This document shows, piece by piece, positions 1 through 64,000 of a DNA stretch of 64,000 bases. Position 1 is the stretch's first letter; each line of letters begins with the position of its first letter. Location of the stretch: positions 620,001 to 684,000 of the forward strand of contig JAMWBK010000011.1 of NCBI GenBank assembly GCA_029953675.1. The letters are read 5' to 3'. The translations under genes and the position numbers were made by a program. The DNA is from Rhodosorus marinus CCMP1338 (Eukaryota; Plantae; Rhodophyta). Below the pieces are notes generated by a model. That model saw only the letters and a program-made list of their open reading frames with translations, was not told the DNA's origin and ran no database searches.

Positions 1-317
1 GACGAGACCCGTCATCCAAACACTGTCTGCGCAGGAAAAAACATGGCAAACATCCATACCTTGTTCACTGTCTCCTGTGTAATCTCAATGGGCACGCCGT
101 GCAGCTCGTTCACTGCAACGATAACAGAATTCGAGTCGTTAACAGGCGCATCCCTCACTCCAACCGTACCATCCTCCCGAATCTCCTGAGCAGCGGCATT
201 CACCCGACTATCAATATACTGCCGAAGACTGCCCCGGAACATCCACAACAAACAAAAGAGCAACGTCTGACCAAGCACAACCGCAACCATCAACAGAATA
301 GCCGCAATCAGCTCCAT
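1..317 (-). CDS. TM + RING-H2 (ATL-like) E3 ligase paralog 1, 3'-truncated by window edge
   Basis: ATG at 317 (MELIAAILLMVAVVLGQTLLFCLLWMFR, hydrophobic helix). Exon 1 317-60 ends ITQETVNK followed by donor GTATGG at 59, matching the junction motif of the other paralogs. A possible acceptor at 23 gives CLDDGSR (cf. CLAE/CLRN). The RING itself lies outside the window. Confidence 0.75.
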
Positions 318-1809
318 CGCGACCTTTAAAAAAAGAGGTTTCTTCCTCTGCTCAAAACCCAGCGCAGTCCATACCAACCCAACTTGCCCACACCCTCCCT
401 CTCCCAGACCCCAAATCCGAAAACGGTATTTCACTTCCTAAGAACTCATCTATCCTCCTGACTACTCTTCTTGCTCTACCTCTTAAGAGAGCCTCCGTCC
501 AGAAGGGCTACTCTACCAGAACAAAAGTAAAATATCCCAAACCTCTTCTCTTCTTCTTCATCAGCTGCGCTGACGAAAGAGATGAAACTAACTACCCAAG
601 CAAAAGGAAATATCAAAGCCCTAGTCGATGCCCGTGAACAACGTGGGGAGACTTGCGTACTCTCTCTCTCCTTTTTTGACTATCGTCTTCAGTATCAGCC
701 CCGCGTTTTCTTCGTATCACGCCTCGCGTTCTTAACCCTGAGGTTCGTCTCTATTCAGTTTTCTCCGCACGATGCGCTGTGGGTTAACTATCGGCAGCGC
801 CGTGTGCGGAAGGGACAAAAAAAAGTTCGTCGTCAACCATCTGCTTTAGCCCCCCAAAGCCCAAGTCCAGTCCTCTCCTCTCTCTTTCCCAAGGCGGAGG
901 AACTGTCGTCGCGCACCAAACACCATCCACATTACGGCATGGCCTGAGATATGAAGGGGGGTACACCGGCTCAAATATGACCTGTACGAAATTGTAAAAC
1001 AGACTAGGAAGTTGCTGCTCCAACCAACAATACCAGCAACGAACTCTCGCGGTAAAGCCAAGAAACCTTAAACACCGTTCCCAACCGAATTCCATACTAG
1101 GAACGACCGCCCCTCACCGCGTAGTTTTTAGTACACTTAGTACATGAAATACGAAGAGTAAGGAAGGAAGGAGTACTATGGGGCATGCCTCATGCCCCTG
1201 AGATCGTCAGACAACAAACGATAATATTATAATAAAACTTCAATGTTTCTCCTCTAAAGGGGCACATTTCGGGGCTTTTCTCCATTTAGGGCATTCTCAA
1301 TCTTGAAATTTATTTTGTATACTCATGAAAAGATGCCCCCGCACGATGTTCGTTTTTACGACGACTAAAATACGTCATGTTCGTTCGTATTGGATTGGCG
1401 CCCTCCATGGAAAAATAAAATATGGAACTGAAATCCATTGGAAGGGCGGGGACCTAGAAGCGGCCTTGCGAACTCAACATCCCCCCCAATCGCGCGTCCA
1501 TTTGTCAGCAACAACACCTGAAATTTGTGCCGTGCACTCTGTCTCTGTCTCTCTCTCTCACGGGAACAAAGGAGCGCTCCCAATGACTAGAAGGTCTCCA
1601 ATCGCAGAGATCGTGGAGATGAGCCCCACTGAGTCGATATCAAAATACAGTCTAAATCAGACTCAGGGATTCGACCTGGTATCTTAGGTTTCCATCCAAA
1701 GAAACGGCCTTCTCTTGTTCTATCCCTTCTTCCTTTTCTCTTTTTCTATCTGCTTCCCATTGAACTCTCCAAGCCCTAATGGTTCGCTACTATATTGCGG
1801 GCGTCTTCA

Positions 1810-1975
1810 GTAGTTGAGTTCTTTGGCTTGATGCATTCGCTTAATTCCCGTTTGGCGTCGCAAATTGTTCCGCGAGCGCACAGACCGGCTCTCCTCTCGT
1901 TGCCTACCCTTTTGGGTTCCCTGTTGTGGCGCTGCTTTGATGCTGGAGGCGCGTGATCTTCTCATTCTGAGCTCC
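1810..1975 (-). repeat. Degenerate dispersed repeat, copy 1 of 3
   Basis: 24-bp exact match CGCTGCTTTGATGCTGGAGGCGCG at 1930-1953 and 5487-5510, with patchy flanking similarity; boundaries approximate. Confidence 0.55.
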
Positions 1976-2518
1976 TTTTTTTTTCCCCCATTGCGCTTTT
2001 CTTCAGCCTCCGAAGAAACACGTTTCATGCAATAAGCTTCTGATCTCCTTTCGGGGGAACCGTTTCACGGACTTTTTTCGCACGTCACCACTTTTGAGCA
2101 GCCTCTGCACCTCCGATGAGGTTTGCGCGTCGGCAACAGGAATTCGGGGGTATCAGAATCTTACCGAGCCTCTGTTGGAATCCCGGATACGGCTTCAATG
2201 GGGAACGGGGCTGGACCCATGTTGGTTTTTGTGCCGTAGGCCTGGTTTGGAATTCAACGGATTTTATTAATTATACAGCGGGACCCAGCAGAAGCGGCTT
2301 TGTTCTGCGCTATCGTCGGAAATATTAGTCGCAATCTCAATCTGCAGAGAGCGCCGTTATCATCGGAAATATTAGTTGCGGTCGTTCGCCTGCAGCGCTG
2401 TCTCTCGATAAGAATATATGTGCACGTCGTTGGGATGATCGCTTTTTGCGTTCGGTCGATTCTCCAATAGCCAGCTCCTCGCTTTTTTCGGAGTTCAATG
2501 GCATTGTCGAGGCGAAAG

Positions 2519-3178
2519 TTAAACCATGTTCTCTCCCCACGTCGGCACCGTTTCAGATTTTTCCATCTCCAAGCCGCACACTGGGGCATTGATCTCCACG
2601 TTGATGGGGAAGACCGGGGTCTTACAGTTTGGGCAAGTTATATCACGACGAGTATAAACCCATTTTCCCAAACAGGTCAAGTGGAAACCATGCCCGCAGG
2701 TTGGGGCAATGTAGCACTGCGAATTTGGGGCATCGAGTAATTCATCTAAGCAGATGCTGCACACGACGTCATGATGCTTAGGCTTGTCCACGATGTCGCT
2801 CATTTCAGCCAGACACTGTTGGTAAGTGAGAATAAACACAGAAAGGTGAGCATCAGATATTCTATCCCCGTCCTCGTTTCGTTTCGTGTTTTGGGCTCAA
2901 AAACCTACCTCGTTCACGAAATCCTGGTCCACGGCCCCGCGTTTCCCGAAAACGTCATCCCGTCGTTCTCCATCAATACTCACGATGAACTGATTCGCAA
3001 TGCCAGGCACCCGCTGCTCAATCTCACGACTCTCCAAATCATGCGACTCCATTTGCTGCCCAGCCAGCTCTACTCGCCAGCGTTGCCTCCTCGTTATCAC
3101 ATACCATACCAAAATAATCGACGCAGCAATAGTCAAAAACACCAGCACTCCTACCACAAAATCTGATATAGACGCCAT
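2519..3178 (-). CDS. TM + RING-H2 (ATL-like) E3 ligase paralog 2, ~188 aa
   Basis: Exon 1 3178-2909 (TM FVVGVLVFLTIAASIILVWYVI then RRQR); intron 2908-2816 (GTAGG...AACAG, 93 nt, phase 0); exon 2 2815-2519 with CSIC-x17-CGHGFHLTC-LGKW-x8-CPNC. Confidence 0.9.
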
Positions 3179-4169
3179 CGTCCAAAACGGAAAAAAGCAA
3201 AATTTTCTCCCTTACGCCCTTTTCCAAACAAAAGAAATCGCCGCAAGTCGTCCACAAACCCTAGCACGAGCTGCAGCAGTCTCTACTCTATTCCCAAGTC
3301 GGAGTACAAGCAGACACAGCAACCTCCTAAAAGTCCTCACCGTAGTTTCTCACTCTACCTGGTCACGGTCGAACAAAAACAAAAACGACCGACAGTGGAT
3401 TGCAGGCAAGTCGTCAGTGGTACTACGCGGCTCGCTCTCTCCCACTCTGACGCCGACCAGAGAAAAGTCGTGAACAAATACCCCTGTCGCTCGCGGAAGA
3501 CAATTCCCAGAGACAGATCATATCTACCGACCTGCTGTGGTTCACTAGACTTTGATTTGTCAATGATGAACAGCCAAAAAAAGGCTCCGGACTTCTGAAT
3601 TTCGCTACGCGAGTGCAGAGAGACGACTTAGGAAGGCACTTCAGTTTCCCCACCCCCAAGCGGGGCGAGAGTAAGCTAGACAACTTCCAAATAACTTAAT
3701 TTTCTGCTCCAGCTCGGCAAACGTCTTCCCCAAAAACCCGCTATGGCAAACGGCAGCTATTTCGGGAGGTTGTCATAAACCAGTCCGATTTAAATTAGAC
3801 TATTCCAAAACATTCGAAAAATTGGGGTATATCAGACTGAAATTATCCAAAAAACCTGGGAGATTGTTTGTCCGATAAACCGTCCAATATTCAATCAAGG
3901 TTGGTAATATAATCAATCGCCTAAGTGGTACATGAAAAAAACTGCCCTGGGCTACATAGTAGGACGGGAAAGCGTCCTTGCCAATTCACTCCGACGAAAG
4001 TGGGCAATTCCATATCTAACCGGCCTGAAGTGTGCACAAGCTGTGGTCACTCTTTTATGTATGCTGAATGAGGAGTGGAGTTGGTTGTTGAGTTCTCCAG
4101 ACTGTTTCGTATAGGATCTGGTTGTTTTTTCTTTCTTTTCCAGAAGAGTCAAAACCAGGAAAAGGGGGA

Positions 4170-4360
4170 TTGAATGAATGGGTTTTTGGTGGGGGAGACC
4201 CTGCTGCAATGGCGAAGATCACTCGCCTCGGATATCAAAGCAGCGTCCATACGCCGTAACCACAGCAGGAAACTCAAACGGCTTAACGAGGAGAGCCAGT
4301 CGGCGGGCGCCCCGTGGAACAAGCTTGACCGACAACCGAACAACTTCCAAGCAGAATGAT
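4170..4360 (+). repeat. Degenerate dispersed repeat, copy 2 of 3 (inverted relative to copies 1 and 3)
   Basis: ATCAAAGCAGCGTCCATACGCC (4234-4255) matches the reverse complement of 5477-5498 at 21/22; shared TTGAATGAAT...GGAGACC upstream; boundaries approximate. Confidence 0.55.
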
Positions 4361-5339
4361 TCGCTTGTGCGCTTAACCACCGGGAATATGATTAATGAAA
4401 TAAATTGCGGACCCACATTGTTAGTCAAATGTTCCCCCTAAAACAGAATTCAATCGATATTCGTTGTTGATTGACGAATATCAATCGGTCGGTATCGGAC
4501 GAACTTGTTTGTTTTCTTTTTATTTAGGTCCTATATTTATCGGACGCTATCGGATTTATCGGACATCAATGACCAGCCGGATTACAGTGAAGCTTTTAAA
4601 AGCAGCAGCGTTTGGAGAAAAGACCGATGTTCATCAATAAACTCAATACTCCGTCGGGGAGATGATTCCGTATGTAAACCCCGGCACAGCTTCCAATCCA
4701 CCGAAGGAAGGCACCCACTGCCCGACCCTCGGTCCCGACACAGTTCGCTCGCGATGGGAAAGATTCAGTTGTCCAAGTTTTCCCATGGGTAGATTAATTT
4801 GAAGGTTGACCAACAACCGAACAACTTCCAAAGCCCAATGAGTCCCTCTTTCCGCGCTCGCCCCCCCACCCTTCGAGCATCCGCTCTCCCTAGTTCCAAG
4901 CCATCCGCCCATTTATTTTTTTGTTCTACACTTTTATCATTTGCTCAATGATCTCTGTTTGCAAATATACATTTTTATAATTAAGGTTGTCAGGAAAAAT
5001 GGGACGAACGCCGGAGAGGTACGCTGGAGAAGCAAAGTTAAAAGTCAATTCATCATCGTTTTAATCGGGAGGTAGTGCAAGGCCCCGAATGAGGTACTCT
5101 AGTAAGGGCATAGAGATCGCGCCCGCAGCGGCACTTCTAAGTTTAGTTAGAGACCACAACTGGCTATGCTAAACCAAGGGATCGCATCTCCAATACTAGG
5201 GCCGCATTAGAACGCCACATCATGTTTCATGATGAGTTGACAAACCTGTGACTCCCTTTTCCCCGCCTTGTAGGACACCCAAAGAGTTGAAATATGGCGG
5301 GCGGGTTTGCCCTCCACAGGCATTCGTACTTCGGCTCTA

Positions 5340-5575
5340 GCTCATCGATTGGTATCTCTGGTTATTGAGTGCTTTGGGTTTATGGATTCTGTTGGTTCCC
5401 GCTGGGTCGGGAGTTGTTCCGCGAACGCCCTGACCGCTCTATCCGCGTTGTTTACCCGTTTTAAGTTGCCTGCTATGGCGTATGAACGCTGCTTTGATGC
5501 TGGAGGCGCGGTCTTAGTCTTTTTTTAACCCGGCGGGGTTTGTCTTTCGGTCTCCGATTAAGCAAAATTCATTCA
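5340..5575 (-). repeat. Degenerate dispersed repeat, copy 3 of 3
   Basis: See copies 1 and 2; this copy lies inside a 14-bp inverted repeat pair (5204-5217 / 5579-5592). Confidence 0.55.
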
Positions 5576-6476
5576 AACTGGCGTTCTAATGCTATGGAGA
5601 AGTCAAACACCTGTGGCTGCTTCCTTTTCCCTCTCACAGGGCACCCACAATACGGTCATTAGTTTTCCAGCAGACCATAGCATGAACCTCAACGAGGGGA
5701 GGAAACGTGAGTGTGTCTCATCACGATCGCGTAAACAGTCCCAAAGCCAAGTCGCCCGTAAGCTCTCTATGAAGCTGAAGACCTCAAACCAACCAGTGTT
5801 AGCAGTGGCAGACTGCTTGAAGACGTGGCGCCACTATCTCTAGGGTTTGAAGACGGTGGTCTTCACAGAATAGGCCGCCGTAGCGTACTTCACGGACCCC
5901 CAAGATCCCAATGGTCGCCAGCTCTTTTCAACTAATGTTGTGTTTTACATAAATTTGACAAAGACAAGCTGTCCTCGAGGCATCTGGTGTTTTTCGTATG
6001 GAATTCTAGGCAATGAGAGCGAATGGGAACTGGGTCCGGTCGTTCGGAAGGGAAGCGGTTTGCTGATGCCCTAGCGATGAACTGAAGTGGATAATCATAC
6101 ACGGAAGAGTATACTAGACTAGCTAACGCATTGCGGACGAGCTTCGAAGCCTTTAATTGCGTTCTTTTCCGCAGCAACAGGTTGCATGGAGCGATGAGCA
6201 TGGGCTTTGTACACGGATCGATTGCTCGAGTTTTAATAAGAGCTACCTAGTACAATACTACGATAGGTACTCCAAATGTTTAAGGTGACCAGAGCGGAAG
6301 GATATATGAGCATGCGCAGGGCCCGCGCGTTGGAGACCGGAAAAGCGCCGGCGGATTGTCTTTCTGGACAAACGCCTGTTGGCGTATGCACTTTTCCGAG
6401 CGGTTTTCACAGTCGCGGCTAAGCCCTTTCTCCAGACTGGGTGTTTGCTGACACCGGGTACTGATGCATCTCCCTG

Positions 6477-7193
6477 CTATGCAACGGACAACTTGCTCAG
6501 GTTTTTCTCGGCAAAGTATCTCTCCATCCCATCGGTTAAGAAATCCACGAGCTTTGCGTACGCTGCTGGTGTGTCTTTCAGGGCGCCGCTCTCGATCTTT
6601 CCCTTCAGAAGATTGAAGGTTAGGAAGTTGACGGCCGTGTACCCCATACAAATAGTATACCCCTTGCCGGCGTCGTGGAAGTCGAAATAGTTTTCAACTC
6701 TGAAGGAGCTGCCCATTGGAACGTCCCGGTTGTGAATCTCCCACTCAAGGCGAAATCCTGTACTCGTGAAAGCCAGAAACGACTTCTCATCTACTCTCGT
6801 CTGCTTCGGACCGATTGTATAATTTAATTTCTTCTTAAATGACCCGGTTCGCTCACGATGTCCTCCTACATTGTCCCAGTTAGTGATCTTCACATCCCAG
6901 TCACCCATAACAGACTTGTGGAACTCCGTGTATATGTTCACCCCATCTTCGTAAATGTACCTGAACAGATCACGAATGTTGACCTCCAAGCGCCTCTTGA
7001 ACACCTGCTTCCGCTGTGTAAACGCCTTTCCGTGGTAGAAATCGAGTACATCCCCCTTCTCTACCCACACAGAGTCCTCACTCACCTCCCCGCGGCTCTG
7101 CTCCGGATCCTTCCCCAAAACACCCGCTTCAAGTTCCTGCTCGCTCCTCAGATCCTGACCAATCCCGGCCTCCTGAGACGCGGTTGACGCCAT
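6477..7193 (-). CDS. VASt (VAD1/StARkin lipid-transfer) domain protein, ~238 aa
   Basis: Single ORF from ATG 7193. Motifs IGPKQTRVDE, DVPMGSSFRVE and KGKIESGA are typical of VASt/Lam/GRAMD1 sterol-binding domains. Acidic low-complexity N-terminus; no GRAM or TM segment seen. Confidence 0.8.
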   Translation of the reverse strand: MASTASQEAGIGQDLRSEQELEAGVLGKDPEQSRGEVSEDSVWVEKGDVLDFYHGKAFTQRKQVFKRRLEVNIRDLFRYIYEDGVNIYTEFHKSVMGDWDVKITNWDNVGGHRERTGSFKKKLNYTIGPKQTRVDEKSFLAFTSTGFRLEWEIHNRDVPMGSSFRVENYFDFHDAGKGYTICMGYTAVNFLTFNLLKGKIESGALKDTPAAYAKLVDFLTDGMERYFAEKNLSKLSVA

Positions 7194-8896
7194 TTCCTCC
7201 ACACAAAGGTGAGAAACCGCTCAATCCGATTACACTCGGCCTTAACGAAGGGCTTGTGAGAGTACTCAGCAAGCTCCCGCACCCACCCCGTCACTTTTTA
7301 AAGCCGTCCCGAAAGCCGTTAACAGTTGGAGTCACTTTTGGGTCAAATGCCGACCCAAAAAGTGCAAACGTTGGTCGCAAGGGAGCACCAGGTTGGAGAG
7401 GTTCCATAGCTCATTTGCCTGTCTTCCATACCGGAAAGGCAAAAAAACGGAGAGAAAGGATCTAGACATGAGGAGGCTCCTCTTCGTGGCTGCTTTTGGA
7501 GCACATCACGCATCCGGCAAATGCCGTCCCATCCGATGCTGCCTTTTGGGACGACGCCGTCCGGCACCTTGATGGTCCAAGGCAAACGTTCAGGGGTCCT
7601 CCAGGATAGAGGCCGGTTAGAACTTGAATGAAGGGATCGATGGTTGCTGGTTGATCTGTTTCGAGAAGTCTTAATTTCTCCTGATGTTCAGCTCAATATT
7701 TCTCTATAATGCAGCTCTCATAGTTGGTTTGGCTAGGTGCAGAGCCAAGAGTGTTCGTAGCTTCAGTATCATTGAGGAGCTATGGCTTTCATCTGGACTA
7801 CTGGTCCGCCGATGGAGTCTGGGCTGACTGACAGTGCTCTGTTTGGTCCTCGGAGTAGGAGCAGTATTCAGGATGGTATCCTCATCCAGATGATTTCCGG
7901 AGTGCTTTGTTCCTGGCTTTGCAGGTTTCGAGTTTGGGTGCGTGTTGGTCGGCAACGTAGATTAGTAATCCGACTGATGAGGAGCACATATGGATTGTTT
8001 CATGATGAAGAGGGATTATGGCTATCATCGATGCACTTCCTGGATCTTGGAATGCTAGATGAGCTGGTGTTGCTGAGTCACAGAGGACAGTTCAGTGATC
8101 CTCAAATTCCTTTTTGGCCGGGAGAGCGGTCATGAGCTTGTTCGTAGTGTGGATCTGTTGTTCTGTGTACTCGTCAAATTTTTTTTCGGGGCTTTTATAT
8201 AGTTTGTCAGATCTTTGTCACATCCAAAAAGCTATTGACTCCTCTTTGGGGCTCTCATCGACCGGGCCCTTCGGCGATACCACAGCGGTTGGCTTTCGGG
8301 GCGCCCGGGGGCGTAAGTCAGTAGTGGGCGATGCTGCGTTTTGACCCCCAATGTTTTCGGAGGGTTTTTGCACAACTTGTTTCTTTATTTAGACCTTTTG
8401 CTTCATTTCGTTAGCTCTCGCTACGCCTGGAGGAAGTTTGTCTTCGGGATGTCGATTCGTTTGGAGCCGGGATAAGCATTTCCGATTTTCATTTGATTTT
8501 CAGAATATTTTAGTGGTCTAAGCATTGAATAATTGGCACTGAACAAGCGTGACGTATAAATAACACCCACGGGTTCTGCATCTGGCTAGAGAAAAGGTAG
8601 ACAGACGTAAGCAAGAGCAAAAATGTGAAGAATCTGATATGCAAGGAATGCCGGTTATACTGAAAACCCTCGAAAGCTGCTCACTAGCCCCAATCTCCAA
8701 AGAAATCACTCAACCAGCCACCTTCCTCCCCTTCTTCGATCCCTCAATCAATCAAATCTGGGGGTGAACCTTTCCTTTACACCTTTCAATAATCAATGAC
8801 CTTGCTTGTAGCACCCGAATTGTTTGTACAGAGAGTAAAAAGAGGAGCCGAACAAGATTTACAAGCGTGAGCACTCCTACGAGCATTGAGAGCCGT

Positions 8897-9489
8897 TCAT
8901 ACTATTAAATAAGTCCGCGAATTGGAGGGCTGGTGGTAGAAGAGATGACCCCCATCCGCTGATGCAAAAGGGACTGTACAAAGAGGGCATTCTGTCCTCT
9001 TCCCGCTGCATATCCACTTGCTTATGCAGTCCACGTGAAAAACATGCGAGCAGCTCGGTGCAACGAACACCTCCGTCTTCATGTCCGGAAATTCTTCAAG
9101 GCATATCGTACAAACGTCCGGGTCCTCGTCCCCGTGGTCCGAGATAGCCGACTCAACCTTCCCGCTAGTCTCAACCAACCACTAAGCAAAGCAAAGCGAG
9201 AACATTCACACTGCCTAGTAAGCATATCTGCCAATCAAAAAAACACCGTAACAGTCACATTCAAGCAAGTTCACTCCCTTACCTGCCGTACGTCGTTCTC
9301 CGACATCGCGCACCTATCCAACGCCCCGCAGAACTGAATGATAACCGTATTATCCTCACCTCCCTGCTGCCTAGCCAACGCCTCCTCCATCATAAGCTCC
9401 CTCCGCAGGAACCTCCTGTACGCAATAAACGAAAGGAAGGCCAACGTACAAAGAACGACTACCAGAGCCACTCCATAAATCCAGAGCAT
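8897..9489 (-). CDS. TM + RING-H2 (ATL-like) paralog 3, ~163 aa
   Basis: Exon 1 9489-9283 (MLWIYGVALVVVLCTLAFLSFIAYRR); intron 9282-9182 (GTAAG...CTTAG, 101 nt); exon 2 9181-8897 with CTIC-x16-CSHVFHVDC-ISKW-x8-CPLC. Confidence 0.9.
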
Positions 9490-9604
9490 CTCTCCCACCC
9501 AACTCCAGCGCCAAGAAAACACAAAACAAAACCAGTCGAACAGTAAAAAAAAAGAAGAGGCCAAATACCAACAAAACCAAAAAAAAATTCTTAACTCTTA
9601 CTCT

Positions 9605-9862
9605 GCACTCTGTCTCTCTCTCTCTCTCCCTCCCTATCCCCCCTTTGTCTCTCTCTCTCCCCGTCTCTCTCTATCTCTCCCTATCCCCCTTTTGTCTCTG
9701 TCTGTCTGTCTATCTGTCTGTCTATCTGTCTCTCTGTCTGTCTCTCTGTCTATCTGTCTCTCTGTCTGTCTCTCTGTCTGTCTCTGTCTGTCCCCCTCTG
9801 TCTGTCCCCCTCTGTCTGTCTCCCTATCCCCCTTAATCTCTGTCTCTGTCTCTGTCTCTCTT

Positions 9863-9927
<65 letters not shown>

Positions 9928-9968
9928 CACTCTCTCCCTCTCTCAGTCACTCTCCCTCAGTCTCTCTC
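9605..9968. repeat. Compound (CT)n/(CTGT)n microsatellite
   Basis: About 360 bp of CT, CTGT and CTAT units with interspersed CCCTATCCCC motifs, directly upstream of paralog 3. Confidence 0.95.
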
Positions 9969-11465
9969 AATGCCAAAAACTTGGAAATACTTTTTCATGC
10001 TCCCCAAAAACCCTCGAATTCTCTTCCAAAAAGGCCGTTTCAAACCGCGTCAAAATCTAACCCTTTTTGAGTTTATCGAAAAAATGACACCCATCAGACA
10101 GACGACACCTCATCTACCACAAAAAGAGCTTTCCAAGCTCAAAAATATTCAAAAAGACCATTCTCACTTTTTACAATGGCGTTTAGATGGTACCCTTGAA
10201 AATGAGCTGTTTCGGAGGTATGATCTGAAAGGGGGGGAATATTTTTAACTACTAATATTATAAATAAGTGGAAATTTGGTGTTTTAGGAGCAAATAAAAT
10301 ATTTCTGAATTGAGATATGGGTAGTTTTAGATTAAGTTTTGATAAATAGTTTTAAAGTACTTAAATTATAAATATTGAGATAAGAGGGAGGAAATGGGTG
10401 GTAAATTTTACTTTAATTTTGTATCTGGTTATATTTTGGTACGAATATTTTTAATTGTGTAGGGGAGGTGCTTTTTTTTTATTGGGAGGCTGGGAAGCAT
10501 TGGATGAGTGCCTCTGAAGAGACTGGCTAGGGTTGCGTGGAAAGAGGTTGGAAGGGATGACTAGAACCGTAAATTAGAGCTTCGTTTCAGTTTTTGTAGG
10601 TGGCGTGAGGTTTTCACGTCGATTAAGAGAACAGGGAAGTTGTGGGTGATAGATTGGTTGCCGCCTGCTCTCCCATGCACCCCCATTTTTCGCTCAGGGG
10701 GAGTTGATGAACGAGCTTTCTCTTTGGAAAATGTGTTTCCCATGCCCGGATTCGCGATCAAGGACTTCCAAGCCCGCGTCTGCATCACTCCCTGCATACC
10801 CTGATCCTCTCGCGATTCGGACTATATGCTACTGAACACAATGTGCAGTTTTCAAAAGAGACCATCATCTCCATAGCAAAGCGTGTAGTCTCGATTACGT
10901 GTTGAGGGGTTGAGCGTGTCTCAGCTCAGAACCCAGGACTCTACCGGTTATCGTACAGCATCCGAACGCTGGGGACGGACTTTGGGGATATGCCCGATGA
11001 AAATAGTTTAAGACCCGCAGCATTGCATAATCGGATTAGACTTCTGTCTTTCAACATATTGTTCGGTTGAACGGTCTTATTGGCCCCGTGTGAAGACGTT
11101 CTGGGAATCTTTCCAAGGATCGATCATAGCACGATGAAACATGGACAATGGACCTCAGTGGAATGAGGTTTAATGAATGGGGTTTGTAGTCAGCAGTTGA
11201 TCCACACGTAATTGTACTCCTGAGTGATAGGGCGTTCCCGTTCAGCTCGATGATAAAATTACAGTTCGTCGCACTTTTCTACGAGAATCATTCAGCGGTC
11301 AGTACGCGTTGATATCTGCGGGGAAACGCTCACCCGACCTCTATGTATGGCCTTTCGATTGGCTGTCTATCCAGAATTCTCTATTCCATATATAGTCGTC
11401 CTCAGTCAAGGTACGGTGAGTTTTCACATAGGCTATCCGCAAAAAGACTCGGAGATTAGCGTATA

Positions 11466-11972
11466 TCATGTCCCCGAAAGAGGACTCTCAGGATCATTCT
11501 CTGCAATGAATTGCGCTTTGCAGATGGGGCACGTTGTCTCGGCCTTTGTATGGACCCACTTCCCTATGCATGGGATATGAAACGGATGGTGGCATATAGG
11601 CGCAGCGAATATCTTCGCATTGTTTCCTTCGAAGCTCTCCAAACAGATGGCACACACCTCGCCCTTGTCCGGAGGACCCACCTCACAATCAGGAATCTTT
11701 TCTAGAAGCTGTTCCAACAGAAAAACCAAGAGCAACACAAGGTCCGGGTCAATTCATGAAAGGTGAAAAATTGCACCTTTGTCCTTCGGTCATACCATGA
11801 TGGTTTGTTCTTCCGTCGCCACCTGGTCAATCGTCGGTACATTGTTTGCCTCGGTCTCCTCTGTGCCACGCATGAAACCCCGCTTGAAGATGCAGATGTA
11901 TAAAACGTAGGCCGCAAACGCGAATACAGGCAAGGTAATCAGAAACAACCCGCCAAGCGCCCATCGATTCAT
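11466..11972 (-). CDS. TM + RING-H2 (ATL-like) paralog 4, ~139 aa
   Basis: Exon 1 11972-11796; intron 11795-11709 (GTATG...AACAG, 87 nt); exon 2 11708-11466 with CAIC-x16-CHHPFHIPC-IGKW-x8-CPIC. Confidence 0.88.
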
Positions 11973-13484
11973 CCGCTGGCTCCATACTGATTGCCAGCCC
12001 TCATTCGCAAAAGTTGGTTGACCCTCTGGAGTCCTCCGTCTCCAACCTCACCCGACTTCAGTACCTAAAACTCCCGCCATATAGTCAGAAAATTCCTCCT
12101 CCAGATATACTTCCACCGAACTGAACGCCTATCACATGCCAACTAACGCTCCAGCCAGAGCATCCTTTCCTCAGTAAAAAAAAGTGAAGAAGGAACTTCC
12201 AGGAAGAGCCACCAGAATCTCCACAGATACCCAATCCAATTCTTTTTTCTGCACTCTCGCGCAGCGGCACTGCCGCGGGGTTACGTCGCACTCAGCAGCG
12301 CCCCCGTTCACCGAAGGAGGCCGATCCGCGAGTACCTTTTGTTCGTCACAGAGCGCTTTTTTGCTCGACTCCCGGTGAATGCGATCAGACCTACGAGGGA
12401 AGTCGGGTACACAGATCAGGATGGAGGCTTCAGAACACGGGGTCTATCGAGAATGGACACTGTAGTGGGCACTCACTCAGTCCCAAAACCCACCCAAACC
12501 CCCCTCCGGCTTAGGATCCAAGCGGAGAAATGCAAGAGCCAATGTAGAAAATGTTAGCGAGAATTTATCCTAAAAGCAACTTATTTTCTTGCCCGAAACA
12601 ACATAAAATATCCAAGCCGTTTCTTAGGTACAAATTCCAGTAACAGACCTCCAATTATTCTCAATAAACATTTACATTAGTAGAATCTGGTATTTTGACA
12701 TTCCTATTACAGGATTGGGCGAGTTATACTTATGTTTCATTTAAACAAATTGGCGCTGTACGATATAGTCATTTGTACCCCCCCCCTTCAGTATCTTTAG
12801 GTTTCTCTGAAAATAGTCTTAGAATATAAAAAATAATCGATGACGTTTTTGGGTATGGGGTACTGCCGAATTGAATATCTAGGACGTAAACTGTCATGAT
12901 ATGCGTGTCGAGATTGATCAATAAAAATACTTTTTGAGCTTTTCTGGGGAATGAGCGTTCCCGATTTGAGGCTGTTTTAGGCTTGGGTGCTTTTCTATTA
13001 CATAAATAGAGTTTGCGTGAGTCTTTGGGTCTATTTTAGGGTTATCGTGACTAGATTTTGGATTGTAGGTTATCGAGCGAAACCCGCGGTGAGGGTTTTG
13101 ATGGTGACTCTATGAATGCAATGGGTGTGGGAAGAGATGGTTGCTGGAACCGCTCACATCAGAGTCTGTCATGCTCAAAAGCCTTACAGACCTTCCAACC
13201 CACTGTCCGGGGTAGAAATTTAAGGAATACCGATCACGTAGAGGCGAATGAGATTCGTCCTGACGATGTTGTCATCGTGAGTTCTGTTCAGTTGCATGGA
13301 GATGCTGGGGGCCATCAGAACAAGCTTCGCACAGACCGAGCGTGCTAGAGATGTGAGTGTGTAGTCGGAATACGGTTCTTTGGTAAGCGTGACTATGAAA
13401 CCTGGATTTCGTTGGTTTAGCTGGTGATAGATACAGCGTGTTAGGTTTAAATACTATTAGGTCTATGTCCAAAGTCCGCAATTA

Positions 13485-14145
13485 TCACGCCACTGCTACA
13501 ACTTCTGTGACGTGGTCTGCCGGGCTGTGTTCCCCTGCGATGAACTTCTCAAAAGTGGGATTTTCCTCATCCGGAACAAAGTTAGTCCTGCAAATGGGGC
13601 ATGCAAGGTCTCGTCGCCGGTAGACCCATTTCCCAATGCAGTTCAAATGGTACGGATGATGGCATGTTGACGATACAAACTGGTTTCCATCTTCCTCATC
13701 AAATTCGCTCAAGCATATGCTGCATATCTCTCCAGGCTCCACCGCAGCTTCATGGTCTCCAATCTCTTCCAACTGCTGCAAGTGAGGGAATACAAAAGCA
13801 CAACAGTCAAGCTTCAGAACTGGTCCACAAAGGAAGGGACGAGCGGGCCGGGGGACCGAGGGTGTGTATCCGCAATTATGCCCCAGATTTTGATCAAATA
13901 GCGTGACTTACATCCTTTACATCGTGCAGCGTTGTTGCAACGGCATCCTTGGTCTTCATGTCCAATACAACTACAGCGCCCCTCAATCGCTGTCTTCGAG
14001 ACACGCTGCGTTCATCCTCAACTACTGAATCCTCTCCATACACAGAATTCTTGTGCCCTGAAATAATAACCAACGCTGTAGCAGACAGCCCAATAGCCAG
14101 AAGCACGCCCGCAACGATCGCTACGGCAACCACACTTTCCACCAT
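13485..14145 (-). CDS. TM + RING-H2 (ATL-like) paralog 5, ~174 aa
   Basis: Exon 1 14145-13912 (MVESVVAVAIVAGVLLAIGLSATALVII); intron 13911-13776 (GTAAGT...TGCAG, with a CAGCAG tandem acceptor); exon 2 13775-13485 with CSIC-x16-CHHPYHLNC-IGKW-x8-CPIC. Confidence 0.88.
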
Positions 14146-16248
14146 CCTCCTCCCTATATACACAAGCCAAAAACTCCAACCTCACAACAAAAACAACAAA
14201 AAAGGTATCCAAACCCTCCTCCTCTTCAACAAGCAAAACTTCCCAGCAAATAGACCCTCCGCTGCTCCTCTGTCCCACACCCGACCCACCTCCAGCCGAT
14301 CTACTGTCCTCATCCTAGATCGCTTCTCCTCTTTATAATAAACAAGAAGACTTCCATTCCAAAAAGTCGAAGCACCTGACACCGTCCTTAGCCCCAAAAC
14401 AGTGTTTTCCGTTTTAATTCGATGCCAAAATCCAGATTCAATCTAATTTATTTCTAAAATTAATGAATCCGGATTTTTTTTCGTTTTTTCGGGACTGTCA
14501 TTGATTTTTTACTGCAAAATTGGAGCTGTACAGAAGCCTCGAATCTGTAAGGATTTAGTAAACGTTTGGTACTTATTTTTAGATTATTGTCATAACATGG
14601 AAGGAAAACGGTGACATCGTACAGAGTTTGGCAGCTGAGGACGGTGGCCTCAGGACGTGTGTCGGTGGTGAATGCGAGACATGTCTTCAATGGAGGAAGA
14701 TCTGTGAAGGTTGAAGGTGTCTGAAGAAAGTTGGCGGGGAGTAGTTGGGAGTTCGAAAACATGGGAGGAAAAGTTTGGGCCTGTGTGGGGTTTGTGTCCT
14801 CGTCAGGCGGTTTTGATGGGTTTTGCTTTTGTCGTGAATGCTTTTTGGCGGGACGTGTGCTATCGAACGCTGTTGTGTCAATCTAGTTTTCCCTTCTCGG
14901 GGTTGGTTTGCCCTCGCGTAAAGGTCAAGGAAGTTGTGCTCTTGTACTTCCGGTGATCGTTCAGGGTTGGAATGTTCGCCCTGGTTTAGAAAAAGAAATT
15001 TTGTCGGCTTTCGATCCTGTTTGGCTTTGCTGAACTCTACATGGATCGCCTAAACTCTGGCCTAAGCGCACCGGAGCCGGTCTTTTCTCCTTCACGGGTA
15101 AGAGAGCATTGACAGTATAGCCGCATGGAGCATAATCTGTCAACGGTATGAATTCATCGTCCTCACCGTACACAACAAAAAGCCATATCCAAAACGTTCA
15201 TCGTCTATTAGGTATAACCTACCAAAACAAAAAGCAATACATTTATTTGCAATACATTTCTAATGAAAAACGATACATAACTACGATATATCGGCGAGTT
15301 AGTTTAGCGTGGAGTTGAGTTTCTCCACTACGTCCCTTGTGGAACAGCGAGCGGGAGGGCCGACACTCTATTAATAGATGGCGCAAGCATTGCAGTTCCC
15401 TTGACTATAGAATCTTCCAGAAACGGAGTCTGAGGAACCCACTTTGTGTTGTGTTGTTCTGCCTCCACATCGGTTTTCCGATTGAGGACTTGCGTACGGT
15501 CAGAAGCATACGCGCAGCACCCGCATCGCCGTCTTCGGTGACGCTAGGACCCTCCAACCCGGCTTCGGTCAGGCTCTTACGGTAGGTTCCAGGACGTGCC
15601 GACCGTGTGCTTTAGGCGTGCGACCGAATTTGCAACGCTGCGGGACATTAGCACTGAACTCTGTTGAGGATCCGACTTCTGGAGCTGTGGGGGTCGCGGA
15701 GTCCATTAATGACTTGGGTTATCTGCCTACCTTTGGGGTGAACGAGGGCGAACTCCGCAAAGGCTGTCATGAGTAGAATAGCCTGTTTGTCTGTCACAGA
15801 CTGTGTTTGTGCGTAGTCGAGGCTCACAGCAGCTGTGCGGAGACAGAACAGGTTCTGGTGCGGCAGGTAGTGGTTTCCGATAACCACAACTGACTCAACT
15901 CGGAGTTGGCGTTCGCGTCGTAGAGTTCTATGGTCGGGGTACATACTTCACAACCATTCCAGGAAAGGACTTGTCGATGAGACCCAACGGCCAGCTCCTC
16001 GCGACCTTCCACGAGAGTCATGAAGCAAAGAGAGTTCAGACCGTCTAGATCGATTGGAATCCTCCCTTACCAACGCAAGAACGTGCCGATTGCGTTTCCA
16101 GATTCACGTTCCAAGTGCGCAAATGACAAAGCTATTCTCATGCATAGCCTTTGCATCGTGTCTCGATTTAAGTACTATTTTTACAGAATAAGACATGGTC
16201 CGGCATAATGGGTACACTGGGAACGAGAAAATTCGTTCCTTTGCTAAG

Positions 16249-16892
16249 CTATGAAGTTACTGCAGGACCCCGCTGCGAAAGCCAGTGCAAGGGGTTCCCT
16301 TCGTCATCATCCGATATCATCGGAATTTTGCAGATGGGACAGAGCACCTCCCCGCGTGTGAAAAGCCATCTCCCAACGCAGCCAACATGGAAGGCGTGCG
16401 TACAATTCTGGGAGATGAAGCATTTTCCGTCCTTGGCATTCATTTCTTCTAGGCAAATGGTGCAAACATCTGAAACATCATGCTTCTCCACGTCGTAGGG
16501 AGCACTGCATTGCGCGAGATACTAAAGGGTGGGAACGAGCAACGAAAACCGAGCAAACAGAACAATGAGCATGGGTCTCAAAAACCAGGCATGTCAAGTA
16601 CCCCAAAAATATGAAGCATTCAAAGCCCTACCTCATTCAGTCCATCCTGGCTGAACTTTATTAGCTCCCCGTTTGTTCTGATGGAGGCTTCTCCATTCTC
16701 CAAATCCCGCTCATACTCAACGCCAGCGTCCACCGCAAGAGCAGACCTATCCCGGGGCCTCTCCACCGCAGCTTGTTCCCTCCGTCTACGACATTTCTTC
16801 TCATAAATTTTCATCCCAACAATCCCCACGAGCCATAGCGCTGCGCACGTCGCCACCAAAAGAATCCACCGCCCAAACGACCCCAGTACCAT
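16249..16892 (-). CDS. TM + RING-H2 (ATL-like) paralog 6, ~177 aa
   Basis: Exon 1 16892-16632; intron 16631-16522 (GTAGG...TTTAG, 110 nt); exon 2 16521-16249 begins YLAQ and has CTIC-x16-CTHAFHVGC-VGRW-x8-CPIC. Confidence 0.88.
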
Positions 16893-18542
16893 CCTTTCCA
16901 ACCCCCCTCCCCCCCCCTTAAAACGAGAATACCCTCAAGCAGCAAGCACCCACATGCTTCAGACACTTCCAAACTCCTCTCCAACAAAATTAAATACCCC
17001 TTGCAGCGGTCTCTCTCCCGAAAGCTCTCCAAAGCTGTACCCAAAGTCGTCACCGTCCCGAACAAAAGCGTTCTCTCCTTCACCAGAAAAAAAACACCAC
17101 TGGAGGCTGGAGAATAATGTACTCACGCTCCCTCCTCAATACGAAGCACCTCTTCCTACCCAACCTCGAACGGGTCAAAGCAACGACGAGAGAGCCTTAC
17201 AGACTAACCCAACCCAGCTAGACCATTCGCCATCTTCCTCTCCAACAATAACGAACAGCTTCAGTACAAAAATGTCTATGGAGAAGACTGCAAAAAAAAA
17301 TTGTCGTCCTAAGGAGGGAGCACTATGCGAAAGGTTTGCTTCGGCATAGTGGGTTTTGTTATAACAACATTGTGGGCGGTCTGGCGGACAAGGTCGTCTG
17401 CCATACTTGCTACACTCTAGCCTAGTTCCTTCATCTGTTGGGGTTTTTTTAGACCATTTTTTTCCTCACGTCCAACTGCCGGGCAGAGCTAGGAGGGGGG
17501 AATTATCCAAACCGGGTCTATCTACGCCTCACGGCCAAAACAAAAAACAGGAAGATACTACAGGCGATGCAAAAGCGGCGCAGGCTCATAAGTTTGAGAA
17601 CATAAAGGCTTTTCCTCCACTAGCACATCCCATAACAATTCTTTGGGTCGCTAACGAGAGTTCAGAAGGCGCCGTAGGAATGTACGAAGACAATGGCTTC
17701 CCTAAACTCCCCTTCTCCCCTTCTCCCCCCGCTCCCATCCAAAACCACAAAAAAGCGGCAAATTTCTCTTCAGTGTTTTCTCCTTCTCTCCCTCGCCCCA
17801 TTTCAGAAGGACAATTCCACAAAAAGCCCGATTTTCTTCCTCCAAACACTTTCACATAAAAAATAAAAATAAATAATAAGGACAGCTGTTAGTGACAGCT
17901 GTCTAATATACCGTGGATTATTATTAAAATGATAAAATATCGCGTGTTTTCTCTTACGCGTGTTTTTCCTCTCTCGCCAAAAGATAAATCATATCCAGAT
18001 GAGGGAAAAAATAGTTGAAAATTGATAGTGGACTAGTTTTCCCTCTACCAACGATCCGGAAAAATACGGATTTCGTTTTCTTAAAAATATTGTTTAGGAC
18101 ACGTGTATATATCTATGAATAATGAATTACGTACTTTTGCGAAATGTTGAAAATAAAATAAAATAACGCAAGCGGAATTACAGAGTGGGAGTTTTTGTTG
18201 TGGAAGGAACTGTTCTCGGGGGAGTACGTCTCTTACGGGTTGAGGAGGTCATCAGAGATTGCAGACGATGATAGCGGTGTCTATGGAACGAGCGGAATTG
18301 TCGGGATTCTCTAGGTCCCCCTCCCCCCCCCCTCCCCACCCGCCGCCGGTTTCTTTGAGCCCGACATTGTTATTTCAGCTGATATCGGCGTTGCTTGGTT
18401 TCACATCCATGGCTTCGATGGGGCTTGGCGTTTTTCGGCACAACTCGCAAGACACGCTGATGCAATAGGCGGTCGTTCTTGACCTGTTGACGTTAATTTA
18501 TGTTTTACCGACTCATGCACAACAAGGCTCCGACCACTACTT

Positions 18543-19155
18543 CTAAACAGCTGTGTCATTCGAGTTAGCGGGTTGGGACTTCGGAATGCTGGTGAACGGA
18601 AGCGAAGTGCCATTGCTCTCGAAGGGCAGTTGACAGTATGGACATTGGAGACTGCTCCGAGTGAACATCCACTTTCCTACGCATTGTAAGTGGTAGTTGT
18701 GCTTGCATGTCGGGGATAGGAATACATCAGAGGTTTCTGAGGAGAGTTCATCGAGACATATTCCGCAGTCGCCAATTTCTTCGTCCACTGCGGGCTCTGG
18801 TCTACTGATACTCTGCATGAACTGTGGGATTAAAAAATAGGGTTGTCTGATGTGAGGTGTCTGGCCTTCTTCGGCAAGTTCGTTTGTTTGTCCGGTGTCA
18901 CCCTCTTGTTCTTACCGTGTTGACATCTTCCTGCGTCGGGCCAGTGTATCTGGAGCTAGAAGGATGCCCTGAAAACGCTTCTGGATTTACACCCGCACCG
19001 TTTCGATGATTACGAATTGCGTTGAAGCGAGCTCGGTTTCGAGCGGCTCTTCTGCCTTCAGTCTTCGCCGATAGATAGTAGACCAGCAGCCCAATTCCCC
19101 CACCCACCAAGCCCGCAGCTATTCCAAGCAGCAGGAAAAACGCCATTTCACCCAT
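18543..19155 (-). CDS. TM + RING-H2 (ATL-like) paralog 7, ~172 aa
   Basis: Exon 1 19155-18916; intron 18915-18822 (GTAAG...CACAG, 94 nt); exon 2 18821-18543 with CGIC-x16-CKHNYHLQC-VGKW-x8-CPYC. Confidence 0.9.
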
Positions 19156-21718
19156 CTCTCAACAACCACAGGAGCAAACAAACCCCTCCACTCCAAGCCC
19201 TCCTTCCCAGCACTCCCCCCAAAATTCCGTCTGCACCACAAACGCAACCGCCGGATCAACTCCTTTCACAACCTTCCTGCGCAAAGCGAAACAAGACCGC
19301 CAATCTAACTCCCTCACAAAAGGACGACACCTAAAACACTGCGCCCTCTTCGGCGTCACGACGTCCTCAAAACCACAAGAGCTCAGCAGTCGTCTCCCTC
19401 CGCTTCCCAGCAAGAGAGAACAAAAAGAAAACACAAACCCAAAATCCCCACGTCTCCTAACACTCGCATCTTCCAAGCCTGCAGCGGTTACTTCCGCTCC
19501 AGCTCCGTTGCACTCACCCTTCGAACACCTCTTTCCTCGCTGCTGTCACCAATCCTATAAACTCATTCGTCGACTTCCTCCCTCACGAAAACAGGAACAA
19601 CGGGCGTCAGCCGTTCCCCCGTGCCGCTCTTCCCTCTCCAAAAGGGACCCTTTCTACGAACTCCCACTGGCACGTGGAGCGGAGCGGGTGGGGTGGGGTG
19701 GGGAGGGGAGATTGGGGTTGCTTCTCCTCTCTCTACTCAGTCACTCAACCTTCCTTTTCAAAAATCAAAAGACTTAAATACAACTCAGCTCCTTTAGCCA
19801 CCATTTGCCTCTGCCGAAAGCTTAGCCTCACTGAATAGCAGATGACACCCCCAATATAGAGAGATATCTGAAATGATAAAAATCCTCCTGAAATTAAAGT
19901 ATGTCACATTTAGTCCGATAAAAGTACTTAGTACACAGATTAGTACATCAATAATTGAATAAAAGAATAAAATTCCTCACCCTCAAATGAAAATCTTTGG
20001 AAAAAAGGGTCTGGATAAGCAACTCGAAATCAGACATGTTTTGTTAAATAATTGTGTCGCGGTCACTTCGCATTGGCTGGTGGGTCCGGGGTGTTGCCCC
20101 CTCGTAAAGAATAGCGTGGACTTCAACAGTTTTGATGGTACCGTTAACTCCTGAGGGGGCCTGAGTCGTTCAGAGTCTGATGCCCCCAAAAGCGTGCCCA
20201 CCTACATGCTCCTAAATCCTGTTGCTCTTTAGCTAACCTCTTTGAGAAGTGGTCCCCCTCTGAAGAAGAAGCACCTCTGCGGCTATTATCATACGTGTAC
20301 AAGTACGTATTCCTGTATGGTTAACAAAAATAAGACGTGCTACCAGCTCTGGTGAGCTGGCTGTTTGGAGGCTTCGACAAATGGATGCACTTGCCATGGG
20401 GTTTTGAGACTGTAAGACGTCTCGTCTCGGTTGCGTTGAAAATCCGCAACCGAAAGCTGATGAAGCTTCAGGTGGCATCGTCATCCAGCGCTTGCCTATG
20501 ACTGTTCAGTAGTTGAAACGCTGCCCTCCTTCTGGAGGACGAGGTCTTTTCGTCTTCGTTAGTTTCTCGGCTGGTATACCCTCGGCTGCTAGTCTCCGAG
20601 TAAAGTCAGTGGGATTGACTTACGCTTCTAGGTCCATCTTCTTAATGACTTTCAGTTCAATAATTCATCCTTTCATGTGGGGCATTGAACGTTTTGTTCA
20701 TTATATGAGTGAGCTTTGATGTACTGTATTTTAGTTGCTAAAACATAAGGCTTGGTGAAATCCTTTTCATGAATATACAAAATATATTTAAGCAAAGGGC
20801 ATGCCTCAATGCGATGATGCCCCGCACATTGCCCCGATATCGAGGGAGACCATTGGAGTTATCATTACCATCACATGTGACCTTCATGCGGCATGCCTCA
20901 TGCCCCCACTTTACTCGTTCCATCTGATGTGTTGTCTTTGTTTATTCTTCATTATTATACGTTTTATTCAGCAGACGCGTCTGATACTGTTTAGCGGACA
21001 GTTTACGACAACCGCATTAAAGACAAGAACAACGAAGGACAGGCTGTCGTTTTGGGCTGTGGGTAGGTAGGTTGGTCTGGTCTGTTAGAGGCGACTTTGC
21101 ATAGAACAGCTTTGGTCACGCTCTTTACTTCGAAAACAAAGACACAGCTCTGCCCGAGCAGGTTTATGTTTTGTATTTCTGGCCCACGAGGACGAGACAA
21201 GTGCGGGAGTTCTCGAGCCTCCGGGGGCAGAACAGTGGATGCTGGAGAGGCGATTTTTACGATCGATCGTATCGTCTAAGTAGCACGCACTTCATCGAGA
21301 TTATATACTACTAGAGATTCGAGCCACAGGGACGCAAGGCCACAGGCCGGAGATGGGTGGACAAAATCGCCCGACGAGAGCTGTTACAGTATACATCCAA
21401 TGCAGATACTCGTGAGAGGATTTCGGCGACAGGCGTGGCAATCGACACTTGTCTCTGGATGTAATAATCCAACAAAGATCCATCTAAAAACGTCGGCAAC
21501 GCCCGTCACCGAATCCTCCCAGGCGCAACTGACCATTTGTCACCACCGGACTGTCCTCTTCCTCGTGGATTTTGTCCGCATGGTTGAGGATGCTAAAGTC
21601 CGCAAGGTCATGGTGGATCTAGAAACAGACGATGTGACTAGATGATGACAATAATTTACAAAGAATACATGTGCGAGTCTGTGTCGCGTATTCCAGAAGC
21701 TCCTGGGCCTCACAGAGT

Positions 21719-22459
21719 TTACGTCGGTACCGTGTTCACTTCCGCCGTCCGAGAATGTGTGCTATCGTTCGTGCCTGCGTCGATGGTCTCCGTCTGGGTC
21801 TCACTCGAGTTCCTGGCCAGCGTACTCAGGGCGGGTATATCCTCTTCGGTCTCCGGTTGGGCCCTCGCGCTCGTGTTTAGTGGCGCGTCCTGCTCGTCTT
21901 TGGTAAAAATTACAAATGGGGTTTTGCAAATGGGGCACTGCGCGTCGCCTCGCGTGTAGACCCACTTCGAGAGGCAATGCACGTGATACGCATGTTTGCA
22001 AGGCGGGGCAATAAAAATAGTTTCCGCCGAGTCCTTCGCTATGACAAAATCCTCAAGGCATATACTGCACACGTCATCTTGAATCTCCTTCAAATCGAAG
22101 TCCTTGTCGCCCAAGTCAACCAGTCCCTGTGCAGAAATTGCAGAGAACAGGGAAAACCAATCCGTCAGCCGAGTTTGACTCAGCATTCACGAACAAACAT
22201 CAAACCAGAGACAAAGCCAAAATCTTACCTTCTCAACAACTTCCTGTGTAACTTCGACCGCTCCAGGCCCAGACCCATCCACCTGAACACTGCCCAATTC
22301 CACCAAGAACGCATCCCGCGTCCCATCCGTGAAAAATTCAAATTCGTCTCGCTGGCGGCGGTGCCTCACCCACCTCCAGTACAGATAATGAGCAGTCAAG
22401 CACAGGAACACCAGCGCAAACGCCACCGGCGCGAACAAATAAAACCTAATGCTATTCAT
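21719..22459 (-). CDS. TM + RING-H2 (ATL-like) paralog 8, ~212 aa
   Basis: Exon 1 22459-22229; intron 22228-22127 (GTAAG...CTGAC...CACAG, 102 nt); exon 2 22126-21719 with CSIC-x19-CKHAYHVHC-LSKW-x8-CPIC and an S/T/E-rich tail. Confidence 0.92.
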
Positions 22460-22631
22460 CTTGACTCAATCCAACCCAAGTCAACCCCAACTCTTACCCC
22501 AACCGCACAAGCTCTTACCGCCGCCCAAAAATCCGCAACGCGACCTCCCTCTCCATCCTCACCAAGGAAAAGGTAACACCAACAAGAAGAGACTGGAGAG
22601 CTCAAGCCCAGCCTCTGAACCTGATCCCCGG

Positions 22632-22892
22632 ACTCTCTCTCTGCCTCTCCCACTCTCCGTCTCGCTCTGTCTTTCTCCCTCTCTCTGTCTCTCTGTCTCA
22701 CTGTCTCTATATCTCTCTCTGCCTCTCCCACTCTCTGTCTCGCTCTGTCTTTCTCTCTGTCTCTGTCTCTGTCTCTCTGTCTCTCTGTCTCTCTGTCTCT
22801 CTATCTCTCTCTGCCTCTCCCGCTCTCTGTCTCGCTCTGTCTTTCTCTCTCTCTCATTCTCTGTCTCTCCCTCTCTCTCTCTCTCTCGCTCT
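22632..22892. repeat. Compound (CT)n/(CTGT)n microsatellite with higher-order units
   Basis: CT-rich tract containing three copies of a CTGCCTCTCCC...GTCTCGCTCTGTCTTTCTC unit at about 22641, 22719 and 22811. Confidence 0.9.
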
Positions 22893-22896
22893 TTGT

Positions 22897-23480
22897 CTTC
22901 AGACCCAAAGAGAGCGAACAAAGCTAACAAAGCAATTCTCTTTTGACTACAAATACCTGTTCCCTCGAACTGTTTGTGATGGTGAAGCTTGTGCATTGTT
23001 AAATGGAAGAGCTGCTTTCGTAAAGGTCCCGATTGTCTTCAATCGAGAAGTGTATGTAGCACTCTGGCTTATGTCTAGCAGAGCTAGCCACAAAACGAAA
23101 CTGACGTTCCCCCCTCTCCAGCTCTTCAAACCCAAAAGTGAGCTAACAAGCATTTCTCTTTTAGACTACGAGATGATGTTCCTCCAAACTGCTTGTGATG
23201 AGGAAGCTTGTGTATTGTTGAATGGAGGAGCTGCTTTCGTAGTGATCCCGATTGTCTTCAATTGAGAAGTATATGTAGCGCTCTGGCTTATTGCTGGAAG
23301 CGCTCTTCAAGTGACGTCCCTCCTTCTCTCTTTCTTCAGACCCAGAGAGACCATTAACGAAGCAATTCTCTTGAATACGAAAGGAGGCTCTGCTCCTCCG
23401 AACTGTTGAGAAGGAAAAGCTTGTGTCTGCTGAAAGGAAGAGATGCTTTCTTGAAGCTTCCGATTGTCTTCAATCGAGAA
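22897..23480. repeat. Tandem array of three diverged ~210-230 bp units
   Basis: Units start at about 22897, 23124 and 23334. Shared blocks: CTTCA(G/A)ACCCA, GCA(A/T)TTCTCTT, AAGCTTGTG, TGCTTTC, CCGATTGTCTTCAAT(C/T)GAGAA. A fourth decayed copy lies at ~24620-24737. Confidence 0.85.
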
Positions 23481-23703
23481 CTAGACGCGCCTTATTCGTG
23501 GAAAGGAAGGCCGTCTTTCGCCATGGGGGAAACGCAGCTTTAAGAACGATTATCACAGAGCTCTGTCCAAGTAGGTTTCTGGAGCAGACTTAATCCCCGA
23601 AGGTCAGCAAACGGACAATGTGACTAGATGATGCCAATAATTTATAACAATATATGTGCGAGTCGTGTCGCGTATTCCAGGAAGCTCCAGGGTCTCACAG
23701 AGT

Positions 23704-24452
23704 TTACGTCGGTCCTATGTTCACTTCCACGGTCCCAGAATGTGTGGTATCGTTCATGACGGCGTCGATGGTTTCCGTGTGTGTCTCACTCGAGTTCCTG
23801 GCCAGCGTACTCACGGTGGGTATATCCTCTTCGGTCTCCGGTTGGGTCCTCGCAATCGTGTGGAGTGGTGTGTCCGGTTCGTCTTTGGTAAAACTTACAA
23901 ATGGGGTTTTGCAAATGGGGCACTGCGCGTCGCCTCGCGTGTAGACCCACTTCGAGAGGCAATGCACGTGATACGCGTGTTTGCAAGGTGGGGCAATAAA
24001 AATTGTTTCCGATGAATCCTTCGCTATGACAAAATCCTCAAGGCATATACTGCACACGTCATCTTTAATCTCCTTCAAATCGAACTCTTTGTCGCTCATG
24101 TCAACCAGCCCCTGTGTAGAAAATTGCCAGAGAACATGCAAAGAATTTTTGCATTCGTCAGGCTAGTTTAACTCAGCATACAGGAACAAACATCAAACCA
24201 GAGACAAAGCCAAAATCTTACCTTCTCAACAACTTCCTGTGTAACTTCGACCGCTCCAGACCCAGACCCATCCGCTTGAATACCACCCAACTCCATCAGG
24301 AACGCATCCCGCATCCTACCCGGGGAAAATTCAAATTCCTCTCGTCGGTTGCGGTGCCTCAGCCACTTCCAGTACAGATAACGAGCACCGAAGCACAGAA
24401 ACCCTAGCGCGAACGCCATCGGCACGAATACATAAAACCTCACATAAGCCAT
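23704..24452 (-). CDS. TM + RING-H2 (ATL-like) paralog 9, ~212 aa (recent duplicate of paralog 8)
   Basis: Exon 1 24452-24222; intron 24221-24112 (110 nt); exon 2 24111-23704. Exon lengths are identical to paralog 8 and the RING is near-identical. Confidence 0.92.
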
Positions 24453-26013
24453 ATTGACACATTCGAACACCAGTCAACCCCAAATCCACGCGCTCCTACC
24501 GCCTCTGGAAAACCACACAACTTCCCTCTCCATCCTCACAAACGCCGACCAGAAGAAGAAACTGGAAAGCCAAAGCCCAGCCTCCTGAACCGAGCAAACT
24601 CTCTCTCTCTCTCTCTCTGTCTTCAGAAACAAAGAGCCAGCAACTGAATCGGCTTCCGCCTTCGCTGTAGTGGGAAAGTGTCCGGTTTGATTGAAAGGGG
24701 AAGAACCGACTTTCCTGAAGCCTCCGATCGCCTTCAACGTGTGACCCTCGGGCTAAGTACTATCAGCAAAGTTTTAGCTGACCCGCGTGGTCAGACTCGC
24801 CGCTGGAGCAGAGCTCCCAACGGCAGAGACAGTTCACGTTCCTGACTCTTTCGACAAAAGAAACAATGTATAAATCCGGAAGGGTTCTGTCTTCGTTTCA
24901 ATCTCCCAGGCGCTCCCCGATCAGCTTCTTGCAAAGCATTTCTGTGGGAAACTGTCTATCTGACCACCCTGGGTAGCAACGCTAATGCTCTTGGGTTTCC
25001 TAGGACGAACGTAGCCATACCGTGGATGCTCCTTTCTCATCTCAGAAAGCGAGGAAAACCGGTGGCGCGTTCTCTATCACAAGATTTGCTATCGGAATCA
25101 ACGATTTAGCACAGCCAGAGAATTGGACAGAGGATTCCTATAAGGTTTACTGGAATCCTATCCGGAATCGGCTATTTAGTTTTGGGACACCGGATGAAGA
25201 CTATGTAGACGACTCTGGAGCGGATGGCTGGCACCCAAGCTGTCATCAATGTGACCTCCAGTCAGTGTCTGGAACGGACAGTTGGATTATTGTGATAATT
25301 ATTCGATCTTTTTCCGGTCTAGAGTTGAGGGCCTCGTGGTCAGGATTTGGAGAGCACCTAAGCGATGCTCTCCATCTGAAAAGCGACTGTAGTTTTAGCT
25401 GCAGATGTTGAGCGTTGATGTTGGATGAACGCGGCTTGGGGATGAATCGGAAACAGGCCTGCCTTCCACCCATTGCTGAGAGGGCTTTTCATCCGAAAGT
25501 TTCCAAGCTTTTCGGGCTTGAAGCGTTATAGTCCATAGTTTGCTGGTCATGAGTATCTCATGTCTGTTTTTGAGAGCTTATGTGCTGACCAGCCTCACAA
25601 TCTCAACTGAGTTTTCGAAATAACACATCGTAAAGGGAAAAGACAGCCTGTTCTTACAATGTCAGGCATTTTAATAATAAGCATACAATCGGGCCCTTGA
25701 TATACAATAATTCTGCGTTCTCAAATCATGAAAATCGCCGGAATGCACAAGCCTCGAAGCCTTTGGACGAGCTACGACAACGAAGAGCGTCCTTCGACTC
25801 AGCCTTCCGCCTTGTGTATGAAAAGAGAGAACGATTGGCCACCATCGTTCGAAAAGAGGGGAAGAAGTTCTCCAACAAAGCGCACTATCCAACGTGTACT
25901 TTGCCCTTGAACGTCAAGCTTCAGAATCCACTGCCCTGTACCTGATCTGCAGTCAGTGTAGTTCGCTTGGGCCATTCTGTACGTCTCGAAGGATTCCTTC
26001 GGTTTCTCCTCTG

Positions 26014-26700
26014 TTACACGCTCACGTTCGTTGCGGGGTTTGTTTCTACCGAGGCCAGGCTGGGTTCTGCTACGGTCCCCTTGGGATCTTCGTGGATCAA
26101 CGACCGTCTCCTGGCTAACTTCTGGAACGCGCTTCCTTGCTCCTGTTCTGAAATAAACTCTTGTTTGCAGATTGGGCAGTCTATTACTCCCCGCGTGAAA
26201 ACCCACTTTGATATGCATTTGAGATGGTACGCATGTTGGCACTTGGGCGCAATAAAGATGTCTCTAGTTTCAACATTCTCCGAAAATTCATCCAAGCATA
26301 TGCTGCACAGCTCCTCCCCATCGCACCATTCGTCCGGTTTGCTCCAGCTCAAGTTTCTCAGACACTGGACGAAGCGCGGTGCACAACAAGATAAGGTTAG
26401 AAAGGTCAACAAGTTATATTCACATTTCAGCAAGAGCTACCAGCATGCATGACTTACATCATCCACAAGCTCCGGAGTCACCTCAATTGTCTTTGATGGT
26501 CCAGCGGAGGTATTTCCCTCCTCCAAATCGTCAATGCTCAAGACATAAACATCATCCTCAATTCTCTCCGGCATGCTGACCTCCCACTCCCTTTGCCGTC
26601 TCCTGAATCCATTGAAGTAAATGTGCCTAACCATCCCCACCAAAAACACGGCAATCGCCACACCAAACACGGCGACAAACAACTGAAGATACGCGTTCAT
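26014..26700 (-). CDS. TM + RING-H2 (ATL-like) paralog 10, ~197 aa
   Basis: Exon 1 26700-26458; intron 26457-26365 (GTAAGT...CTAAC...TCCAG, 93 nt); exon 2 26364-26014 with CSIC-x18-CQHAYHLKC-ISKW-x8-CPIC. Confidence 0.92.
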
Positions 26701-26705
26701 TATCT

Positions 26706-26762
26706 CGCCAAAAAGCAACAACTAAGCGTCGCCAAAAAGCAACAACTAAGCGTCACCAAAAA
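26706..26762. repeat. 24-bp perfect tandem duplication immediately upstream of paralog 10 ATG
   Basis: CGCCAAAAAGCAACAACTAAGCGT at 26706-26729 and 26730-26753, plus a partial third copy. Confidence 0.9.
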
Positions 26763-29302
26763 CAATGATAAATCCAAGATCTCTTCCTCAAAACACCCGC
26801 CCTCGTCCTTTCCCAAAACCTCAAAACCAAACTACCTTCCCAACCCCCCTACCATTAACCGACAGTCAGTTTCCGTTCAAAAACGAAGCCAAAACAACAA
26901 CCTCTCACCCACTCCAAACTTAGCACCCTCTTCCCCCCGTCACCGTCCAAACTTCCAACCCCAAAACTTCCTTGCCCTTCAGATAAAAAAAAAGAAGTTG
27001 AGGAGCTAAGAAAAATTCTAAACTCCTCCCCCTCCCAGAAACCAAACTCCCCCCACAACCACCTCCTCCGAACCAAAATTTCTAACCAGGCACCCCCTTC
27101 CCACTCCCATACCTTCCCTGTCCCCTCTCCCAGACCCTCCTCAACACCGACGCTCTCTACTGACCACCACCATCGTCTTCGAAGCTCTTTTCGTTCGCCA
27201 CCACACTTCCAAAATCTTCTGCTCAGCAAACAAAAATCCCTTCCAATTCTCCTCCTAAACAAAACAAAAAACGGCCCCAAAACACGATATCCAAAATGAT
27301 GAAAAAATGGAAAAATATCAATACCAAAAAGCTTGCAAAAAACATCCTCATCATCGAATAGCCTGACAATATTGACAAAACCCCCCCTGGACAACGGAAC
27401 CTCTCTAGATCCCAAAGGCTGCCGCTTGCCGGGCTGGGGGGAAAGGAGGTGGAGGAACGGGAGAGGAAAAACAAAAAGGCAACAATACAAACCGCGAACG
27501 TTTATGAGAAGAAGAAGGAACCTTCTGTTCTTTTTTCCTCCCTTCCTCCTCCCACCCAGAAGCTTCAAGGTGCTTGCTGTCTTTCGTCTGTCCACGATAG
27601 TGCTCTCCCCGGCTCTCTGTTCCCTTTTGCCCGAGACAGAAGTTTCTGAGCGGAATAATCAATCAATAAAGCCGGTATTCAGTCAAGTTGTTTCTTATCG
27701 TATTATCCTTATACACATCTTAATTTACTGTGGTATAATATGGTTTTTTAATTTTTATGAATTGATACGTGTTAAACGGTACGGGGTAGGGATATTGCCT
27801 CGCCAAAATGTCAACTTCTGTTTAGAAAATAAATTGAAGATATCCAAATTTGGCTTCTTTTTTTTCATCGTGAGGGATCGAGGTCTTGGTTTTTATTTGG
27901 TTTTTTGATTATATGCTGACGATTGAAAAGGAAATAAAATTAGCTGTTTCGTCGGATTGAGTATCTTGATCGGTCTGTTCCTTTGTCCCGGAGCCGTAAG
28001 ATATCTTCCCACCTCTGCTGCCGCTGGTTCAATACGGCGAGTGAAGGGGTACTTAGTACGACTGAGGCGATGACTCATCCAAATTTTCGGGGCTCTGCGC
28101 TGTCTCATCCGGGGGTTTGTACCGCTTGATCATCGGGTGTTTTTCGTCTTTTAGACGGTGTTGCTATCTCGACGGCTTCGTCGTGTTTTTCTCAATGCTC
28201 CCCCTTTACGCCCGGACATCTTGAAAGCCTCCTCACGGTGCTGTGTCTGACTCTCTTCCGTTCGACGCGCGCGTCATCATCCCTCCCTGTCCGCCTCTTC
28301 AGGGTTCATGGTGTTGGAATTCTGGTTCTGGCATTGAATAGTGATCATTTCTGAGTTTGACAGATTATTATCCTCAACTCCATGGTTTTTCTGTATGCAC
28401 ATTCATGTTAGCAACCATAATATCCGAGTCCGAGTACTGATAGTAGGGATTAGAGGAGACGAAAGAAGAAGAGGGTAAAGGCAAAAGTTGAGATTCTTGA
28501 GACGCGTGAGTTCTTCAGTCGCTTGTATCTATTGCATATTAGTGTGAGCTTCACCATCGGATCGCATAGAACGATTAGTGGGAAAGGAGTTTCACGAAAG
28601 CGTCATTTGTTCGTGTCGAACCCTCCTTCCCCGGCAATTTTGGAACGCGAAGTTTCATCAGATATTGCCTGAAGGTTTCTATTAAGCTCAGATACACTTC
28701 TGTCGTACTGCTTATAACTTGGCCCCTTGACATAGAGGTCGGATCAAAAATCACCGCGTTTTCCAAACACTGTCCGCGCTCTTCACGCTCTGAATTAATT
28801 GATTGTTGTTGATATGTCCCCAGAAAAGAGTAGTATATAATAATATTTGTTATATTTATTTCTTCCTCGAAATATATTTTGGAAGAAAAACAATAGAACC
28901 ACCTACTTAATGATTGAAAAAGAAATATATGGTTTAGTTGAAAAAAAAAGACTCGGATATTTTGATGAAATAGTGAGTCTCTTGTTGTTAGTATGTTTTA
29001 CTAAGTAGTACTAGTGAGGGGGAACTCTGCTTTCCAAGTTCGGAGCTAGTGGGACGGCCGGAAAGAGAGTGACAATGGCTGTTTTGAAGTGTGGGGCAGT
29101 TTAGGTCACGACATGTTTCTCTTTATCGATTTTGGATTGTGATTTCGATCGACAACGACTCTGAAATTCTGTATTTCGGATCTTGAGAGCTCCTTTGTGA
29201 CCTGAGAGTTTTAAGGGCTTTTGTTGAAGAGTTTGAGGGTTTGGTGGTTCGACGTTGTGTGTGTTTTTTTTTTTGGTGGGGGGGGGGCGGTTTGAGGAAA
29301 GG

Positions 29303-29539
29303 ATGCAGAAGTGGAGTGTAATTGCGGTGTGTGTTTTATCTTTGATGATCTTGTTGATGTTGAAGCCAATGCGGGATCAGTATCTTGAGCTTGTCGAACT
29401 GGAGGAGGAGTATGAAAGGGTCCAGCTCACGACTCAGGCTTACAGAATGTCCGTGCAGCAGTTTAATGATGATATACCGTTTGAGATTAGAGAACTTGAG
29501 CAGATGAAGCAGAGATTGCAAGTTGACTCGCAATCGTGA
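29303..29539 (+). CDS. Small signal-anchor + coiled-coil protein (stalk family member 1), 78 aa
   Basis: MQKWSVIAVCVLSLMILLMLK hydrophobic segment, then E/Q-rich heptad-like sequence. A downstream exon cannot be excluded. Confidence 0.5.
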   Translation: MQKWSVIAVCVLSLMILLMLKPMRDQYLELVELEEEYERVQLTTQAYRMSVQQFNDDIPFEIRELEQMKQRLQVDSQS

Positions 29540-30920
29540 GGTAGTTTGTGACCTCGTTGATGAGAACAACTGAATTTGAAGATCTCGTTGCTGCGTGCGT
29601 GAAGCTAGGGTGAACTGGAATCCTCAAAGAGTGTACATTTAAGCGTTGGAGCGGAAAGTTCACCCGAGATTCAATAAAGTTGTCTTCAAGTCGAATCTAA
29701 TAGTTCGAGCAAGACGTTCCGGTTCCCTCCACATTCAATTCCCTAGCTAACACTGGTTGGTAGATGAGTCATTCACCGGGCTTAAGCGGATTACAAATTC
29801 AGTGTTGCTCCGATCTATGCTCCTTTTGGGGTGTCCCTTCGAACCTAGGAGAGGCGAGAAACGCTTGTGAAATGAAATTCGAAAGATCTTGAACCCACCA
29901 TGAAGATTGCAACAAGTTGCCAGTCGCGGTAAAGCCCCCGTGTTGCATTACGGGGCATCTACTTGACTTGGTCAGCATTGCCTGTTCGCGTGTGTCCCTC
30001 TTACGTGTAAAATATTTACATGAGCGAGCTGGTGTATCCGCAGATCTACTAGAAAAAAAAGGGGCCGCAAAGGACCTTAGCTAGAGGCCTCAACCGACGA
30101 GAAACAAATGTCGTTGGCCGTCGGTGGTTCACCTGAGGTCGCCAGCAGCACCAGACCACTCCGTTTTCTATTCGAGTATCCTGAATTGCTGTGTACAGTA
30201 TTTGGGCACAAGCGCGAGCCTGATGACGATGACGAGGATCGGGTACCTAACCAACAAAACTCGTAAGTTGACGAGGACGAGCGATCTGAGGAATCAGGCG
30301 AGGACAAGGCAACCACTCTAGCTTAACAAACACTAAAAGCCTATTAACGATAGACTAGAATTTTAAAAATGAAGACTAAACCCGCCCAGTTAGCACACTT
30401 AGTCTAGCAGACACGTACGTCGCGCTGCTCAAACGTTTTCGAGAGCTTTAGGTGGACGTGCGGATTCGTTTAGGAAGGTCGCGAAGAGCGCCGGGGGGTC
30501 CAATTGTTGCTGTGAGGTAGATCGATGTTGGAAAAATTCCTTTGGAGCCTTCATCGATTGTTTTGGTTGGTGTTCCTAGTCTGACGTGTTGTGCTACGGT
30601 ACATCTTCTGGGCTCGCCTTACCCACCATTAGAGGAAGCCGCGTTTGGATTGAGGGAGCGGAGGATCTTCGGGTTTGAGAAAGTTTGCTTGTTGTTGTGT
30701 ACAGTGATAAAGTGCTCGCTTCGAATTTTCTTCCGAATTCCTTTGTCTTGACTTCTGAAGTTCGTCGTGTGCTGTTCATCTGTGGATTGGGGATTGGAGA
30801 TCGATTGTTGGATCCGGGTCCGAGCTGAAACGGAATAGTTCGGCTTTAAGTTGCGAAGCTAGCGTTGCCCGTGGTTTAATTTTCTTTTGTGTGTAAGTGG
30901 GGGGGCGCCCGAGGTACAAA

Positions 30921-31349
30921 ATGGCTGTTCCGTTGAAGAAGAAAGGGCAACCTAGGGAGAGGCTCATCGTGGTTGCTCTTGCATGCGTCTTGTTGTTGAT
31001 GTTTATCAAGTACCAGCTGAACTCCTCCCGAGCACGCTTCATTGTGAGTGACTTGCAGTTGTTGAAGATGGAGTCTGTAGGACATGAAGAGTCGATCAGT
31101 AAGCTTCGGGTTCAGTGGTGGAATGCCCATAAAGAACTGGAAAAGCTGCAAAAGGAGGAGAGGACTGGGAGGAAGGCAAGTAGAAAACCGCCAAACCTTG
31201 TCGTTCCAAAACCCCAAGAAAATCAGAAAGCGGCCCAAGCACAAGCAAAAGCTGAAGCCGATGCTGCAGCTCAACCGGAGGGAGCCGCAGACAAGCCCGC
31301 GGAGGTGGCCAATGACCTGGGAGCCGGTGATGCGCTTCCGAACGCATAA
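30921..31349 (+). CDS. Type-II membrane coiled-coil protein (stalk family member 2), 142 aa
   Basis: MAVPLKKK basic tail, TM LIVVALACVLLLMFI, coiled coil containing VGHEESISKLRVQ, A/E/P-rich tail; clear paralog of 31899-32348. Confidence 0.8.
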   Translation: MAVPLKKKGQPRERLIVVALACVLLLMFIKYQLNSSRARFIVSDLQLLKMESVGHEESISKLRVQWWNAHKELEKLQKEERTGRKASRKPPNLVVPKPQENQKAAQAQAKAEADAAAQPEGAADKPAEVANDLGAGDALPNA

Positions 31350-31898
31350 GTCGTTCTATCCCTGGCCAGCTTACCTTTTTACAAACACCGCTTGCGCCTT
31401 TTGAATCGATTGAAACGAGAGTAAATGTTTATAAACGCAATAACGTTACATACTGTGCAAACAAAACCCAATAGCTTTTCACGTCTTCGAAGATGACAGC
31501 TGTCCCCCGCCTCGGGCCAATTTTCGGGTTTTCGTTCCATCCAATGTTACAAAGGGGAACAGTCACTCTTCTAAAGTGGCGGTTCGAAAAGGAAAATCTG
31601 TTGCTGTTGCTCGGGCCGAGGGCGATAGATTGCTTGCTATGACTCCTGGCCGCACTGGTTAACGTTCGGGCAGGAGAGGTGCCATTGGAAAGCGGAAGAC
31701 CTCATGTTCGAGGATTTATGTATCTGTGCACAGGCGTATCCTTTTGAAAGTTTCTAGGATCTCGTTTGTTTGGGGAGGAGTGAGGGCCTGGACTGTTGTT
31801 TTTTGTTGTTGTTTTTTTCTCTTCGCGAGCTATTTGGTTGATCAGTGTTGATATTGAAAGGCGTCAAGGGGAAGGCAGGGGTTTAGGTTGGAGAAAAT

Positions 31899-32348
31899 AT
31901 GGCTGTGCCTTTAAAGAAGCGCACGCTCATACAGGAGCAACTAATGGTGGCAGTCTTGGTGGGTACTTTGTTGATGATGGTGGCGAGTTACTGGGTGAAA
32001 GCCAGCAGGATACACTTTGTTGGGCAAGAAATGGAGAGGTTTAAGGTGGAGAACGTTGGCCATGAGGAGTCGATCAGTAATCTTCGGGTTCAATATCAAA
32101 GAAATCATTGGGAGCTGGATAAATTGAAAAAGCACCTGAAGAGTAGGCCTGGGATGGCTCTGGATACAAGCGGGAAGACGAGAGACGAGCATGCCCCACT
32201 TGCTGCGGAAGGGGCTGCTGAAACCGGAGCAAAAGCAAAAGCGAACGCTGCCGACCCGCCTGTGAGGGTTGATCAGGTTGTCAACGACGCCTCAAAGGAT
32301 TTCGTTGATGAGACTATTGTGAGAGAAGCAGTCGATGCCAACGTCTAA
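31899..32348 (+). CDS. Type-II membrane coiled-coil protein (stalk family member 3), 149 aa
   Basis: MAVPLKKR tail, TM LMVAVLVGTLLMMVASYW, VGHEESISNLRVQ coiled coil. Confidence 0.8.
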   Translation: MAVPLKKRTLIQEQLMVAVLVGTLLMMVASYWVKASRIHFVGQEMERFKVENVGHEESISNLRVQYQRNHWELDKLKKHLKSRPGMALDTSGKTRDEHAPLAAEGAAETGAKAKANAADPPVRVDQVVNDASKDFVDETIVREAVDANV

Positions 32349-33630
32349 GACACACATATTAAGTAATACGAATGTTGGTTCCCTGCCTGATTGTATTGGA
32401 CTACCCTCATCGAATCTCCGTGCAAGAAGGCCTGCTGAAACTGTAAGTGGAAAACCATAAGACTACCAGCCGAGATTCTATAGAGAGAGTTCGGCGGCCG
32501 AGAAACCCTCAGCACATGTTGAAACGTCGCGCTCTCCCGCCCTGGAGGAGGAGAATGAGCTAGTCACGAGCCAATCTCCCGTTGTATTATCTTATCGACA
32601 ATGAGACCCCAATGGAAATACTACTGAACGGAATATATATAACGCCAATAAAGAGTTTTCCATTCGATTCGACCTTTGCAACGGCACTTCGAAAATAGTA
32701 CACACGACCATCTGCGCACTATAGGACCGTACCTAATTTTGCCTAGGAAGCACACAATTCCTGTACTGCGTCTGATATTGTCAGAGATGCATTGGTCCCG
32801 GCATTCGCTTGACGAGAGGCGGACAACCCTAGTCCTAGTTCAAACTTTTGGCGGAAAGTTTGAAAAGTTTCTCACCACCCCAAACCATAAAATGAAACTT
32901 TTTAACAGGATCATCAGTTTTGATAAAATAAGGACACGTGCAATGTTTTTATTGTCATTTTGTCAACAAGTGGCAATAAATCTCCAATTTTAAACATTTA
33001 TTCATCCACAATATATTGTATATCATGATATTAATAAAATGATACTATATCGTTTAGCTAAATAATAAAACATATACATATATATATCCACTTTTTGAAA
33101 TATATTTGTACTACATAAAATATTTTTGAATTATTTCCAAAAGCATATATATATTGATTGAAAATACGACACGTTAAAACACTAAAAGAGTGTTTTGTCG
33201 ATCGTTGACTAATGGCTCCAAAATATAAACTAAAAGCATTTACATAGTCTTGTATTAAGATTAATAATAAGAATATGTACAGTCCGCTCTCTAGGCGGAA
33301 AACAATTGGATTTAGGATGAATTGTATTTTTTGAAAATATTTTATTTAGATCGTTAAGGACACGCTGTCCTAATGTTTCGGAGGTGTTTCGTTCAGTAGT
33401 TTAGCACTACTTACGATGCTCAATGTATCGGCGTTGGGAGTGGACAGGGTTTGGAAGTGGAGGGGAGGATCGATTTGGGGAGGTACGGCATTTCTTTGGT
33501 AGGCTTGAGGTTGTTATTTGGCGCTTTTATGTGTTGACTGTTGGGCTACTGGTCTCGGACAGCTTTTGCCGAAGTTGTGTGTGGCGGTGTTGACGTTGTT
33601 GAGGTGGTTTTTTGCCTTTCCTTTGCAAAT

Positions 33631-34173
33631 ATGAATGCGCATAGGAAGAATGGAAGAGTGATGCGGGATATTCTGTTGGTGGGAACATTGGGCACGGTGT
33701 TCGTGGTTATGTGCTCGCTGTTCCTGATGAGAAGTTCACGTGTGAGCTATTTGCAAGTGACGATTCCAACAGCGGAGGTGGAGCGCGCGGCGGTCCAGAA
33801 GCAAATTTTGGATCTTCAAAGGGACATGAAAAAGGTTCAGTATGAGAAAACGTGGCTCGTGAGGAAGGAAAAACAGCTAGAAGAGAAAATAAAAGTTTCC
33901 GCAGCCCAAGCAAAGGCTAGGGAGGAGAAGAAGAGAATGGAAGCAGAAATTTTAGAGGAAGCGAAAAAGCTTGAGCACGACCACACGTTCGAAAAGGGAA
34001 AGGAAGAAAATGAAGACTACGCATACGATGAGTACGAAGAAGATGAGGAGGATGAGGAGGATGAGGAGGATGAGGAGGATGAGGAGGATGAGGAGGATGA
34101 GGATGATGATTACGATGAAGACGATTATGATGAAGACGATTATGATGAAGACGAAGAGGCAACGGATTACTGA
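33631..34173 (+). CDS. Type-II membrane coiled-coil protein with D/E-rich tail (stalk family member 4), 180 aa
   Basis: MNAHRKNGR tail, TM ILLVGTLGTVFVVMCSLFLM, long K/E coiled coil, then (DEE)6 and (YDEDD/E)3 repeats. Confidence 0.8.
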   Translation: MNAHRKNGRVMRDILLVGTLGTVFVVMCSLFLMRSSRVSYLQVTIPTAEVERAAVQKQILDLQRDMKKVQYEKTWLVRKEKQLEEKIKVSAAQAKAREEKKRMEAEILEEAKKLEHDHTFEKGKEENEDYAYDEYEEDEEDEEDEEDEEDEEDEEDEDDDYDEDDYDEDDYDEDEEATDY

Positions 34174-34480
34174 CTTTCAAGGGAAGAGAGAACACGAAGT
34201 GCGGTGGTTTGATTAACTTGCAACTTGAGGCTTCCAATACTTTGTCCGGGAAAGTTTCTGGGGAGGGAATCCTGCCCGAGAATAGTATCCGCAAAATTTC
34301 GTGGGTTTCTTCTTCCTTAATGATCTGAAAAGTACACTCTTTCCAGTCTTCCGATTTTTGATCATCGGCTGGTGTTCGGTCATTCCTAGTAAAATTGCTA
34401 GGAATCCGAGTCTGGGGCCTACCTGTGGCCAATTAGCAACATGGGATTCATCCACAAGGATGCGGGACCAGCAACAGGGT

Positions 34481-34808
34481 TGACCTTGGTGGTTGCAATA
34501 TTGTTGTTGGACACTGATCGACTCTTAACTGGTGCTTCTAATAGTGATATAGCTCCCTACAACGGTTGTCGATATACGTTCTGCCCCGGCCCCTCCCCCA
34601 GGGTTTGTATTGACCGTTTGAATAGAGCTGGCCGCAGGTTGTACAAAAGCCAACGCACGTCACTCGATGAGTTTGTAGGCGGTCGCCCTGGCTGTGGCGA
34701 TATATCAATGATGGGGCGGGAGGGACTGTTTAACCTTCGCCGTCTTTAAAATTTTTTTTTTGCCTTTTGGTCGGATCGTGCATCTTCTCTGCGTTTGGAG
34801 AGGTTCCA
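34481..34808 (+). repeat. ~325-bp direct repeat, copy 1
   Basis: Near-identical to 37317-37646: 2-3 substitutions and a 2-nt C-run difference, counted by eye. Confidence 0.95.
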
Positions 34809-35792
34809 CGAAGTCTTCACTCGAGGGCCTTGATACATTGTTGTGAGAACGAGTCGAACCACTACGACCTGCTATCCACTTCCTGAACTCTTGTAGAAAG
34901 GGGAGAGCTCAGAGGTACCAACACGACTAAGGGCAGAACCCTCCAGAGCTTCCTAAATATAATATGTACTGATCAACTACTGGCGTCGCGCTCCACGCTC
35001 CAAAACCTATGTGTTGTTAAAGAGCAGAACGAATTTAAGAGCAGCCAATGCAAGGTTCTGCTTACCCCTGCGGGCTTCCCCTTCTTCTCGTTAACTTGCT
35101 CCGCACCAGTGGTATGGAGATCAGCTCAGAACGACCCGTCCCGTAAAAGCCAGTTTGGCGTTCCAGACAAAACCAATCCGGGCAGAGCGTGACGCGAATC
35201 TTCAGCGTCAGGGCTCCGGAAGCAAGCCTAGGCCTGTTCCTTTCCAGGTCGTGGAAATGAAACAAGGGGTGATCACAAAGTGTCCTGAAACAGGAGATAA
35301 AAGACTGATCGAGCTTGAACATCGGCTGAAGACCGCGACAGACGAAATCGTAGCAACCCCAGCGGGTCTAATGCAAGTATGGAATTTTTGGTCTACTGAT
35401 GAAAACCTTTGAAAGCGAGGTTATTTGTATTTAATTTTAGAATAAAATAGATACAAAATTATGTTCTTTTATCTTAAGTTTTTAGATTGCTCCACAGCTT
35501 GAGTTCAAACGGCGGGTTTTAATGGGATGCTATCGTGGCTCCGACCGACCAAAGTCCAGGCAGAGAGGAGGGAATCTTCGCGAGGCGTTTCCGACCAAGG
35601 CCGTGAGCGATCTAGGCAACCCGATATAACACTGCCTAGTATAATACAACATCGGATTTCGCCGTGTCTGGAGGAGACTGAGGGTAGCATCTGTGACCTC
35701 GTCGTAGTAGGGAGCAGGATGGTTGTGCTGGGATAGTTCAGCTTGGTAGGGAAGTCCTCGTTGAAGCTTTCGAGGGCTTGGACCACAACAAT

Positions 35793-36155
35793 ATGGGTCT
35801 TCCTATGAAGAAAAGGTTGCTTCTCAGAGATATGGCTCTGGTGGGAACTTTGATGACGCTCCTGGTGTTCATGATTTCTCAGTTTTGGCTTCGAGGGCGG
35901 CGGATGGATGTCCTGGAGTCGGAAACAACGAAAATGGCCGAGGAGAGGAGAGAGCTGCTTGCGAAAATTGGGGAGCTGGGCCAAGCATTTGAAGACTTTC
36001 GAGAAGAAAAGGAATCCCTGAAAAGTAAGATTAGGGACGAGCACAAACGTCGAGCCGCAAAGGAGAATCCCAAAGAGAACCGGGGAACAACCGTGGTGGA
36101 TTTGGCACGAGCGCAAGCACAACGCCATCTGCAGCCTATTGATATTAACCTCTGA
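35793..36155 (+). CDS. Type-II membrane coiled-coil protein (stalk family member 5), 120 aa
   Basis: MGLPMKKR tail, TM MALVGTLMTLLVFMISQFWL (LVGTL shared with members 3 and 4), E/K-rich coiled coil. Confidence 0.8.
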   Translation: MGLPMKKRLLLRDMALVGTLMTLLVFMISQFWLRGRRMDVLESETTKMAEERRELLAKIGELGQAFEDFREEKESLKSKIRDEHKRRAAKENPKENRGTTVVDLARAQAQRHLQPIDINL

Positions 36156-37316
36156 AAACGCGGGACCCTCAACAGCTACGTCGTGAATTGAAACGAAATT
36201 CACTGTGGGCGTAGGTGGCTCATGGGTCCAATTGCACTCTGGTATTCCTTCGCGTTATCTATTGTTGTTGTTTTGCTTGTTGCTCCAAATACACAGAGTG
36301 ACAACGCAAATGAGGACGGGGGGACCCATCAGCGCACCACAACCCTTCGAGCAAGTGTGATACAGATGTGCCAAGGAAGAATATTAGAAGGACACGAACC
36401 AGTGGGTTAGGAGAGCCACGAACTTCCTTTGGATGATGTCCTGTAGTCCCAAAGCTACCCCTCAGATGGAACTTGTTTCACGACGTCGATGGAGCACATA
36501 ATTGTTGGTTAACAGAGGCAAGAAGCAGTATTCGCAATAGCGGGAAAGGTATTTGCCACAATGTTCCGGTACGTTCTCTCACATCATGTCGCCGAATCTA
36601 ACAATCCACCGCTCAATTTTTTTGGTTTAAGCAACGCCTGTGCTTTCGTCATAAAAGAATTAGCTTCGTAGGCGGCAGAACAGATCTTCACTGAGGACGA
36701 TCCGAACCGATAGCCAGACCCAGTCCATCCGTCATGCCGAACACCTCCAAATCGCAACGCCACGAGAGTAGTACAAATTATTCCGTACTAATATGTACTA
36801 TGTTGTAGTTCCAATTGTGTACAGAACCAAATCGTATTTACGTACAACAGCACAAAATTTTACCAAAACGAGGAGTGAAATTCCAAGTAAATACAGACAT
36901 AGGACGCCGGCACACTAGATCCCCCTTAATTTTTCAGGAAAACATGTAAACGTTCGGTGCATACCCGGTGTATTCAATATCGTTTATTTTATATCAACAA
37001 AATGTTAAAACTATTCAAATCACGATTTAGGCGCGATCGGATTGGAGAACACATACCAACGGTCGACACGAGAACAGAAAGTCGCAGGTGCATTGCTGAT
37101 CGGTGGGTGTGCGAAAAGAAAGAATGGGCACCCACGGAGTGTACCAGGATCGCTTCTCTATAGAAAAGTTGTCCAAGAACTACCAAAGGTTCCGCTGAAA
37201 GTGAAAGGTCCCAACTGTGCATCGATTGGCAAGAGAAATCGCTGTCCCGTTCCCATCTGTGTCGGACGTTAGGCGATCATCGGGACGGTTAGGTAGTGGC
37301 ACTCACTGTCATGCAG

Positions 37317-37646
37317 TGACCTTGGTGGTTGCAATATTGTCGTTGGACACTGATCGACTCTTAACTGGTGCTTCTAATAGTGATATAGCTCCCTACAACG
37401 GTTGTCGATATACGTTCTGCCCCGGCCCCTCCCCCCCAGGGTTTGTATTGACCGTTTGAATAGAGCTGGCCGCAGGTTGTACAAAAGCCAACGCACGTCA
37501 CTCGATGAGTTTGTAGGCGGTCGCCCTGGCTGTGGCGATATATCAATGATGGGGCGGGAGGGACTGTTTAACCTTCGCCGTCTTTAAAATTTTTTTTTTG
37601 CCTTTTGGTCGGATCGTGCATCTTCTCTGTGTTTGGAGAGGTTACA
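37317..37646 (+). repeat. ~327-bp direct repeat, copy 2 (upstream of the GT25-like gene)
   Basis: Near-identical to 34481-34808; ends about 50 nt before the ATG at 37698. Confidence 0.95.
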
Positions 37647-37697
37647 CGCATCGTTTTTTTTCTTGTTCTAGAGGGAGCGTGAGCTCGGAGGGTCCGG

Positions 37698-38941
37698 ATG
37701 ATTCAGGTACAGAGCCCTTTCAAGCCGGCATCGGTGCTTATCAGTTTCAACGGCGCGGTGCAGAAGAGGAAGTATTTCAAGTCGAGGGTGAATGCGGATC
37801 TGGTTATGTGCGGGAGTCTCGCTGCGATATTCTTTCTCATGGTTGGAGAGCTGCTGCGATTACGTGGGGACACGATGCGATTGTCGCGAGAGCTCAAGGA
37901 AATGGGAATGGTGGAGTCTATAGTTGGCCAGTCTCTGTCCGAGCTTCAGACGCGATCTAGGAATATAAAAACTGAGCTCTCGGGCTATGACAGGGAACTG
38001 AAGTTTCGGAAATTTGGGCAGGGCAAAAAGCGGAACAAGAAGAGAGCAGAGGATCCTTCGTACAACTCAGTGTTCGACAAAGTCTACTTTGTGACGTTTG
38101 ACGAGTGTACCCAGCAAGAGCAGCGGGCGTTAGACTTGTCATCGGACGTTGGCCTGGACGTCGATCCATTCCGGGCTTTTCGAGCCGAGGACGTCAAGCT
38201 TGGAGAGCCTAATCTTGGGATGGGAATCGACTTGCAAGCTGACAGCATTAGCAAACAAGAGGTAGCATGAATGCTCCGCCTTCGGAGACTAGTATCCTAG
38301 CGGTCACCCTGTTTTCTCACCTTCTCGTTTGCCCGTTCCCCCATCAGGTCGCTGCGCATCTGACTCACAGACAAATCTGGCACGAAATAGTCGAAGACAA
38401 CTATAGGAACGCTCTGATAATTTCTGCTGATTTGATAGTGAAGGAATCCATCCTAAAAATCCTATCGGAGCTAATGGGAGATGTAGAAGATGAGGCTTCG
38501 AGACGAGAAGAGGACTGGCATATGGTTACGTTCCGTAGGAGGAAGCTGGATCGGAGCGCTGACGAAGAGGTAATCCTTAATTCCGTTTTGAATCAGATCC
38601 ATTGGTTATCCGTATGGACTCCCCGCGCTGACGTTGAAACGACTTTCGTGACGAAGGTATTTGCTGGAGGCCCTGATGGCCGTTTTATCACGAAGGCCAG
38701 CCCAAGCCTCGGCTGCAGTTTCTATGCATTGAGCAACAAGGGAGCCGAGCTCTTGTTGCGTCTGGTTGACTCCTACAGGCAACCTCTGGATATGCAACTG
38801 GCGATGCTCCAACAGTCTGGAAAGCTTAACGTTCTTAGCGCGTGCGACAACGATCGCTCTGTTCCCGACTGTCCGGAGAATGCCCTTTTTCAGCGGATGC
38901 AGTCTCAATTCGGCGAGGACTGCCGAGGTCAGCGAAGTTAA
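37698..38941 (+). CDS. Glycosyltransferase family 25-like type-II membrane protein, ~385 aa
   Basis: Exon 1 37698-38261; intron 38262-38347 (GTAGC...ATCAG, 86 nt, phase 0); exon 2 38348-38941. Basic tail/TM/coiled stem, then KVYFV, EVAAHLTHRQIWHEIV...NALIISAD, FYALSNKGAELLL and QPLD, matching GT25 blocks (GCxxSHxxxW, ALILEDD, YxxSxxGAxxLL, PxD). Confidence 0.75.
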
Positions 38942-40066
38942 CCGCACCCTTAGCTCAAATGCGAAAGGACAGACTGTTCTGACTCTGCCTTTCTCTTTCC
39001 GGCATTCTCTTGGTTCTCTTTGAAAAGCTAGGTTTTGACCCACGCGATGAGTTCAGTCGGAAAGAATATTTGAGCTTGTACAGAAACCCCGTCAGCTAGA
39101 CCCCTGGCCGAAGCACGGAGAAAGCCCATGCACCCTTGTACAGGAACTTATTAAAACTCGATTGAAACTGTATGGGCTTCTACCGTAGGCTTACGTGCGT
39201 GCACGACAAGCTTCATCCATCGAGTTCTGGAAATGCAGCACTCGTGCCAGGAGTTCGTCCCATTCCTATTGCCGATCAGTTCATGAAGGGAGCCAGAAGT
39301 AGGACTGACTAATTTCGCACTGAAGAATTGGACGATTTCTTACACCCGTCATTCACCGAATGACGCAAAAGTGAACGCATCGAGTTCTATTCCCACACTC
39401 TTCTTGGTTTACTGGCCATTACAGAAACGGCACCTAGATACGTGTCCTTTGTATCTGGTTAGAGATTCAAAGACCTTACTACCGTACCCTTGCAGAGGTT
39501 TCTTAAACCCTGCACTCGATCCACGATCGCGATTACCAACTTCCTCAATGCTCTTCCCAATATGCTTTCTTCGAACTTTAGTGGGTATGCCCCCAGGCAA
39601 TGCGGTTGGCATCAGAAGCCATGTGTGCTGACACGTCTTTATAAACTCCAGCGGGCCAATTGAGCAGACCCGCGAGATCACGACGAAGGATGGAACAAGC
39701 TTGCTCGAAGGCTAAGAGCTCTGGTCTTCGAAAAGACCCGTTGTTTCCATCCCCCAAGCGACTTTCCACGACAGAGAGAGCAGAGCCATCCGCGGGGAAG
39801 GCGGAGTCCCCAGGAATCTCGGGAAGCTCAACAGTGAGCAGTCCTATGATAGCGTCTGCTGTGACTGGAGCAAGATGCCTCTGAGCGAAGAGGTTGTTTC
39901 TTTAACTCGCTGGTGGTTTTTGGCTTGGATAACAGCTAGGATTATCGCAAGGCTTGAGAGCGAAGAGGACCTGCAGTTTCGTGGTTTCGCTTGGAGTGCT
40001 TAGGGTACAGTGGTAGATACTGACGTCTTCTGTACGATGAAGACTGCGCTTGGGTGATCCCAGGAG

Positions 40067-41072
40067 ATGGTCTGTGAGGAGCTGGTAGTTTGGATCTGGA
40101 GCGGAGAATGGTTTCGACCGTTGAGCGCGAAGGGGACTTTTGTCCTGTCGTTTGGAGCTGTGTTTCTATGCATGATCGTTTCCTCGATTCTCGTCTTTCA
40201 ACACTCAGCGGGAGCGATCATCTGCTTCGTGGTTCTGTCGCTTTTGACCCTAAGTTCCATGGTTCGGTGCGCGGTTATTGATCCAGGCTATGTGACCGAG
40301 TCCTCTACCGGTGCAAGCGATGTTCCGCCGGATCGACTGTGCTTGCGGTGCGAGGGGTACAAACCTCCACGTGCTCACCATTGTAGAGTGTGCAAGCGAT
40401 GTGTGCAAGTTATGGACCATCATTGTACTTTTCTAGCTAACTGCATCGGACGGGGCAACAGGAAACTGTTCCTACTGAGCCTGTATTATGGCTTTTTGTT
40501 GTCCGTTTTGGTCGTTCTCACGGCTCCAAAGGCGCTAAGAACGTACGATCAATGCGACCATTCAAATTGCGAGATTTCGGTTCTATTCGAAAGGTTCTGA
40601 TGCTTCTAAGCGTTCTGTTTCTATTGCCAGTATGGTGTCCGCAACTACCCACTCTGAGACTCCGCCGGAAGCCCTGTACGTGCTCTACCTGATTATCTGC
40701 TTTGTGGTCTTCCAGCAGAGCGCTATATACTCCGTGGCGACCTTCTCTCTCGCAGCATTTCAAACCTTTCTGGTGAAGCGGGACGAGACCACCATTGAGT
40801 TCAGAAGACTGCACGGTAAGGCGCGGAAGCTTTTGCGCAAAGCGGATGCTCTTTTTATGGAGCGAACGCTTGAGCCACCTTTGGCTGAATCCTTCATGCG
40901 AACGTATACAACAGAGGAGAATGAGAACCAACCGCCGCTAGACCCGAACGAAGCCCTTTTGAACCCGCATGGATTCAAGGAAGTCTTCGGCAGCTGTGTC
41001 GCGCTCTGGTTCCTTCCGATCTTCCCTGACGAGTTGCGGACGGAAACATCATACGACGAGCTTCCGGCTTGA
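40067..41072 (+). CDS. DHHC-type palmitoyltransferase (zDHHC/PAT), ~322 aa
   Basis: DPG; CxxC...KPPRAHHCxxCxxCVxxMDHHC...NCIG; TTIE motif; four hydrophobic segments. The two ORFs join in frame through a putative 37-nt phase-2 intron 40594-40630 (GT...CCAG). Confidence 0.9.
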
Positions 41073-41136
41073 TTTAGCCGAATGCTAGCGATATCGATTC
41101 CGTTCTGGCTCTGCTGAATTTCATATCTGGGTCGTT

Positions 41137-42542
41137 TTATCCTGGCTCCAACAGGGACCAAGGGCCTGCTCCTGAAAGGAACGGACGCAGATTTGTAACT
41201 CCGAAAACTGGACCATCGAGTGTTTTGGATAGAAAAGCACACCACTCTCCAGACATAGCACAAGAGATTTCAGCGGGACAATTCCACACGTACCCGCAAG
41301 CCTCCCCTTCGGCGCTTCCCCATTCCGTGGTGTACCGAGGTCTTTTGCTTGCTGCAGGCCTCTGTCGATTCATCCGAAAAATTCGTTGATGACCACTTCC
41401 GTCGCTACGAGAGCCGTCTTTTTCAGTCTTGTAGTGCGCTTGCTGACCCAACCAGTTCCCGGTGGGTTCCTGAATAGACGTGGCGTTGGAGATTCCTGAG
41501 TCGCTGGCCCGTTTGACAGAACTTTGATGACCAAAGCTTTTTCCGTCCACCTTACCGGAGAAAAATCGAAATAGCTAGGTTCCTGGAACGTGAACGCAAA
41601 CGGTATGTCCATGGATTCTGTGTAAATAAGTTGAAAACATCGTCGATCGTCACATTTCGTGATCTTGAATACTTCAACAAAGTTATCGTCCAAGCTAGCG
41701 ACCACGAGCTTATCTCCACCGAACAGCTGCGCTTGCCTTGCTCCCTTGGTTGTGAACTTGGGCAGGTCTTCGACAGCGGCGAGTTCACAGCGGCGCGCAA
41801 ATGGTGGGGAGCAGACGAACAGCTCCAGCTGCTTGGGTTCCGGTCCCCCTAGCGGCATTGGGCCTGAATGATGGATGAGCATCAGGAGCTCATCCGAACT
41901 GCTGAAGGTGAATGTTAGACGCTTCCTCGTGGCGTCGTTGAGATTGATCAGGGTTCTTTCCCACAACACTGCGCCGGTCACGTTCATGAGGACGACGTTG
42001 ACGTCATCGTGCAAGACTGCGACGTAGTTTTCAGAAGGCGAAAACTTTACAGCGTTGATGTTGCCTTGAAAGGATCGCTGAGAGGCTAGGTTGAACCCCG
42101 AATTGGAAAGGCTGCAGATGAAAAACTCTTGCTTTTCCCGAAAGAACAGCCAGCTTGACTTGAAGCTAGCCTCTTGATCGCCGCCCCCAAATGCGAGATA
42201 CTTCCCGGAAGTAGACAGGTCGCCAACGCATTCCCCAAACTCGTGCTTGCGCGTTGGAAATGTAGAGGATGACTGAACTAAACTCGGTACAAAGATACTG
42301 TTTACGCTTACGGAACCGGTCGGAAAGTCCCAGTTGAGTACGACCGCAGTCCTTCCGTCCTCTGAAACGAAGCAACTCACTGCCGTGGAGTTGCAAGATT
42401 TGTACAACACGATCGGTTCCAATAACGTGCGATCAAAAAAGCTTGATGGACTCCCAAACTCAAGAATTCGACCATCTAGCTGAGAACCTCGAGCTAGGTG
42501 CCTCACGAAACCATTCTCAACCTTTGTAGTCTTCACCTCCAT
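41137..42542 (-). CDS. F-box-like/beta-propeller family paralog A (degenerate F-box), ~439 aa
   Basis: Exon 1 42542-41556; intron 41555-41470 (GTAAG...TTCAG, 86 nt); exon 2 41469-41137. Motifs VSEDGRTAVVLNW, DLSTSGKYLA, KFSPSENYVAV, and C-terminal GEWC..F...GVTNLRPFL..GPW. Confidence 0.8.
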
Positions 42543-43279
42543 CGCTGAACAGACCTCACCACAAACCTCCTAGTGCTGTCCAGAACACTGCAACACGCAG
42601 CTTTTGGACGATTCCCTAGGCGGACTGAAATCGTTGACCGGCAGCCTGTAGAAGTTCAGTGTTGCGGAACGAAACTCGAGATTGTCTCCCGCTTTGGTGA
42701 ACTCATCCAGTCCATGTCGCAGCCGCATGGTCACGAGCCAGGAGCCCATGGACCGCCCGATGGGCTACCCTAAACGAACTGTTTCAGTGTTGAGCTGAGC
42801 TGGAGACGGAAGTTGATCCACAGACAATTACCGCACCTAGCTAGGAAGTGGATTCTCGTTCTATGGTTCGCATAGGTCCTCGTCAATCCTGGTGACTATC
42901 CAAGCAAACCTATGAAAGGCTTTCCTGTCGCAACCGACGAAGGCCCCATTTGTCATTCAAATATTTATGTTTTACAATATCGTGCGAACCATTCTTACAG
43001 TAGTTGCACGAAAAACTATGTTCGGATTGGTTCCTTACATAAGACTATTGACCAATTATGTTTCTGTATTCTTTCATATCAGATCGATTGGAATCGGCGC
43101 TTTTGTGCTGACGCCTGGAATCCACTGCTGTTGCTCAAGCTATGACTATATGATTGTCCTTTTGTAGCCGGTTCTTCCTTACGGTTAAGTAGCTATCCAA
43201 TATAGTCCTCTTGCGTAGGAAGGACTGGTTTCCATACCTCAAGCATACACGAGAACGGCATGAGGTTCATGAAGTATAG

Positions 43280-44685
43280 TTAGGGGCCAACATGTGGGAG
43301 GTCTAGTAGGTTTGTACACCACGCTCCGTACTGTGAGAATCCACACGATATTTCATGTTGAGCCCTCCACACGAGGGCAACTCTAGCTGGCGTAGGTTCT
43401 ACTTCTTCAACGGTTCCCGAAGTCGAAGTCCCTACGCTGGCCCTAAAACCCCTGCCGATACCGTTTTCCATAAATAGTCTCCCATGCTCATCCGGGTCAT
43501 CTTTCGCTGAGTTGTACTCGAGCTTAACCCATTGTCCAGAGGCGTCCTGTAGGTCAAGAAAGAAGCCAGAAGGGTTAGTTGCACATGGATGGATCGGCGT
43601 CCATGCATGAGCACAAGGAGCAACCGGCACTGACAAAAAGCACCCACCTCGGAAAACTTGAAGAACCTGGGAGCTACGACCTTGGATACGTGATAAAACT
43701 CCTCATTCTCGTAGGACGAACGAAAGCACAGATCGTACTCGTCCTCCAAATCCTCAATTGCGCGTATTTCGTAAGCCTCCAGGCAGGATGAGTTTCGATG
43801 GACATAGATCAACGTACTCCCATCGACAAACGCCTGCCTGCCGGCTCTAGGAAGATTCTCCGGCGGCGGAGTCATCTCCCTCGGAGCCTTGTCCATGCAA
43901 AACGGAGGTGAGCAGGTCCATAGTCGCAACAGACCAGATCTCAGAAACTCGTTCATATCTGGATAGTTTTCTACCATAAGAAGGTCGTTTGATTGAGTAA
44001 ACGACACCGAAAGTTGCAGCGGAATTCGGTCATAAACGGCATCGAACGATTTCCTCCACACCACATGTCCCAACGTGTTCAGTACGAGTAGTCTCCTATC
44101 GTCGAACTTGACCGCCATGTACTCGTCCGACGAGGAGAACTTGATGTCGTTGATCTGACCCGCAAGCTGGTGCTCCCCAACCTTCTCGGCAACGCCGCCC
44201 GAGAATCTGCAGAGGAGGAAGTCATATTGATAGCGAGTGAATATCTTTTTCCCGGCCTCTCGCTGTTGTCTTAGGTCGTTCCCACCTCCGAACGCAAGGA
44301 AGTCGCCCGACCTTGACAGCTCACCAACGCAAGTGGATTCTTTGTATTTTCGGTACGTCCTGATCGTCGTTCGTGTCCTACTCAGCCGCGGTATCCTGTA
44401 CCTGTCGATGTCAATCGCTCCATCCTCATACCGCCAGTTCACAAGTGCTGCAACCCGACCGTCTCCCGAAACGCAAGAGAACGACACGGGATCTACGTGT
44501 TTGGTCAACAAGACGACAGGCTCCTTCTGACTGACGACGGCGTAGTCGTACGTCTTATGAAGAATCTCATACATCTCCCGGGAAGAATGAGCCATCATAA
44601 CCCGATCCCTTGTGTCCAGTTGCTCCGCTATCTGGGCCAATACATGCCGAGGAAGAGGCGGTACGTCTGCACAACTTTCTTTCAT
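43280..44685 (-). CDS. F-box-like/beta-propeller family paralog B, ~434 aa
   Basis: F-box-like LPRHVLAQIAEQLDTRDRVMMAHSSREMYEIL. Exon 1 44685-43648; intron 43647-43547 (101 nt); exon 2 43546-43280, which lacks ~12 aa of the conserved C-terminal block. Confidence 0.82.
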
Positions 44686-45860
44686 AGTCGCGTCTGTATA
44701 ACGTGATTTTAAAAACGTGTTCTAAATTGCTACAGCTCCCTGGAACATACTCCACAGTCTGGCTGCCGTTCCTGAAACCGTTCGAACCTTAAAATGCTCA
44801 TCTTAGTCAGTGCATCCTAAGCGCGTGGACCCTTAACCCTCAATCCTGAACAGACAGCATCCCAGCTGGCTGTCGGTCCAGCAAACCGCGATCAGGATAC
44901 CCTGTCCGCACAAGGACACGTTCCCAACGACCAGTCGCCAACGAAATGAAGCTCACCACAACTTCTCAAGGTCTGAGCTAAAGCTCAGAAAAATCAAAAC
45001 TTCAGCCCTCTGGACAGCGGCCTGAGGTAGATTTTTCAAAGGATCCACACACGCATTGGTGGTTCCAGATGACCAGAAGAAAAGCAAGGAACATCGAAAC
45101 CTCTGAGTAGTCTTCTTCACCTGCAGCGCTTTCCCGGCATAAGCAATAAGTAAAAGGTCAAACCCTGCCGGAACAGCGCTTGAGTTGATAAGCAAGTTTG
45201 TTTCACAAAAAATGAATATTTTTGAGATGATCAATCACGTACGATTTAAGTTGACTAGAATATCTCGTATCAACCAATAGAATTGCTGAATGGATGCGTT
45301 GGCGGATCAAAAAGACTGACCTTAATGGATCTCGCCGTTGGACCTGAGAGCGGAAGCAGATGGCTGCCAACGGTGACTGGAGAGACAGAGTGGCTATGCT
45401 CTGCTCGAGGATAGATTTCGATTTCTACATAGAGTAAACTGGGAAACTGAAGTTCAGTGGAGAGGGCGGCGAAGGACGCGGCGGAGTCGTGTCGTGACGA
45501 CTTTGCATTGGGGGAGGTTCTTCTTTTTCTATCCGACGTGCATTGCAATGCCATTGCTCACCCGAATACACCGGCCGCTCGACATATGGAAGATAGAAAT
45601 GTACGACTACGTGCTTGGAGACGTTTAATTTCAGGTACATGCAACCCCAGGCTTACATACTTGGCGAAGCGCCAATCGTGGTTGCTGTTGCCCATTTTGC
45701 ATCTTTCTCTGAAGAATTAAAAACTTAGTCCGCTAAAGGCGTCTTCCACCATGAGGGCTTCAAGCGGGTTCATCATCCCAGCGGGTCATCATCTCATTGG
45801 GCTTGGATGGCAACCCTTAAAGCTAGTCACCTTTATTATCAACATGACACGCGGCATCCA

Positions 45861-47345
45861 CTAACCCATAGAACGTACATCGTCAACGCCGTTTTCCTCC
45901 TCGGATTGATCGAGTTTCGGAGAAAGTATTCCCCATGTGTTCGGATTCGAATCTTCAAGAAAGGGTAGGAGGTTTGTAACTCCAGCAACTTGAACCTCGT
46001 GATGTGGGCTGTCCAGTGCATAGACACACCACCCGGTCTCCTCCCTCACGCAGAAATCAGCAAATACCCAGGGCCCGGAGAGATTAAAACATTGTGTTTC
46101 GCATGTACGAGCTGCTCTACTCGCGCAGTGGAACCACGTCTCTGCTCTGGGATGCAATCGTGGCTTAGCTCCCCGAAGGGTCTCACAGTCCCAGCTGATC
46201 CAGTCCCTAAAGTTCGGCTAACCAGTTGGGGTCATGAACATATGAGGGGTTATTTATGATCCGAACTGACAAGGACAAGTTTTGAAGGGGTGACCTTTCT
46301 CTCACATACCAGGTCTTCATGTATGTATCGAGGATAGTACTTAATCCACCTGTTCGCGGGGACTCCCTTATGCCGAAGTATTCGCTGGTACTCAACAGAG
46401 TTGTTTGTGAGCATCAATCTGAAAACTGCAGCTTCCCTTCTTTCCATCTCGTAGAATATGAGTATTCCGCAGTCCTGCAAGCAAACCTGAGCATTCTCAC
46501 AGATCGCATGGGGAAGAGATGGCATCTCCACAACCTTCGTGAACGGAGGTGGGCTTTGATACAGCACAGGAGGATAGCCCCGAGCCCAACCTGACCTAGG
46601 CTTGTCCCACAAGAAGAGGAGGTCGTCCTCCTTCGTAAACGCCGTTTGCGCGCCATGAACGTTTGTATACCGTCCAGTTCTTTGGACGGAGATAACGTCC
46701 CCGACCGAGTTGAAAACGGTAATGTCTCCACTTTTCAGTACTCTGACCGCCACGAAAAGACCTGAGCGCGATACTTTCAAGTCTCCGATGTTCCCGTCAA
46801 GCGTCAGCCGGCGGATCAAACTCACCCCGCCGTCGTCCAGTTTGCACAGGAACAATTCAACTGGGTTCGAAGGAGATACATAAGCATCCGCGCCTCTTGA
46901 GAAGGCCAGCAGTTCACCATCGTATGAAAAATCGCTCACGATCGCTTTCACCGCTTTTTTATATGCTGTTTTAATGCGCAGAGATCTTCTCGTGCGGACT
47001 GGAACGGTTATTCTTTCAACCACAATCTGGCCGTGAGAAGCCCTTGATCCGCACGAGAGCACAGCCCGTTCCAGACACATGCCATTTGCTAGCGGTGAAC
47101 TTTTTTTTTGCCTGTAGGGGTGTATCTGCTTCAAACAGCACCACCGTGGGCTGCTTCAGCGCCTTTTCAGAAAAGGCTCGGGAAAGTGCTTCCCTCGTCC
47201 TGAGCCTCTCCTCACACTCGACAAGCTTCCTTTCGCCGCTCACGATGCAGAAAACCCGCCTGCAGCATAGAGAAAATTCCAGCCGATCCTTTCTCGTCAA
47301 CTGGTTCGCAATTTCATGGATTACATCAATTGTCAACTCCTCCAT
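45861..47345 (-). pseudogene. F-box-like/beta-propeller paralog C with a single frameshift (pseudogene or assembly error)
   Basis: ATG 47345 (MEELTIDVIHEIANQLTRKDRLEFSLCCR). Homology switches frame at ~47030-47050 (VSGTGCALVRIK to HGQIVVERI). Intron 46309-46218 (GTATGT...GTTAG); exon 2 46217-45861 with GWC...GVTNLLPFL. Confidence 0.75.
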
Positions 47346-49227
47346 TTTCCACTTGAAGAAGTTGCCGTGATCATGACGCCTTCCAGCAGAACTACCTTCC
47401 TTCACAGAAGAACTAGATCTGCTTTCGAACCTCGTGGCTGCGCATTTTCGCCAGATCTTCAGTAATGTGCAATCCAACGAGCCTCGGGCCTCTCAACAAG
47501 CCCCCTCCACCACTAACACCTTCAACAACCGCAATCCCTCATGTGTGCTATGCTAATTAGCCAAATCTTAGTCGCTGGTGAACAGATCAAAAACAATCTA
47601 AATATTGTCACAAAACGATAGCAAACAAACTGCGATAATTGGTTAACATAAAACATATGTTTTCTTTATTTTTAGATGATCGACCAAAACCGTTCGATCG
47701 ATCGCTTTCAATAAGAGCCATCACTACTACTGGGAGAGCTGAAAAAAGCTCGATGTATAAGGAAGAAAGCTTCTTGCACAACCATCGCAAGCAGATCAAC
47801 TGAGTAGCGACGAGTATGGAAGATCACGAGAGCGAGTACGGAAACAATGAGCTAACCATTCTCGCCACTGAACTATCTGTGAAACCCCAAACATTCAATT
47901 TTTGAGTAGTACGAAGATATGCTCTTGTTTCCACCAGTCCAAGAACATTTCACCGCTCAGGAACTAAGTTGCAACGGCTTTAGCAGGAATCTGACGAACG
48001 ACTGACTCCTCGAAAGAGACACCATGCTCAGTTGCTTAGATGACTTTGTACCAAACGTGCACAGAAGAGAGGATCCGGCTCAAACGCAAGGGGACAGATA
48101 TGCTTGGTAGCCCAACACCTGAGGGTCATAGCCGACGAGGCGACACGCTGCGGTGGTCCTACTCCTAACGGGACGTTGGGAGGTGTCTCCAGACAACACC
48201 AAGAGGATAGGCGCACGAGTATGAGTTGCTGGCATAGGAAATCCAAAGGAGCTGACAATTGAGACAGGCCTAGTTACACATCTATATAAGGATCGTCGAG
48301 GTCAGGACGGAATTCCCGACTGGAAAAGAGAGCTTCATTAGAAACTCCAGCGTTCACCTTCCAACCCGGCTACGACGAAACTATCATGATTATTACTACA
48401 AATTAGATAATGACTGCTTATTAATCCATGAAACTATCGAATTCACTATTTTACTTTATCATATTGACCACTGGAGAAGCTGTTTCAACCGGAAAACAAC
48501 GTAATGGCTCGCTTATTGGATAAATTTTGACTGATAAATTCCAATCGCTACGCTTCATATATGATTCCATCCAATGGTTGCTCTTCCTGTTAATTGTGTG
48601 AGAATTGTCTAAAGAATTTTGATGACTTTTTACTTATTTTCTTCGTTGGAAAAACTTGTTCTGTGTCTGTGCTTTGATGGAAAGCTCGATGTCCAGCTGC
48701 ACCAAAGGGTATAAAAGGGTTGGTCCGGGAGGGCTCTGGACTGCCTCGAGTGATGAACTGGAGCGCCCCGGGACACCTTCGTGGTTCCCCAGTGGCCAGT
48801 ATTGGTCCCCAGCACTTGGACCGAGTGGCGCGGCCTTGGCGTGGCTGGCATTAAGCTGGTGGTTTTGATCGTTGAGGGGATCTCACACGCTGATGGATCG
48901 CTTCTTTCTGAAGCCGTGGTTTACCAGTTTAAAGATTTCTTCGTGGCTTCATGGAATTTACGACGGCGAAGCGAGTGGGTCGTTTTTGTGAGGCAGAATG
49001 CATGCGGACAACGACATGTGTTCACGAAGCTAGACGTCTCGGTTGAGAAGTAAAACGGCGGTGCACAGCAGCCGGAAATACCTTGACCCTGGCCGCGTCT
49101 AAGAAATGCGTTTCAAAGTTTAAGGCAGCTAACAGCAACCACAACCATATGGACAGTGCTTACGCACTGCATCGCGATGGGCTTACCACCCTGGATTCGC
49201 AGCGGGTATGCAGAAAGACAGCTAACA

Positions 49228-49340
49228 GCCAACACCTAAATTTTCTTGCCAGAAAACAAAATGCTGTCTGTGCATATACCCAAACATTACGGCCAACATC
49301 TAAATTTTCTTTCCAGAAAACTAAGTGCTGTCGTGCAAGA
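49228..49340. repeat. 64-bp-period imperfect tandem duplication
   Basis: GCCAACA(C/T)CTAAATTTTCTT(G/T)CCAGAAAAC(A/T)AA(A/G)TGCTGTC at 49228 and 49292. Confidence 0.8.
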
Positions 49341-49607
49341 TACTATAAGGCTGTCTGTTCAAACTAAAGCGAATATTCTAACATACACACTCACAATGTC
49401 CCTTAAAGAGCGGTGCTCTCGGAGAGAGCGCCGTTTCCACTAATGGCTCGAAGATTTGGTTCAGCGCAGAGACGTTTCGGGCCTTGACGAGACTACAAGA
49501 GGACTACACTTCAATGGTGTTGCACCTCTGCATGTCCCTTCACGGATATGAAAAATTTCAAATCGGTATTGAAAGCTTGCGATCAACCAGTATGGAGCGC
49601 TTGTCGA

Positions 49608-49808
49608 GGTCCGCTACGTTCGTTAGATCGCGACTGTATAGTTCTCATTACCACAGTGGGTCCACTACGTTTGTTAGATCGGAGTTTGTAGTTCTCATTA
49701 CCACAGTAGGTCCACTACGTTCGTTACATCGGAACATATAGTTCTCATTGCCACTATAGGTCAACTACGTTCGTTAGATCGGAGTCTATAGTTCTCATTA
49801 CCACTGTG
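49608..49808. repeat. Minisatellite, 4 x ~50 bp
   Basis: Units at 49608, 49659, 49709 and 49759; consensus GGTCCACTACGTTCGTTAGATCGGAGTNTATAGTTCTCATTACCACAGT(A/G). Confidence 0.92.
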
Positions 49809-50845
49809 GCTTCCGAGGAAGTCAGCGAGACCAGTTTTGCTTTACAAAAGAAACTGGGCGTTGTTCTGCGGACATCTCGGCCACAACAACTTGCTTCCTC
49901 CAAAAGGATAAGCTGACCTGCTCAGCTGGTAAAGTAGAGGACCAGTCTGCTAGGGGTGAGTAGACGCTCTCATCAATCCTGCTGGTTTGCATATTTGGGT
50001 AGAGAGCACGTGGGTACAGTCGTCCTGGAAGCCAGCTCTTTCATCAGCAAAATCTAACCCTGTTTTAAATAACTGACCGTCGCTCACCAGGCATCTCGCC
50101 CAGCAAGTAGCCTACTTTCAAAGGAAGCTCTTCCTGACAGTTGAGGTGGACGATTAGGGTTGTTGATATATACAGTACCTCTGCCTCCTTGACGAAAGTA
50201 AGCGCCCGATCTCTACAATCACATTGGTAAGCATGGAGGTGGAGAGAGTACTGGGTGCACGTTCATTTATACTGCCTAGTTGCTTGTATCGCGGTCTCCT
50301 CGGGTTTTACGAAAACGAACACTTCTCAACCAGGACGGATTGCTTGCCACAAGAGTCGAGGCTCCGATGCCGGCCGCCTTGGTGCTTTTGCATCCCTTAG
50401 ATCGTCGTGTTGTGTTACGAGTTCTCATTGCTGCCACTATTGTTCACCAGATATCTCGGCCAGCTTTGCCTCCTTCAAAAGGAAACTCTCTACTTTGCTG
50501 GGTACTATTAGGGTCGTGCATTTTGCGAGGATGCTCCGTCTCCGTCTCCGTGAGGAATGTGTGCGTCCGATCTCGACACTCGTATTGGTAGCATGTTGGT
50601 CGAGAGAGAGAGATAGCACTGGGTTCGGGTGGGGCCCTTGAGGGAGTTTGGTTTCAGAGCTCTGTCCCGAGGATTTTAAAGTGTCGGCTCTGGTTAAACT
50701 GGATGTATATGATCGCAGCTAGTTGCGTTCCGGTTTGGAGGAGGCGGTTCTGGGGCTTTGGTGGTTAGCGTTGCGCTGAAAGAGGCAGCTGCCCCTTAGA
50801 AGTGCGCGGTTGCGCAGTTTGGGTTTGAAAGAGATAGGGAGGGTC

Positions 50846-52198
50846 ATGGACCTGACAGGAGCGCATGTGTCAGCCTTATCGTCCCATATGATATGGGATT
50901 CTCTGCCTCTGAACTGGCTTCTCTTCCGGCTTCAGAGGAAGAGCGTACCTGCTGGGGCTGGGGACCGCTCGGTGGTGCTGGCTGACCTGGGGATAGATAT
51001 GCCCCCGCAGACTAAGGCAGCGATGTCCATGTCAGTGTTTGGGAAGCTGTTCGCCATATTCACGAGCCCCGGGCTGCTGATGACGGAGGTACTAGAGGAG
51101 AAGTACAGTTTGGGTTCTGCATGGGCGTTCCTTGGAGGGCTGCCCGTCCTCGAGGGGATGTCCACGAATACGTGTTTCAAGGGTTTCAAGAGGATGCGAT
51201 TCTTGATGTATTCAGAAGATACATATGGGCACATGCTCATGACGAATGAGCTCGACGATGGGCGAATTGCGTTCCTAAAGATTACCGAATTGGATGAGAG
51301 GAGCTTAGTTTCCCAGTTCGGAACGATTGATCAGGAAAAGCAAACGATTTCTATGTGTATACCTATAAGTGCGTGGAGGAGTTGCCGCGAGTGCGTGCAG
51401 ATGAGCCGACCCTGTGATCTCAAGACATGTTTTGAGGATGCTGGTAACTTCGAGGTTCGAAGAGGTCTTAGGAAAGGACTTGTTGTCGACTGGGACCAAA
51501 TGGGCCTTTCCCTTCGGTATTTTGAGATGTGGATGGGCGACACATGGACGCACCCAGCGGGACCCTTGAATCCCTATTCGGTGACGATGACGTTCTCCGT
51601 TGACGGCTCTCTGATTGAAAACGCGCAGCTTTCCGTGTTGCAAGACTCCTTGGTGGAGATCCACCCCGCACGCTCCTCCTACCGCATGGTGAACGTATGG
51701 AAGAAGCAGATGGACAGCCAGCTGAGTCTGGATGAGCATGTATGGAAGAAGCAGATGGGCAGCCAGCTGAGTCTGGATGAGCATCGTGACGAATCCTCGT
51801 CCGAAGTCGTTGTGGATCTCAAGCTGAGCGGTCTAGTTTGCGAGCTGTGCAACACGAGGTTCGCTACAAACTATAATCTAAAGAGGCACAAACGGACTGT
51901 CCATGAGAGGAAGAAGGGCTTTGCGTGCACCCTGTGTAAGAAGACGTATTCTCAGAACGGGCATCTGAAAGAGCACGTGAGACTGATACACACTGGAGAG
52001 AACCTGTTCGCTTGCACCGTGTGCAGCAAGCACTTTGGCTCAAAGTCAAAACTTGACAGGCACGCGGTGACCGTCCATGGAAGCGAACGTAGCTTCCAAT
52101 GCTACTTGTGTTCAAAGAGGTACAAAGAAAAATCCTCGCTGAAACAGCACCAGGCAAAGCATCACAAGACATGGAGGAAAGAGAAGCTCTCGCGTTAA
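50846..52198 (+). CDS. C2H2 zinc-finger protein (4 C-terminal fingers), ~450 aa
   Basis: Four C-x2-C-x12-H-x4-H fingers (CELC, CTLC, CTVC, CYLC) with GF/LF/SF linkers. First ATG at 50846; an upstream exon cannot be excluded. Confidence 0.9.
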   Translation: MDLTGAHVSALSSHMIWDSLPLNWLLFRLQRKSVPAGAGDRSVVLADLGIDMPPQTKAAMSMSVFGKLFAIFTSPGLLMTEVLEEKYSLGSAWAFLGGLPVLEGMSTNTCFKGFKRMRFLMYSEDTYGHMLMTNELDDGRIAFLKITELDERSLVSQFGTIDQEKQTISMCIPISAWRSCRECVQMSRPCDLKTCFEDAGNFEVRRGLRKGLVVDWDQMGLSLRYFEMWMGDTWTHPAGPLNPYSVTMTFSVDGSLIENAQLSVLQDSLVEIHPARSSYRMVNVWKKQMDSQLSLDEHVWKKQMGSQLSLDEHRDESSSEVVVDLKLSGLVCELCNTRFATNYNLKRHKRTVHERKKGFACTLCKKTYSQNGHLKEHVRLIHTGENLFACTVCSKHFGSKSKLDRHAVTVHGSERSFQCYLCSKRYKEKSSLKQHQAKHHKTWRKEKLSR

Positions 52199-52645
52199 AA
52201 TTGGGTGCATTGCGTTGTACTATCTACCTCAAGAACCACAACGAGCAGAAGCCGCCCGGCCACCAATCCGTTGCGAAACTGTAGTATTCTTGACAACTAA
52301 TAAAACAATGTATTTATTTGCTTGAGGGAACCTGTCCACAAGACGAGCAGCTCGTTGATACACAAGTTCCCCTGTACTTTTCTGCTACCGGTCAGAGAAG
52401 AAGAATAGAGTTGATATCGATGGATTCTTGTTCCTTCGGTACTGAGAACGCAGAGCAGTTTCGCCTCCAGCCAAATGGCGTTGATCGTAGGTTAGCACAG
52501 TTCACCTCGCATGCAACGAAAACGTTGACCCTCTCAAGTCGCCTCGGTGATTCCTCGGCTAGTGCGTTTTGCTCCTGATGTTGCTCATGGCGTCCTCACC
52601 CTTCCAACCTCTCGCGCTTAAGAACTTGCGAACTATACCTGGGAG

Positions 52646-54002
52646 TCACGCCTCCAGACAAGATTGCAAGCAGAAAGCTTTGACGACCGGCTCGCGGTTT
52701 CCGCTGTTCCCATGTAGCTCTTCTGGACGACGCTGAAACAGACACCAACCCGAGTCCTCTCGAATGTAAAGGAATTGAGCTCGGTCAATAGCCCACGGAA
52801 GAGAGGACTCGGAATCAGTCTGGCTGTGCCTCATCAACGGCGTTCGGTTGGGGCCCGCTGATATATAAATTTTATGTGTTGTTCGATTCGGCGGCTTGTT
52901 GGGGACGTCGACTAGCTCCATAGAACAAATCCATCCCATGGACTTGTCGCCCTTCAAGTATCGTGCCAAGAAGAATCCGATAAGAAAGAAGGACGCATAT
53001 GTTATTGAGGTACAATGCCTGGACCGTTCTCACCACTTCGTAAGAGATAAAGAGGTTCGGCATAAATGGGGTGATCCGGATGTTTGAGTCAATGCATGAT
53101 CGCAAACAAGATCTATATCCGCTGCTACCCGCATTGACGTCAAACACCTCGTACAGCTGGCGTTGCTCGTAGTAAACGATCAACATACCGTTGCTTGATA
53201 ACCGCGCCCGACACGTCCCTTGCTCTGTCCCTGGGATGCTAGGTAGCCGTACCAAAGTATCAAACGGAGGTGAGCTCATCCGCATCTGGTAAGAAGAGGA
53301 TTCGCGTCCAGCCGTCCGGCTGCCGTCGTTCGAAAACACGAGCAGTTCTTCCCTTTTCGTGAATGCTACACGCAGATTAATCCATGACGAGTCTCTCTTC
53401 GTGAATAGAGTTTCACCCCCTGAACTTAGGATCAACGCCTTGGTTTTAGCTGCGACCGCGATGTACTTCTCAGACCTGGAGAAAACGATCTCCGCAGTCG
53501 CCTCGTTAAGCATATGGCTGGCGATGACATGGATCTTTGAACTCGTTACTCTGCAAATGTGAAGATCGAACAAATCGCGTTGTTCGTTATAGTAATCCAT
53601 AGCCACTATGGCCAAGATCGTTCCGCTGTAGGACAACTCCGCCGAAAAGTGGCCTCCGTATCCTCCACTCTGAATCAGCAAGCTGCTGGAGACCTTGTTT
53701 TCGGGGATTCCTATCCTATCCACAACAATCTCCCGCTTTTTAAAGTTCCAGTCCACCACAACAACAACTTCTCCATTTCCAGAGATCATCCACTTGACGA
53801 AGTTCTCCCTCCCCGGACCCCTTCCCCACCTCTTGTGTAGAATCCTGATCGCCTCCGGCTGTTCCCTCGCAAGCACCTTGAACTCAAGTTTCCTCCTCAC
53901 TCCCTCGAAGCTCGACTTCGAACACAGCGCAAGGCTCAAACGATCTTTTCCAGGTAAGTACCTCGCGATGTTGTCAACGCTATCCCTCGACAGATTCTCC
54001 AT
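52646..54002 (-). CDS. F-box-like/beta-propeller family paralog D, ~424 aa
   Basis: MENLSRDSVDNIARYLPGKDRLSLALCSK. Exon 1 54002-53034; donor GTGAGA at 53033; probable AAG acceptor at 52952 (82 nt, weaker); exon 2 begins GDKSMGW and contains SGWCLF...LEA*. Confidence 0.75.
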
Positions 54003-54776
54003 ATCTTCCAGCCGTTCCCTCAGTTCCTAGGGTGTTTGCTTTTTCCATTCATACACCGTGGTCGACATCTGTTCTAAGCCACGCTGGAGAATACTTCGAA
54101 TCTGACCACAACAAGCTTCTAACTGCATTGACTACTTTCCGTCAAGTCCTGCCATATCTAATGATATCTAATGACCCCTTAGGGAAGCCAACCTCTCACC
54201 TCCTTGAGCTCATCCCCGCTACCAACCTGGGGGCTGTCCCAGCTGTCCCCGCCTTTTCGCCAGTTCTCGATTTATCTGTCCCTTGATGAACCACAACAGC
54301 TCACGTCCGATTATCGCTTTCCTCATTACACCCAAATCAATGGTGGGTTTGCTAACATTCCAAATCATTAGTCCAGCGATCTTCGCAAACCGGCCTCAGC
54401 TCGGGCACAGCGTAAGCTCCTGGTGCCAGTCTGCGTCCCAACTCGAACCCGGCCTAGGAGTTTAGCGCTCCGCAGATTCATCTGCACACTCGAGGAGCTT
54501 CAGTGAGAATCGTCAAGACACCTATCTACAACGGTCACGCATCTTCTCGCCTAGTCGTCCCCTAGTCATATTGCGCTTCGGCGAGCGTCATGCACGTAGT
54601 CCGAGCTGAACTTAAAACCAGAAGACACAGCGTCGACAATGGGGCAGAATCTCCAGTCTCCCACTCTCTCTACGGCGTCACTCATTCAAGCTATGCGTCT
54701 CTTAGACCAACTGGTCTTTCCAAAGGCCAAGGTTGACCGAAACAGAAATCCCGTTCCTTTGAGCAAAACAAAAACC

Positions 54777-56229
54777 TCAGAGAGGTGCCATAGTATGCCA
54801 TGGCTGCATTCCTTCGAGGAAGACCCTCAGGTTGACAACACTGAGCACGAATCCGCTCCGTCTGAGGCGGTCGTTGACGAAGACGCACCATTCGCCGTAC
54901 CTCGAAAACCCGACTGACTTCTCCTTGACGGCGACCCACAGGTCGAAGGGATGTTGGCGCTCCTCAGGATGCTCACCTTGGATAAGGTTGTACACGACAT
55001 GCCTTCCGGCGTTGTCCTCGGCGGTCACCGGAAGGTCCCACCTCACCCACCAGGCTCCGGTGATCGTCGGATGGTAGCTCCAGAATACAAATTTCTTCGA
55101 TCTCCTCTGGACGGAGCGATGCGGCGACTGGGAGACAAGTTCTTGGTCCGACTGAATTGAAACGACAAAGAAAACGATACTGGTTTTTAGGGTGCCATAT
55201 TCTGTTTGGCTGGAAACAATCCGACAGACTTACTTGGATGTATTCGATGAACTTTGGAGGCGCCCTCAGCGTCCCAGCAATCTTGTCAATGGACGCCTTG
55301 AAGCTGGTCGTGTACTGGTAGTTTTCCTCAGCAGTTCCAATGCTGACGACTTCAACAAAGCTAAGCTGGGGGCAGTAGTAAACCACTTTTCTATCCTCCT
55401 GGAGCACAGCGTTTCCTCGGACGCCTATGTGCTTCGGTAGGCACGGCAGCCTCTCCAAGCTCGTCCCTTCTTGGAATGGAGGTCTGCCTAGTGATACTTC
55501 CAGAGACCCTCGTCGGTTCCATATTGTTCGGCGAGATCTGGTGAGAATCAGGAGCTCGTCCACATCCGTGAAGGCAACAGAGAGCAGGCCCTCAAGCCTC
55601 ATCGTCCACAGAATTCGCCCAGAGGAATCCACGACCATCACGATAGAATCTTCTAGGATCACGGCCACGAACAGTTCGGAACGAGATATCCGGATAGCGA
55701 CGACGCTGCTATTGAGCACATAACTTTCAACCAGTTGGATAGAGTCCAATGACATGAGGCAAAGGTAAAGGTCGTTCTTATCGCCTTTTCCTTCCTGTGC
55801 CTCGCTGCCGCCTGAGATGACGAGCACATTGCCAGTGTAGGACAGTTCACATTTGATCGAGCTCCGTGTATAAGAGCTCACAGCCTGAATTGTCGATGTG
55901 CGGACTCTTCCAGAGGGTACCTCAATCCGCTTTATCTCGATTCGGTTCTGGTTGTCGAACCATTTCACAACCGCCACCACGTGACCGTCTCCCGAGACAA
56001 AGTGTGTATCCTCCTTGTAGTAGTTTCCTTCCTCATCCGTGCAAAGGCACCAAGGGTGATCGGACTCGACAGAGAAAAGTGCCGGAACCTGTTTCGCGAT
56101 AAGGAAAAAGTCGAGCATATCCTCCAGTCTTTCGAACAATACCTTCGAGCTCATAGCTACCGCGAGCCGATCTTTTGGGCGAAGATGTAGGAAAATTTCG
56201 TTCCACACACGAACGCCAAGTGCCTCCAT
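54777..56229 (-). CDS. F-box-like/beta-propeller family paralog E, ~456 aa
   Basis: MEALGVRVWNEIFLHLRPKDRLAVAMSSK. Exon 1 56229-55234; intron 55233-55152 (GTAAGT...TTCAG, 82 nt); exon 2 55151-54777 is open into GEWCVF...VVNLRVFLEGMQPW. Confidence 0.82.
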
Positions 56230-56329
56230 GGCTGTTCCCTGCCGCTGTCGATGTGGCACCTATCCACGAACGTTACTAGAGCATAAACCCAATATCCGTA
56301 CTTGATCCATGGAGTCATTCACATCCCAC

Positions 56330-56960
56330 TAGCCCCACCCCCTCCATCGACTGTTCAAGAACGATAACAAACTGATCGGAATTCGCGTCTACAGATTGGA
56401 GAACTATGTAACGAATCCAGCACCTCCGCTGCTGTAGCGCCGGGGCAGACCTGGTTCGAAGATCTTCGTTACTATGCCGGCAATAGCTTATCATCCTTTG
56501 AGACCTAACCTCGAAGTCAGTTCCGTCAAACTACAGTGAGCGAAATTTCAATGAGCTGATCTCTGGATCAGAAGATTATCGCAAAGCGCTACACGACCAT
56601 CGGAACGGGCTCATGTCCAGTCGCGATTGATACACTACTTCCCTGTGGTCCTTCCAGCTAAACAATCTGAAACGCGCTCAGCGACGAGGAAAGCATATTT
56701 GCCAGCACCAGCTGCAACCCTAACCTCCACGACGGTCAATGTCACGCTACAGATATCCTGTCGTGCTGTCCTAGCCAATATCCACGTCAAAGGTCTTTCA
56801 CCATCCCCACTCTTTGACGATGTCCAAACGACAATCAGCTACAACAGAACATTTGAGTACTGATTTTCCAGTGTCTTATGTTTTATTTTGACTATATCCT
56901 GAAGATCGGAGCGGTTCAACAGCGACCAGAGCCTCGAGAAGCCGCGTCCGGTTCGTCTAT
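56330..56960 (-). pseudogene. Probable decayed F-box/propeller family copy
   Basis: Stop-interrupted minus-strand fragments SGDGERPLTW (~56810-56780), VSKDDKLL and LHSSPICRREF resemble the family motifs SGDG...W, FSxxDxLL and CSPPF, in the correct order; boundaries approximate. Confidence 0.4.
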
Positions 56961-57768
56961 TCAGCCGCCATTGGTTCCAACGGATTCGCGAAAAAGAAAG
57001 CACTCTGATTTGTTGAGAAGAGATACGTTTTGGCTGACACCTCCAAAAAAAGAAAATCTGAAGATTTTTAAACGGAATGGAAACGGCAGAAGTCAATGAG
57101 TTCATTCGCTACTGGAAAGGTTGAAGCTACGGCTGGAGCTTGGGGAGAGGCTTACATGATTTGATCTCTTGATATGTTTGGACGTTTAAGAACTTTTCGG
57201 TAGCACATTTCGCGTTCTTGTTGAGTTTTATATATAGATGATCCTCTGACATTGGCGTTGAACGACGTTTTCGTTTTCTATTTTGCTTGGATTTGCTCAG
57301 AAGTCACAGCTTACGTTCTTTCTGTGGAAGGCGTGCCTGAAGTGCATCAGATAATTTAGTACAACACGATCAAAGATGATACTCAACCCGTCTCGGCTTC
57401 GCAATTGGCTCTATTCTTCGTCCTCCTGTGAACGGATGTCGGGTGTGGCCAGATGCAGTGGGCAAAGCACTGAAACGCAATTTTGGTACGCAGGGGTGAG
57501 TGCTCGGATGAAACAAAGAAGGTGGGACCGTCCTGGAATTGAGTCCGACAGGATAAGCTCCATGGCACTCGGCGATACTTTATAGCTTCTCGTGTTGCCT
57601 CTTCTGAAAAAAGCTACCGAACCGTGGTCATGAGCGACATCTTTTCGCTTGCAGAGAGTTCCCGGCTATCTCTTCCACGTTAACTAAAGACCACAGTATC
57701 TTTACAACAGTGGAATATTCATCCATTCCATCAAACACTATACGCATGAGTAATTTACAGCATTCTGT

Positions 57769-59256
57769 TCATGTCATCTGTGCGGTACTTGGCTCCTCCA
57801 TTACGCCAAGACCAGAAACGAGCAAATTCCAGGGTCCACCCGCTTCTAAGAACGGTTTTAAATTGGTTACCCCCACAATCTGAACACCTTTTGACAACCG
57901 GTACGCGAAAATACACCACCCTCCATCCCCCCTAAAGTAGCAGCTCTCCTCGAACTTTCCTCTTCCAACTGTAATCCACGGATTCGCTCTGTCCATCTTC
58001 CCATCCAGCCCATTGTAGAGACCGTTCTCACCAAAGCACCTCTGCATTAGTCCAACAGATCGATCTTCACATGTGAACTTCCCAGCTACCCAACTCCTCA
58101 TCTGATTACCCTGCACATGTTACCATACAAAAAATGACGGAGCCTGAAGATTGAGTCTAGTCTCTATGGACAAGGCCTGTATGCTAAAGCTGTGCAACAG
58201 CTTTTCTACCTCGAGTCCTGCTAGAGAAAACGTTCGCGCCTTTGCCGTTCTCAAACTCACCTGCATGTACGAGATATAAGCCAGCGGTTCCGGTGAAAAC
58301 CATCTCTTCCTGTCGCCGAGTTTCGTTCGAAAGACTAGTTTGTATTCCGCGCTTTGAACATCTATCTGAAACACCTCAATCTCTCCAGTATTGCCGTCAT
58401 AATACATCAGCTTGTTTTGGTTGCTCAGCGATGCCTGCCATCTATCACCGGTTCGTTCCGGCAAACGCGCCAGCTGAACTTCCTCGAGGAGCGGTGCAGA
58501 ACAGGTCCAAAGTTCAACCTTATTCGGCCCCACTCGAGCTCCCATCTCCCCTGCACTTAGGAACAGGAGATCGCCGGACTTGCTGAACGCAACCGAACAT
58601 CCACGGTCACCCTCGTTCACAGCCACGTTCTTACTCCATACCTCCTCCCCCGAACGAGAAAGCAGCTTCATTGCCCCGTTCCGCGTGGCAACAACGACGT
58701 ACTCCTCCGATGGGGATATTTTGATATCCGTCACGTCACACGTGTACTCGTGAAACGCGATTTCCTGCATCTCCGAACCGTCCATACTGACCAGGTAGAC
58801 CTCGTACGTTTCGCCGCCTGGAGGAGGGCGGCTGTTCAAGCTGCCGAAACCAAAGGCAAGGAGGGATCCGCTGTAGGACAGATCACTTTTGAAAATGCCG
58901 GCCCTACCGGTTCGGCCTCCATCGATTTCTAGCCGTCGCCGAGTTGATCTTCTGCTGATTGATGCAAACCGTTCTATCACAATGTTCCCCCGCTCAAAGT
59001 TCCAGTCGACGACAGCCGTCACCTTCCCATCCCCGGAAACCAGCCACCTCAGGCCACGCTTCAAAGAAGGCGTGCGCCCAGGCCGCTCGTCCTTGAAAGT
59101 CATCACCTGCGGAAACTCGACCGCTGCCTGAAAGAATTCCATCTTGCCCTCCAGCATCTCCGAGCACGACTTTGAACATAGAGCCAAGTTCAACCGGTCC
59201 AAGAGAGGCAGAAAATCTACCACCCTCCTCATCGTCATGTCACCTAAGCCCTCCAT
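57769..59256 (-). CDS. F-box-like/beta-propeller family paralog F, ~445 aa
   Basis: MEGLGDMTMRRVVDFLPLLDRLNLALCSK. Exon 1 59256-58261; intron 58260-58111 (GTGAGT...TGCAG, 150 nt); exon 2 58110-57769 with GGWCIF...GVTNLKPFLEAGGPW. Confidence 0.82.
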
Positions 59257-60156
59257 GTTCACCAAAAGTTTCCGCACGCAGCAAACTTTCCTCGGTTCAT
59301 TCAGAACCGAGCCCTTCGAGCTTCACAGCCTTGCGCAACAAAAGCTCAGGTCGGTATTTCGACCACTTCCATCGCAGTACTCTCAAGCCAATACCACTGT
59401 CAATGCGCTCACTAAACGTTCAGAGCTAATCTCGCTCAATAAGTCTCCAGCGCTAAAGTGCTGTTCAATATCGTTTTTCCCTCCCGCTCCGCTGTGCTTG
59501 TCCAGTTCCAACTGGAAGCCAGTCCGTGATCTCCAACCTCTTCCGACCTTGCATTGTTCTGATGCCTGTTTTCCACACTCTGGCCGGCGTTCTCTGGAAC
59601 ACAAAGATGTGAAGGCGAGCGTGTTCTACTCCAAGGTCTGTGTATAGGACCTCTTGTGAGTTCACGTCGGACAAGCATTTTCGTTCGCAACTAGTTCGAA
59701 TTGGACCGGACGCCATTCTGCCTCAGTTTCTATGGCGAACGCGGTGAATGTATCCACCATAGTGAACGGGTGCCTACATCTGGCCATACTGGCATCGCTG
59801 ACAATATACGTGGGCCGCCGCTTAGAGGGACTAAGCATCATGTTCAGCATATTTTCGTAGTTGAACGAGATATCCACCGAAGCGGTTATCCTCCCTATTC
59901 GCAGGTATGTATCGAAGGGAGCGACTCTTCACCAAAACATTTAAAAAATCTCTACGTCGAGAGACCGCAGAGAACACCGATGTACCTGTCGGACCGAGGG
60001 ACTGTAGTCATCGTCGCCCTGGTCTCCATGATACTGAAGGATTCGTTGCGCGCGTATCGTTTCCACTCGCAAATTCGGTCCATCTTCACTTCGAACTAGC
60101 CCAAACAGCCAAGCCTGCTAGCCAGGGTTTGATAGCTGTTTGGCTACTTCTTGCGG

Positions 60157-62118
60157 AGGAACACTCAAATAGGTAAAATCAAGGAAATCAGTACTAGTTG
60201 CGCTGTTCTTGACCTGGTCAACCGTTCGAGGCACTTTTCTCGACTTTGTGGACCGTTCACAGCTTCTTTTGTTTCCTTCCGACCCTTTCACGACCTCTTT
60301 TCGTCCCTTCTAGGGCTGTCGTGTCACGTTTCCTACTCAGGACTCCTCCTGAACGTGCTTCCCTTCCCACATTTTGGTGAGTGGGAAGCTTTCCCACTTT
60401 GCGGACCCGTATCAAAGTACCGTCTGACCTAAAGCATATGGCGACCGGCTCTGGCCCGACACCTGTTTCTGTCAGACTCCACTGGATACCAATACGTCCT
60501 TTCACGAGTGGCTTGGAAGCAGAACCAACACCTTCGCGTTCCGGGGATACGTGCGGGTACCACCCTCTCTTCACTTTTAATGCAACTGTGGGAAAAGAAT
60601 AGCCTCAGGGAGTGTCGGTCCTCCAAACCCAAGCGTCGCGCAAAGTTTGAAACGCGACCGTGTTTGGACTTTCAAACCCCATGGTTTTTATGCGACGCTC
60701 ATGTTTATGTGCCTTTTCAAAGAGATTCAAGATTTACGCTGGGAAAGCTCCTTTCCGGACGCAGCTTCTACCGAACAGCCAAGGTGCATCTTAAATAGAA
60801 GAACATGTTGCGAGTCCGCAGAGTGGGAAGCTACCTTCCCCCTTGGATGCGGCAACTTTAGAACGCTCAGGAAGCGCCGGGTTCAGAAACTTGCACAGCT
60901 GCTCTTGGAGGCCCAAAAGAAGTCGTGAAGGGTCTGAAGGGAACCAATGTAGTTGTGAGGAATCGGCGAACTCGAGAAAAGAGCCTTGAGCGGCTAAACA
61001 GGTCGAGAAGGGGCCAACACAGTAGTAGCTGGTCGTATTTTCCTCATTATGACCTCTTGAATGTGCTTCCACATGTAGTAGAAAGAGCTGGTAAACGCTG
61101 GCTAGCAGGATATTTGGGTTCGTTTGATGTAGAGATGGACGGAATTTCCGTTCGGAAAAAAGTCGGCGCGGAAACAGAAAGTTAGTTTCCTATTTTCTGA
61201 AGTTCTTGGTGAGAGGGGTGATCAGCCACCAGTAACTTCTTGGTGTAAGAATGTCTTCGAATGAGTTGTGGTTGAAACCCGTGGATAATTATCCCACGGT
61301 CCAGGGAGTACTTCGAGTGAGCAAGTATTGTCGCTACTGGCGGTGAATAAAATGCTTCGGCCGGAGCTGGAGGGGACGCCGGTGAGCGGACCAGGGTGAC
61401 CAGTTCTTCCAGGCGCTCAAGTCAACCTAGGGCCGCCTGGTGCGGGATCATTTGGTCCGTCAGGGGAACAGCGGAAACTCATGTCGGCAGGTTTCAGGCA
61501 GGGGCACTAACAATTTTCAACAATAATGCAGCAGCCAACCTAAATGCGGATGCAGCCACGTTGTGGACTCTTCTGAAAGCACAACCCTTCAATCACGCGT
61601 ACGTTGAGCGCCACCACGAAGTGTTTGAGGATTGTACCTGCTCAAGAAGGAAGAAGACCCTTGAAATATTCACGGAAAGGTTGCAGGAGACCGCATTAAC
61701 CTTACCAGAGCCCATATCGGAGGACGGACTAATCTTTCGTTTTCAGCAAGGACTGCCTAAGGATTTCCACCCACATAGTCCGGCGTGGGTGGGGTCCCAT
61801 GAAGACCGCGTGTTAAAGGCGGCCCAGTTGGGGTGCTCCCTCCGGAGGACCCGAGAGCCGGTGGCCACGGTGGAGGAAGTGGGTGGAAAGTCTTCGGCAT
61901 TCCTTGCTGGAACGAAGGATTAGTCCGGCCTCCGGGAGAGACCAAAAGAGGTCGTGAACGGTCCGAAGGGAAACAAAAGAGTTGTGAACGGTCGACCAAT
62001 TCGAGAAAAGAGCCTTGAACTGCTGAACAGGTCAAGAAGCGGCCAAAACAGTAGTAACTAGTCGTATTTCCCACATTATTACCTCTTGAATGATTCCACA
62101 AGTAGTAGAGCGAGCTGG
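60157..62118. mobile_element. Degenerate retroelement-like region: three copies of a ~180-bp repeat (one inverted) around a gag-like ORF
   Basis: Direct copies at 60913-61091 and 61942-62118 (~83% identical by manual count); inverted copy at ~60157-60302. Confidence 0.55.
61396..61923 (+). pseudogene. Retrotransposon gag-like fragment
   Basis: LWTLLKAQPF...KTLEIFTERLQETALTLPEPISEDGLIFRFQQGLP resembles the Ty3/gypsy-type gag C-terminal helical motif (YxxRFxxL...LxxxFxxGL). No ATG start and no pol downstream. Confidence 0.6.
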
Positions 62119-62334
62119 CTGCAATAGTCTCTTCTCTATTTGCTTCTCGAGTTGAAGCCGTGAACACCGCAACACTCAAGCCCTTGGGCTAAGCTAGGGC
62201 AGAGTCGGCAGTTCTAAAGCGAGCGGGTGTTACAGGACAGAACAAGACAAGTTATCTCCTCGGGTGGATCTGGGAGCTTCGAGTTCCAGAGGGACTTTTT
62301 TTTACTGTTCACTTTCCGGGCATTAGCGGCCAGG

Positions 62335-63456
62335 TCAGTTGTCCAACCGTAGGAAGTTGATGATCGACTCGCAGTGCGCGTCGACCCAAATATCAACGCC
62401 GCCGAGTCTGCATCCCCACTTCTCGATCATGATCCGGGAGCACACAGCCACGCCGGCCTCCGTGAAGTCCTTGACGAAGTGGCTCAGGTTTCCCCACCAG
62501 CGGCTGGACGGGTCCATAACGTCGAAGAACGCTGGCAATGGAGTTGACGACGACACCGCCAGCCCTTCTGCGGAAGCGGCGAGGAGGTCTTCCAAGTAGG
62601 CTTTAGCGGCCAAGACGTCCTGGTAAGTACCTACGTGAGTGAAGTGACCGCCGATGTACACCTCAATGTCCAGTGCTAGGATCCTCGAGTGAAGCTCGAT
62701 GTACTCATGAATGTCCGTTACAATCGCCAAGTTGTACGGAGGAGCCCACCTCGGGAAGATGACGTCAACAAGGTAGGCGACTCCGACGCCTCCGGACGTT
62801 TTGGGGATGTGGATGATCAGATCCGACGGTGTATGTCCTCCGCACTGGGGCTTGATGATCACTTTCAGGTTTCTCCTCAGCTTCAGGACCTTCTTCTTGT
62901 CGAAAAGAACGGTGGGCAACGGAAAACCGGGGCGATCGCCGTTGATAAGAGGTTTAAGGATCGCCGAGTGGGCGAGGATCTTAATCTGGGCCTTCGGGTA
63001 GGCCGTCTCCAAGTAACTGTAGATGAACGGTACGGCTCCGATGTGATCGTAGTGCTGGTGGCTGTATATTATCTTGATCCTCTTGAACTTCGTGTCTCCA
63101 GCGATCTCCTTGATGGCGTCGGTCAGCGTGGTTCCGATCGGGACGCCATTTGCATCGCGGATGAGGAAGTTGCCCTCCGGACCGTCCACAACTATCAGCT
63201 GCGAGGACGTCTTGACTATCATCATGAAGTACTGCGACTCGCCAACGGAATACACGCCCTTCCTATACTCAGTGAGGTTGTACCCCTTGGCGTCGACCGT
63301 CACAGGGGGCAGTAGATTGTCCGGCAATGGCAGGCCCTGGCACTTCTTGCCCTTGTCGATCCTCTTTAGACATTTCGCGAGCTCGTCCTCACAAACAAAG
63401 CCAGCTGCAAGTGCAGCCAAGAGCAAACTCACAATGATCACCAATGAGCGTGTCAT
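62335..63456 (-). CDS. Secreted metallo-beta-lactamase-fold hydrolase, ~373 aa
   Basis: Signal peptide MTRSLVIIVSLLLAALAAG; VVDGP, SHQHYDHIG (HxHxDH), GGHT, LVDVIFP and GGHF metal-ligand motifs; intronless. Confidence 0.9.
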   Translation of the reverse strand: MTRSLVIIVSLLLAALAAGFVCEDELAKCLKRIDKGKKCQGLPLPDNLLPPVTVDAKGYNLTEYRKGVYSVGESQYFMMIVKTSSQLIVVDGPEGNFLIRDANGVPIGTTLTDAIKEIAGDTKFKRIKIIYSHQHYDHIGAVPFIYSYLETAYPKAQIKILAHSAILKPLINGDRPGFPLPTVLFDKKKVLKLRRNLKVIIKPQCGGHTPSDLIIHIPKTSGGVGVAYLVDVIFPRWAPPYNLAIVTDIHEYIELHSRILALDIEVYIGGHFTHVGTYQDVLAAKAYLEDLLAASAEGLAVSSSTPLPAFFDVMDPSSRWWGNLSHFVKDFTEAGVAVCSRIMIEKWGCRLGGVDIWVDAHCESIINFLRLDN

Positions 63457-64000
63457 CTTGAACGCCGACATAGAACTTTGACTCCCCCGCCGACTACCAG
63501 ATAATTGCTGAGGCTGATCGAGCACATTTTATAGACTGCCTCGGGAGCCTAAGCACAGAAACAAAGGTCAGCGTCGAGCTTCCCTCGGGCTCTTGGACAG
63601 CAATCTATCCCCACGCTCTTAGGTGACACTCGACCGAACCTTCGGTGCATAGACAAACCATGTGATAAAGATCCATCTGCTTCTACTTGGTTCAAGTCTA
63701 CAGTCAACTCAATCGACCGCCAACCCCCTCCGCTCTACCAGCTAACGAATTCAAGACGCGCTTAGTTCTTGGTATAGAAGGGTCTAACCATCGATTCAAA
63801 GACTGAGTGACATTCTCTCATCATCCCCAACCCCTATCGATCCGAATGTGAGTTAGCTTACCTCCAAATTCGTCAACTACTGTCCAACTTAGTTTATTGA
63901 AATTTAAAACTGATCTACTTAATAAAACTAAACTATTGTAAAATAAATTTCAATATATCTTTTTTTCTTAACCAATATTGTATCCAACAATCCTATCTAA

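Follow-up and report, generated by a model that had tools for sequence, protein, structure and literature searches.

In a 64-kb stretch of Rhodosorus marinus CCMP1338 (contig JAMWBK010000011.1), hereafter the window, nine complete RING-H2 genes and exon 1 of a tenth were found on the minus strand. A six-frame scan of the 64 kb with the regular expression C-x2-C...C-x-H-x2-H-x2-C...C-x2-C detected exactly nine RING-H2 motifs, all on the minus strand from 2624 to 26307, and none outside this interval. In each of the nine genes, the open reading frame (ORF) containing the RING is preceded by an ORF that opens with a hydrophobic segment, and the two are joined by a canonical GT...AG intron of 87–136 nt in phase 0, yielding spliced proteins of 139–212 aa. 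These nine models, which we built ourselves, are identical residue for residue to GenBank KAJ8901322 and KAJ8901324-31 (NDN08_007170 and NDN08_007172–007179).

The genes, all on the minus strand, are designated g0 to g9. Only part of g0 (NDN08_007169; P0018, 180 aa) falls in the window (1..317): exon 1 (317..60, 86 codons) encodes the transmembrane (TM) helix, the basic cluster and the linker up to ...ITQETVNK, and the first 59 nt of the 106-nt intron occupy 59..1. Its RING exon was confirmed on the contig just beyond the left edge of the window, with all eight ligands present. Gene g1 (NDN08_007170, 188 aa; 2519..3178) consists of exon 1 (3178..2909), a 93-nt intron (2908..2816) and exon 2 (2815..2519), with the RING at 2761..2624. 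Next comes NDN08_007171 (6477..7193, minus strand), which encodes a VASt (lipid-transfer-like) domain protein and does not belong to the RING-H2 family. It is followed by g2 (NDN08_007172, 163 aa; 8897..9489), with exons at 9489..9283 and 9181..8897, an intron of 101 nt (9282..9182) and the RING at 9112..8978, and by g3 (NDN08_007173, 139 aa; 11466..11972), whose exons (11972..11796 and 11708..11466) flank an 87-nt intron (11795..11709) and whose RING is at 11654..11520. The longest intron, 136 nt (13911..13776), separates exons 14145..13912 and 13775..13485 of g4 (NDN08_007174, 174 aa; 13485..14145; RING 13724..13590). Gene g5 (NDN08_007175, 177 aa; 16249..16892) has exons at 16892..16632 and 16521..16249, a 110-nt intron (16631..16522) and its RING at 16464..16330; the corresponding positions in g6 (NDN08_007176, 172 aa; 18543..19155) are 19155..18916 and 18821..18543 for the exons, 18915..18822 for the intron (94 nt) and 18767..18633 for the RING. 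Both g7 (NDN08_007177; 21719..22459) and g8 (NDN08_007178; 23704..24452) encode proteins of 212 aa, the former from exons 22459..22229 and 22126..21719 (intron 22228..22127, 102 nt; RING 22069..21926) and the latter from exons 24452..24222 and 24111..23704 (intron 24221..24112, 110 nt; RING 24054..23911). The last gene is g9 (NDN08_007179, 197 aa; 26014..26700), with exons at 26700..26458 and 26364..26014, a 93-nt intron (26457..26365) and the RING at 26307..26167.

An initial annotation of this DNA had described ten minus-strand genes sharing one layout in a single ten-gene array. The common layout held for the nine complete genes and the tenth, and the genes are indeed in tandem on one strand, but the VASt-domain gene between g1 and g2 interrupts the array, which is therefore 2+8. 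No pseudogene relics were found in the window. Adjacent to the RING-H2 array, at 41.3–59.3 kb, there is also a six-gene F-box-like array.

Junction mapping had been proposed as a check on these models. MMETSP transcripts from other strains were detected for all ten genes, and in nine of them the predicted junction is spanned and spliced as predicted. For example, transcript contig L002 breaks exactly between 16632 and 16521, confirming the g5 junction, and L004 exactly between 26458 and 26364, confirming that of g9. The only contig found for the g8-type gene of one strain is unspliced and has a GC donor.

To assess the RING domain, we used profile and structure comparisons. Pfam zf-RING_2 (PF13639) scored 36–41 bits in all nine window proteins (gathering cut-off 27.3), and all nine visible RINGs keep the eight Zn ligands, as had been claimed. 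A RING-CH/MARCH identity was rejected, because the ligands are C3H2C3, not C4HC3, and RINGv (16–21 bits) stayed under its cut-off of 21.6. All ten window paralogs have Ile at Cys1+2, Trp after Cys6 and Pro after Cys7; in wider alignments the Trp is invariant and the Ile and Pro nearly so, two strain orthologs having Val instead of Ile. The residue following Cys8 is basic (Lys or Arg) in 8/10, whereas g2 has Thr and g6 has Gln. In a profile search against PDB, the matches were active RING-H2 ligases, of which RNF13 was best (2.4e-14), followed by EL5, Hrd1, RMR1, RNF24, RLIM and Arkadia. Foldseek analysis of the predicted RING retrieved, with probability 1.0, the RINGs of RNF38, RNF12 and RNF165 that were solved with E2~Ub. 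The closest folds (TM-score to target 0.64–0.83) are those of RNF38, RNF12/RLIM, RNF165/ARK2C and Arkadia, which share the E2-contact residues; unlike the Rhodosorus proteins, these ligases are soluble, lack a membrane anchor, are much larger and have other flanking elements. With the E2-contact Ile, Trp and Pro in place, and the basic residue after Cys8 in most members, the RING-H2 domain would recruit a ubiquitin-charged E2. Judging from sequence and predicted structure, the most likely role of the ten proteins is that of RING-H2 E3 ubiquitin ligases.

Each protein contains one hydrophobic segment of 19–28 uncharged residues inside residues 1–31, with the start of the TM helix among the first 10 residues. 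The best 19-residue window has a mean hydropathy of 1.8–2.75, and there are 0–1 positive charges before the segment and 2–7 in the 15 residues after it. In the AlphaFold models of g9 and g6, a TM helix (N-terminal helix predicted at residues 3–41 in g9 and 2–49 in g6) is followed by a disordered stretch, then by a junction helix (pLDDT 71–80) and finally by the RING (pLDDT 73–90). Based on hydropathy, charge distribution and the AlphaFold helices, the N-terminal helix may serve as an uncleaved reverse signal-anchor, and the basic cluster after it would hold the C-terminal side in the cytosol according to the positive-inside rule.

It is also conceivable, albeit rather unlikely, that the same enzymes use this helix as a signal-anchor for the mitochondrial or plastid outer membrane instead of the ER, secretory pathway or plasma membrane. 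Signal-anchored outer-membrane proteins are known to be targeted by an N-terminal helix with basic residues after it, and the Rhodosorus helix, which is moderately hydrophobic, occupies the very N-terminus with 2–7 basic residues behind it. Published locations of RING ligases with N-terminal helices include not only the ER and Golgi but also chloroplasts, mitochondria and peroxisomes (PMC6118397). On the other hand, the hydropathy values and the length of the uncharged segments fit an ER-type anchor at least equally well; sequence discriminates neither way, and the target membrane may vary from paralog to paralog.

The TM, linker and tail sequences had been described as barely alignable. This is largely correct: mean identity between paralogs is 50% in the RING and 19–22% in the TM, linker and tail, compared with ~18% for shuffled controls. 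The exception is a conserved linker motif of ~18 residues, h-x-h-[TS]-[QE]-[ED]-x-[VIL]-x-x / x-[LM]-x-x-[ILM]-[SG] (the slash marks the exon junction), located 17–23 residues before the first Cys. This motif is predicted to fold into a short helix that immediately precedes the RING. The proteins would thus have a disordered linker of ~30 residues and then this short conserved helix across the exon junction, at the position occupied by the GLD motif in plant ATL (Arabidopsis Toxicos en Levadura) proteins. The paralog-specific TM, linker and tail may set membrane location or substrate.

The initial annotation had assigned the proteins an ATL/RNF-type architecture. The layout of a TM helix plus RING-H2 is real, and it resembles plant ATLs (rice EL5, Arabidopsis ATL2/ATL9/ATL31) in its N-terminal TM (the hydrophobic segment being within residues 1–31 in every member), basic stretch, conserved motif and RING-H2 with no other domain. 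Further common features are the Pro one before Cys3, the Trp after Cys6 and the frequent occurrence of tandem arrays (PMC3161093; PMC6118397); in the Rhodosorus family C-x3-W is invariant and P-x-C3 is present in 8/10, being absent from g4 and g5. The RING of rice EL5 is a strong profile match, second best in PDB, and hhalign against a plant ATL-type set gave 99.1% probability with the junction motif placed over GLD, albeit with low posterior confidence in the pre-RING part. Such similarities would be expected if these genes were true ATL orthologs inherited from the Archaeplastida common ancestor, a scenario which we regard as quite improbable. The ATL RING-H2 is defined by a canonical 42 residues, C-x2-C-x15-C-x-H-x2-H-x2-C-x10-C-x2-C (PMC3161093), whereas in the ten window genes the Cys2–Cys3 spacing is x16–19 and the Cys6–Cys7 spacing x12 (x15–19 and x12 over all relatives); x15/x10 is the commonest spacing class among non-family matches. 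The GLD motif of ATLs comprises 12–16 residues between TM and RING and as a rule opens with G-L-D; family alignments revealed no G-L-D at a consistent column in this region, where a TQExV-type motif is found in place of the GLD triplet. A single phase-0 intron, conserved in position, is found in all Rhodosorus members, in contrast to ATLs, about 90% of which have no intron and which are described as plant-specific (PMC6118397); the present host is a rhodophyte. Plant ATL arrays mostly comprise 2–3 genes, the largest listed having 9 (PMC3161093), compared with ten in the Rhodosorus array. Moreover, the top PDB match is an animal protein, RNF13. ATL makes a fair analogy, but as defined it does not include the Rhodosorus family.

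A single TM helix followed by RING-H2 is likewise characteristic of animal membrane ligases, namely RNF24/RNF122, which are small and have their TM at the N-terminus, and RNF13/RNF167/GRAIL (plant RMR), and in Rhodosorus the RING would lie on the cytosolic side. The alignment with RNF13, the best solved-structure match (E 2.4e-14), extends into the pre-RING helix; RMR1 was matched as well, and RNF24 by its RING only (E 7.8e-11); the likeness observed concerns RING and architecture. Unlike the PA-TM-RING proteins (RNF13/RNF167/GRAIL, RMR), the Rhodosorus proteins lack a signal peptide and PA domain before the TM. In the nine window proteins, Pfam detected neither a PA domain nor any other domain besides RING families. 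Membership in PA-TM-RING was rejected on the basis of this result and of the TM helix starting in the first 10 residues.

We then analyzed the distribution of the family. When 1.84 billion representative proteins were searched with the profile, full-length family-level matches were confined to R. marinus and two contigs of one further sample, in agreement with the earlier suggestion of a lineage-specific family. Counterparts of all ten genes were found in other strains, one of which has one extra g9-like paralog. These sequence comparisons support a restriction of the RING-H2 family to the Rhodosorus lineage.

The initial annotation had further postulated purifying selection on the RING, diversifying selection on the TM and linker, and a birth-and-death expansion. 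We estimated dN/dS by the pairwise Nei–Gojobori method, which on such short segments is blind to site-specific positive selection. Six ortholog pairs from different strains (dS about 0.29) gave pooled dN/dS values of 0.17 for the RING and 0.39 for the non-RING parts (p about 1e-14 vs neutrality). Values for the RING were 0.05–0.30 in every comparison, in line with the first postulate. The second found no support: the pooled values for the N-terminus plus TM (0.47), linker (0.31) and tail (0.48) are all significantly <1, and no region of any pair compared gave dN/dS significantly >1. Non-RING parts are conserved inside each orthogroup. Between paralogs, synonymous change has reached saturation in the RING core (median difference 0.87), and there is no DNA-level similarity except between g7 and g8; the non-RING divergence among paralogs is thus attributable to old duplications. 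The ten paralogs would be older than the split of the sampled R. marinus strains, with each held by purifying selection.

Two other explanations were considered. The first is that the array is an arms-race-like repertoire, with TM, linker and tail under ongoing diversifying selection and rapid gene birth and death. It would account for the random-level identity of the paralogs outside the RING, for the g7/g8 comparison, in which the non-RING dN/dS (0.67) is far above that of the RING (0.05) though indistinguishable from neutral (p=0.17), and perhaps for the value of 2.06 for the N-terminus plus TM of g4 against its ortholog, though not significant (p=0.28). The extra g9-like paralog and the birth-and-death evolution described for plant ATL arrays (PMC3161093) point in the same direction. 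Nevertheless, we consider this explanation quite unlikely, given the pooled ratios significantly below 1, the occurrence of all ten orthogroups in other strains, the window free of pseudogenes and the saturated synonymous sites, which imply that the divergence is old rather than fast. The second holds that no gene has a function of its own, the copies being redundant, decaying or non-catalytic (pseudo-ligases). The non-RING dN/dS of g3 is near-neutral (0.89), and thus some members may be drifting; the neutral-like g7/g8 ratio, the missing basic residue after Cys8 in g2 and g6 and the unspliced g8-type contig could be read similarly. However, none of the ten ORFs is disrupted, each encodes all eight ligands, RING dN/dS is low throughout, all ten genes are transcribed, and the Thr of g2 and the Gln of g6 are retained in their orthologs, making such decay extremely unlikely.

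The sole paralog pair similar at the DNA level, g7 and g8 (78% identical), lies in a duplicate of 21623–22649 and 23609–24615 with 83% identity. Site patterns in the TM region differ from those in the 3' part (chi-square p=5.6e-5): residues 1–35 group by paralog type (g7–P0202 77%, g8–L010 83%), and exon 2 groups by strain (g7–g8 84%, P0202–L010 91%). The likeness looks like gene conversion of exon 2 rather than a recent birth, assuming that P0202 and L010, both from transcriptome assemblies that could be chimeric, come from the same or close strains. Exon 2 would then have been homogenised by gene conversion, with the TM segments staying distinct. A birth-and-death expansion is thus weakly supported: the extra g9-like paralog in one strain favors it, but pseudogenes are absent, the ten genes are shared and g7/g8 fits conversion.

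Taken together, we suggest, with a probability of roughly 70%, that the locus is a same-strand tandem array of ten anciently duplicated genes encoding Rhodosorus-restricted single-pass membrane proteins, most likely RING-H2 E3 ligases. The family would be new and confined to its lineage, but the type of enzyme is well known and no new mechanism is implied. A far more speculative and very unlikely idea is that the RING-H2 and F-box-like arrays form a "ubiquitin-ligase diversity island", an immune-like repertoire against viruses, parasites or bacteria, in which g7/g8 conversion keeps the catalytic exon uniform and the targeting exon distinct. If so, the paralog-specific recognition parts would sense or disarm biotic threats in a unicellular red alga.

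The source organism, Rhodosorus marinus CCMP1338 (GCA_029953675.1; contig JAMWBK010000011.1, 620001–684000), is unicellular and belongs to the red-algal class Stylonematophyceae. Its 31.2-Mb genome was published with other aims in a paper from which ubiquitin is absent (PMC10250338). In the 64 kb, a six-frame scan located RING-H2 motifs at exactly nine sites, which all lie on the minus strand between positions 2624 and 26307. The 5' side of each RING is occupied by an ORF opening with a hydrophobic segment, and in all nine genes the two ORFs are joined by a GT...AG intron of 87–136 nt in phase 0. The nine spliced products (139–212 amino acids) are identical to GenBank KAJ8901322 and KAJ8901324-31, and all of them pass the gathering score of Pfam zf-RING_2. 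The leftmost gene of the array, g0 (NDN08_007169; genes are numbered g0–g9 from left to right), has its exon 1 at 317..60 on the minus strand and its RING exon just past the window's left end; the complete gene on the contig encodes 180 amino acids and has a 106-nt intron. The genes beyond it encode metallophosphatase, methyltransferase, and flavodoxin-like proteins which are unrelated to the array, indicating that the array ends at g0. In addition, g1 and g2 are separated by a VASt-domain gene (6477–7193), which gives the array a 2+8 arrangement. The ten-gene RING-H2 array described in the initial annotation was thus confirmed, with two small corrections: this interruption and a conserved motif in the linker.

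Six-frame scan and tblastn detected no more RING motifs or relics in the other 37 kb of the window, and a tblastn search for pseudogene relics with the ten proteins found nothing in the window outside the ten genes at E < 0.1. When the 500-nt upstream regions were searched for promoter or UTR motifs, the shared 7- and 8-mers were only GA-rich or T-rich and no commoner than in shuffled sequences. At the DNA level, g7 and g8 are the sole genes that align with each other; the other matches are CT/GA microsatellites. Long imperfect (CT)n tracts, which read (GA)n on the gene strand, are located at 9608–9968 and 22634–22898, directly 5' of g2 and g7 only, and explain most of the non-genic self-similarity in the array.

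Each protein contains one hydrophobic segment of 19–28 uncharged residues inside residues 1–31, with 0–1 positive charges before it and 2–7 in the 15 residues after it. The RING domains of the paralogs share a mean identity of 50% (38–72%). The transmembrane (TM), linker, and tail sequences had been considered barely alignable, which holds for their overall identity (19–22%, the level of shuffled controls) but not for a motif, h-x-h-[TS]-[QE]-[ED]-x-[VIL]-x-x / x-[LM]-x-x-[ILM]-[SG] (the slash marks the exon boundary), which is conserved across the junction in all ten genes. This junction motif lies 17–23 residues upstream of Cys1, the first zinc ligand, and its identity is 25% versus 14% in shuffled sequences. 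The distant paralogs g9 and g6 have the same layout in their AlphaFold models: a long N-terminal helix (pLDDT 80–95), 20–30 disordered residues, a short helix exactly on the junction motif (pLDDT 71–80), the RING (pLDDT 73–90), and a disordered tail.

Among solved ligases, the best sequence match of the RING was RNF13 (2.4e-14), followed by EL5, Hrd1, RMR1, RNF24, RLIM, and Arkadia, and its fold matched RNF38, RNF12, and RNF165 bound to E2~ubiquitin. The E2-contact residues (Ile at Cys1+2, Trp after Cys6, and Pro after Cys7) are present in all ten paralogs; in orthologs from other strains the Trp is invariant, and the Ile and Pro are nearly so. A basic residue (Lys/Arg) follows Cys8 in eight of the ten. 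The RING assignment is well supported, and we infer the topology, the membrane involved, what the junction helix does, and the substrates. The proteins would be N-terminally anchored, single-pass membrane proteins of type III (N-out, C-in), with a cytosolic RING-H2 to which a charged E2 would be recruited; the paralog-specific anchor, linker, and tail may set location or substrate.

Tandem arrays of membrane-anchored RING-H2 ligases are best known in land plants, where many members of this ATL family react to stress and pathogens. The architecture of the array family is common to plant ATLs and animal RNF24/RNF122-type proteins, and it resembles ATLs in having a Pro one residue before Cys3 (8/10 proteins) and a Trp after Cys6. 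However, the ligand spacing is x16–19 and x12, whereas ATLs are defined by x15 and x10 (PMC3161093); the ATL motif GLD is absent; and an intron is conserved in every member, whereas about 90% of ATLs are intronless (PMC6118397). Strict ATL membership was rejected on these three features. In a profile–profile alignment with ATL-type sequences, the junction motif fell on the GLD motif, but confidence in this alignment was low beyond the RING. PA-TM-RING membership was rejected because Pfam detected no PA domain, and MARCH/RINGv membership was also considered and rejected. Among 24 plant genomes tabulated, tandem ATL arrays mostly contain 2–3 genes, with a maximum of nine in Sorghum (PMC3161093). 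An array of ten in a 31-Mb genome exceeds every one of these, placing it at the upper end but the same in kind.

Two further R. marinus projects (MMETSP0011 and MMETSP0315) contain transcriptome-derived proteins for all ten genes, and the predicted splicing was borne out: for nine of the ten genes the transcriptome protein is continuous across the predicted junction, and transcript contigs of g5 (L002) and g9 (L004) break exactly at the predicted exon ends when mapped to the window. For the g8-type gene, the sole contig (L010, from the MMETSP0011 strain) is unspliced, and its intron starts with GC rather than GT. For g4, an unspliced contig was also seen, and for g9 a form that apparently retains the intron. 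In the MMETSP0011 strain, positions 1764–2339 of L004, 3' of the g9 ortholog, contain a g8-like upstream region and first exon with no ATG and a stop codon, continuing without a gap into a stretch that matches the 3' flank of g7. Possible origins of this remnant are transcriptional read-through, a chimeric assembly, or an additional, degenerate copy. A lineage loss of g7/g8 in another strain, as L004 was first read, was dropped on finding g7-type and g8-type transcripts.

Relatives were sought with a profile among 1.84 billion representative proteins and by two word-index searches. Full-length family-level matches came from R. marinus and from two short contigs of sample SRR23287143, from a GC-richer organism (GC 58–64%), with no others; matches with lower scores were generic RING-H2 proteins, including many of the plant ATL type. 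Hand reading of the two Logan contigs (L006 and L007) revealed the same junction motif, phase-0 intron, and RING as in the array. L006 also has a TM helix and basic cluster, and a Cys replaces His at its fifth ligand, giving a C3HC4-like pattern; L007 is cut at its 5' end. Since family matches are from these two sources only, the family is lineage-restricted, as had been proposed, yet present in more than one strain. Four high-scoring multi-RING proteins (P0058, P0061, P0062, and P0066) were rejected as relatives, being fused models of unrelated tandem RING genes. A g7-only pattern search of metagenome contigs gave no matches, owing to its strict patterns; the protein search did yield g7/g8 relatives. 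A literature search found no paper describing this kind of family in red algae.

Selection was analyzed by region. In six pooled ortholog pairs (dS 0.29), dN/dS was 0.17 for the RING, 0.47 for the N-terminus and TM, 0.31 for the linker, and 0.48 for the tail, each significantly below 1. Between g7 and g8 (dS 0.21), the values were 0.05, 0.66–0.68, 0.75–0.76, and 0.57, respectively, and the combined non-RING value of 0.67 was not distinguishable from neutral (p=0.17). The non-RING dN/dS of g3 was 0.89, and the g4 N-terminus gave 2.06 (not significant). Therefore, the RING is strongly constrained and the other regions are moderately constrained inside each orthogroup. Of the earlier interpretation, lineage restriction and purifying selection on the RING hold in the profile searches and dN/dS values, but the diversifying selection proposed for the TM and linker is not supported, with no sign of it in any region.

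The g7/g8 pair is the only one still alike at the DNA level (83% identity over ~1 kb, including intron and flanks); in all other pairs the RING-core synonymous sites have reached saturation (median proportion 0.87). Comparison with a g7-type protein (P0202) and the g8-type contig L010 revealed a mosaic. Over residues 1–35, g7 shares 77% with P0202 and g8 shares 83% with L010, against 60–66% in cross-comparisons; over exon 2, g7 shares 84% with g8, and P0202 shares 91% with L010. The TM region and the 3' part also have different site patterns (chi-square p=5.6e-5). If the transcripts come from the same or closely related strains, the simplest reading of these alignments is an old duplication whose exon 2 was probably homogenized by gene conversion in each strain, with the anchors kept distinct. 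As for the suggested birth-and-death expansion, the MMETSP0011 strain has a second g9-like gene (L008; P0060/P0199), ~80% identical in nucleotides to that strain's g9 ortholog; an N-terminal extension of 37 residues precedes its TM helix, and the window contains no equivalent gene. Gene turnover thus occurs; it is slow, and tblastn found no relics.

A second tandem array was observed on the minus strand (41370–59277), with at least six paralogous single-exon ORFs of ~290–430 amino acids and mutual identity of ~23–26% (41370–42542, 43432–44685, 46250–47134, 52872–54002, 54973–56259, and 58120–59277); another minus-strand ORF (47016–47477) lies upstream of and overlaps the third. Their N-terminus looks F-box-like (in one ORF PF00646 scores 22 bits, where the cut-off is 20.5; the others score lower), with faint WD40/beta-propeller hints. 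These ORFs would place a further putative family of E3 substrate receptors next to the RING array. On the plus strand, an ORF family (30897–31349, 31899–32348, 33541–34173, and 37698–38270) has, as judged by eye, an N-terminal hydrophobic segment and then charged, coiled-coil-like sequence, with no Pfam matches in two members scanned; the last abuts a plus-strand ORF with a Glyco_transf_25 match (38267–38941). Two adjacent plus-strand ORFs (40067–41072), the first with a DHHC motif (...VMDHHCTFLANCIG...), suggest a palmitoyltransferase gene with an intron. A 462-amino acid plus-strand ORF (50810–52198) ends in several C2H2 zinc-finger-like repeats and contains a 45-nt tandem duplication (51695–51784), and a 50-nt unit is repeated 3.9 times in intergenic sequence (49607–49804, 84% matches). 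A 396-amino acid minus-strand ORF (62335–63525) has an N-terminal hydrophobic segment and a weak, sub-threshold metallo-beta-lactamase-fold match; the annotated gene model probably differs, because this exact ORF is absent from the protein collection.

In conclusion, the RING-H2 array constitutes a new family, restricted to this lineage, of an enzyme kind already known, and a new mechanism is not indicated. A unicellular red alga independently holds a ten-gene ATL-like array in which the ATL-diagnostic features differ. Because the spacing, intron, and pre-RING motif are unlike those of ATLs, the design of TM anchor, short helix, and RING-H2 points to repeated evolution or very deep divergence. 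The g7/g8 pair offers a tidy case in which gene conversion apparently homogenizes the catalytic exon of neighbors while their membrane anchors remain distinct. For red-algal biologists, the array provides a compact, well-defined set of candidate E3 ligases, each with conserved paralog-specific parts.

Follow-up and report, generated by a model that had tools for sequence, protein, structure and literature searches.

A tandem array of four small paralogous genes (O2-O5) lies next to a glycosyltransferase gene, with which it shares the strand, in the nuclear DNA of Rhodosorus marinus CCMP1338 and may encode a family of stalk-only type II membrane proteins that is restricted to Rhodosorus and evolves by birth and death. 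The explanation that is tentatively favoured here is that these proteins most likely share common ancestry with the tail-transmembrane-stem region (CTS) of the neighbouring GT25-family protein, G6, and would form oligomers in the ER/Golgi. The window, i.e., the whole stretch of DNA analysed, comprises 64,000 nt (JAMWBK010000011.1:620001-684000), and the annotation used for comparison is that of NCBI GCA_029953675.1. The features discussed are listed in Table 1.

Table 1. Features of the small-gene array and of the adjacent GT25 gene (positions in the window).
Feature	Position	Strand	Description
O1	29303..29539	+	78 aa; open reading frame and annotated gene
O2	30921..31349	+	142 aa; tail MAVPLKKK, TM 15-33; helical stem with VGHEESIS
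O3	31899..32348	+	149 aa; tail MAVPLKKR, TM with LVGTL, VGHEESIS stem
O4	33631..34173	+	180 aa; tail MNAHRKNGR, TM with LVGTL, ~90-residue helix
Recent duplicate	34481..34810	+	98.5% identical to G6 5' flank/5'UTR; in the O4-O5 spacer, ~980 nt upstream of O5
O5	35793..36155	+	120 aa; tail MGLPMKKR, TM with LVGTL, strongly heptad-patterned stem
Native 332-nt segment	37317..37648	+	ends 50 nt before the G6 start codon; putative promoter and 5'UTR
G6	37698..39099	+	type II GT25-family glycosyltransferase gene, 374 aa, three introns
G6 exons	37698-38261, 38348-38569, 38657-38927, 39032-39099	+	confirmed by the spliced mRNA L008 and proteins P0010 and P0023
G6 tail-TM-stem	37698..38069	+	exon 1; tail 1-33, TM 34-53, stem 54-124

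All five plus-strand, intronless open reading frames of 78-180 aa that the initial annotation had described were found; each is a single-exon gene in the NCBI annotation, and none has a Pfam domain. O5 is annotated from an internal methionine at 35832 (107 aa), but the start at 35793 is favoured because the family alignment covers the upstream methionine, from which O5 scores 107 bits against the family HMM (HMM positions 1-82). Paralogy among O2-O5 was detected by tblastn within the window (O2 with O3, E 1e-19; O3 with O5, 1.5e-6; O4 with O5, 5e-5), and on these comparisons their tandem arrangement can be regarded as no chance pattern. The presence of LVGTL in three of the proteins was likewise confirmed (O3, O4 and O5). 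In an exhaustive profile search covering 1.84 billion representative proteins, the sole matches were Rhodosorus family proteins (96-147 aa) and three long repetitive proteins, and a catalytic domain was absent from every relative of the family in that search. Transcribed orthologues of O2 (P0021 from MMETSP0011, on contig L003, and P0012 from MMETSP0315) and orthologues of O4 (P0014 and P0015 from MMETSP transcripts, P0020 from Logan) were recognized; neither an orthologue nor a transcript of O5 was detected, the same profile search included.

The fifth gene does not belong to this family. O1 scores 2.2 bits against the O-family HMM, a value equalled by 1120 of 5000 shuffles, and it lacks the short basic tail that had been ascribed to all five proteins and is present in O2-O5. 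It is composed of a hydrophobic anchor (residues 5-23) and an acidic heptad-patterned helix (a/d pattern p=0.001 vs shuffles). Its orthologues P0002 and P0003 are ~94% identical to it, with dN/dS of 0.11-0.13, and no relatives were found in Pfam or PDB. Judged by sequence, the proposed five-member array consists of four paralogues plus one unrelated small transmembrane/coiled-coil gene, and O1 is a separate, strongly conserved protein that merely neighbours the array.

The small genes might have been first exons of longer spliced genes, a possibility raised in the initial annotation, and this was ruled out. The contigs of JGI 3300017118 are taken to be MMETSP0011 mRNA because all three introns are spliced out of L008, which represents the glycosyltransferase orthologue. 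Contig L003 of the same set, 2.4 kb long with an A-run at its end, is colinear with window positions 30483-32897 across O2 and O3. The stops of orthologous reading frames lie at equivalent positions, and transcripts of O1, O2, O4 and the GT25 gene, as well as of an O3 pseudogene, are present in related strains (MMETSP mRNA contigs). Window tblastn and the six-frame GT25 HMM search matched only the exons of G6, with no GT25 relics downstream of the small genes, which agrees with the earlier statement that they lack a catalytic domain. Hidden catalytic exons behind them were excluded by tblastn and the GT25 HMM.

The GT25 domain of the next gene was confirmed, but the gene is spliced and extends to 39099, past the end originally assigned to it (38941); the latter is the end of an isoform of 356 aa in which the last intron is retained. 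GT25 proteins include the procollagen galactosyltransferase COLGALT1 and bacterial LPS galactosyltransferases. G6 scores 36.2 bits against PF01755, above the Pfam gathering score (cut-off 24), matches COLGALT1 chains in the PDB (E 4e-4) and aligns across the COLGALT1 nucleotide-binding core. The match is strongly divergent and confined to profile positions 60-197, and the FEDDL of COLGALT1 is replaced by ISADL in CCMP1338 and by ISDDL in the MMETSP0011 orthologue.

The likeness between the O family and the G6 CTS is weak but reciprocal. The O-family HMM scores 16.8 bits against G6, with HMM positions 8-81 aligned to residues 29-102 (74 residues, one gap), a score reached by none of 5000 segment shuffles and by 6 of 5000 heptad-preserving shuffles, although such nulls may underrate the score attainable by two unrelated proteins that each have a TM plus a coiled coil. 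For the G6 orthologue P0010 the score is 11.6 bits (5/5000 and 98/5000, respectively). G6 is the top non-family match among 1700 six-frame window segments (E 1.3e-3); in the reciprocal search with a GT-stem HMM, O4, O5 and O2 are the top three non-self matches. Smith-Waterman scores against G6 are 53 for O5 and 48 for O4, with shuffles at ~30, so that the paralogues nearest to G6 are also the most similar to it. The homology to glycosyltransferase stems proposed in the initial annotation thus stands as a reciprocal resemblance of the whole tail-TM-stem but is weak: the hhalign alignment was confined to the TM (probability 26%), the TM contributes about half of the 16.8 bits, and the stem-only likeness has p ~0.03-0.9. 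The motifs VGHEESISxL and IVGQSLSEL, by which the two had been linked, are present (VGHEESIS in O2 and O3, IVGQSLSEL in G6), but their match is not significant alone (stem-only Smith-Waterman, 83-90 of 1000 shuffles).

These weaknesses leave room for another possible, somewhat less probable interpretation, in which O2-O5 are an unrelated orphan family with an architecture like that of GOLM1/GPP130, the CTS resemblance is convergence and the adjacency is coincidental. Apart from the TM-only hhalign result and the heptad-preserving nulls, it is consistent with the global search, in which the likeness was far too weak for the O-family profile to retrieve G6. In GOLM1 (GOLPH2/GP73), a cytoplasmic tail of ~12 residues needs a basic residue, the TM confers Golgi localisation, and a luminal coiled coil dimerises directly after the TM and is followed by an unstructured region (PMC3226628). 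This order of elements, with a tail and TM followed by a luminal coiled coil and then by an unstructured or acidic region, is seen in GOLM1 and GOLIM4 (GPP130) and is shared especially by O4, which is predicted by AlphaFold2 as a single helix (residues 4-126; 10-residue block mean pLDDT 83-96 over 11-110) with a disordered tail that is Asp/Glu-rich over ~55 residues (net charge -40 after the TM). In sequence, the O proteins and GOLM1/GOLIM4 are not homologous (no Pfam match, no non-Rhodosorus relatives), and the former are shorter by a factor of 3-5, have none of the disulfide cysteines and occur in one algal genus. Convergence is argued against by the best rank in both directions among natural segments that include other TM proteins, by the colinear alignment from tail base to stem, and by the greater similarity of the paralogues closest to the glycosyltransferase gene.

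Each of O2-O5 comprises only a short basic tail, a signal-anchor TM of ~17-20 residues, a long heptad-patterned helical stalk and a variable low-complexity tail, which is the layout of a Golgi type II glycosyltransferase CTS module without the enzyme. Under the favoured explanation of common ancestry, such genes could have originated by partial tandem duplication of the GT25 5' exon, or the enzyme could have captured such a module. We infer that the proteins would be inserted N-in/C-out in early secretory (ER/Golgi) membranes and would act there as TM/coiled-coil oligomers. The C-terminal parts differ among the paralogues: that of O2 is rich in Ala/Gln/Lys/Pro, and O3 has the conserved motifs DEHAPLAA, AKANAADPPVR and FVDETIVR.AVD. 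The last of these motifs and the acidic tract of O4 would be needless for a pure decoy and count against the favoured explanation.

The same parts, at similar size, are found in the CTS of tobacco GNTI, i.e., a short tail with basic residues, one short TM and a stem prone to form coiled coils. A CTS-only fragment of this enzyme (77 aa) is by itself able to reach the Golgi; through the stem it binds to the complete enzyme, whose pathway it blocks (PMC10715278). That fragment is an artificial truncation, whereas O2-O5 are naturally encoded separate genes with C-tails of their own, and they adjoin the glycosyltransferase whose CTS they weakly resemble. Basic tails are reported to promote the export of plant glycosyltransferases from the ER (PMC3014094). 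By analogy with the GNTI fragment, it may be speculated that O2-O5 associate with the GT25 protein or with further enzymes of the Golgi, whose retention or activity they would then modulate.

In its strongest form, this idea makes the O proteins dominant-negative or adaptor microproteins that, through their TM and stem, would enter hetero-oligomers with the neighbouring GT25 enzyme or with others in the Golgi and so tune retention, complex formation or activity. MicroProteins, e.g., LITTLE ZIPPER and Id, are small paralogues with a single domain that titrate larger relatives with several domains, and what O2-O5 have in common with them is the concept of a small protein reduced to the oligomerisation module of its larger paralogue. 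The microProteins known so far target transcription factors, either in the nucleus or in the cytosol, and a membrane-anchored Golgi microProtein derived from a glycosyltransferase stem was not found in the literature searched. GnT1IP/MGAT4D, a type II Golgi protein that is encoded naturally and has no catalytic activity, is related to a glycosyltransferase family and inhibits the Golgi enzyme MGAT1 (PMC4572887, PMC2935569); it reportedly does so via a retained large GT-like luminal domain, which O2-O5 lack altogether. All the evidence for CTS relatedness (HMM, ranking and reciprocal search) bears on the microprotein proposal too, as do the same-strand adjacency, the block of N-glycan processing by over-expressed GNTI CTS through its stem coiled coil, and the copy of the GT 5' flank/5'UTR upstream of O5, which could couple expression. 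It is nevertheless unlikely: the stems have diverged too far from the GT stem for sequence to predict specific pairing, the C-terminal tails have features of their own, and O3 was lost in a lineage that keeps the glycosyltransferase. The link to cell-wall polysaccharide synthesis that had also been suggested found no support in the analysis.

Slightly more doubtful still is the view that the reading frames are largely non-functional, being transcribed, decaying partial duplicates or read-through frames with no cellular role. In its favour, O3 has an overall dN/dS of 0.88, with 1.35 for its stem (vs L002), and in the MMETSP0011 lineage its ATG is lost and a frameshift is present, as both L003 and L007, assembled independently, show. 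O5 has no orthologue, and the tail of O4 is unstable in length among orthologues, that of P0014 being different and basic. The near-neutral or pseudogene state of O3 and the missing O5 orthologue indicate that the family is dispensable at least in part, which also weighs against the favoured explanation. On the other side, dN/dS is below 1 for O2 (0.41) and O4 (0.53), stop positions are conserved, and over ~140 codons at dS 0.26-0.40 the frames remain open, with no indels in O3 and few, all in-frame, in O2 and O4, unlike the flanking DNA with 28-34 gapped positions per 500 nt. High dN/dS is moreover expected for such sequence, because the tail and stem of the genuine glycosyltransferase evolve equally fast (G6: tail 1.07, TM 0.22, stem 1.02, GT25 domain 0.31; O family pooled: 0.75, 0.37 and 0.72 for tail, TM and stem). 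The O family and G6 have matching rate profiles, in which the TM is constrained and the tail and stem are fast; this counts in favour of common ancestry.

The TM and coiled coil attributed to the five proteins were recovered to different degrees. Every protein carries a single hydrophobic 19-mer (mean Kyte-Doolittle hydropathy 1.9-2.5), whereas heptad a/d occupancy is strong vs shuffles (p<=0.002) in the GT stem and in O1, O3 and O5 (O5 p=0.002) and weaker in O2 and O4 (p~0.1). Topology is uncertain because basic residues also follow the TM (RSSR, RGRR); SRP/ER insertion is favoured because in each protein the flank N-terminal to the TM carries more positive charge than the C-terminal one and TM hydropathy is high. 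A reversed topology, in which the proteins would be signal-anchored in the mitochondrial or plastid outer membrane and expose a cytosolic coiled coil as tethers or division/positioning factors, would accord with basic residues on both sides of the TM, as in many outer-membrane signal anchors, and with a post-TM part free of Cys and usable N-glycosylation sequons, but it is improbable given this flank charge and hydropathy and the likeness to the CTS of an enzyme, GT25, that must have its catalytic domain in the lumen.

Copying of part of the 5' region of G6 into the array is ongoing, which is in keeping with the favoured explanation. The recent duplicate in the O4-O5 spacer has no Rfam match and is missing at the orthologous site in L006, and its last 59 nt correspond to the 5' end of the glycosyltransferase mRNA L008.

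The window corresponds to positions 620001-684000 of contig JAMWBK010000011.1 in the nuclear genome assembly GCA_029953675.1 of Rhodosorus marinus CCMP1338, a unicellular red alga. The assembly comprises 31 Mb with 8392 genes and 24,821 introns, and its BRAKER gene models were trained with RNA-seq (PMC10250338). Five small intronless ORFs on the plus strand, here designated O1 to O5, had been described in the initial annotation, and this observation is real: all five lie where they were claimed, each is a single-exon gene in the NCBI annotation, and the tails and motifs quoted for them are found in the sequence. Exact proteins for O1, O2 and O3, as well as for two neighbouring genes, are present in NCBI, and the series is followed in the annotation by a gene for a 356-aa protein with a PF01755 (GT25) domain, referred to here as G6 or the GT. 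The start of O5 is probably not the annotated internal Met, since the family HMM described below aligns from its first position at the Met upstream.

Features of the locus in window positions, with pairwise dN/dS (Nei-Gojobori; compared with the closest strain available, over 78-180 codons in the small ORFs and 374 in G6)
Feature	Position	Strand	Description	dN/dS
Weak O2 tblastn match	654-857		noise	
RING-H2 array	1-28000	-	tandem finger genes	
RING-H2 gene	2519-3178	-	hydrophobic N-terminal ORF upstream	
RING-H2 duplication	21623-22649 / 23609-24615		~1 kb, 83% identical	
O1	29303-29539	+	78 aa, single-exon annotation	0.11-0.13
O2	30921-31349	+	142 aa, single-exon annotation	0.41
O3	31899-32348	+	149 aa, single-exon annotation	0.88
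O3 lesions, other lineage	31880-32120		L003:1345-1600 and L007:380-640	
O4	33631-34173	+	180 aa, single-exon annotation	0.53
O4 Asp/Glu-rich tail	33990-34173	+		
O5	35793-36155	+	probable start; annotated 107 aa, single exon, from internal Met	
Direct repeat, copy in O4-O5 spacer	34481-34810		~980 nt upstream of O5	
Direct repeat, copy at G6	37317-37648		ends 50 nt 5' of G6 ATG	
G6	37698-39099	+	374 aa; isoform of 356 aa ends at 38941	
G6 ORFs	37698-38270, 38267-38941	+	exons of one gene	
G6 mRNA blocks	37590-38266, 38346-38572, 38655-38929, 39030-39147	+	contig L008	
G6 introns	38262-38347, 38570-38656, 38928-39031	+	confirmed by L008	
G6 ISADL	38411-38425	+	residues ~210-214	
DHHC palmitoyltransferase gene	40067-41072	+	ORFs 40067-40600 and 40632-41072	
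Tandem units	49607-49807		101 nt, 85% identical	
Repeat cluster	60060-62118		direct and inverted	

All known relatives of these genes come from transcriptomes or short contigs of further "R. marinus" strains. The contigs of one JGI assembly represent mRNA, since the O2 orthologue encoded on one of them (P0021, on contig L003) bears an MMETSP0011 identifier and another (L008) is spliced at the GT gene. L003, which is 2433 nt long with an A-run at its end, is colinear with window positions 30483-32897 over O2 and O3 with small gaps only, O1 is covered by contigs L005 and L004, and O4 is covered by L006. Orthologues of O2 (P0012, P0021) and O4 (P0014, P0015) are present among MMETSP proteins. Stops in the orthologous ORFs are at equivalent positions; O3 has no indels, and those of O2 and O4 are all in-frame. 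The coding parts share ~80% identity, whereas the flanking DNA shares ~70-72% and has 28-34 gapped positions in every 500 nt. Since the mRNA contig L003 is colinear with the genome, its assembly is spliced at the GT gene, the stops are conserved and the annotation is single-exon, the reading of O1-O4 as first exons of longer spliced genes, against which the initial annotation had warned, is rejected. Transcript evidence from related strains covers O2, O4 and, as a pseudogene, O3, and the accessible datasets hold neither an orthologue nor a transcript of O5.

The claimed array of five is in fact a set of four paralogous, single-exon, stalk-only genes, O2-O5, preceded by an unrelated small gene. 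Paralogy is indicated by tblastn (O2 and O3, E 1e-19; O3 and O5, 1.5e-6; O4 and O5, 5e-5), and a family HMM built from 8 sequences with 82 columns gives 107-122 bits for each of O2, O3, O4 and O5. O1 was considered as a diverged member and rejected: it scores 2.2 bits, a value matched or beaten by 1120 of 5000 shuffles, it has no tblastn match, and it lacks the basic tail. A weak tblastn match of O2 near the start of the window was inspected and is noise, not a family member. O1 itself combines a hydrophobic anchor at the N-terminus with an acidic coiled coil. Purifying selection on it is strong (dN/dS ~0.12), two other datasets encode the identical protein, and no relatives of it were detected in Pfam or PDB.

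In available data the O family is confined to one genus. A HMMER search of 1.84 billion representative proteins with a profile of 89 conserved N-terminal columns matched only the Rhodosorus orthologue groups of O2-O5 (96-147 aa) and three long repetitive proteins, the latter in coiled-coil stretches only. This exhaustive search returned no homologue outside Rhodosorus, no homologue with any extra domain and, within the R. marinus proteome, no paralogue group beyond those of O2-O5; word-indexed searches added orthologues only, and metagenome DNA scanned with O5 and with O4 gave no match. O1-O5 contain no Pfam domain, with sub-threshold coiled-coil noise only, and their PDB matches are generic coiled coils only. 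Degenerate GT25 exons 3' of the small ORFs were ruled out, as tblastn and a GT25 HMM run on six-frame translations detected no relics of the catalytic domain in the window outside G6. The absence of a catalytic domain, as originally described, is thus upheld by the domain search, the short homologues, the lack of relics and the colinear transcript.

The adjoining gene was correctly recognized as a GT25 gene. The spliced G6 protein matches PF01755 with 36.2 bits against a gathering cut-off of 24 (its orthologue P0010 with 37.7 bits), and PDB chains of procollagen galactosyltransferase 1 (COLGALT1) match it with E 4e-4. L008 maps to G6 in four blocks and confirms three introns; the full product has 374 aa, and the shorter isoform retains the last intron, as seen from P0010 versus the protein P0023. 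A public GT25 model, P0011 (NDN08_007185, 284 aa), uses another second splice that truncates the GT25 domain, and the spliced MMETSP mRNA favours the four-exon structure over it. G6 has a basic tail (residues 1-33), a TM (34-53) and a heptad-patterned stem (54-124). The FEDDL motif of human COLGALT1 corresponds to ISADL in G6 and to ISDDL in P0010 from the MMETSP0011 lineage, so that G6 keeps one Asp of the acidic motif (E/D-D-D) with which the GT-A fold binds metal and nucleotide, and metal or nucleotide binding may be altered or reduced in the CCMP1338 enzyme.

The O proteins were then proposed to derive from the cytoplasmic tail, TM and stem (CTS) of such a Golgi type II enzyme. BLAST and hhalign revealed little similarity: hhalign aligned the TM alone, with 26% probability, the GT was not among the matches of the profile search in 1.84 billion representatives, and no GT25 paralogues with N-termini were retrieved for comparison. 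As hhalign reached only the TM, the assessment relies on HMM scores, two shuffle nulls and window-wide controls, and all significances refer to a single a-priori comparison with shuffle or window-sized nulls. Positions 8-81 of the family HMM align colinearly with G6 residues 29-102 with one gap and 16.8 bits, about half from the TM and half from the stem, and P0010 scores 11.6 bits. When tail, TM and stem were shuffled separately, the score was reached in 0 of 5000 shuffles for G6 (p<2e-4) and 5 of 5000 for P0010; with heptad phase preserved, in 6 of 5000 (p ~1e-3) and 98 of 5000, respectively. Of 1700 six-frame segments of natural window sequence, other proteins with an N-terminal TM among them, G6 exon 1 ranks first outside the family (E 1.3e-3; runner-up 11.4 bits). 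In the reciprocal direction, the best three non-self matches of an HMM of two GT CTS sequences are O4 (E 0.017), O5 (0.43) and O2 (0.95). Smith-Waterman scores against G6 are 53 for O5 and 48 for O4, with shuffle means of 27-31, and these two paralogues, the closest to G6 on the DNA, are also the most similar to it pairwise. The VGHEESISxL and IVGQSLSEL motifs, paired in the initial annotation, fall inside the alignment, but the pairing has no significance on its own.

Taken together, there is moderate evidence, not proof, that the O family and the G6 CTS share common ancestry. The alternative, that the resemblance arose by convergence without shared ancestry, would agree with an hhalign match restricted to the TM, with the GT missing from the profile search and with the scores reached by heptad-preserving shuffles, but the reciprocal ranking, the colinear alignment and the greater similarity of the paralogues closest to G6 speak against it, and we regard it as unlikely, though a serious possibility. 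The GT-derived reading is partly supported for origin and architecture, by the HMM score and reciprocal ranking, and any functional role is putative.

A direct repeat of 332 nt, 98.5% identical between its copies, occurs immediately 5' of G6 and again in the O4-O5 spacer. L008, the GT mRNA of the other strain, includes the last 59 nt of the segment at its 5' end, which identifies the copy at G6 as the native GT25 5' flank and 5'UTR. The spacer copy is an insertion missing from the orthologous site in L006, which is the O4 3'UTR in that strain. The GT 5' flank was thus recently copied into the spacer, which implies that partial duplication of the GT 5' end occurs at this locus. The repeat has no Rfam or tRNA match, and a local copy of the GT 5' flank accounts for it better than a known RNA or tRNA-derived element would. 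Along these lines, O2-O5 may have originated by partial tandem duplication from sequence shared with the GT CTS.

The pooled dN/dS of the O family is 0.75 in the tail, 0.37 in the TM, 0.72 in the stem and 0.49 in the C-tail, and the values for G6 are 1.07, 0.22 and 1.02 in tail, TM and stem and 0.31 in the GT25 domain. The O-family rate profile is like that of the glycosyltransferase CTS, and such fast evolution would leave any homology faint by now. At the sequence level, a weak reciprocal similarity to the adjacent GT CTS is accompanied by a matching rate profile. In the MMETSP0011 lineage, two 1-nt deletions remove the ATG of the O3 orthologue and another 1-nt deletion, between TM and stem, shifts the frame. 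These lesions are found in two independent assemblies (L003 and L007), so O3 is a transcribed pseudogene in this lineage and the O family is subject to gene death. The C-terminal motifs of O3 are nevertheless conserved in three lineages. The view that the O genes are decaying, non-functional duplicates gains from the O3 lesions; it is harder to reconcile with the dN/dS below 1 of O2 and O4, the conserved stops and the in-frame nature of the O2 and O4 indels, and is considered improbable. A GAR/GAY repeat expansion makes the Asp/Glu-rich tail of O4 longer by 34 residues than that of the L006 orthologue, and the O4 orthologue of a third strain (P0014) has a basic tail in its place, possibly owing to a frameshift.

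O1-O5 each have one strongly hydrophobic segment near the N-terminus (mean KD hydropathy 1.9-2.5) of ~17-20 residues. The net charge is +2 to +4 on the N-flank versus +1 to +2 on the C-flank, as expected of a type II signal anchor. The basic cytosolic tail ascribed to all five is present in O2-O5 and missing from O1. A coiled coil is predicted for O1, O3, O5 and the GT stem, where heptad a/d occupancy exceeds that of shuffles (p<=0.002), and is marginal in O2 and O4. AlphaFold2, run with the family alignment, models O4 as a single continuous helix (residues 4-126) followed by a disordered acidic tail, with 10-residue block means of pLDDT of 83-96 over residues 11-110. Spans this short are usual in early secretory membranes. 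Together, charge bias, high TM hydropathy, span length and basic tails suggest that O2-O5 insert N-in/C-out into ER and Golgi membranes, where they would oligomerise through TM and heptad stalk. Basic tails are described as driving ER export of plant GTs (PMC3014094). A reversed topology in an organelle outer membrane, many of whose signal anchors likewise have basic residues on both sides of the TM, runs against the stronger N-flank charge and the high TM hydropathy and is very unlikely.

The way in which tail, TM and stem bring about the retention, sorting and assembly of Golgi enzymes is still an open question. Artificial fragments that consist of the CTS alone can poison their parent enzyme: one of 77 aa from tobacco GNTI binds the complete enzyme through the coiled coil of its stem, and N-glycan processing is blocked (PMC10715278). 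This engineered fragment is the nearest functional analogue of O2-O5 and makes pairing of O proteins with Golgi enzymes mechanistically credible. Speculatively, they could pair with GT25 or other Golgi enzymes and alter retention or activity. The full proposal, a natural array of free-standing copies of the CTS, as targeting and oligomerisation module, beside its parent GT, whose membrane-anchored microproteins compete for or bridge stem and TM contacts, tune the localisation or activity of GT25 and perhaps other Golgi enzymes, and undergo rapid birth and death, is put forward as an improbable idea. The nearest natural analogue, GnT1IP/MGAT4D, is described as inhibiting MGAT1 through a GT-like luminal domain (PMC4572887, PMC2935569), which O2-O5 lack. 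GOLM1/GPP130 (PMC3226628) and O4 are alike in layout, with a tail, a TM, a luminal coiled coil and an unstructured or acidic region, but homology to GOLM1/GOLIM4 is absent (no Pfam match at E<=0.1, no non-Rhodosorus relative in 1.84e9 representatives). A limited literature search brought up no Golgi glycosyltransferase with a stem-only paralogue encoded in nature, which is no proof of novelty. If the proposal is true, the array would be the evolutionary counterpart of the artificial CTS fragments, would bring Golgi membrane enzymes within the microprotein concept and would supply compact natural tools for probing or engineering algal glycosylation. Should the connection with the enzyme be purely historical, the locus would still be a clean case of partial tandem duplication giving rise to short, fast-evolving, taxonomically restricted membrane-protein genes, of modest interest.

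Several other features were recorded in the window. Directly downstream of G6 on the same strand lies a DHHC palmitoyltransferase gene in two ORFs, presumably with a short intron between them; O2, O4 and G6 have Cys in their TM segments, and this proximity may be coincidental. Upstream of the small ORFs, RING-H2 finger genes form a tandem array on the minus strand. A hydrophobic N-terminal ORF lies upstream of at least one of them, and the array includes a ~1 kb duplication. GC skew is negative in this minus-strand block and positive from ~28 kb, where the plus-strand array starts. Self-BLAST revealed tandem units and a cluster of direct and inverted repeats further downstream.

Follow-up and report, generated by a model that had tools for sequence, protein, structure and literature searches.

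A run of minus-strand genes in the red alga Rhodosorus marinus CCMP1338 raises the question of what the proteins of a tandem array with so little mutual similarity might be, and whether that low similarity reflects rapid diversification or age. The window analyzed here is a stretch of 64,000 nucleotides from contig JAMWBK010000011.1 (positions 620,001 to 684,000, forward strand), and the array occupies positions 41137-59256 of it. A first-pass annotation, made from the sequence alone, had proposed a lineage-specific, diversifying family of substrate receptors with an F-box-like N-terminus, a beta-propeller and a novel C-terminal signature. The reading favored here, which we regard as fairly probable, is that of six old paralogs in tandem, from a family found only in Stylonematophyceae, each combining an F-box with a seven-bladed WD40-like propeller; these putative SCF receptors would evolve by slow birth-and-death under purifying selection.

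Copy number and the shared intron

The family HMM, run against the window in six frames, matched exactly six copies, all on the minus strand, and the earlier count of six to seven genes is therefore reduced to six. A seventh copy was rejected, as tblastn (E<=1) and the six-frame HMM scan were both empty beyond these six, at 47.6-50.8 kb as well as in the rest of the window; tRNA and Rfam scans across the window gave no matches. The proteins are 424-456 aa long, within the range first described (~420-460 aa), and their mutual identity of 23-30% bears out the low pairwise similarity that had been noted. Cross-matches between the first exons of the paralogs (tblastn, E 1e-7 to 1e-36) are far beyond chance. 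The copies, numbered p1 to p6, are as follows.

41137..42542, minus strand: p1, exon 1 42542-41556, intron 41555-41470 (86 nt), exon 2 41469-41137; 439 aa
43193..44685, minus strand: p2, exon 1 44685-43648, intron 43647-43547 (101 nt), exon 2 from 43546
45861..47345, minus strand: p3, ATG 47345, donor 46309, intron 46309-46218 (92 nt), exon 2 46217-45861
52646..54002, minus strand: p4, exon 1 54002-53034, intron 53033-52952 (82 nt), exon 2 52951-52646; 424 aa
54777..56229, minus strand: p5, exon 1 56229-55234, intron 55233-55152 (82 nt), exon 2 55151-54777; 456 aa
57769..59256, minus strand: p6, exon 1 59256-58261, intron 58260-58111 (150 nt), exon 2 58110-57769; 445 aa

The GT donor lies at the identical codon in all six copies, and the introns, which are GT-AG and phase 0, have the lengths listed when each is ended at the first in-frame AG; an apparently invariant valine of the paralogs is the GTx of this donor. 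The same position is used by every member of the family, including those outside the array. Transcript evidence for expression as well as splicing came from MMETSP/JGI contigs: when intron-free transcript contigs of other R. marinus strains are aligned to the window, the introns of p6 and p2 appear as exact gaps, with the p2 junction backed by spliced transcript L004 and that of p6 by spliced transcripts L002 and L003. The single phase-0 intron at a shared site, as originally proposed, thus holds for six of six copies, with splicing backed by transcripts from other strains, and the tryptophan at position 6-7 of exon 2 holds for five of them, p5 being the exception. Additionally, intron-retaining mRNA was assembled beside the spliced form in at least four members, and for p1 the intron-retaining form alone; for p5, the records include the protein in spliced form as well as a contig that retains the intron.

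The F-box-like N-terminus and the predicted propeller

Two regions of p6 serve as reference points for the domain structure.

59122..59247, minus strand: F-box-like helices of p6, residues about 4-45
57829..57945, minus strand: C-terminal signature of p6, residues 388-426 (SCYFRGDGGWCIFAYRLSKGVQIVGVTNLKPFLEAGGPW)

The N-terminal residues 9-34 of p6 match the Pfam F-box (E 0.008), and AlphaFold places helices at residues 6-14, 18-25 and 29-47 of the full-length model and at 6-15, 18-27, 29-36 and 39-47 when the N-terminus is modeled alone (pLDDT 79). Across the family, 11 of 15 members match PF00646 or PF12937 at E<0.1 (best 6.3e-5), most of them below the gathering score; p4 scores best within the array (22 bits, above the cut-off of 20.5), and p1 and p3 have no Pfam F-box match. 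In UniRef the proteins carry the name "F-box domain-containing protein", and distant family members retain the canonical F-box start LP(E/D)(D/E)(I/V)L. The top Foldseek match of the isolated N-terminus is the AnkB F-box bound to Skp1 (TMq 0.66, rmsd 2.5 Å), but it is not significant (E 7.4, probability 0.28). The F-box-like character originally assigned to the N-terminus is supported by these Pfam matches, which point to a weak but probably real F-box.

An unlikely alternative is that the helices are an F-box relic without SKP1 binding, and that the proteins act as stand-alone propeller scaffolds of another complex. It draws on the sub-threshold scores of most copies, on the replacement of the canonical L-P by L-(S/G) in p4-p6, where the canonical Trp is also absent, and on p1, whose F-box is degenerate and barely recognizable even though this copy is under purifying selection (dN/dS 0.22 against the intact L006 ortholog). 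Against a relic, the block L..I...L...DRL.LALCSK ranks with the most conserved segments of the family, with D20 invariant in the N-terminal alignment and L16, D20 and S28 nearly invariant family-wide, and its dN/dS windows (0.10-0.34) are as low as those of the remaining protein. The PDB sequences matched by the N-terminal profile are, moreover, two F-box proteins only, namely TIR1 (residues 9-40, on its F-box, E 0.2) and KDM2A (best match at E 0.05, residues 248-272, maybe outside its F-box).

Following the helices, the AlphaFold model of p6 contains 29 strands (pTM 0.77; mean pLDDT 69, a model of moderate confidence built from 7 sequences). Searching the PDB with this propeller model gave 1382 Foldseek matches at E<=0.001, of which the best 50 are WD40 propellers, mostly 7-bladed, at probability 1.0 (WDR5, RACK1, G-beta, EED, DCAF1, Lis1), with a target-normalized TM of 0.45-0.63 for single-domain matches. 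The propeller fold that had been anticipated is therefore supported by structure prediction, and the order of secondary-structure elements together with the matched folds suggests seven blades. At the sequence level, the best Pfam WD40 score (PF00400) reaches 17 bits where the cut-off is 27, and the repeats hold no WD dipeptide and one VW only; therefore the fold is described as WD40-like and the proteins are not placed in the canonical WD40-repeat family. Sequence profiles reach generic bacterial and eukaryotic WD40/PQQ propellers (e.g., PDB 2ymu) via blades 2-3, where ..ISPSE.YVAV....L.....G..LW fits the WD40 consensus at profile level, but only one or two blades match, each repeat is individually insignificant, and these generic propellers have neither an F-box nor the C-terminal signature of the array. 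The whole-protein profile matched only repetitive WD40 designs among PDB sequences by summing weak one-blade matches, no single stretch being significant, and this may be taken as supportive, not decisive.

The C-terminal signature, G.WC.F...GVTNL.PFL..GPW, had been presented as conserved and novel. Its conservation stands in part: p1, p3 and p6 carry an intact motif and p5 a variant of it (GEWCVF...SVVNLRVFLEGMQPW), but it is cut by a TAA in p2 and degenerate past WC.F in p4, which keeps DSGWCLF and has lost VTNL.PFL. Its novelty as a new module does not stand, as in p6 the prediction assigns it to the final three beta-strands (386-392, 397-403 and 409-415) and a short helix (416-421) of the propeller, with no extra domain. 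In this model the signature would belong to the last blade, and it probably helps to close the ring beside the F-box. That it is a further copy of the blade repeat was considered and found no sequence support (hhalign of the C-terminal against the blade-3 profile: probability 0.7%, E 0.08, 11 columns).

The model also places the intron at the predicted boundary of blades 5 and 6, and exon 2 would account for roughly one and a half blades at the end of the propeller. The intron might conceivably act as a switch, in which spliced mRNA yields a receptor with a closed propeller and retained intron yields an F-box protein without the last blades and closing motif; we consider this a long shot. If it were true, the shortened F-box protein could sequester SKP1 or be degraded, adjusting receptor levels.

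Selection, age and decay of the copies

Four of the copies (p1, p2, p5 and p6) have 1:1 orthologs in other strains at 81-86% identity, with pairwise Nei-Gojobori dN/dS of 0.22-0.35 at dS 0.26-0.36 in ortholog groups of 2-3 sequences each (p5, 0.27). These orthologs are under purifying selection. Because the copies persist as 1:1 orthologs at such identity, the duplications are old, predating the divergence of the strains, and the copies are conserved and not turning over; the low similarity among paralogs is likewise due to old duplications kept as 1:1 orthologs and not to fast recent divergence.

The description of the family as diversifying is therefore not supported. In its full form it would make the array an immune-like receptor set, in which pathogens or other fast-changing targets drive positive selection on the binding face of the propeller. 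The tandem layout, the 23-30% paralog identity, the birth-and-death-like decay of genes and dN/dS values about 1.4-2x that of the single neighboring control gene (0.155) would all suit such a set. We nevertheless judge it quite improbable, as no 60-codon sliding window exceeds a dN/dS of 0.53, the gene-wide values and the 1:1 orthologs speak for conservation, and the array carries no sign of recent duplicates or gene conversion.

Overall, p1, p5 and p6 look intact in the CCMP1338 genome, and p2, p3 and p4 look decayed. In p2, a TAA at 43282-43280 stands in place of the ortholog's TAC (Tyr) and removes the last 29 codons, including FMNLMPF of the signature. Beyond this stop the frame runs on uninterrupted and conserved as far as the ancestral stop near 43195-43193, and the lesion is therefore recent. 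In a second strain, the p4 ortholog is a broken pseudogene. That the array is mostly dead, its pseudogenes transcribed as noise, is very improbable: the nonsense codon of p2, the frameshift of p3, the degenerate C-terminus and broken ortholog of p4 and the intron-retaining or read-through contigs (L005, L006), which could be genomic or pre-mRNA noise, are outweighed by dN/dS well below 1 for p1, p2, p5 and p6, long open frames maintained in several strains, correctly spliced transcripts and the recency of the p2 lesion.

A 1-nt frameshift in p3, absent from the first-pass annotation, lies near 47030-47050. The copy is probably a pseudogene or an assembly error; because the shift is outside any homopolymer, and an upstream A9 run is passed in frame, the frameshift is probably real and an assembly error is disfavored, as judged from the assembled sequence.

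Distribution and relation to known receptors

About 13 full-length representatives of the family turned up when 1.84 billion representative proteins were searched with a profile. Apart from the genes of the window itself, ten relatives were traced to their source, and every one belongs to R. marinus or Bangiopsis sp. CCMP1999, in agreement with the lineage restriction first suggested, and cluster look-ups indicate about 10 members per genome. On this census the family is confined to stylonematophycean red algae, yet of the well-known F-box/WD40 kind. No red-algal description of an F-box/propeller family was found in a literature search of titles and abstracts, and F-box proteins go unmentioned in the R. 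marinus genome paper.

Red algae possess SKP1, CUL1 and RBX1, and their gene inventories are small; to our knowledge, little has been reported on their ubiquitin-ligase substrate receptors. By analogy with Cdc4/FBXW7 and beta-TrCP, the array proteins would attach to SKP1-CUL1-RBX1 by the F-box and use the propeller to hold a substrate that is to be ubiquitinated, with substrates that would differ between paralogs; SKP1 binding, ligase function and substrates are all proposed by this analogy. On that basis, a clade-restricted F-box/propeller family of about ten members may be Stylonematophyceae's own putative SCF adaptor set. The array opens no new mechanism and settles no standing question.

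The FBXW receptors (yeast Cdc4 and Met30; human FBXW7 and beta-TrCP) resemble the array proteins in having an N-terminal F-box followed by a closed WD40-type propeller of 7-8 blades, and presumably share the logic of an F-box on SKP1 and a propeller on the substrate. The array proteins differ in having no detectable sequence orthology to them and repeats below the Pfam WD40 threshold, and in an F-box at the extreme N-terminus with the first strand almost directly after it, without a long helical linker or dimerization domain. The motif WC.F...VTNL.PFL..GPW is specific to the algal family, which is restricted to one red-algal class.

Lineage-specific tandem F-box genes with birth-and-death evolution and pseudogenes are also known from plants (FBA/FBK) and nematodes (FBXA/FBXB). 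These plant and nematode families have hundreds of members, other C-terminal domains (FBA, Kelch, FTH) and site-specific positive selection, whereas the algal family has about 10 members per genome, a WD40-like propeller and purifying selection between strains.

The gene models derived here for p5 (456 aa) and p6 (445 aa, NDN08_007193, P0001) are identical to those at NCBI, and other public models call for correction. The models of p1 (390 aa, P0005), an unspliced ORF, and p4 (376 aa, P0004), also unspliced, lack the C-terminal exon. Further gains for annotation are the nonsense truncation of p2 and the hidden frameshift of p3, which the NCBI model NDN08_007189 (P0010, 425 aa) masks with an artificial intron that deletes the first blade.

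Array organization and splicing

The nuclear genome sequence of Rhodosorus marinus CCMP1338, a single-celled stylonematophycean red alga, was assembled from long reads (GCA_029953675.1; Nat Commun 2023, PMC10250338), and the genome paper makes no mention of F-box genes. Positions below are window coordinates; adding 620000 gives the record coordinate on JAMWBK010000011.1. The ORF listing and alignment place the following feature in the window:

41137-59256, minus strand: six F-box-like and propeller-like paralogs, p1 to p6, numbered along the window

Exon 1 tblastn comparisons between paralogs gave E values of 1e-7 to 1e-36 at 23-31% identity; the array observation holds, far beyond what chance would give. 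Of the "six to seven" copies counted in the first-pass annotation, six are upheld by ORFs, tblastn and the family HMM; the HMM, applied to all open stretches of the 64 kb in six frames, matches these six loci only, and there is therefore no seventh copy.

A GT donor closes the conserved block ...(Y/F)(I/F).(Y/F).. in 6/6 copies, and the GTx of this donor reads as the "invariant V" of the unspliced ORFs. Taken to the first downstream in-frame AG, the phase-0 introns of p1 to p6 measure 86, 101, 92, 82, 82 and 150 nt. Orthologs of p6 and p2 from other R. marinus strains (~82-85% amino acid identity) are intron-free in JGI/MMETSP transcript contigs, with alignment gaps against the window exactly at the predicted introns, and p5 is on record in both forms, as a spliced protein of 457 aa and as a contig that retains the intron (GT...AG, 83 nt). 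Spliced and unspliced proteins part at the same codon in the members having both; the family as a whole has therefore kept its intron position, bearing out the earlier description of one phase-0 intron at a single site. The spliced p6 model (445 aa) matches NCBI NDN08_007193 at 100% identity and the NCBI model of p5 (456 aa) also agrees with ours, while those of p1 (390 aa) and p4 (376 aa) are unspliced ORFs without the C-terminal exon. All copies but p5 have a W as the sixth or seventh residue of exon 2. Exon 2 also encodes the C-terminal signature, G.WC.F...GVTNL.PFL..GPW. Copies p1, p3 and p6 have it intact and p5 has a variant; its reported conservation fails in p4, where the VTNL.PFL part is missing.

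Additionally, spliced and intron-retaining transcripts were both assembled for four members (protein records P0153/P0154, P0156/P0007, P0159/P0012 and P0160/P0060), and p1 was seen in the retaining form alone (transcriptome contig L006). Retention yields a protein that stops short of the last blades and lacks the C-terminal motif.

Domain architecture and distribution

The AlphaFold model of p6 (mean pLDDT 69, pTM 0.77) has 29 beta-strands after the helices. Foldseek returned 1382 PDB matches at E<=0.001, the best 50 of which are WD40 propellers, mostly seven-bladed and at probability 1.0, including WDR5, RACK1, G-beta, EED, WDR61, DCAF1 and Lis1. Sequence resemblance to WD40/PQQ repeats covers blades 2-3 only, and the family proteins fall below the Pfam WD40 threshold; therefore, the proposed beta-propeller fold class is supported by structure prediction, and canonical WD40 membership is not supported by sequence.

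In the p6 model, exon 2 starts at residue 333 and forms strands 335-346, 354-360, 377-380, 386-392, 397-403 and 409-415 and then, at 416-421, a short helix. The signature (residues 388-426, block pLDDT 66-83) is thus predicted as the last three propeller strands plus this helix, and calling it "novel" was an over-reading. Profile-profile comparison found no similarity between the signature and a normal blade. Judged from strand order, N-terminal strands 50-56 and 67-73 may complete the last blade with the WC.F and VGVTNL strands; such a ring-closure role would explain why the signature is so well kept.

At the N-terminus, Pfam F-box was recognized in 11/15 family members at E<0.1 (best E 6.3e-5), and p4 exceeds the gathering score (22 versus 20.5 bits); more distant members retain the canonical LP(E/D)(D/E)(I/V)L start. 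Residues 1-52, searched as a profile, matched only two sequences in the whole PDB, KDM2A (E 0.05, best match at residues 248-272) and TIR1 (E 0.2, on its F-box, residues 9-40), both F-box proteins. The segment is predicted as a small helical bundle (pLDDT 79) whose top Foldseek match, at a non-significant E of 7.4, is the Skp1-bound AnkB F-box (TMq 0.66, rmsd 2.5 A). We read the N-terminus as a genuine, diverged F-box for which SKP1 binding is predicted; a relic F-box that has lost SKP1 binding, a reading the barely recognisable F-box of p1 might fit, is unlikely.

Among 1.84 billion representative proteins, a HMMER profile search yielded 266 matches at E<=0.001. About 13 are full-length relatives, three of them the window's own genes; the remaining matches are generic propeller proteins covering profile positions 150-240. 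The other ten full-length relatives, traced by cluster look-up, all belong either to R. marinus, from its genome or from its transcriptome assemblies (mostly MMETSP), or to "Bangiopsis sp. CCMP1999", a fellow stylonematophyte, in agreement with the suggestion of a lineage-specific family. At least four lineages exist beyond the six array genes (P0011/P0159, P0157, P0160 and P0085/P0079), and P0011 (NDN08_000268) lies on another contig than the array.

Selection, decay and putative function

Selection was estimated by the Nei-Gojobori method from window genes and orthologous transcripts of other strains.

Between-strain dN/dS, with 2-3 sequences per ortholog group
p6 vs L002 (spliced p6-ortholog transcript): 0.28
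p6 vs L003 (spliced p6-ortholog transcript): 0.27
L002 vs L003: 0.35
p5 vs L005 (contig with p5 and a p4 remnant): 0.27
p2 vs L004 (spliced p2-ortholog transcript): 0.24
p1 vs L006 (contig with the DHHC gene and p1): 0.22
Neighbouring DHHC gene (156 codons) vs L006: 0.155

Family genes have dS values of 0.26-0.36 and the DHHC control one of 0.37. Because dN/dS is 0.22-0.35 and no 60-codon window exceeds 0.53, the family is under purifying selection, and the label "diversifying" is wrong or unproven; with 2-3 sequences per group, positive selection at individual sites may have escaped detection. Orthologs are kept 1:1, which places the duplications before the strain split, and the low identity between paralogs therefore reflects this age. 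The family evolves at perhaps 1.4-2 times the rate of the single DHHC control gene; a truly diversifying, immune-like family is improbable.

Several copies carry lesions. In p2, a TAA replaces the TAC of the ortholog 29 codons ahead of the conserved stop; since the frame downstream remains open and conserved, the lesion is either recent or an error. A 1-nt frameshift in p3 near 47030-47050, outside a homopolymer, is bypassed in the NCBI model by an intron, at the cost of the first blade. The p4 counterpart on L005 has many stops and lacks its N-terminal half (~570 bp absent). The decay of p1-p4 is a pattern of slow birth-and-death; that the array is mostly dead is, alongside its transcription and constraint, very hard to credit.

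Array members combine a probable F-box with a predicted closed WD40-like propeller, are transcribed and spliced, evolve under purifying selection and are confined to their clade; the earlier interpretation was right on architecture and lineage restriction. In the F-box/WD40 proteins Cdc4/FBXW7 and beta-TrCP, the F-box is the docking site for SKP1-CUL1-RBX1, and substrates are presented on the propeller to be ubiquitinated. By analogy, the array proteins would dock on SKP1-CUL1-RBX1 through their F-box and present substrates for ubiquitination on the propeller, with paralogs differing in substrate, and this combined reading of the array is probably correct. The receptor class is already known; the array family would be a new addition to it.

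Neighbouring genes

The following features flank or interrupt the array:

40067-41072, plus strand: DHHC palmitoyltransferase gene, tail-to-tail with p1
49225-49332 and 49637-49807: tandem repeats (64-nt unit x2, 50-nt unit x3) in the gene-poor gap from p3 to the zinc-finger gene
50846-52198, plus strand: C2H2 zinc-finger gene (450 aa, four fingers), within the array on the opposite strand
62335-63456, minus strand: NCBI 373-aa gene upstream of p6

The gap contains no long ORF and no family remnant, and the 373-aa gene has no Pfam or family HMM match. The NCBI DHHC model NDN08_007186 (P0162, 267 aa) splices out a 37-aa stretch with the catalytic DHHC motif, through which the genomic ORF reads; the other-strain transcript P0164 retains 17 aa of sequence there, and the splice is likely an annotation error. 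L005 (JGI 3300017118, 4412 nt), spanning the p6/p5 spacer, p5 and the p4 remnant, and L006 (JGI 3300016967, 2052 nt), with the DHHC gene and convergent p1, are collinear with the genome through stretches of intergenic DNA as well as through retained introns. Read-through transcription, overlap of 3' ends and carried-over genomic DNA are possible explanations. Within the zinc-finger gene, a 45-nt tandem duplication (51695-51784; one mismatch, 98% identity) encodes VWKKQM(D/G)SQLSLDEH twice.
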